The notes under the pieces were generated by a model. The model saw only the letters and a list, made by a program, of their open reading frames with translations, did not search any database and was not told where the DNA came from. A DNA stretch of 64,000 nucleotides, from contig JAHLTZ010000041.1 in the NCBI GenBank assembly GCA_025786725.1, positions 1 to 64,000 of the forward strand, in the 5' to 3' direction. This document shows, piece after piece, positions 1 to 64,000 of this stretch (position 1 is its first letter; every line of letters begins with the position of its first letter). The stretch is from Syncephalis fuscata S228 (taxonomy: Eukaryota; Fungi; Zoopagomycota). Both the position numbers and the translations under genes were made by a program.

Positions 1-3000
1 CAAGTTTCGGTAATACCAAAAGCTTAGGCCTAGCTTCATCTATAAATATACCAATTCATATTAACCTGTTTATTCCTGTATTTTTTAGAACATCACGTTT
101 TCACAACTACATTAATGATAAAAATTTTACTGTTGTATTTACAGCACTTCGCTTTGAATACTTACATTTGTTGGGTATTATTGAACGCTTTCAATAATAA
201 GATTAAGTCGGAATAAAATGTTGCAGGTTCTTCTATTTGCAACAATAAATATATTTTTAAATGTATAACAGATAATTAAAATGCTAAAAAGCCTAAGGAT
301 TGACTTGCTCGGTTAACAAAATGCCGGTGTGGCCTTACATAAATGAAAAGCACTAAACAGGCATGACAAGAATCAGTACCTTTTTAATCAGAGAATACTG
401 CACCAGAATTCTAATAATGTGGAAAATATCCTAATAAGGCAATAGGCATTACACCTTATTACATTGGTAAACGTGAATCTTTTTGTCTCAGCGTCCAAGG
501 CCATGATTGGAACGTTTATTCAAAGCAGTGATATTAAGCAAAAGAGCAGATACGACTAAAAAGTAAAACACTTATATACTAGGACAAATGTTGTGCATTT
601 TTGTCAAAAACATATCTTTACTGCTTAAGATAGCCATTGCTACTTTTTAACGACTCTATATCTTTTATGTTTTATGTTTTCTACTTTCTAATCTATTGGT
701 GAAAGAATAGCTACAATTTAATTACGCCAAAAATTGTTACCTGAATCTGACAATTTTTATACCACTTACCTTTTTATTCAATATGAAGAGCAGTTTTATT
801 TTGCTTGCAGCTATTGTTCTTGCTGCACAAAGCGTTGCTGCTCGCCCTAATGCTGCAAACGGCGACTGTGGATTTGCTACTTTGAACTGTGTCCGTAACA
901 CTAAAAATTGTGGTGTAACTGACCAATCTTTAAAAGTTAACGGCTCATGTGTTAATACTATCAAAATCTCTTTTATTCATAACTTTAAGTGCAATATTTT
1001 GCATCCTATTTGTTGTGGTATAAACAAATGTAAAGCAACAGAAACGGCTCAAATACCTCCACGTGTACCAACGCTACCTGTGCCAGCCCCATCAGCTCCA
1101 ACTGTTGGACCGGTAAAGCAGCCGACTCCAGTGACAACATCAACTCCAGTTCTACCTGTGCCGACCCCATCGACTCCAATTGTTACTCCTCCTGCAAATG
1201 AAAACTGTGGATCTGTTGTTTTGGGCTGTTTCCGTGACACTGTAAAATGTGGTACACTTGAACAGCCTTTAAAAGTTAACGGCGTATGCGTTGATACCAT
1301 CCAGGTTTCTGCCACTCATAAGCTTAAATGTGCTGCCTTGCATCCTATCTGTTGCGGTTTAAACAAATGTAAAGTAACAGAAATTTCTCGGACACCTCGA
1401 CGTGTGCCAACGCTACCTGTGCCAGCCCCATCAGTTCCAACTGTCGAACCAGTAAAGCAGCCGACTCCAGTAACAACAACAACTCCAGTTGTTACTTGTC
1501 CTTCTGCAAACGCAGACTGTGGATCTGTTGTTTTGGGCTGTTTCCGTGACACTGTAAAATGCGGTACACTTGAACAGCCTTTAAAAGTTAACGGCGTATG
1601 CGTTGATACCATCCAGGTTTCTGCCACTCATAAGCTTAAATGTGCTGCCTTGCATCCTATCTGTTGCGGTTTAAACAAATGTAAAGTAACAGAAATTTCT
1701 CGAACACCTCGACGTGTGCCAACGCTACCTGTGCCAGCCCCATCAGTTCCAACTGTCGAACCAGTAAAGCAGCCGACTCCAGTAACAACATCAACTCCAA
1801 TTGTTACTCCTCCTGCAAACGCAGACTGTGGATCTGTTGTTTTGGGCTGTTTCCGTGACACTGTAAAATGCGGTACACTTGAACAGCCTTTAAAAGTTAA
1901 CGGCGTATGCGTTGATACCATCCAGGTTTCTGCCACTCATAAGCTTAAATGTGCTGCCTTGCATCCTATCTGTTGCGGTTTAAACAAATGTAAAGTAACA
2001 GAAATTTCTCGAACACCTCGACGTGTGCCAACGCTACCTGTGCCAGCCCCATCAGTTCCAACTGTTGGACCGGTAAAGCAGCCGACTCCAGTGACAACAT
2101 CAACTCCAGTTCTACCTGTGCCGACCCCATCGACTCCAATTGTTACTCCTCCTGCAAATGAAAACTGTGGATCTGTTGTTTTGGGCTGTTTCCGTGACAC
2201 TGTAAAATGTGGTACACTTGAACAGCCTTTAAAAGTTAACGGCGTATGCGTTGATACCATCCAGGTCTCTGCCACTCATAAGCTTAAATGTGCTGCCTTG
2301 CATCCTATCTGTTGCGGTTTAAACAAATGTAAAGTAACAGAAATTTCTCGAACACCTCGACGTGTGCCAACGCTACCTGTGCCAGCCCCATCAGTTCCAA
2401 CTGTCGAACCAGTAAAGCAGCCGACTCCAGTAACAACATCAACTCCAATTGTTACTCCTCCTGCAAATGAAAACTGTGGATCTGTTGTTTTGGGCTGTTT
2501 CCGTGACACTGTAAAATGCGGTACACTTGAACAGCCTTTAAAAGTTAACGGCGTATGCGTTGATACCATCCAGGTTTCTGCCACTCATAAGCTTAAATGT
2601 GCTGCCTTGCATCCTATCTGTTGCGGTTTAAACAAATGTAAAGTAACAGAAATTTCTCGAACACCTCGACGTGTGCCAACGCTACCTGTGCCAGCCCCAT
2701 CAGTTCCAACTGTTGGACCGGTAAAGCAGCCGACTCCAGTGACAACATCAACTCCAGTTCTACCTGTGCCGACCCCATCGACTCCAATTGTTACTCCTCC
2801 TGCAAATGAAAACTGTGGATCTGTTGTTTTGGGCTGTTTCCGTGACACTGTAAAATGCGGTACACTTGAACAGCCTTTAAAAGTTAACGGCGTATGCGTT
2901 GATACCATCCAGGTCTCTGCCACTCATAAGCTTAAATGTGCTGCCTTGCATCCTATCTGTTGCGGTTTAAACAAATGTAAAGTAACAGAAATTTCTCGAA

Positions 3001-4280
3001 CACCTCGACGTGTGCCAACGCTACCTGTGCCAGCCCCATCAGCTCCAACTGTTGGACCGGTAAAGCAGCCGACTCCAGTGACAACATCAACTCCAGTTCT
3101 ACCTGTGCCGACCCCATCGACTCCAATTGTTACTCCTCCTGCAAATGAAAACTGTGGATCTGTTGTTTTGGGCTGTTTCCGTGACACTGTAAAATGCGGT
3201 ACACTTGAACAGCCTTTAAAAGTTAACGGCGTATGCGTTGATACCATCCAGGTCTCTGCCACTCATAAGCTTAAATGTGCTGCCTTGCATCCTATCTGTT
3301 GCGGTTTAAACAAATGTAAAGTAACAGAAATTTCTCGAACACCTCGACGTGTGCCAACGCTACCTGTGCCAGCCCCATCAGCTCCAACTGTCGAACCAGT
3401 AAAGCAGCCGACTCCAGTGACAACATCAACTCCAGTTTTACCTGTGCCAACTCCATCAACTCCAGTTGTTACTTGTCCTTCTGCAAACGCAGACTGTGGA
3501 TCTGTTGTTTTGGGCTGTTTCCGTAACACTGTAAAATGTGGTGTACTTGAGCAGCCTTTAAAAGTTAACGGCATATGCGTCGATGCTCTCCAGGTCAATG
3601 CCATCCATAATCTTGGATGTGCTGCCTTGCATCCTATCTGTTGCGGTTTAAACCGCTGTACAGCAACAGAAATTTCTCGAACACCCCCACGTGCATCAGT
3701 GTAAACATTGACCCCTGCTATTGCTACGCCGAAGCCATCAATCTAATGACTTCTAAACCATTATAAATGCCAAATTCAGTTATTTCTACATTTATAGCAT
3801 AATATTATATCACTCGTAGGCCGGTGATAATATGAATTTCAGTTATAATAAACTAATGTTATTATTAATTTGATCATTTCCAAGTCAATTCTAATTTTAT
3901 GTCAGTGATTTTATTTAGTTACATCAGCGTCAGCTTTTGTGTGCACGTTAGTACCGGTCCCTAAACTTGATGGCTATACTTACAATTCCTATTTGATAAA
4001 GCTCATACTTATAGTGTCGCTTATTAACTATACATGCAGTTTATATTATGCACTAAACCGTAATAAACATTTGTTTTATTGAACATGGGGATGGATGGTG
4101 AATGACATCAAGTTCAAAATACTCGTCATTATAGATTCATTATCTAGTATGCATATATTCATCATTTACCTATATAACCATTACAATATATAATTATTAT
4201 AAAGAAAATTGATACAATAAGTTATTTTTTATTAATTCAATAAAAAGCGACACTAGTTTACTGCATTCCCATATTTAGTA
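1..4280 (+). repeat. Segmental duplication unit, copy 1 (5' flank + Cys-rich gene + ~575 bp 3' flank); left end lies outside the window
   Basis: Flanks nearly identical to those in 31261-34946 and 36320-39901. Confidence 0.9.
783..3704 (+). CDS. Secreted Cys-rich repeat protein, paralog 1 (9 copies of an 8-Cys domain with Pro/Thr/Val linkers)
   Basis: Intronless 973-aa ORF; signal-peptide-like N-terminus MKSSFILLAAIVLAAQSVAA; repeated C-x6-C-x6-C-x12-C-x13-C-x6-CC-x4-C domain; DNA repeat units of 309-342 bp. Confidence 0.9.
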   Translation: MKSSFILLAAIVLAAQSVAARPNAANGDCGFATLNCVRNTKNCGVTDQSLKVNGSCVNTIKISFIHNFKCNILHPICCGINKCKATETAQIPPRVPTLPVPAPSAPTVGPVKQPTPVTTSTPVLPVPTPSTPIVTPPANENCGSVVLGCFRDTVKCGTLEQPLKVNGVCVDTIQVSATHKLKCAALHPICCGLNKCKVTEISRTPRRVPTLPVPAPSVPTVEPVKQPTPVTTTTPVVTCPSANADCGSVVLGCFRDTVKCGTLEQPLKVNGVCVDTIQVSATHKLKCAALHPICCGLNKCKVTEISRTPRRVPTLPVPAPSVPTVEPVKQPTPVTTSTPIVTPPANADCGSVVLGCFRDTVKCGTLEQPLKVNGVCVDTIQVSATHKLKCAALHPICCGLNKCKVTEISRTPRRVPTLPVPAPSVPTVGPVKQPTPVTTSTPVLPVPTPSTPIVTPPANENCGSVVLGCFRDTVKCGTLEQPLKVNGVCVDTIQVSATHKLKCAALHPICCGLNKCKVTEISRTPRRVPTLPVPAPSVPTVEPVKQPTPVTTSTPIVTPPANENCGSVVLGCFRDTVKCGTLEQPLKVNGVCVDTIQVSATHKLKCAALHPICCGLNKCKVTEISRTPRRVPTLPVPAPSVPTVGPVKQPTPVTTSTPVLPVPTPSTPIVTPPANENCGSVVLGCFRDTVKCGTLEQPLKVNGVCVDTIQVSATHKLKCAALHPICCGLNKCKVTEISRTPRRVPTLPVPAPSAPTVGPVKQPTPVTTSTPVLPVPTPSTPIVTPPANENCGSVVLGCFRDTVKCGTLEQPLKVNGVCVDTIQVSATHKLKCAALHPICCGLNKCKVTEISRTPRRVPTLPVPAPSAPTVEPVKQPTPVTTSTPVLPVPTPSTPVVTCPSANADCGSVVLGCFRNTVKCGVLEQPLKVNGICVDALQVNAIHNLGCAALHPICCGLNRCTATEISRTPPRASV

Positions 4281-5312
4281 GGGGAATTTAGGAAAATACA
4301 CCATTTTTAAATTTTATCATAATAAATTTCTTTTTTTAAATTTACTAAATTTATTTATTAATTAATCATTTTTTGTTTGCCCCACACTTCGTTTTTTGTA
4401 ATGAGGTTTATCACAGACTAAACATTGTTTAATGGAACGCTTTATTTTTTAATAGCTGTTTCATTACTAGTTTGTATTTGTTCAATAATAAACGTTTATT
4501 ACAACAGCAACTACTGTTTCAATACTATTAGTGCTATTTTACACAGCATATTTTTGTATTGTGTTTTTTAAATGTATTTACCACAGGTATATTGTGAAAG
4601 GCTTTTAACAAATAAATACGATTGGCATTGCTGATAATATTGCTACAATCAACTAAATTACATACATAAGCAAAGGTTTAAATTAAAATTGTTGCATTTA
4701 TTGTGATTAAACTTTTCCCATCAGGCAATTTTTAGCTTTGTAACATTTATTATTCAATAGTATTGTAAATACATAATACTGTTACTCAATAATAATAATA
4801 AAAATACCTTTTATAATTCAGTTCATTTTAATTTATTATCAAGGTTTATACAGTTACAACTTTTGTTATAAACATGCTAATTTGAGCTATTGTTATAAGT
4901 TAGTCATTCAATACTAATAATGGGTTTTATTAAATTGATATTAAACATCTGACTAAGCTACTATTTCTATTTATTTCAACTTTAGCTGTTTGTTCAAAGC
5001 TACATCGTTTATTACTAGTGTTGTAACAATGTCATTTTTATCGAATTAAAACAAATCAAGCTTTGTAATAAGAAATAATAGCATCTGTTAAGCTGTTACA
5101 ATTGCTAGTGTATATTGAATAATCAAATATGTACTTAATGCTTTAGTTGTACATTTTTTGGTTTTATATTTGAGAATGTAGCAACATTATATGTAATAGA
5201 TTTAGTAATAGAATTTTTAATAAAAGGATTTAATAATTTAATAAGAAGGGGAAAATTTAAAAAATTAAAAACAGTGCATTTTTCAAAAAATTTCAATTTA
5301 TTACCGCATTCC
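4281..5312 (-). mobile_element. Truncated copy of the degenerate Mutator-like element
   Basis: 4281-~5212 nearly identical to 34947-~35882; then diverges into a different TIR-like end (aaattaaaaacagtgcatttttc). Right boundary approximate. Confidence 0.6.
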
Positions 5313-5783
5313 TACTTGACTGTCTATATATAATTTCTGTAGCATGCCAAATAATAATCATTTCATAAGTACTTATCAAAGTGCTTATTGCTAGGTAACT
5401 GCTTGGGCCTTTAAGTCAAATATCATATGTTTATTCACTAATTTAAATCCATAGTATTCAATTAAAATGCTATACTCTTCAACAGTTTAATAATTCAATT
5501 CATTTAATACGCTATTTCAATTGAAGATTATAAAACATAAGCAATAATACTATCATTTTATTAGTTCGATAACTGATTATACTTGACAGTACTAAATATA
5601 AAGCAGAATGTTAAGGTTTTAAAAGGTAAAATATTTGCACTATTGTTGTGTTATTACTGAAAGTATTGTTATACAAAATAGATTGCAAATAATCTATAAT
5701 TCAATTTATTAATTAAATTAGCTAAAACATTACATTTGGTTTTTTTACTAATGGAGGCAGTCATATAATATCAACATAATTCT

Positions 5784-6854
5784 CTAAACGCGATGCACAA
5801 GTCCTAAACCAATAAGCCTTTCAGCTTCTTGACGAGAAATGTAACACTGGGTTCCAGGCTCTAGACGTAGTGCGCCGCCACCTTCCGTCTGTACTAGTCC
5901 ACCCTGACGAATGGCTCGCACCTGTACGTATAACTCTTTAGGCGGTTTTAACTCGTCCAATAAGCCGATATTCGCATACTGAGCGGCATGTCGACGTAGC
6001 AACCGGCCATAGTCACGTCGAAATACCTCTTCACCACCATCTAAACGAGTATCATCAACACCACCGCTACTATTGCCGATATGTGACGTAGATCTTGTGG
6101 CTATATCGGCATTCTCCGTAGTATTTGAAATAGGAATACGACCACCACGCCGCCAAGCATCCAATCGAATTATATATAGCCGATGGTGGAGATATGTCAT
6201 TAAACAGCGTTTATTACGCTTCAATGCCAAATGCTCCATTGTCATCTTTAGATATTGCCACGGTTCAAGCGGTCTTGGGTGCGACACAGCTGAACGCTCC
6301 ACCGATTGATGTGCCTTATTAACACCACTTGCTTCTAGACTACTGCCGCGCTCATCAATAGTAGATGATGTCCACTCGGTATTTGGATAATTCATGTTAT
6401 CTTGTGGCGTTGTCGCAACAAACGATGCAGAACTTGCAAGTCCTTCCATTTCTGTTTGCGTATTATACGAATAAGACGCATAGCTTGGTTGACTTTCGTC
6501 ATTGCTATTCACAGTGTGAGTTGAATACTCTGCTAGCGTGGAATTAGACGCTTGCTCACTAGCTATAGCTGTATTATCTTCGCTGAATGTATTTGGAAAT
6601 GACATAGAGCTTGCAGCTGGCTGTGCGTTATTATTATTATCGTTGTTGTTGTTGTTAAACGAATTAGTCGCCATTTTATCAGTGGTCGACGCGTAATTGG
6701 CGGTCAATTTCTCCAAGTGCTCTTGTATATTGTCTGAAAGGTGGCGTAATTCTCGACAGACTGCTTGCACCATTTCGCGATTAAAAGGTGGCAAACGATC
6801 TACTGTCGTCCGCTTAGCCTCCAATACCAACTTTTGTGCATTCTCACAGTACAT
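5784..6854 (-). CDS. PSF1: GINS complex subunit Psf1 with a long low-complexity insertion
   Basis: MYCENAQKLVLEAKR...LPPFN, LALKRNKRCLMTYLHHRL, PPKELYVQVRAIR and EAERLI motifs typical of Psf1; start placed at ATG 6854 rather than the ORF-track 6932. Confidence 0.85.
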   Translation of the reverse strand: MYCENAQKLVLEAKRTTVDRLPPFNREMVQAVCRELRHLSDNIQEHLEKLTANYASTTDKMATNSFNNNNNDNNNNAQPAASSMSFPNTFSEDNTAIASEQASNSTLAEYSTHTVNSNDESQPSYASYSYNTQTEMEGLASSASFVATTPQDNMNYPNTEWTSSTIDERGSSLEASGVNKAHQSVERSAVSHPRPLEPWQYLKMTMEHLALKRNKRCLMTYLHHRLYIIRLDAWRRGGRIPISNTTENADIATRSTSHIGNSSGGVDDTRLDGGEEVFRRDYGRLLRRHAAQYANIGLLDELKPPKELYVQVRAIRQGGLVQTEGGGALRLEPGTQCYISRQEAERLIGLGLVHRV

Positions 6855-7759
6855 GATGGCGTATATATAAAAAAGTAAGAACGTTATACGTAAAAAAAAG
6901 AAAAAGCTCAGAAACGTGCAAATAAAATGCACGAGTAACTGTTAGTTTGCAAATATTGTTTTACGCATATTCGTTGATCTACAAATACATCGTCTGTACT
7001 CATAAATAAGTAGTTAAAAAGTGGCACGTTTTATTATTTATTTATTTATATCGTTAAATTAAATAGATTATCAATAGCAGATGGAAATGATAATTAAATT
7101 AAAAGTAATTATTACAAAAAAACTTACCTAAGCTATAATAAGCATTGACTTATTTACTTACCTTCTACTATATAAAAGAATAATGATAATTTGTGCTGGA
7201 TTAGATTGATACTAAATTTAACTAAATTCAATGACCTTTTTAAAATTAATTGAATGTAGACATGTATAAAGGACAGTGGTGACAACGGCCATTACATCGC
7301 AACTGCTGCTTGTCTGGCTATAGATCAATTTCAACGAATGGACTAGGCTGAAAAGCAGTCGATAATAAACGTTGATAGGCAGCGATATGCGAATGCGCAC
7401 GATTTGTGTAGAGCTGAACATAGTGTGTGGTGTGGTGGTATTTATTTGTTGAATGGTGAACGGCGGCCAATATATAGCTGCATATGTATAATTGTTAATC
7501 ATAGATAAACAATACGACTACTACTACTACGACGACGACGACGACAACGATGACAATAATACTATATTGGTAGTCGCTACTACCAATTGACTATAAATGA
7601 AAACATGGTAATTTGGTGAAATGGTGGTAATCGTTGTTAATAATACTGCTACTACTACGGCTGCTGCTACTGTTGTTACTGTTGCTGGCAAAACGAAAAT
7701 GACAAACGATCGAAAAGTTGCGCGTCAACATTGTTTTCAATGAGTAATTGCAAAAAATT

Positions 7760-9088
7760 TTAGCGGCGTTCATAGCGTTCACGACGATCATAGCCACCAC
7801 GGTTATAATCGCGATTGCCGTCGCGCTCAAAGTCACGATTGCCACGATCGTGTTCACGGCCACCGGCATGGCGGTCAAAGCCACGGTCGGCACGCTCATA
7901 GCCGCCACGCTCATAGCCGCCACGATTGAAGTCACGAGCACCGCGATCGTAGTCACGACCACCACGGTCATAGTCGCGGGCGCCACGGTCATAGTCACGG
8001 CCTCCGTTGCGGTCATGATCGCGACCACCACGATCGTAGTCACGGCCTCCGCGATCATGGTCACGTCCATAATTACCGCGGCCACCGCGACCACCTCGAT
8101 CGAAATCGCGACCACCTCGGTCATATCCACCACGGCCCATGCCACGTTCGCGTCCACCGCCTTATTAAAGCATAGAGATAGCATTAGCATTTAACTTGTA
8201 TTAGCGCATACAAGCACAGTGGATGCCAAATGCCAAATAGCTATTATAGCCAAATTGCTTACCGCTTTTAGGGCCACCTTGATATTGGCCGGGTGTTGGT
8301 GTACGTGGACGACTGCGTTTTGCCTAATAGTAAATATATGTATAAGTTGCACTGTATTTACACTTGATTTATACTATTTAACGCTAATTACTGACCGTTT
8401 CAACATTGATTGCACGGTTATACAGCATAAAGCCAGTTAATTCTCGTTTACAGTCATCGGCCTGTTCGGTCGTTTCCATTGTGACGAATGCAAACCCGCG
8501 ATGTTCGTGTGTATGCGGGTCACGCATTACTTGGCATTTAACAATCTAAATAATATATATATTAGACGCTGCTATTCATTATAGAGCATTTATTCTTTAC
8601 CTTGCCATACTTGGTGAATGCATCCTCCAACTCTCTCTCTGTAACGTGGGATGAAAGGCCAGAAACAAATAGATTGTTACCAGGATTTTCAGGAAACACA
8701 GCCTGTGATTCTTCACGGCTAATTAAGCAACAATATCAGTATGCATATAGCTAGATTATTTATAGGATTACTCATTCCTTACTTACCGCTGATCAAAAGG
8801 CGATCGTTCCCGATAACGACGAGCGCCAGGAGATCTTGAACGTTCACGTCTATAGTCACGGCCAGAGTTCTGTGGTGGTGGCTGGAGAGGAGAGCGAGAG
8901 CGAGAATGGCCACGCACTGGTGCTGGTGAGCCCGAGCGAGAGCGAGATTGGTTTGGATAGCCGCCATTGCCACTGTTTTCACGATCGTTGATATCGCCAT
9001 GCGCTGCATCTGGATTCGGCTCTCCCCAGGCATCCTGGCGCATCTCGACATCTTCTGCGCTGTCAAACTCGTCGCGGTGACGATCCAT
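7760..9088 (-). CDS. SR-like RRM splicing factor, Tra2/SR45a-like (multi-exon)
   Basis: RS-rich N-terminus; RRM with NNLFVSGL and HRGFAFVTM; AKRSRPRTPTPGQY motif; C-terminal RGGRDYD repeats. Confidence 0.8.
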
Positions 9089-9550
9089 AGCGATTGTATG
9101 CTCAGTATTTGCCAACCTATCTACTATGTAAAGTAGTGTCAAACGCTCACGATCAAATAGATAATTGATCGAATAAACAAACTAATCAGACTAGTAGTAT
9201 AGCAAAATGTCTTAATGACAAGCAATAGCAGCGCTAAAAAACTAGAGAAAAGAGATGAAAGCGTATGGTTCAGTTTACACTGTGTGCAGATGGGTGTATG
9301 CGTGTAGGCGCTGTATGGGCGGGCATGTTCGTTCGTTCGTTTAAAACAAGGGCCTCACCCTGGTAAGTATGTATTAGCCAATAACTATACGGTATTTCTC
9401 CACTTTGAAATGTAAACAAGATTGACGTGGCCTTTTATTGATTAAATTATAATCAACACTACATCTTTCCTCTATTCTCGACCAATTCAACTGACTGTCA
9501 TCTTTTTATTCGTTATTTCTGTCAACTGGTGCAGATAGACACGTCTTATA

Positions 9551-12500
9551 ATGAAAAGAACGCGTTCTACGCTTTCTAGGGACGTTGTATCCCAGCCGTT
9601 GGCGGACCTGAGAAAGAAGACGCGTAATATTCTCGGTTCTTCAGGTTCTGCCCACATCGACGCGGAAAATGTATCCGCTTATTGTTCTAGGCCTATTAGT
9701 AAGCCTATTCAACTATCTAGCGCTACGGATGCGCGTGTAAGTAATATATTCGCTATAAACAATGTAACAGTACTTGATGATTAACATGTATAAATATATA
9801 GCCTAAACTGAATCTACGTTCGATGAATCGATTAGCCGAAACAACCAATATACTTGGTTCTTCTGAAACGCCACGTACTAATCGTACAGAGAAGCGTAAA
9901 GCAACCGATCGACCAGGTCTATCACTTGCGTCAAAACGTGCCAAATCCACGCTTCCTCCAGGCCATGTAATGCCTCGTAAACCAGCTGATATTTACGGCG
10001 ATCAATGGATGGACAAGCAGGAACGGTCCTTTTTGAACTGGATTAATTACGAGTTTGAACAAGCATCGGTTACCAAGAACTTTATTGATAATGCATCTAG
10101 ACAAGGATCATTGCAACATTTTACAGTTTATATGGAATTCGAACGTATTTGTAATGTAGCCCGTGTATTCTTTAATAGCAAGCCATTACAAACAATTATT
10201 AATAAAGTAGATCAGGTAAGTAGTTTATTAATTAATATCAAGCTATATTTACATTTACATTACATTTATATTAGGCCATTGACAAAAAGAATCTAACAGT
10301 TCAAACCGATAGCGATCTATGCATGGATATTACTAAGCGTCAGCAATTAACAGCCACGCTCACTTCATTCGATGCACGTTGGCTTATACTGGCTTTAAGT
10401 GTATTGACACCGCCATCAACAATAACCAGTTCTACTATTCAAAAAAACAGTTTAGATTCGTTAATTGAAAAGGTAAAATAATAACATTAAATTACTATTA
10501 ACTGTACTAACGCTTACGTAGCATATAATGGGCCATTCACGACGTGGTAATACGTGGGATAGTAATTTACTATTTGAACGTAACAAGAATACAACTAAAC
10601 GTATTTTTGCCATGGTTCTTTTCCTTGATCATGCCAAAGCAGCCAATCTAGTACCGAATCAACCGTGTTTGTTTGCAAAGGTAAATATATACTATTCTAA
10701 TATATGATATTTGTTTATTTATGCAAGTTAACTATAATTGCTCTAGAATTCAGTATTTAAATCAAGTCAATCCATTCTACAAGAAATTGGACGCCAATGT
10801 TTAGTCGGTGAAGGCGATACCATTCGGCATCTTTCGTATATTGGTTACACGGTTAATTGTGCGCAATCCTCTATGGACGAGTACAACTATCGAGTAGATA
10901 ATCTTGCCGTTGATTTACGAGATGGTATTCGTATTGCGCGTTTAATTGAACTGCATTCACTTAATTCTTTTCGTTTTACTGTAAGTAACAATAATAACAT
11001 TACAAATAACAATATTTATATATTTATATATTGAATGAATATAGTCACTAAAGGTGCCAGCCAATGAACGAGCAGATAGAATACGTAATTTAGAGTTATG
11101 TTTCAAGCATCTATCTAAAGAAGGCCTAAAATTAACAAGTTTCCGTGATGGACGTATTAAACCAGAAGATGTTGTTGATGGACATCGTAAAAATACACTT
11201 GAAATGTTATGGCGTCTTATTCTCCACTGGAAAGTGGGTGGATTGGTAAATCAGGAAGAATTACGTACAGAGACTAGACAATTAGTTTGTGATTATGTTC
11301 GTCAATTCCGGGCCCGTCCAGCTTTTGACGCTGAGGTAATTAGTCTTCAATAGCTATTAGATTAACATTAATACTTGTAATTAGAATTGTGTTTATTTGT
11401 CCTCAAATACTTTATCACTACTACTAAAATGGTGTCAGGCTGTCGGTGCCTTTTACAACATTAGAGTATCAAACTTTACAACCAGCTTTGCTGATGGCAG
11501 TATGTTCTGTTATCTTATTGGTCATTATCATCCAACTCTACTTGGAAAGCGATCTATTCTATTTGCTGCAGATGAAAAGATTAAAGATGTAAGTAAATAT
11601 CCATACTATACTTGCAATTAGTATAATTAATACTGCTATATATTAGGACAAAGAGACATTTGCTCGATTGGACAGTATACCAAGTAATAGTAACAATTTT
11701 ACTATTTCATTCAGTCCATTGCGTTCAAATCGCCAATTAATGCCTCTTCAACGAGCGGGCATTCATAACTATCGACTATTAGAAGAAATGACCCGTCAAA
11801 TTGGTGGTATTCCATTGATGTGTAAGTATATTGATTATAGTAATTATCTATGGACTAATTTGCTATATAGTTAATGATCGGGATTTTACACAGACATCTA
11901 TTCCAGATGAGAAAGTAGTTATTACTTATGTATCCTATTTATGTTCTCGTTTACTTGTACTTAGTGCTGAACGTAGAGTAAGTAGTGTATTTACGATGGA
12001 GACTATAGTGTGTGTATTTACAACTATTGGCATATAGGCGGCCATAACAATCCAGCGATTCTGGCGACGATATGGTGGCGATCGTTACACGCCGGAACAT
12101 CATAAAGCGGCGATTGCTATACAGAAAGCTGTACGTCAATACTTGGAACGACGTCGTCAAGAACGGCATCGTATTGCTTGTATTACACGAGTTCAATCTA
12201 TCTGGCGTGGTCGGTGTGCTCGTCGGCGTGTACAGCTAATTCAAAATGCTATAACAACGCTACAGTTCTATGCGCGTAGCTATCTAGCGCGTCAAAATAT
12301 ACGTCAAGAACAAGCGGCTATTCTATTACAGAAATGTATGCGTGGCTATTTAGCACGACAAGCATACAAACAACAGAGTCAGCGTATAGTAAAATTGCAA
12401 ACAATGATACGTGGCTATTTAGCACGTCGAGCATGTCAACAAAAACGCAAACAAATACGTGCAGCCACTCGAATTCAAGCTGCCTATCGTCGTTATCGAT

Positions 12501-15444
12501 GTGTTAGCGATTATCAAAAGCTTTTACAAACTGTGTTATATTTACAACGTCGTCGACGTGCTTTGATTGCTATGCGCCGAACAAGATCTACCTATCAACA
12601 AACAATTGGTGGCATTTGTGCCATTCAAGCATTAATTCGTGGTCAACAAGCACGTGAACGTACAAAGACGATGCTTAAGGCTATTACTGGTATACAAGCA
12701 CATATCCGTCGATGGAATGTACAACAGTGCTATAGACAGCAATATGAAGCGGCCGTGCTTATTCAGAAAATATGGCGTGGATTCCATGAACGCAAACAGT
12801 ATCATAATGTGTTAGGAGCAGCTCGTACAATCCAATTACAATGGCGTGCCGTACAACAAGGACGTGCTTTAAGAAGTCAATTAGCTATGCAGCATAAAGC
12901 TGCAACTGCTATTCAAGCATGCTACCGTGGCTGGCGTACACGCTACCACGTATCTGTTTACCAACAAGCAGTACGTGTTATAGAACAGCGCCGATGGGAA
13001 ACACTACAGGCCCGACGACAACAACAAGCTTATATTAGCTTGAAGCACGCAACGCTAATTATACAACGTCGCTGGCGAGCAACGCTATATACAAGACAAG
13101 TACGCAGTATGTATTTATCTTGGCAACATGCCGCCATTACTGTGCAGCGATTTGTTCGGGGCTATCAAGTTCGTTCCCGACTTGCTTATCTTCGTAAAGC
13201 AGTGGCAGTGGTTGAACAGCGACGCTCACAACTATTACAGGCCAATCAAGAAAGACGTGCATTTGTACAATTGCGTTCTATTACTACTCGACTACAACAA
13301 CGCTGGCGTGCTATTTTATTAGGAAGACAAGAACGAGTACAATACTTGCGTTACAATGGGCCAGTATTAAAATACAATCCGTATTTAAAGGCTACCGTGT
13401 ACGACAAGCCATCAATAGTTTAAGAGTAAGCGTACGCACGGTTGAAATGTATAGAAGTGCACAGTTACAAGGTCGTGAACAACGACACGATTATCTTGCC
13501 CTTCGATCGGCCACCATTTATGTACAACGACGTTGGCGAGCCATATTAGCAGGTCGGGAAACTCGACAACAATGGCAACTATATCAATGGGCCAGCCAAA
13601 CTATCCAGCGCCATTACCGTGGCTATCGTGTACGATATCAACTGGCTGCACTACGCTCAAGCGTTGCCATTATTGAAGCACGCCGATCTGCTTTACTAAT
13701 GACTCGACAATGTGAAGCACAGTATCAAACATTGCGTCGAGTGGTTATTAATATGCAACGACGTCGTCGGGCAACAGCTGTTGCTTGTCAGGTACAGGCG
13801 GAATATCAAGTAGTAAGATGTAGTATTATTGGTATTCAATCATTTATTCGTGGTCAATTGGCACGAGAAATGACTCAGCAACAAAGGGCGGCCACTTGTA
13901 TTCAAGCAGCCTATCGAGGCCATCGTCAATTTATGGCATACCAACGTTTGTACGAAGCAACACTACAAGTGCAACGACGCCGACGTGCTCTATTGGCTGG
14001 CAGATGTGCACGCGCTGAGCTAGAGCAATTGAAATGGGCCACACAAGTATTACAATCACAATGGAGAGCACGTCAAGTAGGACATGCTGTTAGACAAGAA
14101 TATATCGTGGCAAAACAGGCTATTAACGGAGTCCAGGCTTTAATACGTGGCTATAATGCACGCCAATGTATTGAACAAGAACGGGAAAAACTAGCGTTTA
14201 TTGTTCAATTACAAGCCATTAGTCGAGGCTATTTAGTACGACTGGCTGGCCAGCAACAACAACAAGCAGCAACTTGTATTGCAGCCGCTTATCGTGGCCA
14301 TGTTCAACGGCAAGCTTATCTAGATTTACAACAATCAGTCATTGGTCTACAAACGTATTACCGTGCTCAATGTGCCCGCCAATTGCATCAACAATTGGTG
14401 CAGGAACGAGAAGAACGATGCGAGGCCATTTGTGTCTATATTCAAGTTCAAAATGCTGCTCGAACTATTCAACGGGTCTATCGTCGCCGTTTACATGCAG
14501 CACAGCTAGAACGTATTGAATCAGCACGACAATTAGCCGCTGTACAAGTACTACAATTCCACGCTCGTGGCTGGCTAGAGCGTATACGTTATCTACGTTT
14601 AATACGGGCTATTCGGTCCTTCCAATCGGTATGGCGTGGCTATAGAGTTCGTAAAAAACATCACGCCAAGTACGTATTGCACGTGCCCGTATCGAAAAGG
14701 CCAATGCCAATGTTCAAGAGGATATGCGTTTGATCAATCGTACCACGGTGGCTATTGAAACTATTCTAGGCAGTCGTCGACTTACCGATGTAATTCATGC
14801 GTGTATTCATTTAGGTAAGCCATACTATTTTATTATAAAATTAAACTAATCAATAGCAATACATTATAATAGAGGTTGCAACACGTTGGTCGCGCGAGTG
14901 TCGACGCCGTTTACTTGATCACAATGTAGTCGGTGTTATGCTGTCGACTATGAGTTCATGTAATCAGAGTGCACCGCACAAAAGACTATTAATGCATGCT
15001 TGTCGCACATTACAACACTTGGCGACTGATCCACAGTGTATGGAAGCAGTACTTCCCAATCCAGCTGCCGTTGATGTAATGATTGATTTACTAAAAGTAT
15101 ATCAGCGAAAATACGAAGATGCCGAGCTATTTAAATCTATCGCCCAAATTTTCTTGCTTATTACCTGTGAGCCTCAGTGTTGTAGGGTAGGTTAAAATCA
15201 TGTAATATTTGCCATGACACAACTAACGCTATTTAATTTATTCTAGCCTATACTGCGTACGGTGAACGCAGTTAGACGAATGCACGAGATTCACGTACTT
15301 GCAAAAAAACGACACGAAAGAGAAGTGGCCACTAGCACGGCTGCATCGACCGATAAGCAAGCACAATTAAAGAAACAAGCAAAAGCGCTTGATATGCTTG
15401 GTACAGCCATTGGTACATTAAAGGATTTAATGGCTAATCGTTAA
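9551..15444 (+). CDS. ASPM: Abnormal spindle / ASPM-like protein (CH domains, long IQ array, C-terminal helical region); multi-exon with two apparent 1-nt frameshifts
   Basis: [80 protein letters not shown], then dozens of IQxxxRGxxxR motifs. Confidence 0.85.
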
Positions 15445-15729
15445 TCTTTTACATTTTCATTGTTCTCTATATTCATACTGCCATTAATAATAAACATTGT
15501 ATATAGCTAGAAATAGATGGATAGATAGATAGACACATGTGTGTGTGTGTGCCTAAAGACGTAAGCCTCTTTGTTTATTATTTACAAAGTCATCGACAAA
15601 TTGGTTTATTCAATTCAAGACAATTTAGTAAAACGATAGCCATGCTGAACATAAGCAAAGTAGAAAGCTATACTATGGCCACTTAGTAATACTAGTTCCA
15701 TAACACATAACGCGTATATAGTCGTGTGA

Positions 15730-17828
15730 CTAAATCCGTTGCGGTTTAACCATATACTTGCTGGCTCTAGGACGTAGAATAAACCAATTGACAGGAGTCA
15801 TATCGTTATCTGGCATAGCAGTAAAGTCGAATCGGCGTACCAATTCAGCAACCGTTAAGCGAATCTCCATCCAAGCCAAACTTTAACGCTAGCGTTATTA
15901 TATATTCATCAATACTTTCAACTACTTACTTGCGGCCAATACAGCTTCGTGGACCCATGGAAAATGGTAAAAAGTATTGCTTCATTTCAGCTAGCTTCTC
16001 AGGTGTAGTAAACCATCGTTCTGGCTTAAATACCGTCGGGTCGGGATAAACATCTTCATTAAAGTAGAGTGCATTTAATGAAATTGATATAGTAGTCTAG
16101 ATATATTTGTTAGCTGTATAGTCAATCTAGCATATGATTTTACTTACTCCACCGGGTAGGAAATCGTCACCAAGTGTCACGCCTTCTTTGGGGATTAAGC
16201 GAGATAGACCATAAGGCACGATAGCCCGTATACGTAATGCCTCATGAAGTAAGGCATCGAGATACGGCAGCGATTGAAGTGCCTCATTCGTTGGCTTGAC
16301 ACTTAAATCGGGATAAGCCGTTAATATTTCATCTCGTAGTTTCTGCAAACACGCTGGATGTTCCACCAATAGGTATACAATCCTAATAGATATACATGGT
16401 TAATTTAACTAAGTGGCCATAATAAATGACTATACACTTACCAAGTCAGTGATAATGCTGTTGTATCAGTACCGGCAATCCTATTAAATAATTAGTTAAC
16501 TAATATTCCATTTGATTGTGATCTAATTATACGTGCATTAAAATCAACGTTTGAGCAATGATATCTTCATCGGACATAGTAGCCCCTGTCTCTTCATCGA
16601 CCGAGTCTATCAATTGCTGCAGCGTATCCTTTCGATCACTTTGACCTGAGTTGCGTCTCTTTTCAACTGTTTCATTGGCAAACTATTTATTATTGAATTA
16701 ATATATCTATACATGACTTTATTGCTACACTTGCCTTTAGTAACTTGTCAACTAATCTAGAATCACTTGGCGCAAAGGCTTGATGAAAGAAACGGCCAAG
16801 TAGCAATTTCTATAATAAAAGACCCCAATTAATTAACTCTCTATTTATTTAATAACATCGTCTACTTGCCTTGGTACCAACAGCTGTAGCAGCGTTCATC
16901 CATTTTACAATTGGAACACTATCTTTTGTTTCTGACAATAGATTAAACGATTTACCAAATGCCACTTCGCCAATAACATCCTATATGGCATGGTTAACAC
17001 TTGATCTATAACTGCCATACACGCAATACTAATTCATACTTACAAAAGTCATACAACTTAATAGATGCAGTATATCCATGGACTGTCCATCATCGACATA
17101 CTTGTCAATACGATCGATTAAACATGCAATACCGCTACTGTAGATCATTGGTTCGAGTTGTTCCAGTGCATTAGGTGAATAGGCAGGCAACATCAAGCGT
17201 TTCTGTCATTGACATTAGCTATTTCAAATAGTGGATTGATATGCCATTAAACGCACCTGTACTTTATGGTATTCAACATTTCTATTCATTAATTATAATT
17301 AAATCACTGTTTATTAAATAATAGTAATAATTGTAGTAATAATTGTCGTCATACCTGGTTGAAAATAAATTATCGCCGGCCAATTTAAAAGCATCAAATA
17401 TTTCACTTTTTCCAAATTTGTGTGTACTTAATAATCTCCGAACCATATGAATGTCCGACACCCAAACAGTGGTGGGTCCTATAATATAAATATAGATACA
17501 TTAAATTAAGTGTAATATAGCCCTTTGCTGTTGATGACATACCCGTGCGTACCAAAGAACCATATCGTTTATGCATGGCCACTACAATATAGGGATTCTT
17601 TGTAAAGAGCCGTACAAGCGTAATATGTATAATGCTAAGTATACTCGAACGTGGACCAGGGAGTTTTCGTAATGGACTGGTAAATTCATATTTAATAATC
17701 TATATGGCGTTAGACGTGTGTCATTTGTAAAAGCGACGCACCTTATCAAGAACGTATATAAGACCAATAGCCCCAATAAGCTTTGACCACGGTACCGTGG
17801 AAAGACTGGAAAGTGAGGTCGATGTCAT
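15730..17828 (-). CDS. Cytochrome P450 (many short introns)
   Basis: N-terminal membrane anchor; I-helix IAGTDTTA; ExxR (HEALR); FKPERW; heme motif FSMGPRSCIG. Confidence 0.9.
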
Positions 17829-18231
17829 AGTGGTATTGATAGTAAAGCGAAAGAGTTTAAAGGTCACAGTTCGGTAATTAAAACGGCTATTTACCGACAC
17901 GTACCACACATGCATATAAACATGCGTCATTACCATATTCATATTAATTCAAAGTACTAGTCTATTTATACACATAGCTTATAAGTATTTGAACATTTGA
18001 ATCTATTATGTGATTAAACTAGATAAAAGTACAAATTTGTAATTTATGTTAATGCCATTTAAACACATGCCTAATTAATTTTTGTATATTGAAAAAACAA
18101 CCAATAAAACGATGAATATAAGCATTGGCCAAGCCATTTATTTCATATTGCTATAAACATTATAAATCTAGTCTAATCTATTACTAATTATAAACGCTAT
18201 ACATGGGCGATTTATTAATTCAATATACGAT

Positions 18232-19760
18232 TTACGTTGCGGAAAGATTAGCTTTGGTCAAATTCATACACAATAGCATGGCATGTGTTTGCGCTTCATA
18301 GGTTTCAGCTAACTTGATAGCCGTATCATATAACTCGTAGCGTGTATCTTCTTGGTAAGTAATAAGTACCTAGTATCACATTTATTTTATATATTAATTA
18401 TTATATCTCTCGTATCTTCAATACTTTAGCCACGCACCTTTTCCTCGTCATCAACACGAGCAGTTAGCGTTTTGGTCGATATAAGATGGACCAATTCTCT
18501 AGTCAATGCCTCCAATGTATAGTAGTTGTCAAATGCTTCAACCATACGTGGTAATGAGACTCGCTGGAATGGTTTCACATACTGAACGAGTAATCGGCGT
18601 CGTATTTGCAAATAAAGATTATTGACATGTCCATGTAGATACATATCCAATAAAAAGTCATTCTAATGTACGTCATTTGCATACTTGTATAAGCTATAGG
18701 TCATTCAATAGCCGTATTTACTTACTCGCCACTGGTCTAAAAGCTTCATGCATTTATCGTATTTTGCATAGTATAACGCAAGAACCAGCTCGTGAACTTG
18801 TGGCTCCAATTCAAGATACTGACGGAAGTTTGGGTTATCAAGTACTTTCGTTTTAAGTTCTTGACGATCAAATGATGCCAGTGCACATAAGCCACCGTAA
18901 AGAGCAACATCATTCGCGGCAATAACATTCTCGTAATGAGCATTAGCTAGTGCACTAAAATTGATATCGGTCATAATCTGTGCCACTAAACGGTACTTAT
19001 TCGCCTCAAGTTTTGTAATAGCCAGACTTGCTTGTAGCTTTGCCATGGTTTCAGCATTATTTTGGGCATTTGGTGTTGATTGTGCCTTAGTAATTTGACT
19101 TGCTGCATGTGACATATTATTGATTTCATGACTGATTCGAATGACTGCCAAACAATTATCAACTGCCTGTGCAGCCGTGCTACAATATTCACGTGCCCGT
19201 AAATAATTCTTTAATGCATTGGCCAAATCACCATAAGAACATTGATGATCGGCCAATTCATGTAGACCAATCTACAAATAACATTAATATACATTATAAC
19301 TTAGATATCCCTTATCCATGTACTTACCCGAATGCTATCTTTAATCAAATTACTTTGGTAACTCTTTAAATCGGCCTGTAATTCATCAAATCGCCGTTTA
19401 ACTTTACTTTCGGTTTGCTCAATCCATTGTGTATCGACTTCCACTAATGGCTGGCCATGCGCTTCTAGTGCAGCATTGAGTTTTGGCACCAATAGTCTGT
19501 ATCGTTTTGTATTAAGTGTATTCGTCTTAATTTCAGCCAATGCTAAACGATAGGCATCAGTCTGTAGACTTGGGCAATGCTCAGCAATAAACACTAGACG
19601 TTCAATCTTTACAGCGCCTAATGTAACCATGTATACAACCATATACATATACATATACATATAAATCGTATTAATATCAACTATACTATACCATCCTTAA
19701 CTTACCTTGATAGTTCTCGGCATAGTTTTCCAAGATGAGATGTTGAGGTGCATCTACCAT
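18232..19760 (-). CDS. CSN1: COP9 signalosome subunit 1
   Basis: KIERLVFIAEHCP, LKSYQSNLIKDSIR, ALKNYLRAREYC, DVALYGGLCALASFDRQEL, C-terminal PCI domain. Confidence 0.9.
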
Positions 19761-20102
19761 TTTTACAATACGTTTACGCTTTGAATCTCCACCGTCAGTA
19801 TTGCTACGGTCCATACACGGTCAAGAGAGAGAGAGAGAGACACGCACACACACGTCGATTGTCCAAAATGACTATAGAGAACGATAAAACAAATAAAAAC
19901 TACTATTCACAACTAAAGACGTCTGCCTAGTCAGTCGTCAATAATAGCTGTCCAATAAAGAGAAGAAAGAAAGAGCGAGTGAGTAAATCAAGTAATGGGC
20001 ATAGACAACACACGTCACCGCCTTTGAAACGTTGTTACTTTTTAATCAATTAATATAAACACCATATTAATGAGTGGGTTATTACTATTTATTGTAATGA
20101 TA

Positions 20103-22118
20103 TCAATTATTTAAATGCTTAGTAATAGTACTAATCATTTGAGTACTCAATTGACCTGCTTCTTTTAAACGATCTTTAAAGAATGCCGATGTATCCTCGA
20201 AACGAAGTCGATATCCCTCCATATTGCCTAGAGCCACACATTGGGCCCAACCTTGAGCGGCAGAGTAAAACTATACCACTAATAAGTATTATGTAATAAA
20301 GGACGGCCATGCAACAGTAGCATGGTTATCGTTAGTACGTACATTCAAGTCCTCGCCACGGACACTTCTATCATATAAAGCAGCGTGTATTGAACTGGCT
20401 AACATGTCGTTGTCGTGGAACAAATACTCGACAATGCCCACCCAAAGACGGAAAGGTGGTGTCTGACAAATAAGATGGTCATATGGATTAATACGTAATG
20501 TATACCAACAATCCACCTATAATCAATAGCCGTTAGTTAAGTATTAGTAACATCAATATCCACCATAGTGTTTACCATGGCTAATAAAGAAAGATGAGAA
20601 TTTGGTTTACGTATTTCTTTGGGTACAGATGAAAGTGAAAATTGATCCAATATTTCATCTGATAATAGAATCTGTTTAGCACGTCGTTCTCCATTCTCTG
20701 CTATACCGAATACAAATTGAGCTGCCTAAGCCATAGTCTATAATTAACTAAATAGCTTTAATATACACGATATTACCTCATGAACACGCTTTTTAAATTC
20801 ATCGGCCCGTTCCTGGATCATTAGAGTAAATAATTCCGATACAGATCGTGCATATTGACTGATTTGTATTTTGGCACTTGGATTTAATAAAGCCAATCCT
20901 ATTGTTTGCATAAACGACTATAACAAATCGTGTCATGTTATTACCTGCATAGACGTGCCATTTACTGCCGTAGATACGTAGAGCCATATTAACTTTGACA
21001 TTCTCTATGCCTCCTACATAGGCATGCTCTTCCCACTACATAAACCATTAGTCATTGATATCGTAGGTTGACTCGTTAGTTACCGGAAATACTGACTGAG
21101 TCTTCCAAGCCGTCCCCATACTAAATAGATAAATGATATCAGTTATATGACATCAATTGATCAATAGCTTGTTAACAGTTACCTTAGAAATGCCACATGA
21201 GTGACCGCTTGTGTATCAGCTGTAATACTATTAAATAAATAAATAAAGTTACTTGCTTATAGGTAACAATATAGCAATAAACACTAATTACCGATCATGT
21301 TGTTCATAGGAGAGATAAACATGTTTTGCACCTAGACTACTAAGAATTCTAACTGCTAATTGATATTTATCTTCATCAGATCGATGTCGAATAATAACCT
21401 ACAGATATCGTAAATATCGTTATTAATATATAACTCACTAATAAATATTAAATATTATTTACAAGAGGTAGTCCAGATGGATCAATACCTGGCCCATGTA
21501 AAGAGTGACATGTAACAATTTGAACATCTTGTGGTAAATATTGTTCAAATGCTTTAATTTCAGGTGCTTTTACAGATGTCTATTTAATACTTAGTTTCTA
21601 TAAATTGTGCCACTATTCAGTATAACTTACCTGTCCTGCTACTATTGCGCCTACTTTAGTAGCTACAAACAATAGATACAATTACTCTATCTATTCCATA
21701 CTAACTCTACTTTAACAACTTACACGGACCATATTGGGCCACTACTTGAGCAATAAGTTCCGCTTCGACTGAGTAAATAATGAAATCACTACGACGTGCC
21801 ACTTCATGTCCATCGCGTAATACATGGATAGCCGTATGTTCTACGTCATGTATTAGTATATATTATACATATATATTATACATATACACTAAGTTATTCA
21901 ATTAAATGACTTACGTGCAAATTCCGAACATAGTGACGCGTATCGTGTTGGTAAATCACAAACATTCACGCTATTATATTTTATTAGCTAGACTACCACA
22001 TAAGTTAAACGGTGTCCGTTTACCGAAACCAACCGGTCTCTACAAATTTACGAGCATAGAGTCGGCCCATATCGCCAAACCCAATAATACCAATTTCTAC
22101 TGTGGTCTTTTCAGTCAT
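20103..22118 (-). CDS. TYR1: Prephenate dehydrogenase (NADP+), multi-exon
   Basis: IGIIGFGDMG Rossmann motif; TCHSLHGPGIDP; HDR..ADTQAVTH; YVGGIENVKVNMALRIYGSKWHVYAG; NSHLSLLAMVDCW. Confidence 0.9.
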
Positions 22119-22285
22119 GGTGTAAAGAAAATCAAAGAATAATAAAGGAAAACACAATAGTAGTAGTAGTAGTAGCAGCAGCCTACGTATTTGAATACCC
22201 TTTTAAACTTTTATTCTAAATAGTATCCCTGTTACTATTGCTATTAACCAAGAGAATTGATAGTGTGTGTGTGTGTGTATAAGCA

Positions 22286-23053
22286 ATGCAAGTAAACCAA
22301 CTTAAACCAAGCCGTGAATATGAGTTGGATACAGAAGACGAAGGCGTGGTACTTCAATTGGTAGAAGATCCCTCAGGTGCCTGGTAAGTCGTGGCAAATA
22401 TACTATTTAATATAATCGATAGTCACTTAGGCACCGGTGCTACCGTATGGGATGCAGGTATTGTTTTGGCGAAATATCTAGAGAAGCGCTGTCAAATAGC
22501 AATAACCTCAACGTCTAATCGTTATAGTCAACGACCGTTTCCTTGTCCGGTTCGTGCCGTTGAGTTAGGTGCGGGTACAGGTATTGTTAGTTTAGTATTG
22601 GCTCATTGTCTTGAGGCACGTCAACAACGACTACTATCCTCGATAGATGGAATAGATGAAGTCATCGTTACCGATAAATCAAATCTGATACCATTAATAC
22701 GCCATAATGCAAGTCTTAATTCATCAACATTAAAGCAATGTCAATTAACTGTACAAGCACTAGACTGGACTGAAGATAGTTCATTAGCAATAGCATCACC
22801 AATTGACATTATTCTACTGTCAGATACACTGTTTGATGCAACACTTTATGATCCATTACTAAAAACACTCAATCAACTTGCTGGTCCACAAACCGAAATT
22901 ATTCTGGCTTATGAACGACGTGAATTTGATCAAGAAGTACATTTTTTTGCTAAATTTGGTGAATTATTTACATTTCATGATATAAAACCACATGAATTAC
23001 ACGAAAATTGGCAAAGTGAAGATATTTATGTATTTAGCGCCAAACGTCGCTAG
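22286..23053 (+). CDS. METTL21/VCPKMT-like protein lysine methyltransferase (family 16)
   Basis: GTGATVWDAGIVLAKYL, VELGAGTG, LDW, DIILLSD motifs; short first exon from ATG 22286. Confidence 0.8.
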
Positions 23054-23056
23054 CTA

Positions 23057-26000
23057 TTAACGAAGCCATGCTTTAATTTCATCTAAAATGCCAATAATTA
23101 AAATAAATACTTGGTATTTGTCATCTACTTACTGCAAACAACAAGGAATCGGCCTTGTTTTTCACGGCCAATTGAATTGATCGTTTCATCAATACCAAGA
23201 ATACTGGCTGCCTCTCGAGGTGTGCCGCCCATATACAGCTGAGATTCATGTTATTAATTATCTAGCCTTAATCGTTGTATTCATCCACTTACTGTATTGC
23301 CAATAGAGACTAATAGGCGATAAATGGCTTCATCGTCGGTCACCTTCTTTAATGCCTATGAGCATTACATAGATTAGCACTATTACTTTAGCTGGTTATT
23401 TCAGACTATTTACCTGTCCTGCTGCGCTGATCAATTGCAGCATAGTTTCTTCGTCCTTGTGTGATAAGAATAAAATGGTAAAACTATTTATTGTTATTAT
23501 TGCGTTGATATTGGAATAAATTACGACAACTTACTTGAGTAGAACTGTTGCTTGAGCAATGGCAATTTGCTTATTTTGACTAAATTCATGGACATCTGCC
23601 ACTCCTGATATAATCTAATAATTTGATGTTATTAATGCTATTTACATTAACACGCTTATAATATTTACCTCTGAAGCGTGTTCCCGTAATTCTGCGTGAT
23701 TATCTGTTGGTTCAAATAAATTGGCCAACCAGCGAAGTGCCATTAACACATTGGTTTCCTCCACTTTAGTCGGTGTTAGTGATTGACCTGATTGCCAATT
23801 AACAAGTCCGGTAACCGAGGCAATTATTCTTGGCAATGAATGATCTCCAGATAGTCGTTTTGATAGCGGTGTATACAAAGCAATTAATCGCATAACATCC
23901 AATACTATAACCACTTATTAATATCCAATTAATACAGTTAACAAGTCTAATTACCTGGTAGTAAATGTTCACTAGGCCATTGACTACACAATTCAACTAC
24001 TAAATTGATATGTTCTTTTGAAATAGAATGTTGTCTTGGTTGTTCCAAACAGGCAAATATTTGATTAATCTTGGTTAAATTTTCATCACTTAACTAATTG
24101 CTATGTAAGAATATAGAAATATAGAAATCTAAATATATTAATACTTACTGTATTATTGACATGCGACTGATTGAATTCTAATAACTTGTTCTTCACTGCT
24201 ACTAAATTTGCTTGTTTAAAGCTTAATATAGTACTCTATATACACATATATATATATATCTGTTAATACAGCTGAATCAATTAACATTAATCACTTACTG
24301 TAGGTATAACACCAGTTGTAGTGGCTGCTCTTTTATTTGTCGCTGCTGTATCGCTGGTCTACAGTAACAAAGCCATTAATTACTACTAAATATGTATAAA
24401 TATTGGTTACCTGTGATTGGCCACCTGGAATATATCGACTGCCACCTATAAAAAGTCAGTATAGTTATTTAACTTATATAATAGACACTGTTTAGTAGCT
24501 TACCGGTAAATGGATCACTATAGCTTGTTTGGTTGGTTGTAGATTGCACACCGGCATTTCTTTCGATAAACTGCGCCACTTCATCCAAATACGTTTGAGG
24601 CAATTCATATTTATGAATAAACTTCTGAGCCGCCATATATGGATTTTCTAATTCACAAATAATTAGCAATATTCAGCTGGATTCATTTTAGTAGTTACCA
24701 GTTGTATTGTAAGGAAGTTTAAGAGCCGGAACACCTTCACCAATATCAACATCAAATACATGGTCGTATTCTTTGCCTTCATACAGCTGCTTTCGCTTAT
24801 CGCCTACCGCATCGACTACATCGCCTATTTTGATCCAGATACCTTCGGATAAACTCCACTAAATGTCGTTTAATCAATATATTACTTGTTTAATTCAATA
24901 CTATTTTACCTGATGTGCTTCTACACTGTTGCCCATACGAACCATAATCACTTGTTGATCTTTTTTGCCTATTGCACCCACATTAAAAGGCTAGAATTGC
25001 TACTACTTAAATATAAATATTACCAGGTTGCTGAAGTGCCTCAGGTCCTGGAAGCTTATTTTTATCTACATCACCTAGTTGTTTCTATTTGATGTCAAAC
25101 AAACATTCTCGACTATTGTCACTACTTACGAAGGAATGGCTTGTGAAGCCAACAATTGATTGTATTCCTAGTATTGACTGTTAGTCTACTGTTAAATAGC
25201 CAACTATTATTCATACCTCTAGCGCTGTTTCATTGGCAATCCGGTCAGGAGAACGTGAAATACACGTACAATCTTGTCACTGCCACCAGATACAAAATCA
25301 CCATTGGGTAGAGCTGCCACTGTCCAGACTGAAATACAAGGATGCATCAATACTTGTACACACTCTTGATCTAATTACAAATGCGTTAATTACTGGTATT
25401 AATAAGCTATGGCCTATACCTTTCCAAACTCTAACAGAACGATCTTCGCCGGAAGAGATGAATTCACCAGTCGGTAACACAGCAACAGCATATACAAATG
25501 ATGTGTGACCAGACAGCTCTCTTAAACATTCACCCTCCAATGACCATAGCCGTAGTGTACTAATATCCAATATACAATTAGCGCTAATAGTACAAATTGA
25601 ACTTGCCAAGCTACCTGTCATTACTGCAAGAAATAAATCCAACATTTGGTACAGCAGCTAAACCACGAACACAATCGTCATGTCCTTGAAGAATAGCAAC
25701 ACACTGTCCATCTCTCCAGCGTCGAATGGTCTTATCGGCCGATCCTATATTGTATTCATAGTATACCAATACTGCCATATTACATCCATCTACCTACCTG
25801 TAACTACTGACGCATCATCAAGTACCAGTACTGCCCAAACAGCTTGTGCATGACCCTCAAGTGTCCAGCTACACTGCCAGTTCTCCCATACCTTGCCGTA
25901 CTACATAACAAATAAGCGAATTATTGGTATAAATGCGTAAAAAACACGTATCCACACTTACCTGTCCCATGACCCACTTACAATCACGCCTAGTGGTGAA

Positions 26001-26495
26001 ACATGTAAAGCACATACATTATCCGAATGACCGGCCAACGTAAAAATTGGCTCAGCGTGACGGTCAGGTTCATAAATGTGAATAACTTTATCGCTGCCAC
26101 TACTAACGATAAGGCCTGTAATTTATCAGTTAATATTTATTGTTTAGAGCTAATATCAAATAGCAATCGCTGCATTCCTATGCTGTCTTACATACCTTTA
26201 GGATTGTCGGTAGAAGGCGGTATATAGGCAATAGCATTGACAAAGTTGGAATGACCAAGGTAGATATCGCCTTCCTGGAATTCCTCTGTATCTTTGCCTT
26301 TACTTGAGCGCAACCAGCTACGCACTGTCTTGTCGCGCGAGGCCGAGTAAATAGTTGTATCGCTGGCCGCCGTTACACCTCGCACCTACACCACTGGTCT
26401 ATTTATTGTTCTAGATGCAGACATTTACTTACGTCGTCTTCATGGCCGTGCAAAGAGGCAGATAGTTGAAACTGAGCAGTCTCCTTTAATGTCAT
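23057..26495 (-). CDS. DOA1: Doa1/Ufd3/PLAA (WD40-PFU-PUL), multi-exon
   Basis: [17 protein letters not shown]; WD40 repeats; [31 protein letters not shown] (PFU); PUL-like C-terminus. Confidence 0.9.
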
Positions 26496-26605
26496 AGTGG
26501 CAGTTGTAATGCGACAGTGGTAAGTGAATAAAGAAACAAGTGACGCAAGCAACTTTATCTACCGAAACAGTAGGAGAAATAGCGTCATAACAACGCCTTT
26601 TATTC

Positions 26606-28710
26606 ATGTTCCCGTCTTCTTCGCCATTCTATTTTCAACCACTTCCACTTTCATCGAACGATGAAGTTGAAACATTTACTACAATGCCGGGAGAATCGAT
26701 TCTCTTGATGAAGCGTCAAGTTGGTCTATATCTCGGGTTAGTGCTAGTGCAGATTGAATCACTGGACACTCTAACCATAACTAATGTGAATAGTAAAGTA
26801 CGTTGTCAAGCATTTGATAGCGGCACTGTCTATTTGACCAACCAGCGTATTATCTACATTGATGCTCAGCTGCCTAAACAAAAAAGATTTTCAGTATCGC
26901 TTGCCTTAGTAAAACGAGTGGATGGCTTTGTAAGTAATAGAATGGCTGTATAGATTAAATGTTAATAGAGAATTCCTGTAATACAGCCAGGTTTTATTAA
27001 CTCTTCACCAAAAATCACTCTCTATTTAATAGAAAACCGTAATAACGATACTGCGTGGATTGATTCTCATAATAGCAATAATAGTAAAAGTAGTCATAGT
27101 AAAAACACCAATAACACTTTATCCAGCACTGTTACACACACAAAAAAGAATTTCGAATGGATATGTAGTGTTTGTGCCTGTCCTAACACAGGAACAACAA
27201 ATAAATGTCATCTTTGCGGTACAATCAATCGATTGGTAGCTATTCAGATTGAAGAAACAACAAATACCACCATGTTGAATGAAACAACAGTTATTAATTA
27301 TAATGAAGAAACGGCCGAAGGCATTACATGTACAACATGTACATTTTTAAATCATATTAGTATGGTTCAATGCGAAATGTGTGATACGCCGTTATTCAAG
27401 GATGACAGTAGCAGTACAACAGCATGGGAAGTTGTTGAGAATGAGCGTATGGGACAGTTGCCAGATGAAAGTGACGTTTCAAGTATTAAGTTGTCATTTC
27501 GAGATGGTGGACAACCAGCATTTATGGGTGCTCTTAATAAATTGCTAATAGATCAGCCTTGGGAAGTATGTGGCGAGTGTTTATTAAGATAAAAACTAAC
27601 AAATGTCCATTAGGCACAAAAATTAGAAGAGACTATAGTTAATTTAGAACAATCGGGTGGCATTAGTAAGTTGGTGTACAATGACAAATTAAGTAGACTG
27701 ATTAATATGTGTAAATAGATAGGATTTTACAAAAAATAGATCGGGATGAACAGCACACTGATAAAACACTATCGGATGCGTTTGCCGATTTAGATACATT
27801 AATGACAAAAGCATCAGAATTGGTAATGGTGATTAAAACGATTAAGCAGTTTGTAATTAATTAAATATTAGGTTTCATTAGCCGAATCCATCACAGGCAA
27901 ATTAGGTGTATCATCTAATGCATCGAGCAAGAATGAAGTGACACTAGCATCATTATTAACACAGCTAGATATTCATAATCCGGTGACCAAGTATGTGTTC
28001 CTGGATACAATGTAGTAACAGATTGCTTAAACCAACAACTAGAGATATGGCTGGTGATGCTTATTATGAAGAGCTGGCCCGAGAATTTGCCGGATTTATG
28101 CTGCCTGTATTAAATTCTAAAAGTGGTATGGTTGCTTTGGCCGATGCCTATTGTCTATTTAATCGTGCTCGTGGTGTTGGTATGTAGTATCAAATTAGAT
28201 TTGATTAAACTGATCTAGACAATTTACAAATGGCAATAACAGAATTGGTATCTCCTCAAGATTTACGAAAGGCCTGTGATTTGGCAGATGCTATGGATCT
28301 TCCTGTGCATATCCGACAATTTGCTAGTGGTTTACTAGCGGTACAGCATGATATCCTTTAATGATGCAATTTATTTAGCAAAATGAAGCGATTATCTTAC
28401 ATTATTTTGTTTACCTAATCAAAGCGATATGGCTATTGCCGATCGTATTGCGGCCACTATTCCAAGTGACGGGTCCATTTCAAGTACCGAGCTGGCCAGA
28501 CTATTAGAAATATCGCCAACACTGGCAACAGAACAGTTATTGGTAAGTGGCTATTTTTATTAATAGATTAATACTTATATGTGGTTTTAGATGGCAGAGA
28601 AGCTAGGGACGATTTGCCGAGAAGAAACGGCACATTCGTTACGGTTTTACATTAATCAAATACAACTATGCACATGGAAATTTGATAGAAGTAGTATAAT
28701 GATTGCTTAA
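26606..28710 (+). CDS. VPS36: ESCRT-II subunit Vps36 (GLUE, two NZF zinc fingers, winged-helix); contains an AT-AC intron
   Basis: GTVYLTNQRIIY, SSPKITL, WICSVC..CHLCG, CTTCTFLN..CEMC, KLSFRDGG, AFADLDTLMTKA, YCLFNRARG, LVSPQDL. Confidence 0.9.
28351..28414 (+). other. U12-type (minor spliceosome) AT-AC intron, 64 nt
   Basis: 5' ATATCCTTTA; branch-like TATCTTAC about 15 nt before the terminal TTTAC; removal restores the Vps36 frame. Confidence 0.8.
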
Positions 28711-29484
28711 TATTAAGTTTTGACTATCTACACTGTAGTGTTTCTGGTAATAAAATAACTACTTTTACCATAATATTGTTACAATTCTGGTTAAATAAAT
28801 TGCAGCTTAGATGAACAATTAACTCTTTATCCTGGTGTTATTATATAGCTTTAGTCTTTGATATGCGCTAATACTTATCTTAATGCCTAGAATACAATGT
28901 GTTAATTAATTGATATTGTTTTGATAATAAAATTGCTCCTTATTAACCATTATTTTATACAGCTCAACTATAGCAAACTAAATAATTTATGTAATAAGTA
29001 GAAATATAGTAAAACTAAAACTGTGTTGTTTTTATTAAACAACGCGATCGTTTTATAACGAGTATGCCTAATAATGGAGTCTAGATGCTTTATACTGTTC
29101 ATCATTAACTCAGCGTATCAGCTTGTGTAACTGCTCATATATTAAAAAGTAACAGAGATTTATTCATTGTGTCTTCGTAATAGTTATTTGTTGTTAGTAA
29201 TCAATGCTGATATTTGATATATATTATTCTTGTGGCATTTGCATGTAATATGTTTTTCATTTATATAATGCATTTCTTAGTTACATTAGCATAACAACAT
29301 GATTGTAATGCTGGGATTGTAACAATAGAACCATTGTAAATATGTAGTATTTTTTGATTTCAATAGCTATGGTTGTAGTGAAAATAGCTTATCTTTAGCT
29401 GTATTATTTTTAAATGCCAATATAACTCTAATCTACAAATTTAAGTGTAAAATAATTGCGCAATACTATGGCAGTATGCAACAG

Positions 29485-30476
29485 TATTAAATATTGATTT
29501 TAATGTAGCTAGGTGACATAACTCACTGAAATGTAACTGAAGAGCAATAGTAATAACTTAATTAATAAACCGTTGACATTACTACGTATAACTTTACGTA
29601 AAATGTAGCAAATTGCATGATGTTTTGCACAGGTGTGCACATAATATAGGTAGCTATTGACAAGGTATGCCGTTATTGCGTTGCTTGATGATGCAATAAC
29701 TGCGATGATACGTTAATAAATGTGTAAAATAGCCGTTTTTTACCGTTTATAACTTATATAAACAAAATACAGCAAAATGCATGCTGGATTCGAGTTCTCT
29801 ATGCTTAGTTGTAAGAATGGTATAAGATTTAAAACAAAAATATTTTCAAAAATATTAGTCAAAATTGCAATCTACGTGTAAATTAGTTAACAAAAGTATA
29901 CTTTATATGTAGAGATATGACACAAGTCGCCAATTTGCATCGGTATTTCTAATATTAACTTTTCATATACTTTTTATAGCGCTTTAGATTGCTTCAGATT
30001 TAACTTGGGTCAAATTCAATCTTCAATATTAAATCTTTAGAATCACGAAGTTTAATTACTTTTTGTTAACTAATTTACACGTAGATTGCAATTTTGACTA
30101 ATATTTTTTGAAAATATTTTTGTTCTAAATCTTATACCATTCTTACAACTAAGCATAGAGAACTCGAATCCAGCATGCATTTTGCTGTATTTTGTTTATA
30201 TAAGTTATAAACGGTAAAAAACGGTTATTTTACACATTTATTAACGTATCATCGCAGTTATTGCATCATCAAGCAACGCAATAGCGGTATACCTTGTCAA
30301 TAGCTACCTATATATTATGTGCACACCTGTGCAAAACATCATGCAATTTGCTACATTTTACGTAAAGTTATACGTAGTAATGTCAACGGTTTATTAATTA
30401 AGTTATTACTATTGCTCTTCAGTCTAAATTTTAGTAAGTTATGTCACCTAACTACATTAAAATTAATATTTTAATA
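29485..30476. repeat. Long inverted repeat (arms ~410 bp: 29485-29898 and 30057-30476; ~160 bp spacer); foldback/MITE-like
   Basis: Arms are near-perfect reverse complements, e.g. gcatgctggattcgagttctctatgcttagttg versus caactaagcatagagaactcgaatccagcatgc; no ORF. Confidence 0.85.
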
Positions 30477-31260
30477 TGGTTATAACTAGTAACAATAAAA
30501 ATGTCAAATCTTCATTATAGTCTTGGTTATTAGAAATAATGATATTACGTTTTATAATAACCATATGTAATAAAATAACAAATAATCCAATCTTATAATG
30601 CGCATAACTATTATGTATTGATGATAAATTATTTATACAATAATTCTGACTATAAAAACGAACATTTGCACGATGGTCATAGTTAATGGCAAGTGAGATA
30701 TGTGTGTAATCAAATGGCTATAGTTGATAATATTTGTTATAAATAATTGATTATGTTATTTTGGATAATAAAATAATCGCATACTTATACTAAACACTAC
30801 ATAGATTGTTAATGCTATTAAAAAAGAGCTCGAATGTCTTCATGTGATAATTATCAATTCATATGACTAACCATAGAGGCTGAATAGCAAATTAATTCAA
30901 AAATCATTTGTAATATTAATGATATGTAATATAATTAAAAATGATTTAATGCCACTATATATTTGCTACTATTCACATGTATACTGGTAACACCATTAGA
31001 CCATATGTATCCATATGTCATACAATCGATAATTTGTTAAATATTCAAGCACGTGACTTATCAGTAGTATTTATAATTATATTTGATTACGTGACATAGT
31101 TGATATAATTAGTGTATCTGTAATACTGGGCACTGCTTTTAGTATATGAAAGCTAAGGCTGATCGTAAACACGTTTTATAAAAATTATATGAGCCATGAA
31201 AGCTATCGCTAGTTATTAAAACAAAATTTTAAATGATAAAAATAAAAAATTGCACGTTGG

Positions 31261-34200
31261 TATTAAAATACTGTGCAATTACTCAAGTTTCGGTAATACC
31301 AAAAGCTTAGGCCTAGCTTCATCTATAAATATACCAATTCATATTAACCTGTTTATTCCTGTATTTTTTAGAACATCGCGTTTTCACAACTACATTAATG
31401 ATAAAAATTTTACTGTTGTATTTACAGCACTTCGCTTTGAATACTTACATTTGTTGGGTATTATTGAACGCTTTCAATAATAAGATTAAGTCGGAATAAA
31501 ATGTTGCAGGTTCTTCTATTTACAACAATAAATATATTTTTAAATGTATAACAGATAATTAAAATGATAAAAAGCCTAAGGATTGACTTGCTCGGTTAAC
31601 AAAATGCCGGTGTGGCCTTACATAAATGAAAAGCACTAAACAGGCATGACAAGAATCAGTACCTTTTTAATCAGAGAATACTGCACCAGAATTCTAATAA
31701 TGTGGAAAATATCCTAATAAGGCAATAGGCATTACACCTTATTACATTGGTAAACGTGAATCTTTTTGTCTCAGCGTCCAAGGCCATGATTGGAACGTTT
31801 ATTCAAAGCAGTGATATAAGCAAAAGGGCAGATACGACTAAAAAGTAAAACCTTATATACTAGGACAAATGTTGTGCATTTTTGTCAAAAACATATCTTT
31901 ACTGCTTAAGATAGCCATTGCTACTTTTTAACGACTCTATATCTTTTATGTTTTATGTTTTCTGCTTTCTAATCTATTGATGAAAGAATAGCTACAATTT
32001 AATTACGCCAAAAATTGTTACCTGAATCTGACAATTTTTATACCACTTACCTTTTTATTCAATATGAAGAGCAGTTTTATTTTGCTTGCAGCTATTGTTC
32101 TTGCTGCACAAAGCGTTGCTGCTCGTCCTAATACTGCAAACGGCGACTGCGGATTTGCTACTTTGAACTGTGTCCGTAACACTAAAAATTGTGGTGTAAC
32201 TGACCAATCTTTAAAAGTTAACGGCTCATGTGTTAATACTATCAAAATCTCTTTTATTCATAACTTTAAGTGCAATATTTTGCATCCTATTTGTTGTGGT
32301 ATAAACAAATGTAAAGCAACAGAAACGGCTCAAATACCTCCACGTGTACCAACGCTACCTGTGCCAGCCCCATCAGCTCCAACTGTCGAACCAGTAAAGC
32401 AGCCGACTCCAGTGACAACATCAACTCCAGTTCTACCTGTGCCAACTCCATCAGTTCCAATTGTTACTCCTCCTGCAAATGAAAGCTGTGGATCTGTTGT
32501 TTTGGGCTGTTTCCGTGACACTGTAAAATGCGGTACACTTGAAGAGCCTTTAAAAGTTAACGGCGTATGCGTTGATACCATCCAGGTTTCTGCCACTCAT
32601 AAGCTTAAATGTGCTGCCTTGCATCCTATCTGTTGCGGTTTAAACAAATGTAAAGTAACAGAAATTTCTCGAACACCTCGACGTGTGCCAACGCTACCTG
32701 TGCCAGCCCCATCAGCTCCAACTGTCGAACCAGTAAAGCTACCTGTGCCAGTAACAACAACAACTCCAGTTCTACCTGTGCCAGCCCCATCAGTTCCAAC
32801 TGTCGAACCAGTAAAGCAACCGACTCCAGTGACAACAACAACAACTCCAGTTCTACCTGTACCGACCCCATCGACTCCAATTGTTACCCCTCCTGCAAAT
32901 GAAAACTGTGGATCTGTTGTTTTGGGCTGTTTCCATAGCACTATAAAATGTGGTACACTTGAAGAGCCTTTAAAAGTTAACGGCGTATGCGTTGATACCA
33001 TCCAGGTCTCTGCCACTCATAATCTTAAATGTGCTGCCTTGCATCCTATCTGTTGCGGTTTAAACAAATGTAAAGTAACAGAAATTTCTCGAACACCTCG
33101 ACGTGTGCCAACGCTACCTGTGCCAGCCCCATCAGCTCCAACTGTCGAACCAGTAAAGCAACCCGTGCCAGTAACAACAACAACTCCAGTTCTACCTGTG
33201 CCAGCCCCATCAGTTCCAACTGTCGAACCAGTAAAGCAACCGACTCCAGTGACAACAACAACAACTCCAGTTCTACCTGTGCCGACCCCATCAACTCCAA
33301 TTGTTACTCCTCCTGCAAATGAAAGCTGTGGATCTGTTGTTTTGGGCTGTTTCCGTGACACTGTAAAATGCGGTACACTTGAAGAGCCTTTAAAAGTTAA
33401 CGGCGTATGCGTTGATACCATCCAGGTTTCTGCCACTCATAAGCTTAAATGTGCTGCCTTGCATCCTATCTGTTGCGGTTTAAACAAATGTAAAGTAACA
33501 GAAATTTCTCGAACACCTCGACGTGTGCCAACGCTACCTGTGCCAGCCCCATCAGCTCCAACTGTCGAACCAGTAAAGCTACCTGTGCCAGTAACAACAA
33601 CAACTCCAGTTCTACCTGTGCCAGCCCCATCAGTTCCAACTGTCGAACCAGTAAAGCAACCGACTCCAGTGACAACAACAACAACTCCAGTTCTACCTGT
33701 ACCGACCCCATCGACTCCAATTGTTACCCCTCCTGCAAATGAAAACTGTGGATCTGTTGTTTTGGGCTGTTTCCATAGCACTATAAAATGTGGTACACTT
33801 GAAGAGCCTTTAAAAGTTAACGGCGTATGCGTTGATACCATCCAGGTCTCTGCCACTCATAATCTTAAATGTGCTGCCTTGCATCCTATCTGTTGCGGTT
33901 TAAACAAATGTAAAGTAACAGAAATTTCTCGAACACCTCGACGTGTGCCAACGCTACCTGTGCCAGCCCCATCAGCTCCAACTGTCGAACCAGTAAAGCA
34001 ACCCGTGCCAGTAACAACAACAACTCCAGTTCTACCTGTGCCAGCCCCATCAGTTCCAACTGTCGAACCAGTAAAGCAACCCGTGCCAGTAACAACAACA
34101 ACTCCAGTTCTACCTGTGCCAACTCCATCGACTCCAATTGTTACTCCTCCTGCAAATGAAAACTGTGGATCTGTTGTTTTGGGCTGTTTCCATAGCACTA

Positions 34201-34946
34201 TAAAATGTGGTACACTTGAAGAGCCTTTAAAAGTTAACGGCGTATGCGTTGATACCATCCAGGTCTCTGCCACTCATAATCTTAAATGTGCTGCCTTGCA
34301 TCCCATCTGTTGCGGTTTAAACAAATGTAAAGTAACAGAAATTTCTCGAACACCCCCACGCGCATCAGTGTAAACATTGACCCCTGCTATCGCTACGCCG
34401 AAGCCATCAATCTAATGACTTAACCATTATAAATGCCAAATTCAGTTATTTCTACATTTATAGCATAATATTATATCACTCGTAGGCCGGTGATAATATG
34501 AATTTCAGTTATAATAAACTAATGTTATTATTAATTTGATCATTTTCAAGTCAATTCTAATTTTATGTCAGTGATTTTATTTAGTTACATCAGCGGCAGC
34601 TTTTGTGTGCACGTTAGTACCGGTCCCTAAACTTGATGGCTATACTTACGATTCCTATTTGATAAAGCTCATACTTATAGTGTCGCTTATTAACTATACA
34701 TGCAGTTTATATTCTGCACTAAACCATAATAAACATTTGTTTTATTGAACATGGGGATGGATGGTGAATGACATCAAGTTCAAAATACTCGTCATCATAG
34801 ATTCATTATCTAGTATGCATATATTCATCATTTACCTATATAACCATTACAATATATAATTATTATAAAGAAAATTGATACAATAAGTTATTTTTTATTA
34901 ATTCAATAAAAAGCGACACTAGTTTACTGCATTCCCATATTTAGTA
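31261..34946 (+). repeat. Segmental duplication unit, copy 2
   Basis: About 800 bp upstream and 575 bp downstream flanks shared with copies 1 and 3. Confidence 0.9.
32064..34373 (+). CDS. Secreted Cys-rich repeat protein, paralog 2 (6 domains)
   Basis: Same signal peptide and domain; 420-bp units arranged in an 840-bp higher-order repeat. Confidence 0.9.
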   Translation: MKSSFILLAAIVLAAQSVAARPNTANGDCGFATLNCVRNTKNCGVTDQSLKVNGSCVNTIKISFIHNFKCNILHPICCGINKCKATETAQIPPRVPTLPVPAPSAPTVEPVKQPTPVTTSTPVLPVPTPSVPIVTPPANESCGSVVLGCFRDTVKCGTLEEPLKVNGVCVDTIQVSATHKLKCAALHPICCGLNKCKVTEISRTPRRVPTLPVPAPSAPTVEPVKLPVPVTTTTPVLPVPAPSVPTVEPVKQPTPVTTTTTPVLPVPTPSTPIVTPPANENCGSVVLGCFHSTIKCGTLEEPLKVNGVCVDTIQVSATHNLKCAALHPICCGLNKCKVTEISRTPRRVPTLPVPAPSAPTVEPVKQPVPVTTTTPVLPVPAPSVPTVEPVKQPTPVTTTTTPVLPVPTPSTPIVTPPANESCGSVVLGCFRDTVKCGTLEEPLKVNGVCVDTIQVSATHKLKCAALHPICCGLNKCKVTEISRTPRRVPTLPVPAPSAPTVEPVKLPVPVTTTTPVLPVPAPSVPTVEPVKQPTPVTTTTTPVLPVPTPSTPIVTPPANENCGSVVLGCFHSTIKCGTLEEPLKVNGVCVDTIQVSATHNLKCAALHPICCGLNKCKVTEISRTPRRVPTLPVPAPSAPTVEPVKQPVPVTTTTPVLPVPAPSVPTVEPVKQPVPVTTTTPVLPVPTPSTPIVTPPANENCGSVVLGCFHSTIKCGTLEEPLKVNGVCVDTIQVSATHNLKCAALHPICCGLNKCKVTEISRTPPRASV

Positions 34947-36319
34947 GGGGAATTTAGGAAAATACACCATTTTTAAATTTTATCATAATAAATTTCTTTT
35001 TTTAAATTTACTAAATTTATTTATTAATTAATCATTTTTTTGTTTGCCCCACACTTCGTTTTTTGTAATGAGGTTTATCACAGACTAAACATTCTTTAAT
35101 GGAACGCTTTATTTTTTAATAGCTGTTTCATTACTAGTTTGTATTTGTTCAATAATAAACGTTTATTACAACAGCAACTACTGTTTCAATACTATTAGTG
35201 CTATTTTACACAGCATATTTTTGTATTGTGTTTTTTAAATGTATTTACCACAGGTATATTGTTGAAAGGCTTTTAACAAATAAATACAATTGACATTGCT
35301 GATAATATTGCTACAATCAACTAAATTACATACATAAGCAAAGGTTTAAATTAAAATTATTGCATTTATTGTGATTAAACTTTTTCCATCAGGCAATTTT
35401 TAGCTTTGTAACATTTATTATTCAATAGTATTGTAAATACATAGTACTGTTACTCAATAATAATAATAAAAATGCCTTTTATAATTCAGTTCATTTTAAT
35501 TTATTATCAGGGTTTATACAGTTACAACTTTTGTTATAAACATGCTAATTTGAGCTACTGTTATAAGTTAGTCATTCAATACTAATAATGGGTTTTATTA
35601 AATTGATATTAAACATCTGACTAAGCTACTATTTCTATTTATTTCAACTTTAGCTGTTTGTTCGAAGCTACATCATTTATTACTAATGTTGTAACAATGT
35701 CATTTTTATCGAATTAAAAGCAAATCAAGCTTTGTAATAAGAAATAATAGCATCTGTTAAGCTGTTACAATTGCTAGTGTATATTGAACAATTAAATATG
35801 TGCTTAATGCTTTTAGTTGTACATTTTTTGGTTTTATATTTGAGAATGTAGCAACATTATATGTAATAGATTTAGTAACAGATTTAATAGTATTATTACC
35901 AGAATTATATGGACAGTCATCAAAATGCTCAAGATTGTATTGAACAATCTTTACCAAGCCAGTTTTCTGCTTTCTGGCAGTCAAGACAAACTGACACTTG
36001 CTGTAATTGTCTTTATGAAAACAAATAAGCTGTAATATTTTTAAATCGATATTTTCTCTTAAAATTGCAATTGCTGGCAAGCTTAAACTCGTCAACGGCA
36101 ATTCTCAGTTTTTTGATACTGGTAAACATAGCTTTTTAAATAGTTTGGTAGACATTGTGGAAAATTTTCAAATAATTTATTTCAATAAATAAAATTTAAA
36201 AATAATGCATTTTACTAATAAATAAATTTAAAAAATTTAAAAAGTGAATTCATTATGATGAAATTAAAAAACGGTATATATTTTTAAATAAAAAACCTGT
36301 GTATTTTTCCAATTTCCTC
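34947..36319 (-). mobile_element. Degenerate, internally deleted Mutator-like (MULE) DNA transposon
   Basis: Imperfect ~90-bp TIRs (ggggaatttaggaaaatacac ... gtgtatttttccaatttcctc, plus matching subterminal AT tract). Minus-strand remnant LICFHKDNYSKCQFVLTARK..VKIVQYNLEHFDDC resembles the MuDR DNA-binding domain; stop-riddled SWIM-like TCGK..LCKIAL further on. Confidence 0.6.
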
Positions 36320-39300
36320 ATTAAAATACTGTGCAATTACTCAAGTTTCGGTAATACCAAAAGCTTAGGCCTAGCTTCATCTATAAATATACCAATTCAT
36401 ATTAACCTGTTTATTCCTGTATTTTTTAGAACATCGCGTTTTCACAACTACATTAATGATAAAAATTTTACTGTTGTATTTACAGCACTTCGCTTTGAAT
36501 ACTTACATTTGTTGGGTATTATTGAACGCTTTCAATAATAAGATTAAGTCGGAATAAAATGTTGCAGGTTCTTCTATTTACAACAATAAATATATTTTTA
36601 AATGTATAACAGATAATTAAAATGATAAAAAGCCTAAGGATTGACTTGCTCGGTTAACAAAATGCCGGTGTGGCCTTACATAAATGAAAAGCACTAAACA
36701 GGCATGACAAGAATCAGTACCTTTTTAATCAGAGAATACTGCACCAGAATTCTAATAATGTGGAAAATATCCTAATAAGGCAATAGGCATTACACCTTAT
36801 TACATTGGTAAACGTGAATCTTTTTGTCTCAGCGTCCAAGGCCATGATTGGAACGTTTATTCAAAGCAGTGATATTAAGCAAAAGGGCAGATACGACTAA
36901 AAAGTAAAACGCTTATATACTAGGACAAATGTTGTGCATTTTTGTCAAAAACATATCTTTACTGCTTAAGATAGCCATTGCTACTTTTTAACGACTCTAT
37001 ATCTTTTATGTTTTATGTTTTCTGCTTTCTAATCTATTGATGAAAGAATAGCTACAATTTAATTACGCCAAAAATTGTTACCTGAATCTGACAATTTTTA
37101 TACCACTTACCTTTTTATTCAATATGAAGAGCAGTTTTATTTTGCTTGCAGCTATTGTTCTTGCTGCACAAAGCGTTGCTGCTCGTCCTAATACTGCAAA
37201 CGGCGACTGCGGATTTGCTACTTTGAACTGTGTCCGTAACACTAAAAATTGTGGTGTAACTGACCAATCTTTAAAAGTTAACGGCTCATGTGTTAATACT
37301 ATCAAAATCTCTTTTATTCATAACTTTAAGTGCAATATTTTGTACCCTATTTGTTGTGGTATAAACCAATGTAAAGCAACAGAAATAACTCAAATACCTC
37401 CACGTGTACCAACGCTACCTGTGCCAGCCCCATCAGTTCCAACTGTTGGACCGGTAAAGCAGCCGACTCCAGTGACAACAACATCAACTCCAGTTCTACC
37501 TGTGCCGACCCCATCAACTCCGATTGTTACTCCTCCTGCAAATGAAAACTGTGGATCTGTTGTTTTGGGCTGTTTCCGTGACACTGTAAAATGCGGTACA
37601 CTTGAACAGCCTTTAAAAGTTAACGGCGTATGCGTTGATACCATCCAGGTTTCTGCCACTCATAAGCTTAAATGTGCTGCCTTGCATCCTATCTGTTGTA
37701 GATTAAACCGCTGTATAGTGAGAGAAATTACTCAAACACCTCCAAGTGTACCAGCGCAACCATCAACTCCAGTTCTACCTGTGCCAACTCCATCAGTTCC
37801 AACTGTCGAACCAGTAAAGCTACCCGTGCCAGTAACAACAACAACCCCAGTTCTACCTGTACCAACTCCATCAGTTCCAACTGTCGAACCAGTAAAGCTA
37901 CCTGTGCCAGTAACAACAACAACCCCAGTTCTACCTGTACCAACTCCATCAGTTCCAACTGTCGAACCAGTAAAGCAACCCGTGCCAGTAACAACAACAA
38001 CTCCAGCTCTACCTGTACCAACTCCATCAGTTCCAACTGTCGAACCAGTAAAGCTACCTGTGCCAGTAACAACAACAACTCCAGCTCTACCTGTACCAAC
38101 TCCATCAGTTCCAACTGTCGAACCAGTAAAGCAACCCGTGCCAGTAACAACAACAACTCCAGCTCTACCTGTACCAAGTCCATCAGTTCCAACTGTCGAA
38201 CCAGTAAAGCAGCCGACTCCAGTAACAACATCAACTCCAGTTCTACCTGTGCCGACCCCATCAACTCCAATTGTTACTCCTCCTGCAAATGAAAACTGTG
38301 GATCTGTTGTTTTGGGCTGTTTCCGTAACACTGTAAAATGTGGTACACTTGAACAGCCTTTAAAAGTTAACGGCGTATGCGTTGATACCATCCAGGTTTC
38401 TGTCACTCATAATCTTAAATGTGCTGCCTTGCATCCTATCTGTTGCGGTATAAACCGCTGTACAACAACAGAAATTTCTCGAACACCTCAACGTGTGCCA
38501 GCGCTACCTGTGCCAACTCCATCAGTTCCAACTGTCGGACCAGTAAAGCAGCCAACTCCAGTGACAACAACAACAACTCCAGTTCTATCTGTGCCAACTC
38601 CATCAGTTCCAACTGTCGAACCAGTAAAGCTACCTGTGCCAGTAACAACAACAACTCCAGCTCTACCTGTGCCAACTCCATCAGTTCCAACTGTCGAACC
38701 AGTAAAGCAGCCGACTCCAGTGACAACAACAACAACTCCAGTTCTACCTGTGCCAACTCCATCAGTTCCAACTGTCGAACCAGTAAAGCAACCCGTGCCA
38801 GTAACAACAACAACTCCAGCTCTACCTGTGCCAACTCCATCAGTTTCAACTGTCGAACCAGTAAAGCAACCCGTGCCAGTAACAACAACAACAACTCCAG
38901 TTCTATCTGTGCCAACTTCATCAGTTCCAACTGTCGAACCAGTAAAGCTACCTGTGCCAGTAACAACAACAACTCCAGCTCTACCTGTGCCAACTCCATC
39001 AGTTCCAACTGTCGAACCAGTAAAGCAGCCGACTCCAGTGACAACATCAACTCCAGTTTTACCTGTGCCAACTCCATCAACTCCAGTTGTTACTCGTCCT
39101 CCTCCTGCAAATGCAGACTGTGGATCTGTTGTTTTGGGCTGTTTCCGTAACACTGTAAAATGTGGTGTACTTGAGCAGCCTTTAAAAGTTAACGGCATAT
39201 GCGTCGATGCTCTCCAGGTCAATGCCATCCATAATCTTGGATGTGCCGCCTTGCATCCCATCTGTTGCGGTTTAAACCGCTGTACAGCAACAGAAATTTC

Positions 39301-39901
39301 TCGAACACCCCCACGCGCATCAGTGTAAACATTGACCCCTGCTATCGCTACGCCGAAGCCATCAATCTAATGACTTAACCATTATAAATGCCAAATTCAG
39401 TTATTTCTACATTTATAGCATAATATTATATCACTCGTAGGCCGGTGATAATATGAATTTCAGTTATAATAAACTAATGTTATTATTAATTTGATCATTT
39501 TCAAGTCAATTCTAATTTTATGTCAGTGATTTTATTTAGTTACATCAGCGGCAGCTTTTGTGTGCACGTTAGTACCGGTCCCTAAACTTGATGGCTATAC
39601 TTACGATTCCTATTTGATAAAGCTCATACTTATAGTGTCGCTTATTAACTATACATGCAGTTTATATTCTGCACTAAACCATAATAAACATTTGTTTTAT
39701 TGAACATGGGGATGGATGGTGAATGACATCAAGTTCAAAATACTCGTCATCATAGATTCATTATCTAGTATGCATATATTCATCATTTACCTATATAACC
39801 ATTACAATATATAATTATTATAAAGAAAATTGATACAATAAGTTATTTTTTATTAATTCAATAAAAAGCGACACTAGTTTACTGCATTCCCATATTTAGT
39901 A
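36320..39901 (+). repeat. Segmental duplication unit, copy 3
   Basis: Flanks near-identical to copy 2; ends at catatttagta with no transposon following. Confidence 0.9.
37124..39328 (+). CDS. Secreted Cys-rich repeat protein, paralog 3 (4 domains, expanded mucin-like linkers)
   Basis: Same signal peptide and domain; linkers of tandem ~27-aa (81-84 bp) PVLPVPTPSVPTVEPVKxPVPVTTTT units. Confidence 0.9.
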   Translation: MKSSFILLAAIVLAAQSVAARPNTANGDCGFATLNCVRNTKNCGVTDQSLKVNGSCVNTIKISFIHNFKCNILYPICCGINQCKATEITQIPPRVPTLPVPAPSVPTVGPVKQPTPVTTTSTPVLPVPTPSTPIVTPPANENCGSVVLGCFRDTVKCGTLEQPLKVNGVCVDTIQVSATHKLKCAALHPICCRLNRCIVREITQTPPSVPAQPSTPVLPVPTPSVPTVEPVKLPVPVTTTTPVLPVPTPSVPTVEPVKLPVPVTTTTPVLPVPTPSVPTVEPVKQPVPVTTTTPALPVPTPSVPTVEPVKLPVPVTTTTPALPVPTPSVPTVEPVKQPVPVTTTTPALPVPSPSVPTVEPVKQPTPVTTSTPVLPVPTPSTPIVTPPANENCGSVVLGCFRNTVKCGTLEQPLKVNGVCVDTIQVSVTHNLKCAALHPICCGINRCTTTEISRTPQRVPALPVPTPSVPTVGPVKQPTPVTTTTTPVLSVPTPSVPTVEPVKLPVPVTTTTPALPVPTPSVPTVEPVKQPTPVTTTTTPVLPVPTPSVPTVEPVKQPVPVTTTTPALPVPTPSVSTVEPVKQPVPVTTTTTPVLSVPTSSVPTVEPVKLPVPVTTTTPALPVPTPSVPTVEPVKQPTPVTTSTPVLPVPTPSTPVVTRPPPANADCGSVVLGCFRNTVKCGVLEQPLKVNGICVDALQVNAIHNLGCAALHPICCGLNRCTATEISRTPPRASV

Positions 39902-40366
39902 ATATAAATTAACTAAATCTTTCCACGGTCCTGTACTTTAAATAAACTTTTCTTTATATTACTGTCGTTATTTTTCATTTATATAAAATATAACTATGTA
40001 ATCAAATACTCTCTATTAAGCAATAAAAAAATTCTTTTGGTACTATTTTTATATGCATTTATGTGCTTTATAATTGTTACTTTAATTTTATTGTGACATT
40101 ATAATTAATTACAAATGGTCAATTTTTTCTTTTTTACTCAATTGAATTAATTTCTCTGTTTATTTCCGTGTTAACAATAAATACATAAAACTATTTTTGC
40201 TTAAGTCTTTTAATAGCTTAAAATAAAATTTTCTTTTTTGTTTATAAATTGCCAAATAATCAACACAGTAACTTAAATGATATTGATTAAAAAGTAGGCT
40301 ATATATACTAAATAAATCATTTCCATTTTATTTAAATAAATTGACTATATAAAATATTTATTGAAA

Positions 40367-42991
40367 TTAAGCTTTAGAAATATTAATCATGACGTTGGGT
40401 GAGCGCCATACATCATAATCACTATTCTTAGTGGCATCCCCATATGGACGAAGCACCATTAATTCAAAATAATAGACTCCGTTTGCAAGATTGGCATTTT
40501 TGGATGTGTTTGTACCATCTACAACCGCATTACCATACCAATTGAACTTTTGATTAGCTCTATACGTAGCGTGTCTTCGGGGAAGGTTATCTTTAGAAGA
40601 TTCAGGAATGGCGCCAACTACTTTTTTGGTAGCGGCATCATATATGCGCGTTTTTGCGTGTAAACTAGGATATTCGACATCATACGACACAGCCATGACT
40701 TCATGGCCAGTCATTACATAGGGCGTTGTCGTGTCTAACGGTGGAATAGGCGTATTTGTTAGTCTATTAGTCATTTCAATGGTAGGATCCTGCTTTAAAA
40801 CGTGTATATCGCTTAAACGTCCTTTAATACCAAGATATGGTACATATATGGCATCATTTGATGGCGTGTTGTTTGAGTTTGTAGCTGGATCAAATACAAT
40901 ATAGCCTGAATATACCCATTTCTCAGCTTCAGGGAGCGTACTAGGTGGCGTGATTAACACATCAATGCTGCTGATTTGACCAGCGGCAATTTTTACATGA
41001 GTAGATGAAAATTTAACACTAGCTGGTGCTTTGCGCGTCTCGGGCTGGGACATTACTAAACCATTGGCATCCAAACCACATGCGGCTACAGCTGGAACGT
41101 GGGTAACGGTGTAGACGCGATCAGACTTTGACAAATTGGTAATATGCACAGTTCGATTGCGTGCATCACCATTGTGATTGCCAGGATATTGCGTGTCGTT
41201 AAGAGCAAGCCGTGATGGCGTAACAAGCGTGGTGCCAAAAATGGCTCGTTCAACATTAAGCAAGCCGGCGCCTTGACGTGCAACCGAGCTGATGAGAGTT
41301 TTGTCTTTAACTTCCGTGGCGGGACGAGCAGTGTTTTGGAACAGCTGGTGTAGACGAGTACGATCAACCTTCTCAGCGCCAGTGCCCAATTTATTATCGA
41401 TACCATTAACTTGTAGATAAAGTGCTATGGATCCGGCAACATATGGAGCAGCCATTGATGTACCACTCCTGATGCCGTATTTACCCATTGGCAATGGCTC
41501 GGTTGAGTAAATAAAGCCACCGGGAGCACCAATATCTGGTTTGATCTCAGCTTTGAAACTAGGTCCCCATGATGAAAAGTCGGACAAGTGGCCTGCTGTA
41601 GGCACATCTACTATAGTTTGTTTATCAAATAAAACTTTTTGACTTGGATTGTTTGCTAGACTTTTGGTAATCGCTTCGCCACTTGCTTTTTCAACAGTTG
41701 CCACATCGATGTTAATATCTGGCCTCATTGGAAAGCGCATTGGACCTGGCGTAATCTTGTGAATGATAATGGCAGCAGCACCAGCCTTCTCAGCATTCAA
41801 GCTCTTTACTTCCGGGGCACAATTGCTTTCTTGGACTAGTATAACTTTTTCGTTTACTTCGGGCCCAAACGGCTTGCATCCGAATACGTTGTCGGCGGGG
41901 CCAGCCACAACAATATCTGTAGCGTTTATTTTAATAGATCCAATCCCATTAATTAACGTATAAGTAAAGGTGGTATCAATCGCTGAACTGAGAGCCAGTG
42001 CAGGTACTGAGTTTTTGAGGTTATCAAGCGCTGCAACAGAGAAAGCGCTAGGTGCAACAGAAGGAGTACTGACCTCCCAGAGACCGGCATGTCCTGTGTT
42101 GCCTGCCGATGCTACAACAATCAAACCTTTTTGCGCAAGTATCTCTGCCATAAAAGCATTATTAGACTGAGGAATAGCACCAGCTTCACCAAGCGACAGA
42201 TTTACAATGTCCATACCATCGGCATAGGCACGATCTAATGCGGCAATGACGGCATCGTCTGCCGTGTCTCCGCTACAGCTAAATACTTTATAGGCACCAA
42301 ATGTAACTTCTGGAGCGACGCCGAGAAATGCTTCGTCATGTGCGCCAATAATACCAGCCACGTGTGTACCATGTCCAAAACATGTATCGCGAGGATCTGC
42401 ACTTTGAACAATACTACTTGTTGTGCTATTGAAATTGTTGCCGACAAAGTCCCATCCATAGGCGACACGGCATTTTGGACCAAAGCAGCCTCCTAAGGCT
42501 GGGTGCATGTAATCGATGCCGCTGTCGACAACACCAACCTTAACACCTTTGCCATAGGCTTTGTATTTTTTGTGCATCACATCCACGCCCGTCATACCAT
42601 GCGTGTATGATAATGGGTTGTCTTTTTTTGGTTGCTGTGGTCTAACACCAGGACCGGCTATTTGGTTAATTGGCCAAATACTCTTTACACCAGATATATC
42701 GTTGATAGTTTTATAATTTTTGCTATCAGTATCGATACTGATGGCGTTCACGGCAGCGGTAAGTGAATAGCGCACACGGAAATTAATGCTAAGCTTTGTC
42801 AAGCTATCGCGAAATGTAGCCTGCTGAGTAGCATCGTCGAGATAAATCATAAAAACATTATCAATTGTACCGACATTTGTTGCTGGTGCAAATACAGTAG
42901 GAGGTTGGCTTGGGACTTGTGCTTTTACTTGAGCCAGCACATCATTGGTGGCAAGTGCCAGCAATAAAGCAGCTAAAAGAATAGGCTTCAT
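40367..42991 (-). CDS. Secreted subtilisin-like S8 protease with PA and Fn3-like domains (intronless)
   Basis: Signal peptide; catalytic triad motifs VGVVDSGIDY, HGTHVAG, SGTSMAAP; PA insert; C-terminal extension. Confidence 0.95.
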   Translation of the reverse strand: MKPILLAALLLALATNDVLAQVKAQVPSQPPTVFAPATNVGTIDNVFMIYLDDATQQATFRDSLTKLSINFRVRYSLTAAVNAISIDTDSKNYKTINDISGVKSIWPINQIAGPGVRPQQPKKDNPLSYTHGMTGVDVMHKKYKAYGKGVKVGVVDSGIDYMHPALGGCFGPKCRVAYGWDFVGNNFNSTTSSIVQSADPRDTCFGHGTHVAGIIGAHDEAFLGVAPEVTFGAYKVFSCSGDTADDAVIAALDRAYADGMDIVNLSLGEAGAIPQSNNAFMAEILAQKGLIVVASAGNTGHAGLWEVSTPSVAPSAFSVAALDNLKNSVPALALSSAIDTTFTYTLINGIGSIKINATDIVVAGPADNVFGCKPFGPEVNEKVILVQESNCAPEVKSLNAEKAGAAAIIIHKITPGPMRFPMRPDINIDVATVEKASGEAITKSLANNPSQKVLFDKQTIVDVPTAGHLSDFSSWGPSFKAEIKPDIGAPGGFIYSTEPLPMGKYGIRSGTSMAAPYVAGSIALYLQVNGIDNKLGTGAEKVDRTRLHQLFQNTARPATEVKDKTLISSVARQGAGLLNVERAIFGTTLVTPSRLALNDTQYPGNHNGDARNRTVHITNLSKSDRVYTVTHVPAVAACGLDANGLVMSQPETRKAPASVKFSSTHVKIAAGQISSIDVLITPPSTLPEAEKWVYSGYIVFDPATNSNNTPSNDAIYVPYLGIKGRLSDIHVLKQDPTIEMTNRLTNTPIPPLDTTTPYVMTGHEVMAVSYDVEYPSLHAKTRIYDAATKKVVGAIPESSKDNLPRRHATYRANQKFNWYGNAVVDGTNTSKNANLANGVYYFELMVLRPYGDATKNSDYDVWRSPNVMINISKA

Positions 42992-43612
42992 TGGATGATT
43001 AGACTGATTATATTATTGTCTAATAACTGCAAATGCAAATATAGTAAATTGTTAAACAGAATAATAAGGATGAAATGGATTGCTAGTAGATAGCTTATAA
43101 CTGTGAATGATTTGTATTGTAGATAATTTAAGCAAAAAACATGAGATTTATATAGCTTCAGCGGTATCAGTGCAACTCATATATGAATAATAACCTGTTT
43201 ATTTACAAGCTGGCTTTGCCAAGATTATTTTTTAAAAAAGTACTTGATAGCTCATATTCACAAAGTCCTCAATTTTCTAGGATAAGGCCTATTTTTAAAT
43301 AAAAATAACCTGCTCATAGAAATGCTTTATCTATTTGCATCATATGCCATTCATTATAGCTATAACTATAATATTTGAGGAATTGCCAACAATAAACATA
43401 TACGTAACTTTTGTTTGCCTTGATTAAAGCCTTTGAAAGTAGAAATACGTTGTGTGCTTCATAAATACGACATACATTGAGTTTTAATTGGCAGATTCTA
43501 GTCATTTAAGCCAATTATTATTATACAACGATACTTAATAAATAACTCATATATAAATACTTATTTATTTATTGAATAAACATAACTGCGTTATAATGGA
43601 AAACAGCTATTT

Positions 43613-43905
43613 CAACTAAAGCAAATTGTTATCTTTTGCATTAGAGAGAAAGAAAAAAACGATTTCCTGCTATTAAATTCCAATGAATTCCATTATTATA
43701 TTTTGACTAAATGTAATAATATCAAGTCTATTTAGTATCAGTACATTGTACTGCATCTTTTGTATTTGCGCACAACATGTATTATGGTTTGTTCTAATAG
43801 ACGTAATATTGTTCAGTGATTTAGTTTACACTAAACTCCGATTTGCTAAAAATCAGCCAATATAATAGATTTAGTGAATCCATTGGATTATTAGACAATA
43901 AATCG
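43613..43905 (+). repeat. ~290-bp inverted repeat, left arm
   Basis: Reverse complement of 47400-47691 with few mismatches. Confidence 0.9.
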
Positions 43906-44690
43906 ATAGTACTCAGTATCGTATAGATTCAATCGTATCATAGGCAGTGAGAGCGATATAATGCAGTTACGGATCATACTGGCTACTAAAGAAAAGGAAA
44001 CATTTCAAATAGCCATTAATTCAACGCCACACTTGATACACTTCCTATTGTTCATTTGTCATACCTCATATCATTATGCACTCTACGCTACATGTGCTAT
44101 TTAGAAATGCTACCTATCTGTCTCTGGCTTTATTGGCTGTAAATTTCTTTTTATTTTGCCTATGTTGCTACCAGTTTACATTTTATAGTAAATCACTGTA
44201 GTTTTTTTATGACTTATATGAAAAAAAATAGTAAGCGACAAGTATCAAACATTTATATATTCTTAGTCAGCAACAATGTTGATGAGTATTGCCATTGCTG
44301 GTATAAACCAGCATGAAGTTAATACAAATGTAAAACATAATGTCGAGCGCCTATAGTGTTGCCCAACCAAAAGTAAATTGATCAATTAGTTTTAAAACTA
44401 TCAGTGGCTGTATTATTTAATAATGTATAAACAATAATAACAAGAGGTGGATAAATGAGTTAATCTTGATAAATTATAATTAAATATTTATTATTACTAT
44501 TAATTAACTAATTAATAAATTTGTTGCTCAATATTGGTCGTTACTTTGTATTGCCATTTTGAAAAACGGACTTTGCAACTTTCCATACTGCTTTAGACCA
44601 ATATTTGTTAATTTTCTAATTCTATCAATATCATAGCTAAGAATAGGTGATAGCTGCATTATAATTTTATAAACATCATTAATTTACTAA

Positions 44691-46874
44691 TTAATTAGAA
44701 ACAATACTCGCATCGACAGTCGCTCCAATGCAACTAATAGTATCAACCAAAGCATCAATATCGGATTCATGTATACTTGAATGCATCGGAATACGGAAAA
44801 AAAGTGGCTTATTTGGCAATGGAGCATGATCCACCTACGATATTGATAGCATAAACAGCAAGTTACTAGACCATTATACAACTCTTACCTGAAACCTTCC
44901 GGATTCATTAACTTGTTTATGAATGTATTTTGTTACCTTGTTTAGTATAAATTGCCATTGCTCCGGATTTCTCTCCTTCAAATCCTTATCAATCCATGAA
45001 GGAAAATACCTGTTACACATAAGTATTGGGTTTATATTTTTACAAACACATTTCTTACCAAAAGCAAACGTTAAATGTGCCAACTGGGCTAACTAAACAA
45101 AAATTGTTTCTATTTTTAAGAGTGTTGACAAAATATCTTGCCAATTCAAATGAACGATCGACACGTTGATTAAATCCCTAGATTTAAACAGTTGAGTCAT
45201 CTATACTATTAGATAATTGGATTAAACTACCTTTGTACCATAATACTTCCAAGCTAAAAATAGCTTCAAGGCATCTCCGCGACGGCCACAACCAATACTG
45301 CCATCTCCCAGATCATAAACATTGCCATGAAATAGATAACCAGCCTTGCTTGCATTTGCTTCATGAAGTATTTTTTGGCTACGTACAATTATTAACGAGC
45401 ATTGCACGGGAACACCAAGCATTTTATGAGGATTGATAGTAAACGAGTCGGCCTATTGAATAGTGTTAGTCAACAATCCAATTATAGTTGCTTTTACCTA
45501 CCATTGATAATCCGTTAGTTAAACTATTGTAATTTTCAGAGAAAATGACTGAGCCACCGTAGCTGCCATCAACATGAAGCCAAAGATTGTAACGTTGGGT
45601 AATCATCCCAATCTCTTCAAATGGATCAAATGCCGCCTGCCAAAATAATGTGTTAATGTAAAATACATGGTTAAACCATCATCGCAATATCTTACCATAA
45701 CTGTTGTCCCGGCAGTTGCATTAACGTAGAATGGTGATTCACCGCGATGTAGCGATTCTTGTACACAGCGATCTATACTATCATCAGCAACAGTGATACA
45801 AAAAACCTTAAATAACCGACCTAATTCACTGGCAATCATGCGGCCTTGTTCATCACACGGCACTTTAATGACTTGGTCTATGCCAATGCCCATTGCCATT
45901 GCTGCTTTGTCAACGCTATAATGACCTTGCGCAGACGTAAACATGGTCAACACTTCGCCACGACGTCCACCCTCCTATAGTAGCAGTTTAGATCATATAA
46001 TCGGCCATTCTAGCTATTTACCCGCTTAATATGTGGAAATTTAACATTGCGGGCCGTAATAGCGGAAAGTAGATTGGATGCAGAACCTCCTGGACAAACT
46101 AGACCTCCTGCCTCCTATTAGACAGGCAAGTAAGCAATCATTTTTTACAGATCAACTCTATAAAAATAACTACTTACTGATCCAAAGCCGATTAAATTGC
46201 CAATTTGCTGGCAGACTTGCATTTCCATTAGTGTCACTACCGGCGATACATGGTAGACGTGAACGTTGGCATTCAAAATGCCCAATAACAGTTCACTCAG
46301 CACACCTGTAGATTACCTTTTAGCCTTTGCCAGTTATTTAGCATTAGTAAACTTGCCTATAGGATTTGTACTAGCATATAATTTATCCATAAACCGTGGG
46401 TTCCACGGATTGACACTATACTTTAAAGTATCATCCACCAATGGCCAGATGCCTACAATTATAAACTTAATCATCTTGTTAAGTATGTCATTTTTCTACT
46501 TTACCATCAAGACCAAGGCCCGTATCGGGTAAGGCAAAATCTATTTGTTTTTGAAGTTCGGAAGGAGGCAATGACCGTACTACAGGTGTTTGTAGACACT
46601 TGCCATCTTGTACGACTATGTACCCTTTATTTAGTATCACTGGTACACTGCGCCATTGTTACTTACAGTCAACGGCCATCTTTCGTATTTTACTTAAAAT
46701 AACATCAAGCTCTGCGGCATCCGGACATAAGCTATGCTTTATATCATCTATAGGTATATGGTCAATGTCTACACCACGAAGGTCAACTGGAACCGGCGCA
46801 GGAGACCGTGGTGGTGTAGGTTGATAATCGACTAATATCGATGAATTCATTGGTACTTGAGAGACTGGATTCAT
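44691..46874 (-). CDS. Group II PLP-dependent decarboxylase (GAD/CSAD-like), multi-exon
   Basis: YSVNPWNPRFMDKLY, GLVCPGGSASN, HYSVDKAA, VNATAGTTV, WLHVDGSYGG, PLP-lysine motif INPHKMLGVPVQCS, CGRRGDALKL. Confidence 0.9.
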
Positions 46875-47399
46875 GGCACAGCAATATAGTATGAGGATTT
46901 GAATAAAATGTATTGTCAGTTATGTTGGAATAGATGGTGCAATAAAATCAATCATTTATATGTCGTCCGCCACTAATGACGATAGTCTATGACTAACATC
47001 ATTGTTTTCATTGGTTGTTTTGCACGAACACGGCCATTAAAACATCATTCATACCAGCTATTTACTATACCGGATACTCACCGTTTCAAGATATGACGTT
47101 TGTCAGAATACTACTTCAAGAAGTGACCACGCAGGTGCGAGTGCTTTTTGAGTTTAGCCATACTGTTGTGGAAGTATCGGAGTAAATACTCGGGAACTTG
47201 GAAAACTATTTTTATTGGTCAATCATTGATAGTAAATTCCCATGCGGCAACAAATAGATCCGAATCTTGGAACTGTTCATTGATCCGAATCTTCAAGCAG
47301 ATGACCAATGATGTCTCATCTATTAACAGCACACGATAATAAAGAATTAATCAAAGTATTATTATTTGCACCGATTAGGGAGAGGAAACAGAGAAAGAA

Positions 47400-47691
47400 C
47401 GATTTATTGTCTAATAATCCAATGAATTCACTAAATCTATTATATTGGCTGATTTTTAACAAATCAGAGTTTAGTGTAAACTAAATCACTGAACAATATT
47501 ACGTCTATTTGAACAAACCATAATACATGTTGTGCGCAAATACAAAAGATGCGGTACAATGTACTGATACTAAATAGACTTGATATTATTACATTTAGTC
47601 AAAATATAATAATGAAATTCATTGGAATTTAATAGCAGGAAATCGTTTTTTCTTTCTCTCTAATGCAAAAGATAACAATTTGCTTTAGTTG
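47400..47691 (-). repeat. ~290-bp inverted repeat, right arm
   Basis: Reverse complement of 43613-43905; begins 11 bp past the stop of the kinase-like gene. Confidence 0.9.
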
Positions 47692-47702
47692 ATTATTATA
47701 TC

Positions 47703-48927
47703 TCAAGCTTTTGGTGCCAATGGATACTTTTTATATTGTTCCAAATATTTCTGTGGCGTTGGAACTTTGTAAACACTGGCATCCATTAAAAGTTTGATTT
47801 TGTCGACCAGCGATTTCATAATTTGTTTAGATGTAGCTACGCCTATGGCTGCCGGTATCTTAGACGTACCTGCGTTGAAAAAGAATTCGTCGCGAAAATC
47901 GTTTATGCTAGGTTCCCAATATAGTCTGGTTGCCGATACCATTTCATAAATGGTCCTGCCGATAGCTTGCGTGTCCTTCTTCATGCTGTAGAAATCCTGA
48001 CGCTGATCACGCGGATTATTGCGTCGTGGTTTACCGTTTTGGTCATAATCCAGCGGCATTGATTCTTCATAGCCACTTATCCTCACCTTCGGTTTGCCAA
48101 ATGTACTAAGATTTACGCATATTCCTATTAAGAATAAACTATATTATTATTATTGATACAATTGGCAGACTTTTAGCTTACTATTAGGAGAAAGATTGCC
48201 ATAAGTTCTGCCAGCACGGTGTAAATAAGCAATACCTGCGGATTTTGTTAGTAGTTGATCATATTATACCAAAATAATATCCTACCACGCATTATTTGCT
48301 CCATTAACTTGGGCACAACCAAGGCTTTTCTCATTGCTGACATTCCACTAGTATATGTTATAACTGATTTCTCACAGTAGGATTCTGTTATGTAACAGCG
48401 TCCATCTTCCAAAGGAATGGAAAGTAAAGGGACAGTAAGAAATTCTCTTCCATCCATCGATACTCCTCGAAGATTTTTCCCCGCCATTATAAGACTCTAA
48501 TATTTTGTAAGTTTTCTAATAGCAACTCGATTTTACTTGCTATCTACCTACATTATATGCCAAAAAACGTTTATTTGCACCTGTACGAATTACTTCATTG
48601 TTGGGACAAATAATGTGTACATCCTTTTTGTTGTATTTGCCCAGAGCAAATGGTATATTTGCTGGATGAGGCAATAATTTAGTAATGGTAATGCCAGAGT
48701 TTTTGAAAAATGCATTTGGTTTATTTAGGGACTCTTGAAGAAACGTGGACGCTATACAATAATGTTAGTAGTGGTATTAGCCACATCTCTATCATAGATA
48801 GTAGTTTAAAGATATTACCTCGTTGACTTTCTGGTGTTATTGCAGCTCGTGCAGATATTAAATCTAAACTGAATAGCAAAACTAAACTGTTGAAAATAAC
48901 GATGGCACTAGGTCTATTGAATTTCAT
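47703..48927 (-). CDS. Secreted protein-kinase-like protein, probable pseudokinase (5 exons)
   Basis: Signal-peptide-like N-terminus; spliced sequence LMEQIMRGIAYLHRAGRTYGNLSPNRI..KVRISGYE..DTQAIGRTIYEMV follows kinase subdomains VIa-IX. Confidence 0.7.
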
Positions 48928-49834
48928 TGTCGTATACCCGTGATAATCCTAATTCACTTTGTTTCTATAAAAAGTTGTGTCTATAAGTGCGATCACACAT
49001 CAAGTGTAAAGTTGATAAAAGCGATTTTAGCAAAAAGAGTTATTTGCTTGTTACATTCGTCTGTCAGGCTTTATAAATAAATACAAGTCTTTAATAGCGT
49101 TTTATAGTTAAGTTTTTCCGATAGAAATCACCTATTTGTAGATGAGTTGTAACTCAACCTGACATGATCTCCATTTAAAGCAATGGAGGATTTGGCAGCG
49201 GATAATTAATCCTTTATTTAGATTTCTATAATTAGCTTTTCAAACGTTTTTTAGAAAATGTATAGCAACTGTAGTTTTCTATGCATTGAGTTTTACACTT
49301 TTGATGAATGTATAGCAAACATTATCATCGAGTAATAAAGCGCATTAATCAATTTAAAGCAGCTCTTCTTTCTAAAACTCTATGGCTGCTCTTAATATTT
49401 ATTACAAAATCTCCCTTCAAATATACCAATGACAATGCTGCACAAAAGGCTGTCACATTTGAATTTGAATTTTATAGAATTCTTAGCTGGAAAGTATATT
49501 AATTACATTCCATTTATCATTGTCGTTATAAATATATTCCCGTTAGTTTATCCATATACTGATTAATTCCTATATATCTGTGTACATGGATTCATTCTAT
49601 TGCCATTATGCTTTATACACTAGTATAATACTGATTAGTAATAACAAGCATCGAGCAACGACTAATATCAGCTTATCACAAGCAATAATAAAACAGCTTA
49701 TTGTTAAAAAGAACACTTTAATCGCATTATTATATTGCTTGTAAATAACAGTAATAATTACCAAAATTGTGCTATTTATTAACAATGCACCAACACTGCA
49801 ATCATCTAGTTTGTATGAATTTACATAATATTTA

Positions 49835-52800
49835 TTAAGCAATCATTTGATTCATCAAATCCAGTCCACGTCGGAATCCATCCTGTATACGTGGATGCTC
49901 TCTAATTTCTTCAGGGAATAAATTCTTCCAATACATGTACCTATCGTTTAAACAGTCAGCATCTATTAAATCAGCACTATTGTAGTTATACTTGCCATTC
50001 GGTGACTTCATCATAGTTCGGCTTGCCTTGCAACCAAAGTGAAAGTAATTCAAGCCATTTTGGAAAGAATTCCTGTTCAAGCAGTTGGGCCATGGTGGTT
50101 GTCGGTAACATCGGCAGCCACGATAGTACCCATTCCAGTGGAGCTAATAGCATGACTCGTTAGATATAATAATTAAATACAAAAGCCAAACTTACCTAGA
50201 TCTTGTTGCTGTGGATTAACTTCAAACTCAACTCGTAGCGCCATGGTCAGTTTGGGCAATATAGTGGTAGTAAGTAGATGGTCCATATCTACAGATTGGA
50301 ATACACCTTGCCACGGCAAAAGTACATCCAAAGCTGATGGATCCGACGGGTGCCATTGCTGCAATATTACCGTGTACTTGTGTCGGATAGGCGTCCATAG
50401 CTCTTCCATCCATTCACCTATTAGTGTTTATTGATACGTTATTGCTACATCATAAAACGGATTCGCTGCTAATACTTACTCATTACTGGCAACCAAGGAT
50501 GAAGCCATGTATGAATCTTGACCGGGTCCTGTCGTGGATTCCAGTCGTCTATGGCACGACGTAATTTTGGCAATATTACTTGATGACAAATATTATCAAA
50601 TATAAATTGCGGCAATAGATCTTTCCATTGCTCGAATAGCATAACCGCTGGATCAGAATTGTGTGGATCCCATTCATTACTAACCAGGATTAGTAAATTA
50701 ACCATTATTGGCACTTTTACTTACTTTAAAGTGGATCGAATACGCGGTAACCAGTAATGATAAAACATGCTTTCATAAGCAGTCATTACACGTTCCTGCT
50801 TTTTATCAATGGTAGGTGTCGGCCAATGATGCTGGTATACATCATTATCGCCATTATTTGTATGTGGTGCGGGAGTGTTTACAAATGGACGCCATTTCCT
50901 TATTTCCTCCACTAAACAAGCCGGATCTTTTAAAGGTTCCCAGTCCGCCGATAATTGATGTCGTACCTAATTAGTTCAAATTAATATTATTATACGTTTA
51001 TTAAATATATTTACTTACCACTGGAACTAATAATGCTATTACAAGATTATCTAACGATAATTGCCCATACTCTTTTACATACTCAGTATGTAATTTAATT
51101 AAATATTCTTCATAAACTGTCATTGACAGCTCTGCTGTTAAAGCATTATCCTTTGCTAGTGTCTGGCATGTTTTGACCAAGCCCATCACCTGTTCTAACC
51201 GTTTAATATCTACCATACACATATTAGTGTTGCTAATAGCTGCTATATTTCTTTCCTTGCTACCTTGCTGTTCGTGTGTTATCTTTGAATCGAGTAAATT
51301 AGCCTCTGTTTCTGCCTCTGTGTGCTGGGCCGTCAATAGTCGCTTCTCACGACCACATCGTGCAACATCTTTACGCGCCATATCGGTTAACAAGTCCAAA
51401 TTATGTCGCAATTCCATAAATCGAGTAGATGCAGCCCTTCCCGTCGGTGTTGATCGAATATCCGTTGAAGTAATGGTGCGTACCTGTGGACCAGTATAAT
51501 CTACCACCATCGTTTGACTTTGTTGTGCCGTTTCTTGCTCAGCCAATGCAATCACCTCATCAACTGTACGATACGTAATTTTCTTTTTACGAGGCTGTGC
51601 TGATCTTTGACCTCTGCCTAATGATTTCTTCATCCAACCGGGTATATCATTTTCTTTTGCAGTCTTTTTACTTATTCTAGCTCGTTTCTCATCTTCTCCT
51701 CCGAATCACTAGCAGCCAGACCTCGTCTATTAACATTTGTATTAACACCGTGCATTTTATTTATAATCATTCCAATAACAACTTACTTAATTTCATCTTC
51801 TCGTGCCTGAGCAGTCTTTTCTTTAAATCCACCAAAGGCAATGCCCATAGCCTTCGGTCTTAACTTAGTCTCAATTGGTCGAGCAATACCCTGGCCTGAC
51901 TCGCCTAGACCGGTGCCCTATATAAACTTATTAATTGGATATATTACTCTATCTGTATATACTTTACTTACCGGTACGTGGCCCATCTTTAACAGTAGCT
52001 TTGCACCAAGACCGGTTGTATGTTTGGCCCAGTCTGGAGCATGGTCATCGTCACCAATGGCTCTATTACTTTCTTTAGATCGTTTTCCTTTTCCCAAACC
52101 ATTCTTTGAAAAGCCATGCCCACTTCTATTACGCGAAGAACCAAAAGCAGTGGGTATATTGCCTTGTAGATCACCATCACCACCATTGACATCTTCAACA
52201 CTTTCACTAAAACCAAGTCTACTTGTTGATGCTGTAGGCGAATGTTGTGCACCAAGTCCCATTGTTGTATTGGACATACCCAATCCAAGACCGCCTACGC
52301 CACCACGATGATCATCGTATTCTTCTTCTTCTTCTTCTTCTTCATCAACATTCATTGATGCTGTATCAAGCGATATAAATTCCTCTTCTGGATCTTTTTG
52401 TCTACTCGATGATGCTGATACAAATGCAATATCGCCACTGTTAATTTAATTAATATTTAGCTATACTAGTCTGGTGCAATTTATTACATCTAGACAACTT
52501 ACCTAGCAGATGAACGTGATAGTTACGACTTCTATCGTGTCGTCCCTCGTCGTCATTAAACACGCCATAGGTTTGTTCATCACGTCCTCTAGATGACCAT
52601 GGGCGTTTTCGTGATGAATGATCTAGTTGGCTGTTTAAGTCTACAGTCCCTTGTCTTATTTCTATTATAACTTACTTTGAAAGCGCTCTGCTTCTGCGCG
52701 TAAATCATTAACAGATACATTAAGTCTCCTTGCTTCCCTCTCTAGCTCTTCATATTCCGCATTCTGATCATAATCACCATTTTCCTCTTCTCCTGAAGAG

Positions 52801-52844
52801 CTTGTGCTATCTTCAGCGAGTAATTCCTGTTTTCTACGACCCAT
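49835..52844 (-). CDS. TFIP11: Tuftelin-interacting protein 11 / Ntr1 / Spp382 (G-patch + GCFC) spliceosome disassembly factor
   Basis: G-patch HTTGLGAKLLLKMG..GLGESGQGIARPI; ELRHNL; IHTWLHPWLP; WHPSDPSA; C-terminal FRRGLDLMN. Confidence 0.9.
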
Positions 52845-52941
52845 AACGAATAAGTATTAATGAATTTAGACGTGTCAATAGATACAAGCACTAGAATCTT
52901 TATTTAAACGAAACTGTATTCCAGCCAATCTAGTTTATTAA

Positions 52942-55884
52942 TTAAACTGGATTGGTGAAATGACTACCTAATTGTATACCATCATTTTGATGTAACATTT
53001 CTAGCACCAATTTGCGCTGATAAGCATCATTGTTATTAGCGCCATCATTATTTTTATCCAGTTGTTTGAGGAACTGGATTACACGCTTTGGTCTGCAGAA
53101 ACGAAGCATACTATGGCTGGTTTTACAGGGAAATAAGCGTTTGCCACTACCATCCACTTGTTGCTGATCCACCAATAACTGTGCCAATTCACGAAAGTCG
53201 GAAATGCCATAATCTGGCAGTAATGCAGAACAGATACCATGCAACATAAGAGCTTATCTTAAAGGTTAGGCTACATAATAGTTATTATACTTTATTACTT
53301 ACTTGTTGTGCGTTGTCGTAAATCAAAGCCATTGGCTATAATTCGCTTATCTGTAATACGTCGTTCATTGCTATTAAAGGTAGGTTGCGATTCAAGTGAT
53401 GATAGTAGCTGATAGGCTGCCTCACCTCCTACCATGCTAATAGTTTATCAAAATTGATATTTTAGCTTATTAAAATTACTAATTAATGCCATTTACCTTG
53501 CATCAAGTATGATTGGTTCGGGGAAAGTTGTATCCACTGCAAATTCATACGATTCCAAATGCTGTTCAAACTTTTGATTGTTTTCTCTAAATAATAAACA
53601 GTTTTAGTGTCAATACATTAAGTTATTGTATTAATATTTACCGTGCCAGCCTAATTGCCACTAGTCCATCGGCATGTACACCAAACCATATATCTTCACT
53701 TTGACCAATAATTCTAGGACTATCACTTGCTACTGAGTACTGGTTAAATGAAGTAGACTGATAGGCTGTAGCATTGATTTTTACTTGCTGCCAATCAACC
53801 ACCATATCTTCAGTCATTTTACGCGTATATAATGGCGATTCTTTGTTTGGACACTGCCAAAATAAAGAATTAGTAACATTTTGTTTATTCAGTGGAGTTG
53901 AATCAACTGTAGAATGAGCTTGTATTTGTTGATTACTATTTGGAAAATAGTCTTGTATATAATTTGTTTGGTTATCCGATGATAACTCCAAACCAGGTGA
54001 TTTCTTTATTAATTTACGACTATCAGTGTCACTGACTAATTTTTGTTGTTGTATTGGACTGATCGGCGAAGGTGGCGTAGCATGTTTAGTATTGCTATGA
54101 TATGACTTTGTTGTCCATTGGCTTTTATGAAATTTGTTTTTCTTGAGCTTTTGTTTTTTCATTGAAAATGAGCGATTATAATAAAGCGATGACTTCTTTG
54201 GCGGTGTATTTATTATGCTAATTATGTTTATTATATTTTATTATACAAGTATATTGTTATGTTTAATAAATACAATATGTAATTATTTATATAAACACGA
54301 GATGTATACTTACTTGTTTTCTGACTTATATATTAAGTCTTGGGTATTGTCATCATCTGAATAATTTACATCTAGCGAATAGACATGATCGAGTAGTCGA
54401 TAAATAGAATCCATAAGTGTTTTAGGATCACGAAATAACACACGATCCTTACTTGGGACGATATTAACTATTATCAAATAAGTATAATGTTCTAATGTCT
54501 TAATTCCTTACCATCATACATATTTGTAGGCATTTCCAGTTGCATAAACATAAAAAGTGATTTATTGCTTATTTTATCTACTTATTTATTAGATAAATAA
54601 TGCTATTAACTTTATTAGTTACCTAATTTGCCATTAAAAGTATTAGAATAAGCTTGACGAACTGCTCGTTCAATATTGCGAATATCATCGACTATCTTCA
54701 TTGGACGACCATTAATATAAATTGCTGGTGATTGTGTTGTGTACAAATAGGTAGGATCTATTAACAAATATTTTAGACAAATAAATAGCGTAGTAAATTA
54801 TATTACCTGAACCTATTTGTGGTAACAAAGCAGTAATAGTTATATTATTATCACGCCACTCTACTCTACGCAAATGATCGGCCACAGTCTTTCCTAATAG
54901 AGTAGCTACTTTGGCCTGTGTCGTGACACCATCTCCAGTGGATGTCCATTCTTTATGCACACCATGTGACCAATAGCGTAGATTGAAATGAATATTGGTA
55001 TTCGTAAAAGCATAACAGCGCAATGTCTCTGTCACGCAGCCTATAATACTTTTAATAGATGTTTGTTCAGCAAGCTAATTATTTACAAATCAATTAATAT
55101 TAACCATCAATTTAAACAATAGTCTTACTTTACGTCTCACTGGCAATCTACCAAACACATTTTGAACAATGACACTTGTGCCTGTCTCTCCACTAGTTAA
55201 ATGAGATCTAATAAATAATTGAATTAGTATCATTTTATTTATTAAACCAGCACTTACTTGTTGATCTTGCCACAAGCATCTAATTCTATTAGAGTGGCCA
55301 TGGACTCGCTGCTTACTCGCGTGATTATTGTAACATGGCTTGTTGTACACAGAGAATGTATCACCTCTCCTATTTAATTGTATTTATTATATATTATGTA
55401 ATAACAACTAGTACTATTACCTCGAAAACCAAATGTCCTTATCTGATCTAAATCTGTTGTATGCCGCAGTTTACTTGTACAATATTGCTGCCCCACTAGA
55501 TGATGATCCTTTATAGCAATTCCTATACCATTATCTTTAACCTATTACAATGCAATAAATGACATGTTTATTATGAATATGTATGTGTATGTATGCATAT
55601 ATGCAAACTACGATACAAGTGCATATAGCCTACCATAATAGTATCGAGTCCACCTTCAACAAGACGAACTGTAATATTAGATGCCTGGGCATCCAGTGCA
55701 TTTCTAGCCAGTATTAAGCATGTTACTTTTTAAGCTTTGCCAAGAGTACTTACTCCACCAGTTCCTTAACCACACCGACCACTTCTGTTACTATTGGGCC
55801 TGCCACCAAACGTTGAGCAGTTTCGATTGGCAACTGTTGAACAGTGTTTGTAGATTTAACGTCTACTTGCTGTGGTGCATCCAT
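52942..55884 (-). CDS. PMS1: MutL-family mismatch repair protein, vertebrate PMS1 (MutL-beta) type
   Basis: GHKL motifs VKELVENALDA, DNGIGI, TSKL, TFGFRGE, GTSVIVQNVFGRLPVRR; C-terminal IIANGF, LPDYGISDFREL and CRPKRVIQFL resemble human PMS1 as I recall it. Confidence 0.75.
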
Positions 55885-56408
55885 TATAAATGCCTATATT
55901 AATTAATTGTTGATCATCCAACTATTTACTAATATATAGGAGAACAAGTAACATCGATGGGTTGCGTTGGTGATTAATTCATTATCATTGGTGTAAAATC
56001 TCCGAACAGTCACACCCACATTTTAATGATGCTTGCCAACCTTCGCGTAACTACGCACCACTACAAAAGGCATGGCCGTTGCTGGGCATTCCATTGCAGT
56101 TTATTTTATCACTGACGACGACAGTAGACATGGATGGTATGAAAGAGGTAGATAGAAGACTTTAGCACGTATGAATCCACACATCCATATCATATATACG
56201 CACAAAAGTAACAAAGAGAGCAATTGCCAGAGAAAAAGAAAGAAAGAAAGGACAAATCTAGCGTAGTAAAGATACGAATAGTACATTTACTACAATCCAT
56301 TATTTCTACTATATCTACTAATAACGCCATTTATTATCTGTTTAAAATTAAACTTGATATTTTTAAGCATAGCTGGAGAATAGACGTGTTTACGTTAGGC
56401 CAATAAGC

Positions 56409-58134
56409 ATGGCCACCTTAACGAAACAGAATAGTCCGTGTGTTACAACACTTGTATCTACTATCCACGCTAATGGAGTAGCTACTTCAATTTCAGTTGA
56501 AAATGAAGCAACAATGACCACAGTTACTACTACTACGACAACAACAACACCGTCATCTTCTGAAGCATCTAGTAATTCAATTTCATATGAGGCAATTGTA
56601 ACTACTGCTGAAACGGTAGTATCATCCACTTCTTCTTCCGCTACTTCTACTTCTACTTCTTTATCTTCTTCACCGCTGCCGTGTCGATTACTTATGCTTC
56701 CGCCTGAATTGGTGCTAATTATACTTTGTCGACTCGATTTAGTAACACTTTACCGAATACGTCGATTACACTCAAGTTGGACACCATTAGTACTTGATGC
56801 ACTAACGCGTCATTTGCATCGTACTTCCGTGTTGCTCACCTTTGAACAAGAGGAGCGTTGGCGACTGCGAATTGAAATACCATTTTTACACTTTGATGCT
56901 CGTACATTACTGTGTACATTTGTGCCGCAGCGGGATCCACGCACGGCACGTCGCTATTATCGTTCACTCTTTCTCCGACAGCCTGTATTACGAGCGGTGA
57001 GACGCCAAACACGCTGGGATCGTGGGCATGGCATTTGTATTTTACGACGAAGTGCCAATTTACTTGATCGTCCATGGGCCGTTGAAATTCAACGACCAGG
57101 CTTGCATCGTATTGCTCGTCAAGATGCAGCTGGCCGTGACTGGGAGTGTGTTTATTATGTAACAAGAGACCGACCCATCTCATCAACAACAACAACAAGT
57201 CCACTATTATCACCAGTGAATACAATTAATAATAATACAAATATAACTACATCTGTTCATAACAATCATAGCAATAACACTAACACTACTAGTGGTACTC
57301 ATCATCCGGCACCATTCTCATTAGCATCACCTACTATGGATTTTCTTGTACCTCATGACAGAAATGATATTATTATGGAACATGCACCGGCAGCACTATT
57401 AAGCTCATTAATGCCATTATCGCCAAATCTATCGACGATAACACCATCTCGCTTTATCAATACTGTTCCCTCTATAATAAAACACCACCACCGGTGAACA
57501 TCGTCGAAGTGGTGAGCGTTGGTTATGCCCTGCCATATTCCAGTGCCATTTAGGCTTTCTAATTGGCATTGGTGCATCAACACCGATTACTGCGGTATCA
57601 GGTAGAGAGACACGAAAGGTTCTACGTGACCCTGATGCCGATCTTGTTCGCTATGAGCCCGGAAAGCCGCCACCATCCTTTTCAACAATGGCCTGGCTTG
57701 CTCGATGGTTTAATCGTGTCATCTCACCACATCAGCATTATGATAACACACGATTCAGTAGTGAAAGAAGAACTGCTTCAGCCTTTCCACTAAACTTTCA
57801 AAACCGTCCAATGACTGCTGAAGCATCACTTCGTGCTCATCATCAATTACCATTGTTACGCTACACCTCTGCACCCATTCCTTTAAGCAATACAACTGAT
57901 TTACCAAATGATAGGCGCACTTTATCAACATTACAAGCAAACAGTCGTTCATTATTCTCTAACTTTGTTTCTTTAATCAGTCTACGTCGACATCGACTTA
58001 TTCAAACACCAACGACTACTGCTGCCACTACAGGGTCAGCTGCCACATTGGCGTCATCCTCACGTACCACTGCCACAACTGCTACTACAGTTACTACTAC
58101 AACGGCACCTGTATTCCGAGTTTATGAACACTAA
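56409..58134 (+). CDS. F-box-like protein; frame broken near 57480
   Basis: LLMLPPELVLIILCRLDLVTLYRIRRLHSSW F-box pattern; a second frame is open from ~57483 through the 57688-58134 ORF. Confidence 0.6.
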
Positions 58135-58507
58135 TAGTTATACAAGACTATTATTAACAAGTGCTTATTGAACAAAAAATAACTTTATTACATATGCGTG
58201 GCAATGTACACTATCTATCCCTGCATCTACATAATGATAAATATTTATATATTGTTAATCAATAATTAATAGTTGGATTAATGATAAACATTTTATATAT
58301 TATAATGATTAATTAGCGGTTGAAATTTTGAATACAAAGTATTCTAATTTATAGTAAAATGTATGAAAACGTGAATGAAATAAAACACGGACTGAGACTA
58401 AAAAATAAAGAGTAAAAAGTAAGCTACTTTTTAAAAAAAAACAGGAAACACGCCATCATCGTGTGTGTAGTAGAGATACGCTCTCGTCGTTTCGCTTTGA
58501 ACGTGCG

Positions 58508-61323
58508 CTATAGTCGGGCCGTTTCAAGTATTTTCTGGCAACTTTCTCTATATAGCCACGAATCACCGGCCACTCGTCGGAATCGAATGCCGCACATGCC
58601 AGGCAGCCATGGTGTACGTACAATGCTCACTTCAAACCAGACCTTTAGATTATCGGGCTTATCGATGTCGCCACTTATGCCAGCAGCATCCGTATCAAAT
58701 GCTTCTGGACCAAGACGAGGATCGGCCGCGTCAAGTGGTAGCCAGCAATCAATTCGGCCACGACTTTCACGATGACCAATATCGGCCGCTTCCAGTGCCG
58801 CCAACAATTCAATACGGATCTTTTTTGGCGACCGTGTACTCGTTGTATTAACAGAAAATAGACCCTTAAGAAATACCGTCTTCACTTTAGCATCTACAGT
58901 TGTATCTTCCATGGCCAATACATCGGATTTTGGCGAAACAGTCGACGTGAGTGCATCTAATGAATCGCCATGGGCACTAGGTGTCATTGAACCTTCACTA
59001 AGTGTTGCATCAGGTGCTAATAGTTTGGAGGCGCCGACAGCCTCTTCAGGAATGGCCACTGATGCTTCTGGTGTACTAATAGACGGTAAACGTGATCGTC
59101 GGCCATTGCGTGTACCACTGCCATTGGGCGAACGACGTGACAGCAAACGCGTTAGACGACGACCAAAACTACGGCCACGTAGTTCGTTCTCTTCCTCTTG
59201 TCGAGCAGAATTGGCACTCTTGGTCGATTGTCTACGACGCAATTGGTCACCGCTGCCTGGTCGACGTAATAGGTGCATTGGCGTTGTACTATGACGGCGT
59301 TCAAGTGCCAATCGCTCATCTTCATCATCCGAAAATACATCTCTTGTCGTATCGGCCCGTTTCTTAACCAAACGACGACGACCTGCACTGCCCACCACAA
59401 GGCTAATACGACGCATAATGCCGCCGCCACTATTGCCGCCATTACCACTACTATTGGCTGAACGTGAACTATTATTTGGTGAAGTGGCCAGATTTGGTAC
59501 AACAAGATTCGTGTTGTTGTTATCTGCAGTCGTTTCCTTATCTTCTTCCTTGCCACGAGCAAGACGAACCACATCCGATACAGCTCGTCTAAACCGTGCA
59601 CCACTCTTTTCCGTTTGTTTAGGCGACTTGCTACCATCTGCGCCCTTCAACATTTCAGTATGGACAACAGGCCATTCAGCTGATTCAGGCGATCCAGAGT
59701 CATCTTCGCCTATATCGGCTGTTGCTGCATTGGCATTGTTAATGGCTGCACTAGCAATGGCATCTGCATCATTAATATCGACCCGATATTCACGTACACC
59801 CTCTTCCTCGTCAAATCCAGTAGGTTCGCCGCGCTTCTCACGTTCAATTCGTTCGCGTACCAAATAGTATATGGATACAATTGGATCAAGTTCATCCATT
59901 AATGTTACTTCGTTTGGATCACTTTCTGTAGACACAGCATCCAATGCACCATCCTCGACTCCACTACTCCATCGCCAACGGCATTCTGCTGCCAAACGAC
60001 GTCTATCCGTCCAGGCAGTAACCACTTCTTCCAATCGGTGCAGAATATCGCCCTCTGGTCCAAAATCAAAGCCACGCATACGGCGAATGACTTCAAGATC
60101 GAGGGGTAGTGCCAATGGTTCACGTTCCGGTACATGGTTCTCTGGAGGTCCACCGTAGCCGCGTATCATCCATGGATGATTAGAGATATTGCGCAGCATT
60201 GCTCGTCGTGATGGATCAACGACAAGCATTTGCGATAGCAAATCAACACAGTCCTTGCTAAGCCATTCAGGATATTCGACGTGGCCTCGTTTGATCTTCG
60301 CGTGTAGCATGGGCATACTCTGGTCGTCAAATGGCACCTTGCCACAAACTAGCACATACAGGACATGCCTAAACTCCAGATATCCACCTCCGGTCCAATA
60401 TACGGCCGGGCATTGAGTAATTCAGGTGCAGCAAAGTATAGAGAGCCACAAAAGGTGCTTAGATGCGACCGTGGCGAATACAGATTGGCTAGACCAAAAT
60501 CGATTAACTTAATGCTACCAGAGCTTGAAATAAGAATATTTTCAATCTTTAAATCTAAATCAATGTATTGATAGATGTATTAATTAATATATCATTAATA
60601 AACGTATAAATCAGCACTACTTACCCCGATGAACAATTGAATTACGGTGACAGTAATCAATGGCGGAAACCATTTGTCGTAAGAATTTACGCGCTACTCG
60701 CTCCTTTAGTCGACCATGGCTAATAATATAATCGAGCATTTGCCCACCACTAACATATTCAAATGCTAGGTAGAAATGGCGTGGATGTACAATAAACTCC
60801 TTCAGCGCAACAACATTTGGATGGTGAAGCAGCTGGAGAATAGCCGCTTCACGTACAACGCGCACTTCTTTATTATCGGCATCTTTAGCCGGCTTCATCG
60901 TACCATCTGGATTTTGTGTGGGCAAAGCACGTGGAATGATTTTGACCGCCGCCTAAATTGTTAATAAAAAACATGATCAGCCATTATTATATTTTACATA
61001 TTTTACATATCACCATTTTACGATATGATTATAGCAATAATCCTTATTATCATTATCGTATCCGTTATCGCCACTGCAAATGCCATGCAAATACGTACCT
61101 TTTTGCCCGTAACAACGTGTTGTGCAAGTTTCACCTTGCCCATACTGCCCGCACCTAGTGTTTTGCCAAGCTGAAAACTGCCAATAAGTCGTCGATGCTG
61201 ACGCTGTCCATGGCCGGAACTGCCGTGTCCTTTTGAGTGCTTTGAACGATGATTACCCGCACTGCTGCTTTTACCGCCTTCCGGTCCTGAGCCAGATACT
61301 GGTTTCTGCGCCACAGTTGTCAT
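58508..61323 (-). CDS. KIN1: Kin1/Kin2 (MARK/Par-1 family) Ser/Thr kinase with C-terminal KA1 domain
   Basis: [81 protein letters not shown]. Confidence 0.92.
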
Positions 61324-62967
61324 AGTAAAGAGATACTGCCGTAGATATTAGCCAGCAGCAATCGTAGAGTCGCGTAATTTGAATAGCAGCTATATAGGAT
61401 AGTAGCTGTCGTGGCTGCAATATTCGTTGCTGCACCGATATTATCAATGAAAATAGTACTAAAACACCAATAATAATAATAATAAAGTAGAAATGTAGGA
61501 ATAGCAATGACGAATGTAATAGCAGCGGCAAATAGTAATAAAGCTTAAAAGATGCAAACACTTGAAGGCAAAGACGCCGTATATTCAAAGCGTAATTCAA
61601 GTTAGATGGCTGCACTAAGCAGACACGTTACTACCGTTAATAGAGATGATAATCGGACGGACAATATGTGCTGTGTATACACTTTGCACTCAGTAGTCTC
61701 AGATGAAATAGTAAAGCGACAGTTCGATAGTAAGGTAGGTGTTGTAGTATGGTGGTAGTAGCTGTAAAGTAAAAGTAAAGGTTGCGAAAGGGAAAAGGTG
61801 GTCTACTGGCGAAAGGATAAAGCGTCACTATTAGCAGAGATGATTGCCGAACCACAAAAATACCAATAATAAAGGTCGCGCGGTGAAAGTATAGAAGAAA
61901 AGATTGGTTTGAAAACGAACGCTATTTCTCTTTGTATGGCGGAATAGGAAAGTAGTTTGAGACCAGTCGACGCGTGGAAGTATTGGCCAGTAATAGTATT
62001 CTGTAATGGTATAGCCAGCCACTCATACACACACACACACACAATATTGATAGTCGTTGTTGTTGTTGTCGTTGTCGTGGTGGGGGGTGCGTGTGGCCGC
62101 TTTTGGTCAGTTCCACATGTAACAAAGATTGATGATGGACGACGGCCTTAAGCGGAGTCAACGTTGAGTTTGTAAGTTGATTAAAGCGTGGGTGTGCGTG
62201 TATGTGCGTGGGTGTAAGCGCGTGGGTGAGAACAGTCAATAGCAAGAACAAAGCAATAGTATCGGCGCTGATACCACTATTCGCAATAATAGTAATAATA
62301 AGGGTCGTGGTGTTTATTGTTGTAATAATACTATTAACGGCAATAGTAACAATCAATTGTAATAGAAATAGTAGTCAATAGAGTAATACAGCGTAGAAGA
62401 ACAGCAATAGCTGCTGTTGTAAGTAATAGAATGGTGCGCACATCATACTCCGCGTTTCCATCCCGCCTATTTAGAGAGTAAGGCATGTGGTGGCCTTGTC
62501 CCTGATGTGCATGATGGGCTAGCATGACTAGACTGCCATGCTACATCTCTTGGCAGACTCACATGTTTATATACTCCTTACAACGATTATATGACTATAA
62601 TGATTAGAACAATGAATAGAACACCGCCTATTACTATAACGGATATTAGTATTGCGCTTATTATTAAACATATTTTATTAAATAGTAACAAATTATTGGG
62701 GACTGTATTTTATTAATAAATTGCTCATTTATTCCCAACTTTTGATTATAGAATTATTGGATTCAAATGGATCACTATGACCACATTCATCATGATTATT
62801 TATAGATAGTATATAACGTGATAGTATATATTTATTTACTCGTTAGTCTACGCTCTACTATAACAAATAAGACCTATTTATTCAAGCTAATAACAAAGGA
62901 CAGTCATCAATCCAAAGGGTGTAGATTAAGATGCTAACCTCGTTTGTTCGTTCGTTTGTTCGTTCGT

Positions 62968-63422
62968 TTAAGGAGACGCCGTAGCCAATGTACTATTCTC
63001 AAAAAGATCACCAAAAGCTAAATCATAAAGTTATTAATAGAAACTACACAAATAAAAGACTTGCCATCATAGAAATTATTATGAATAACCCGTTCAAAGT
63101 TGCCTGAACTGCCACCGGCGTAGATATCTGTCTTGCCTAGTCCTCCCATATCTACATCACTATCTGCACCACCACTCATACGATGGCGTTGCAGTGAAGA
63201 AGGTGAGGGTGGTCTATTACCACGATGGCTATCGCGCATTAAATGCTGGAAGGATGGACCGACTAGTTCGGTGTCTTCACTTGGATGAAAACGCTCCTGT
63301 TTAGCAATTGCAGCCATCATGTCATCGTCGGAGTCATCTCCCGACAAACGGTCATCATCGTCGTTTCTATTGACTGAAACAGGTGAGGCTTTATGTTCAG
63401 GATAAATATCCATAGAATCCAT
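62968..63422 (-). CDS. COP9 signalosome subunit 9 (CSNAP/MYEOV2)-like acidic protein
   Basis: Removing a GC-AG intron (63018-63064) gives ERVIHNNFYDAFGDLFEN, matching the CSN9 F/D motif (VHADFFNDFEDLFD). Confidence 0.6.
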
Positions 63423-63609
63423 GATAGATGAGTAGAGTACAAATAGTAAATCAGTTGATTGAATGAATAGAACGTATTAACAAAGGTGTGTGTGAATGAC
63501 GTCAGTTAGTTTTATTATACTTTGACTCTCACATTCTGAGTTTCAAAGCAAAATTCGTTCCAATTGAAGTCATGCTGTTATGCATAACAAACATAGTTAT
63601 AATGTTTAT

Positions 63610-64000
63610 TTAACTACTTTGAGATTCACGAGGCTGATCATTATTGTTGTTGGTCATGCGTAGAAAGTTTGATCGAATATTAATAAAAGCCATTGATTGC
63701 GATTCCATATCATTCCGCAGTTGTTAGTGTTGTTACTACTCACAGTGTGGATTATTGCATCTGAATGGTCTTTTCTATCTTCCAATTTTCTACCGTTGCA
63801 TTTTAGGCATATTTGCAATGTAAGATATTCATCTATGGTGACAAGAAGGCAAAATGACTAGTATTCTTGATGCTCACCATTGTCTTGAGCATTCTTAATA
63901 TCAACTTGTAAGCCTAGATTATTTGCCGACCATTGATAAAGCAAATGGCCTCCACCATATGCAATAGTGATAGGTTGGGTGTCTTTACCAAGGAGATCTT
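63610..64000 (-). pseudogene. Decayed Fanzor (eukaryotic TnpB-like RNA-guided nuclease), C-terminal part; continues beyond the window
   Basis: Across frameshifts: ITIAYGGG / FALSMVGK*SRLTS* / LLVTIDEYLTLQICLKC..IHTV..NCGMIWNRN / MAFINIRSNFLRMTNNNN, i.e. RuvC-II, zinc finger and RuvC-III order. Confidence 0.75.

What the first reader, a model, noticed from the sequence alone, without database searches (positions are those of the whole stretch)
783..39328. Three-gene family of secreted 'beads-on-a-string' proteins built from an unrecognised 8-Cys domain
Seen: three intronless paralogs (783, 32064, 37124) share a signal peptide and a distinct N-terminal domain variant, and carry 9, 6 and 4 copies of a ~55-aa domain with spacing C-x6-C-x6-C-x12-C-x13-C-x6-CC-x4-C. 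Domains are joined by Pro/Thr-rich linkers; there is no TM helix or GPI signal (all end PPRASV). Knowledge: the spacing does not fit hydrophobins (two CC pairs), CFEM (CxC) or hevein/CBM18. Inference: a multivalent secreted adhesin, lectin or effector system whose valency and spacing are tuned by repeat recombination.
Basis: partly seen in the sequence, partly recalled or inferred. Interest (0 to 1): 0.8.

Follow-up and report, generated by a model that had tools for sequence, protein, structure and literature searches.

The report
Syncephalis secreted eight-cysteine repeat proteins

Summary
Three uninterrupted + strand ORFs (783-3704, 32064-34373, 37124-39328) encode 973, 769 and 734 aa proteins. 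Each has a signal peptide, no membrane or GPI segment, and 9, 6 and 4 exact copies of C-x6-C-x6-C-x12-C-x13-C-x6-CC-x4-C, joined by Pro/Thr/Val-rich linkers.

The genome is Syncephalis fuscata, an obligate mycoparasite (Zoopagales). No Pfam family, solved-structure sequence or known fold matches one domain. A profile search of 1.84 billion proteins found only:
- this genome's own genes;
- one Syncephalis plumigaleata protein;
- one 104-aa metagenome protein.

The family is wider than reported. A 15.9-kb haplotig carries two more versions with different domain numbers and linker lengths. A distant paralog (contig C2) has one domain on an 888-aa glycoprotein-like tail and is syntenic with the S. 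plumigaleata gene.

Between domain variants dN/dS is about 0.7-0.95, while every cysteine is kept.

Function is inferred only:
- multivalent surface or adhesion protein, about 0.4;
- hydrophobin analogue, about 0.17;
- Kex2-cleaved polyprotein, about 0.17 (an RR site follows internal domains in A and B, never in C).

The domain is new, but the kind of protein is familiar.

The parts
783..3704 (+). Gene A: 973 aa. Signal peptide, N-terminal variant 8-Cys domain (867-1031), seven near-identical internal domains (1206-1370, 1518-1682, 1827-1991, 2166-2330, 2475-2639, 2814-2978, 3153-3317), C-terminal variant domain (3495-3659). Linkers are 48-59 aa. RR follows 7 of the 8 non-terminal domains.
   Evidence: tandem period 309/339 bp
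32064..34373 (+). Gene B: 769 aa, 6 domains (32148-32312, 32487-32651, 32907-33071, 33327-33491, 33747-33911, 34164-34328). Linkers are 58-85 aa. Two domain types (RDTV and HSTI) follow one another in the order RDTV, HSTI, RDTV, HSTI, HSTI. RR follows 4 of the 5 non-terminal domains.
   Evidence: tandem period 420 bp
37124..39328 (+). Gene C: 734 aa, 4 domains (37208-37372, 37550-37714, 38297-38461, 39119-39283). Linkers are very long (194 and 219 aa) and built from a 78-bp (26-aa) Pro/Thr/Val sub-repeat. There are no dibasic sites.
783..845 (+). Signal peptide of A (residues 1-21, MKSSFILLAAIVLAAQSVAAR). The same sequence starts B (32064-32126) and C (37124-37186), and a related one starts the distant paralog and the S. 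plumigaleata and metagenome homologues.
31844..48514 (.). Stretch that is collinear with the 15.9-kb contig C121 at 97-99 % identity outside the repeats. C121 is probably the other haplotype. It carries gene D (656 aa, 5 domains, in B's place) and gene E (602 aa, 4 domains, in C's place).

Best explanation
These genes form a family restricted to the genus Syncephalis. They encode secreted, non-anchored and probably O-glycosylated proteins.

The functional unit is a compact 55-residue module locked by up to four disulfides. It is presented 4-9 times on extended Pro/Thr/Val spacers. I read the proteins as multivalent surface or contact proteins of the mycoparasite: many weak, identical binding modules would give avidity for a repetitive target such as a host or own cell-wall surface, and the spacers would set reach and spacing.

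The ancestral form is signal peptide + one module + a long low-complexity glycoprotein tail. That form is the distant paralog F, which has a syntenic orthologue in S. plumigaleata. The multi-domain genes arose in the S. fuscata lineage by tandem amplification of a module-plus-linker unit. They keep changing by unequal recombination and by conversion between paralogs.

Shown here: the architecture, the secretion signals, the conservation of the cysteine scaffold, the restriction to the genus, the repeat polymorphism and the fast evolution of non-cysteine positions.

Inferred only: glycosylation, disulfide pairing, binding, target, and any role in parasitism.
For: - Architecture and secretion features.
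- The signal peptide and N-terminal module are homologous across gene A, gene C, paralog F, the S. plumigaleata protein P0004 and the metagenome protein P0003, with 26 invariant columns including all 8 Cys.
- In the F type, a single module sits at the tip of an 888-aa P/T/S/G/Y-rich tail with 19 N-x-S/T sequons. This is the layout of a displayed binding head, not of a cleavable precursor.
- F and the S. plumigaleata gene lie in the same actin-flanked neighbourhood.
- Internal units in A are nearly identical in DNA: 7 internal domains give only 4 distinct sequences. The haplotig versions are mosaics of A-, B- and C-type domains.
- dN/dS is 0.72-0.95 between domain variants with all Cys kept, against 0.22-0.35 between species for the F type. 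This fits a stable scaffold with fast-changing surfaces.
- The organism is an obligate mycoparasite (for identity; PMC13188720 for lifestyle).
- Contigs of a run guessed to be RNA cover the gene from position 700 onward (ATG at 783) and none of 1-699.
Against: - No binding has been shown and no ligand-type signature is present. The internal domains have a single aromatic residue and are hydrophobic (GRAVY +0.45 to +0.69) and basic. That is unlike chitin-binding modules and also fits self-assembly or membrane activity.
- There is no GPI signal or other recognisable wall anchor, so retention at the surface is unexplained.
- The RR sites in A and B could mean the string is cut up.
- The structure model is only moderately confident (pLDDT 72.7, from 10 sequences).
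- The dN/dS values rest on 7-48 differences per pair.
- Repeat numbers come from one assembly and could be partly mis-assembled.
Confidence: 0.4

Rival explanations
1. Functional analogue of (poly)hydrophobins. Each hydrophobic, disulfide-locked module would be an amphipathic unit that self-assembles at hydrophobic-hydrophilic interfaces. It would coat aerial sporangiophores or spores, or mediate attachment to hydrophobic host surfaces, in a fungus that lacks canonical hydrophobins. The multi-domain layout would parallel the tri- and pentahydrophobins of Claviceps.
For: - Eight cysteines in about 55 aa. The C-terminal half of the pattern (C-x13-C-x6-CC-x4-C) has the same order of cysteines as the second half of the hydrophobin pattern (from my knowledge of that pattern).
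- Internal domains have GRAVY +0.45 to +0.69.
- Six-frame searches of the whole genome with PF01185 and PF06766 find nothing above cut-off.
- Multi-domain hydrophobins exist (PMC12375992).
Against: - The first CC pair is missing.
- No hit to either hydrophobin HMM, even at E up to 10.
- The predicted secondary structure is a hairpin plus two helices, not a beta-barrel, and no hydrophobin structure appears among matches at Z of 2 or more.
- The domains are basic, with 4-6 Lys/Arg.
- The F-type module is hydrophilic (GRAVY -0.45).
- The hydrophobin genome searches had no positive control.
Confidence: 0.17
2. Kex2-processed repeat protein (KEP). In the Golgi a kexin would cut after the RR that follows each internal domain. 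This would release about 103-140-aa units, each a Pro/Thr tail plus one 8-Cys module, as many copies of a small basic cysteine-rich peptide. Such peptides could act as a toxin, effector or signal towards the host fungus.
For: - A and B meet the operational KEP definition: signal peptide, at least 3 repeats, and KR/RR/KK between repeats (PMC6339444).
- RR follows 7 of 8 non-terminal domains in A and 4 of 5 in B, always as EISRTPRR|VPTLP. The following VP is an X-P dipeptide, the type described as a STE13 signature in that paper.
- A stand-alone 104-aa homologue exists (P0003), so a single module can be a complete secreted product.
Against: - RR is absent from every linker of C and E, from the linker after the N-terminal domain in all genes, and from 2 of 4 linkers in D. 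Those linkers read PPR, PPS, PQR or PTS instead. Cleavage therefore cannot be a property of the family.
- The long Pro/Thr/Val spacers look like linkers rather than propeptides.
- The F type has a single module on a huge tail and no such site after the domain.
Confidence: 0.17
3. Tandem protease-inhibitor domains that act on or regulate subtilases. The idea comes from an S8 subtilase gene lying next to both the B/C cluster and the F locus.
For: - S8 + Fn3_5 (+PA) subtilase genes lie about 1 kb from C (40367-42991, minus strand) and about 2 kb from F.
- Multi-domain disulfide-rich inhibitors strung on one chain are a known layout (general knowledge).
Against: - The genome has about 115 six-frame S8 matches, so neighbours are not rare.
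- The syntenic S. plumigaleata interval has the F orthologue but no subtilase.
- Orientation differs between the two loci.
- There is no similarity to any known inhibitor family.
Confidence: 0.05

Closest known systems
Multi-domain (tri-/penta-) hydrophobins of Claviceps, Fusarium and Trichoderma (PMC12375992)
   Same: Secreted fungal proteins with several small eight-cysteine modules on one chain, joined by low-complexity linkers. The modules are hydrophobic, and repeat number differs between genes.
   Different: The cysteine pattern has one CC pair instead of two, with different spacing. There is no match to PF01185 or PF06766. The predicted secondary structure is not a beta-barrel. The linkers are Pro/Thr/Val-rich rather than Gly/Asn-rich. 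The family occurs in Zoopagomycota, outside the taxa where hydrophobins are known.
KEX2-processed repeat proteins, KEPs (PMC6339444)
   Same: Signal peptide, tandem repeats and an RR site between repeats in genes A and B. Copy number varies between relatives.
   Different: The repeat unit is a folded four-disulfide domain plus a long linker. The dibasic site is absent in paralogs C and E and in the F type. Processing is untested.
Fungal mucin-like adhesins and wall glycoproteins (Als, Flo and Epa type: binding head plus Ser/Thr-rich stalk)
   Same: Secreted proteins with a cysteine-stabilised module displayed on Pro/Thr-rich spacers that are probably O-glycosylated. Repeat number is recombination-prone and differs between alleles.
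   Different: There is no GPI signal and no sequence similarity. The binding module itself is repeated along the chain rather than sitting only at the tip, except in the F type.
Tandem chitin-binding proteins (peritrophins with CBM14, multi-CBM18 lectins, LysM effectors)
   Same: The beads-on-a-string layout: small disulfide-rich modules separated by mucin-like linkers.
   Different: No HMM match. The internal modules lack the conserved aromatic residues typical of carbohydrate-binding sites (one Phe, no Trp or Tyr).

Membership tests
Hydrophobin (PF01185 class I, PF06766 class II) | Eight cysteines in the order C-CC-C-C-CC-C (two adjacent pairs) | tested here: not met
   All 28 close copies and the 3 distant ones have C-C-C-C-C-CC-C, with one adjacent pair
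Hydrophobin (PF01185 class I, PF06766 class II) | Match to the family HMM | tested here: not met
   Neither model is listed at E up to 10 for whole proteins or single domains
Hydrophobin (PF01185 class I, PF06766 class II) | Small beta-barrel core fold | tested here: inconclusive
   The AF2 model (pLDDT 72.7) has a hairpin plus two helices. Foldseek against PDB found nothing and the best VIA-align Z was 2.8, with no hydrophobin listed. The model is only moderately confident.
Hydrophobin (PF01185 class I, PF06766 class II) | Self-assembly into amphipathic films at interfaces | not testable with these tools
   Needs purified protein
KEX2-processed repeat proteins (KEPs) | Signal peptide and at least three internal repeats | tested here: met
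KEX2-processed repeat proteins (KEPs) | KR, RR or KK site between the repeats | tested here: inconclusive
   Present in A (7 of 8 linkers), B (4 of 5) and D (2 of 4). Absent in C (0 of 3) and E (0 of 3).
KEX2-processed repeat proteins (KEPs) | Actual cleavage into released peptides | not testable with these tools
   Needs proteomics or N-terminal sequencing
CFEM (PF05730), CBM18/hevein (PF00187), CBM14 (PF01607), Opy2 (PF09463) and other 6- to 8-Cys Pfam domains | Match to the family HMM | tested here: not met
   No cysteine-rich family is listed for single domains at E up to 10. The only rows are chance hits well below cut-off (RraA-like 14.1 bits, Xpo1 12.7 bits). P0003 and the F head give no family.
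GPI-anchored fungal adhesins | C-terminal hydrophobic GPI signal | tested here: not met
   All close genes end ...TEISRTPPRASV and F ends ...YGYTGAY. The maximum 19-aa hydropathy after the signal peptide is 1.23.

The most novel reading that the evidence does not exclude
The 8-Cys module is an independently evolved, hydrophobin-like self-assembling unit of Zoopagomycota. This lineage has no canonical hydrophobins here. The module would be deployed as a poly-domain protein whose valency is reset by recombination. It would be a convergent solution for coating aerial structures or gluing the parasite to host hyphae.
Probability: 0.15. Interest if true: 0.7.

Novelty: new variant of a known kind. 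Interest (0 to 1): 0.42.

Why it matters
Syncephalis species are obligate parasites of other moulds, and almost nothing is known about the molecules they use at the host interface. These genes are lineage-specific, secreted, fast-evolving and variable in repeat number. They are therefore concrete candidates for attachment or effector functions. The domain is small enough to express, solve and test for binding or self-assembly.

If the module proved to be surface-active, it would extend hydrophobin-like biology beyond the Dikarya.

[quoted passage not shown] The existence of one more such family is therefore not surprising in itself.

Tried and rejected
- **Pfam 'RraA-like' hit on protein A** (E 4e-18). 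Rejected: it sums seven weak 35-residue matches. One domain alone scores 14.1 bits against a cut-off of 24.5. DUF3281, DUF1833 and Ephrin_CRD arise the same way.
- **Word-index protein searches.** The single domain, whole protein B and an N-terminal profile returned only own-genome proteins and P0003.
- **Metagenome contig scan** with the domain profile: 33 pattern hits, none confirmed.
- **ESM Atlas search by features**: no usable hit.
- **First AF2 run** on 7 sequences including flanks: pLDDT 48, unusable.
- **Fold searches** with the second model. PDB Foldseek gave nothing below E 9. VIA-align wide gave a best Z of 2.8, to unrelated viral glycoprotein pieces. The Atlas gave TM of 0.54 or less, to bacterial hypotheticals. 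None is meaningful.
- **Subtilase link.** Weakened because the neighbouring gene is missing at the syntenic S. plumigaleata locus and S8 genes are very numerous.
- **DNA of the P0003 metagenome contig** does not align to this genome, so it comes from another species.
- **Antisense ORFs** of 102-257 aa inside the repeats are by-products of the repeat and were not pursued.
- **Literature searches** found no earlier description of this domain or of Syncephalis secreted repeat proteins.
Full report
**Observation**

The three ORFs are real and as described.
- A (783-3704, 973 aa), B (32064-34373, 769 aa) and C (37124-39328, 734 aa) are uninterrupted, on the + strand.
- They share the first 22 residues (MKSSFILLAAIVLAAQSVAARP) and the last eight (RTPPRASV).
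- The pattern C-x6-C-x6-C-x12-C-x13-C-x6-CC-x4-C matches 9, 6 and 4 times, with no deviation in spacing in any of the 19 copies.
- The first copy in each gene is a distinct variant, 57 % identical to the internal type. The last copy of A and C is a third variant.
- Only two cysteines lie outside domains, both in A's linkers (residues 239 and 898).
- Tandem Repeats Finder gives periods of 309/339 bp (A), 420 bp (B) and a 78-bp linker sub-repeat (B, C).
- Linkers are 48-219 aa with P 26-29 %, T 19-23 % and V 16-21 %.
- The N-terminal hydrophobic core averages 2.42 on the Kyte-Doolittle scale. No later 19-residue window exceeds 1.23, so there is no membrane helix or GPI-type tail.

**Organism and family size**

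A fragment of a distant paralog is NCBI KAI9596527.1 of Syncephalis fuscata. It sits on a contig of 763,998 bp, the length of contig C2 of this assembly. The window therefore belongs to S. fuscata (Zoopagales), and notes of other agents on this genome name the same species. The genus is described as an obligate mycoparasite (reference cited in PMC13188720).

A six-frame search of the 29.4-Mb assembly found 30 domain copies:
- the 19 in the window;
- 9 on contig C121: gene D (656 aa, 5 domains) and gene E (602 aa, 4 domains);
- one each on C2 and C58: gene F, 972 and 910 aa.

C121 is 15,948 bp and is collinear with window 31,844-48,514 at 97-99 % identity outside the repeats, including the downstream subtilase gene. 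I read it as the second haplotype, or else a very recent segmental duplicate. C58 stands in the same relation to C2.

D lies in B's place and E in C's place, yet they differ:
- D has 5 domains where B has 6.
- D is a mosaic: a C-type second domain, a unique third, a B-type fourth and an A/C-type last domain.
- E has linkers of 169 and 112 aa where C has 194 and 219.
- A's seven internal domains comprise only four distinct DNA sequences.

The caveat is that repeat counts rest on one assembly.

**Ancestral form**

F has the homologous signal peptide, one 8-Cys module (one extra residue in the third gap) and an 888-aa tail rich in P, T, S, A, G and Y, with 19 N-x-S/T sequons. Its S. plumigaleata counterpart is P0004 (KAI8051539.1). 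It lies in the same actin-flanked neighbourhood, with F inverted, so the two are orthologous. An alignment of the first 100 residues of A, C, F, P0004 and the metagenome protein P0003 has 26 invariant columns, including all eight cysteines. The multi-domain genes thus look like a derived amplification of a module-plus-linker unit.

**Is the domain known?**
- Pfam gives nothing real. The RraA-like hit on A (E 4e-18) sums seven 35-residue matches, and one domain scores 14.1 bits against a cut-off of 24.5. P0003 and the F head have no family.
- No sequence of a solved structure matches at E up to 10.
- A profile of seven domain variants, searched by HMMER against 1.84 billion representative proteins, returned four real hits: B itself, the F fragment, P0004 and P0003. 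The other four hits are repetitive, unrelated proteins.
- Word-index searches with whole B and with an N-terminal profile added only A.
- A metagenome scan added nothing.
- AlphaFold2 on ten sequences gave a moderately confident model (pLDDT 72.7) with a hairpin (residues 4-9 and 14-20) and two helices (37-46 and 48-55).
- Foldseek against the PDB found nothing. VIA-align against 48,161 chains peaked at Z 2.8. The ESM Atlas gave TM 0.54 or less.

At the protein level the family is confined to Syncephalis.

**Clues to function**
- The internal modules are hydrophobic (GRAVY +0.45 to +0.69), basic (pI 7.7-8.9) and aromatic-poor. The F-type module is hydrophilic (GRAVY -0.45).
- Nei-Gojobori dN/dS between domain variants within the multi-domain genes is 0.72-0.95, with every cysteine kept. 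Between species for the F type it is 0.22-0.35. Counts are small, but the pattern is that of a fixed scaffold with rapidly changing surfaces.
- RR follows internal domains in A (7 of 8 linkers), B (4 of 5) and D (2 of 4), always as RTPRR|VP. It never does so in C or E, nor after the N-terminal domain.
- A and B therefore meet the operational KEP definition of PMC6339444, but cleavage cannot be a family-wide property.
- The genome has no match above cut-off to either hydrophobin HMM (no positive control).
- S8 + Fn3_5 subtilase genes neighbour both C and F. However, the genome has about 115 S8 matches, and the S. plumigaleata locus lacks the neighbour, so I give this little weight.

**Expression**

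Logan contigs of run X1 are from the same organism, and the run is only guessed to be RNA. They cover 700-1500 at depth 20 or more and none of 1-699, while the ATG is at 783. This fits a transcript starting about 80 nt upstream, but it is weak evidence. I had only one reads call.

**Verdict**

My readings of its function are:
- a multivalent surface or contact protein of the parasite (0.4);
- a hydrophobin-like coat (0.17);
- a Kex2-cleaved polyprotein (0.17);
- a protease inhibitor (0.05).

The rest is open. The domain is new but the kind of protein is familiar, so I score interest as moderate.

Noticed in passing
L022:1269-4187 (-) = G000 C2:251268-254186; second version L023:1334-4066 (-): Distant paralog F: signal peptide, one 8-Cys module, then an 826-888-aa tail. 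The tail has GGEYHDTPSAPAP repeats, recurring STCTGTSCGKTT mini-motifs, Tyr-rich GGYVPTTPSTP units and 19 N-glycosylation sequons. The two versions differ by 62 aa. NCBI holds only a 240-aa partial model.
   Followed up: partly
L031:10001-12900 (S. plumigaleata JAIXMF010000011.1): The F orthologue is annotated as a 201-aa protein (KAI8051539.1), and its last roughly 70 residues look out of frame. A 642-aa ORF in another frame (10972-12900) continues the F-like tail and ends ...YAGAY. The public model is therefore probably broken by a frameshift or a missed intron.
   Followed up: partly
window 40367-42991 (-); L022:6337-7782 (+); whole genome: S8 subtilases are strongly expanded, with about 115 six-frame matches to PF00082 in 29 Mb. 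An S8+PA+Fn3_5 gene lies beside C and an S8+Fn3_5 gene beside F (29 % identical to each other). The neighbour is absent at the syntenic S. plumigaleata locus.
   Followed up: partly
window 1-782 and 3705-5216 versus 31262-32063 and 34374-36000: The flanks of gene A are 96-98 % identical to the flanks of the B/C and D/E genes (blastn through C121). The duplicated unit therefore includes about 0.8 kb upstream and about 1.5 kb downstream, although A lies 28 kb from B with housekeeping genes in between.
   Followed up: partly
window 783-3704 (protein P0009 in the public protein collection): The precomputed Pfam labels for protein A (PF03737 RraA-like, PF08875, PF11685) are artefacts of summing weak hits over repeats. 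They could mislead automatic annotation.
   Followed up: yes
window 1497-1499 and 3474-3476 (A residues 239 and 898): Two linkers of A read VVTCPSANADC and so carry an extra, unpaired cysteine just before a domain. The pair could form an extra intra- or inter-chain disulfide.
   Followed up: no
window 1071-1181: A 2024 soil-metagenome run (X4) has a contig that is identical over these 111 bases of linker and then diverges. This suggests close relatives of the gene in soil.
   Followed up: no
window 1316-3604 (-), 32597-34273 (-), 37728-39261 (both strands): Long antisense and off-frame ORFs (102-257 aa) recur once per repeat unit. They are by-products of the repeat, not separate genes.
   Followed up: no
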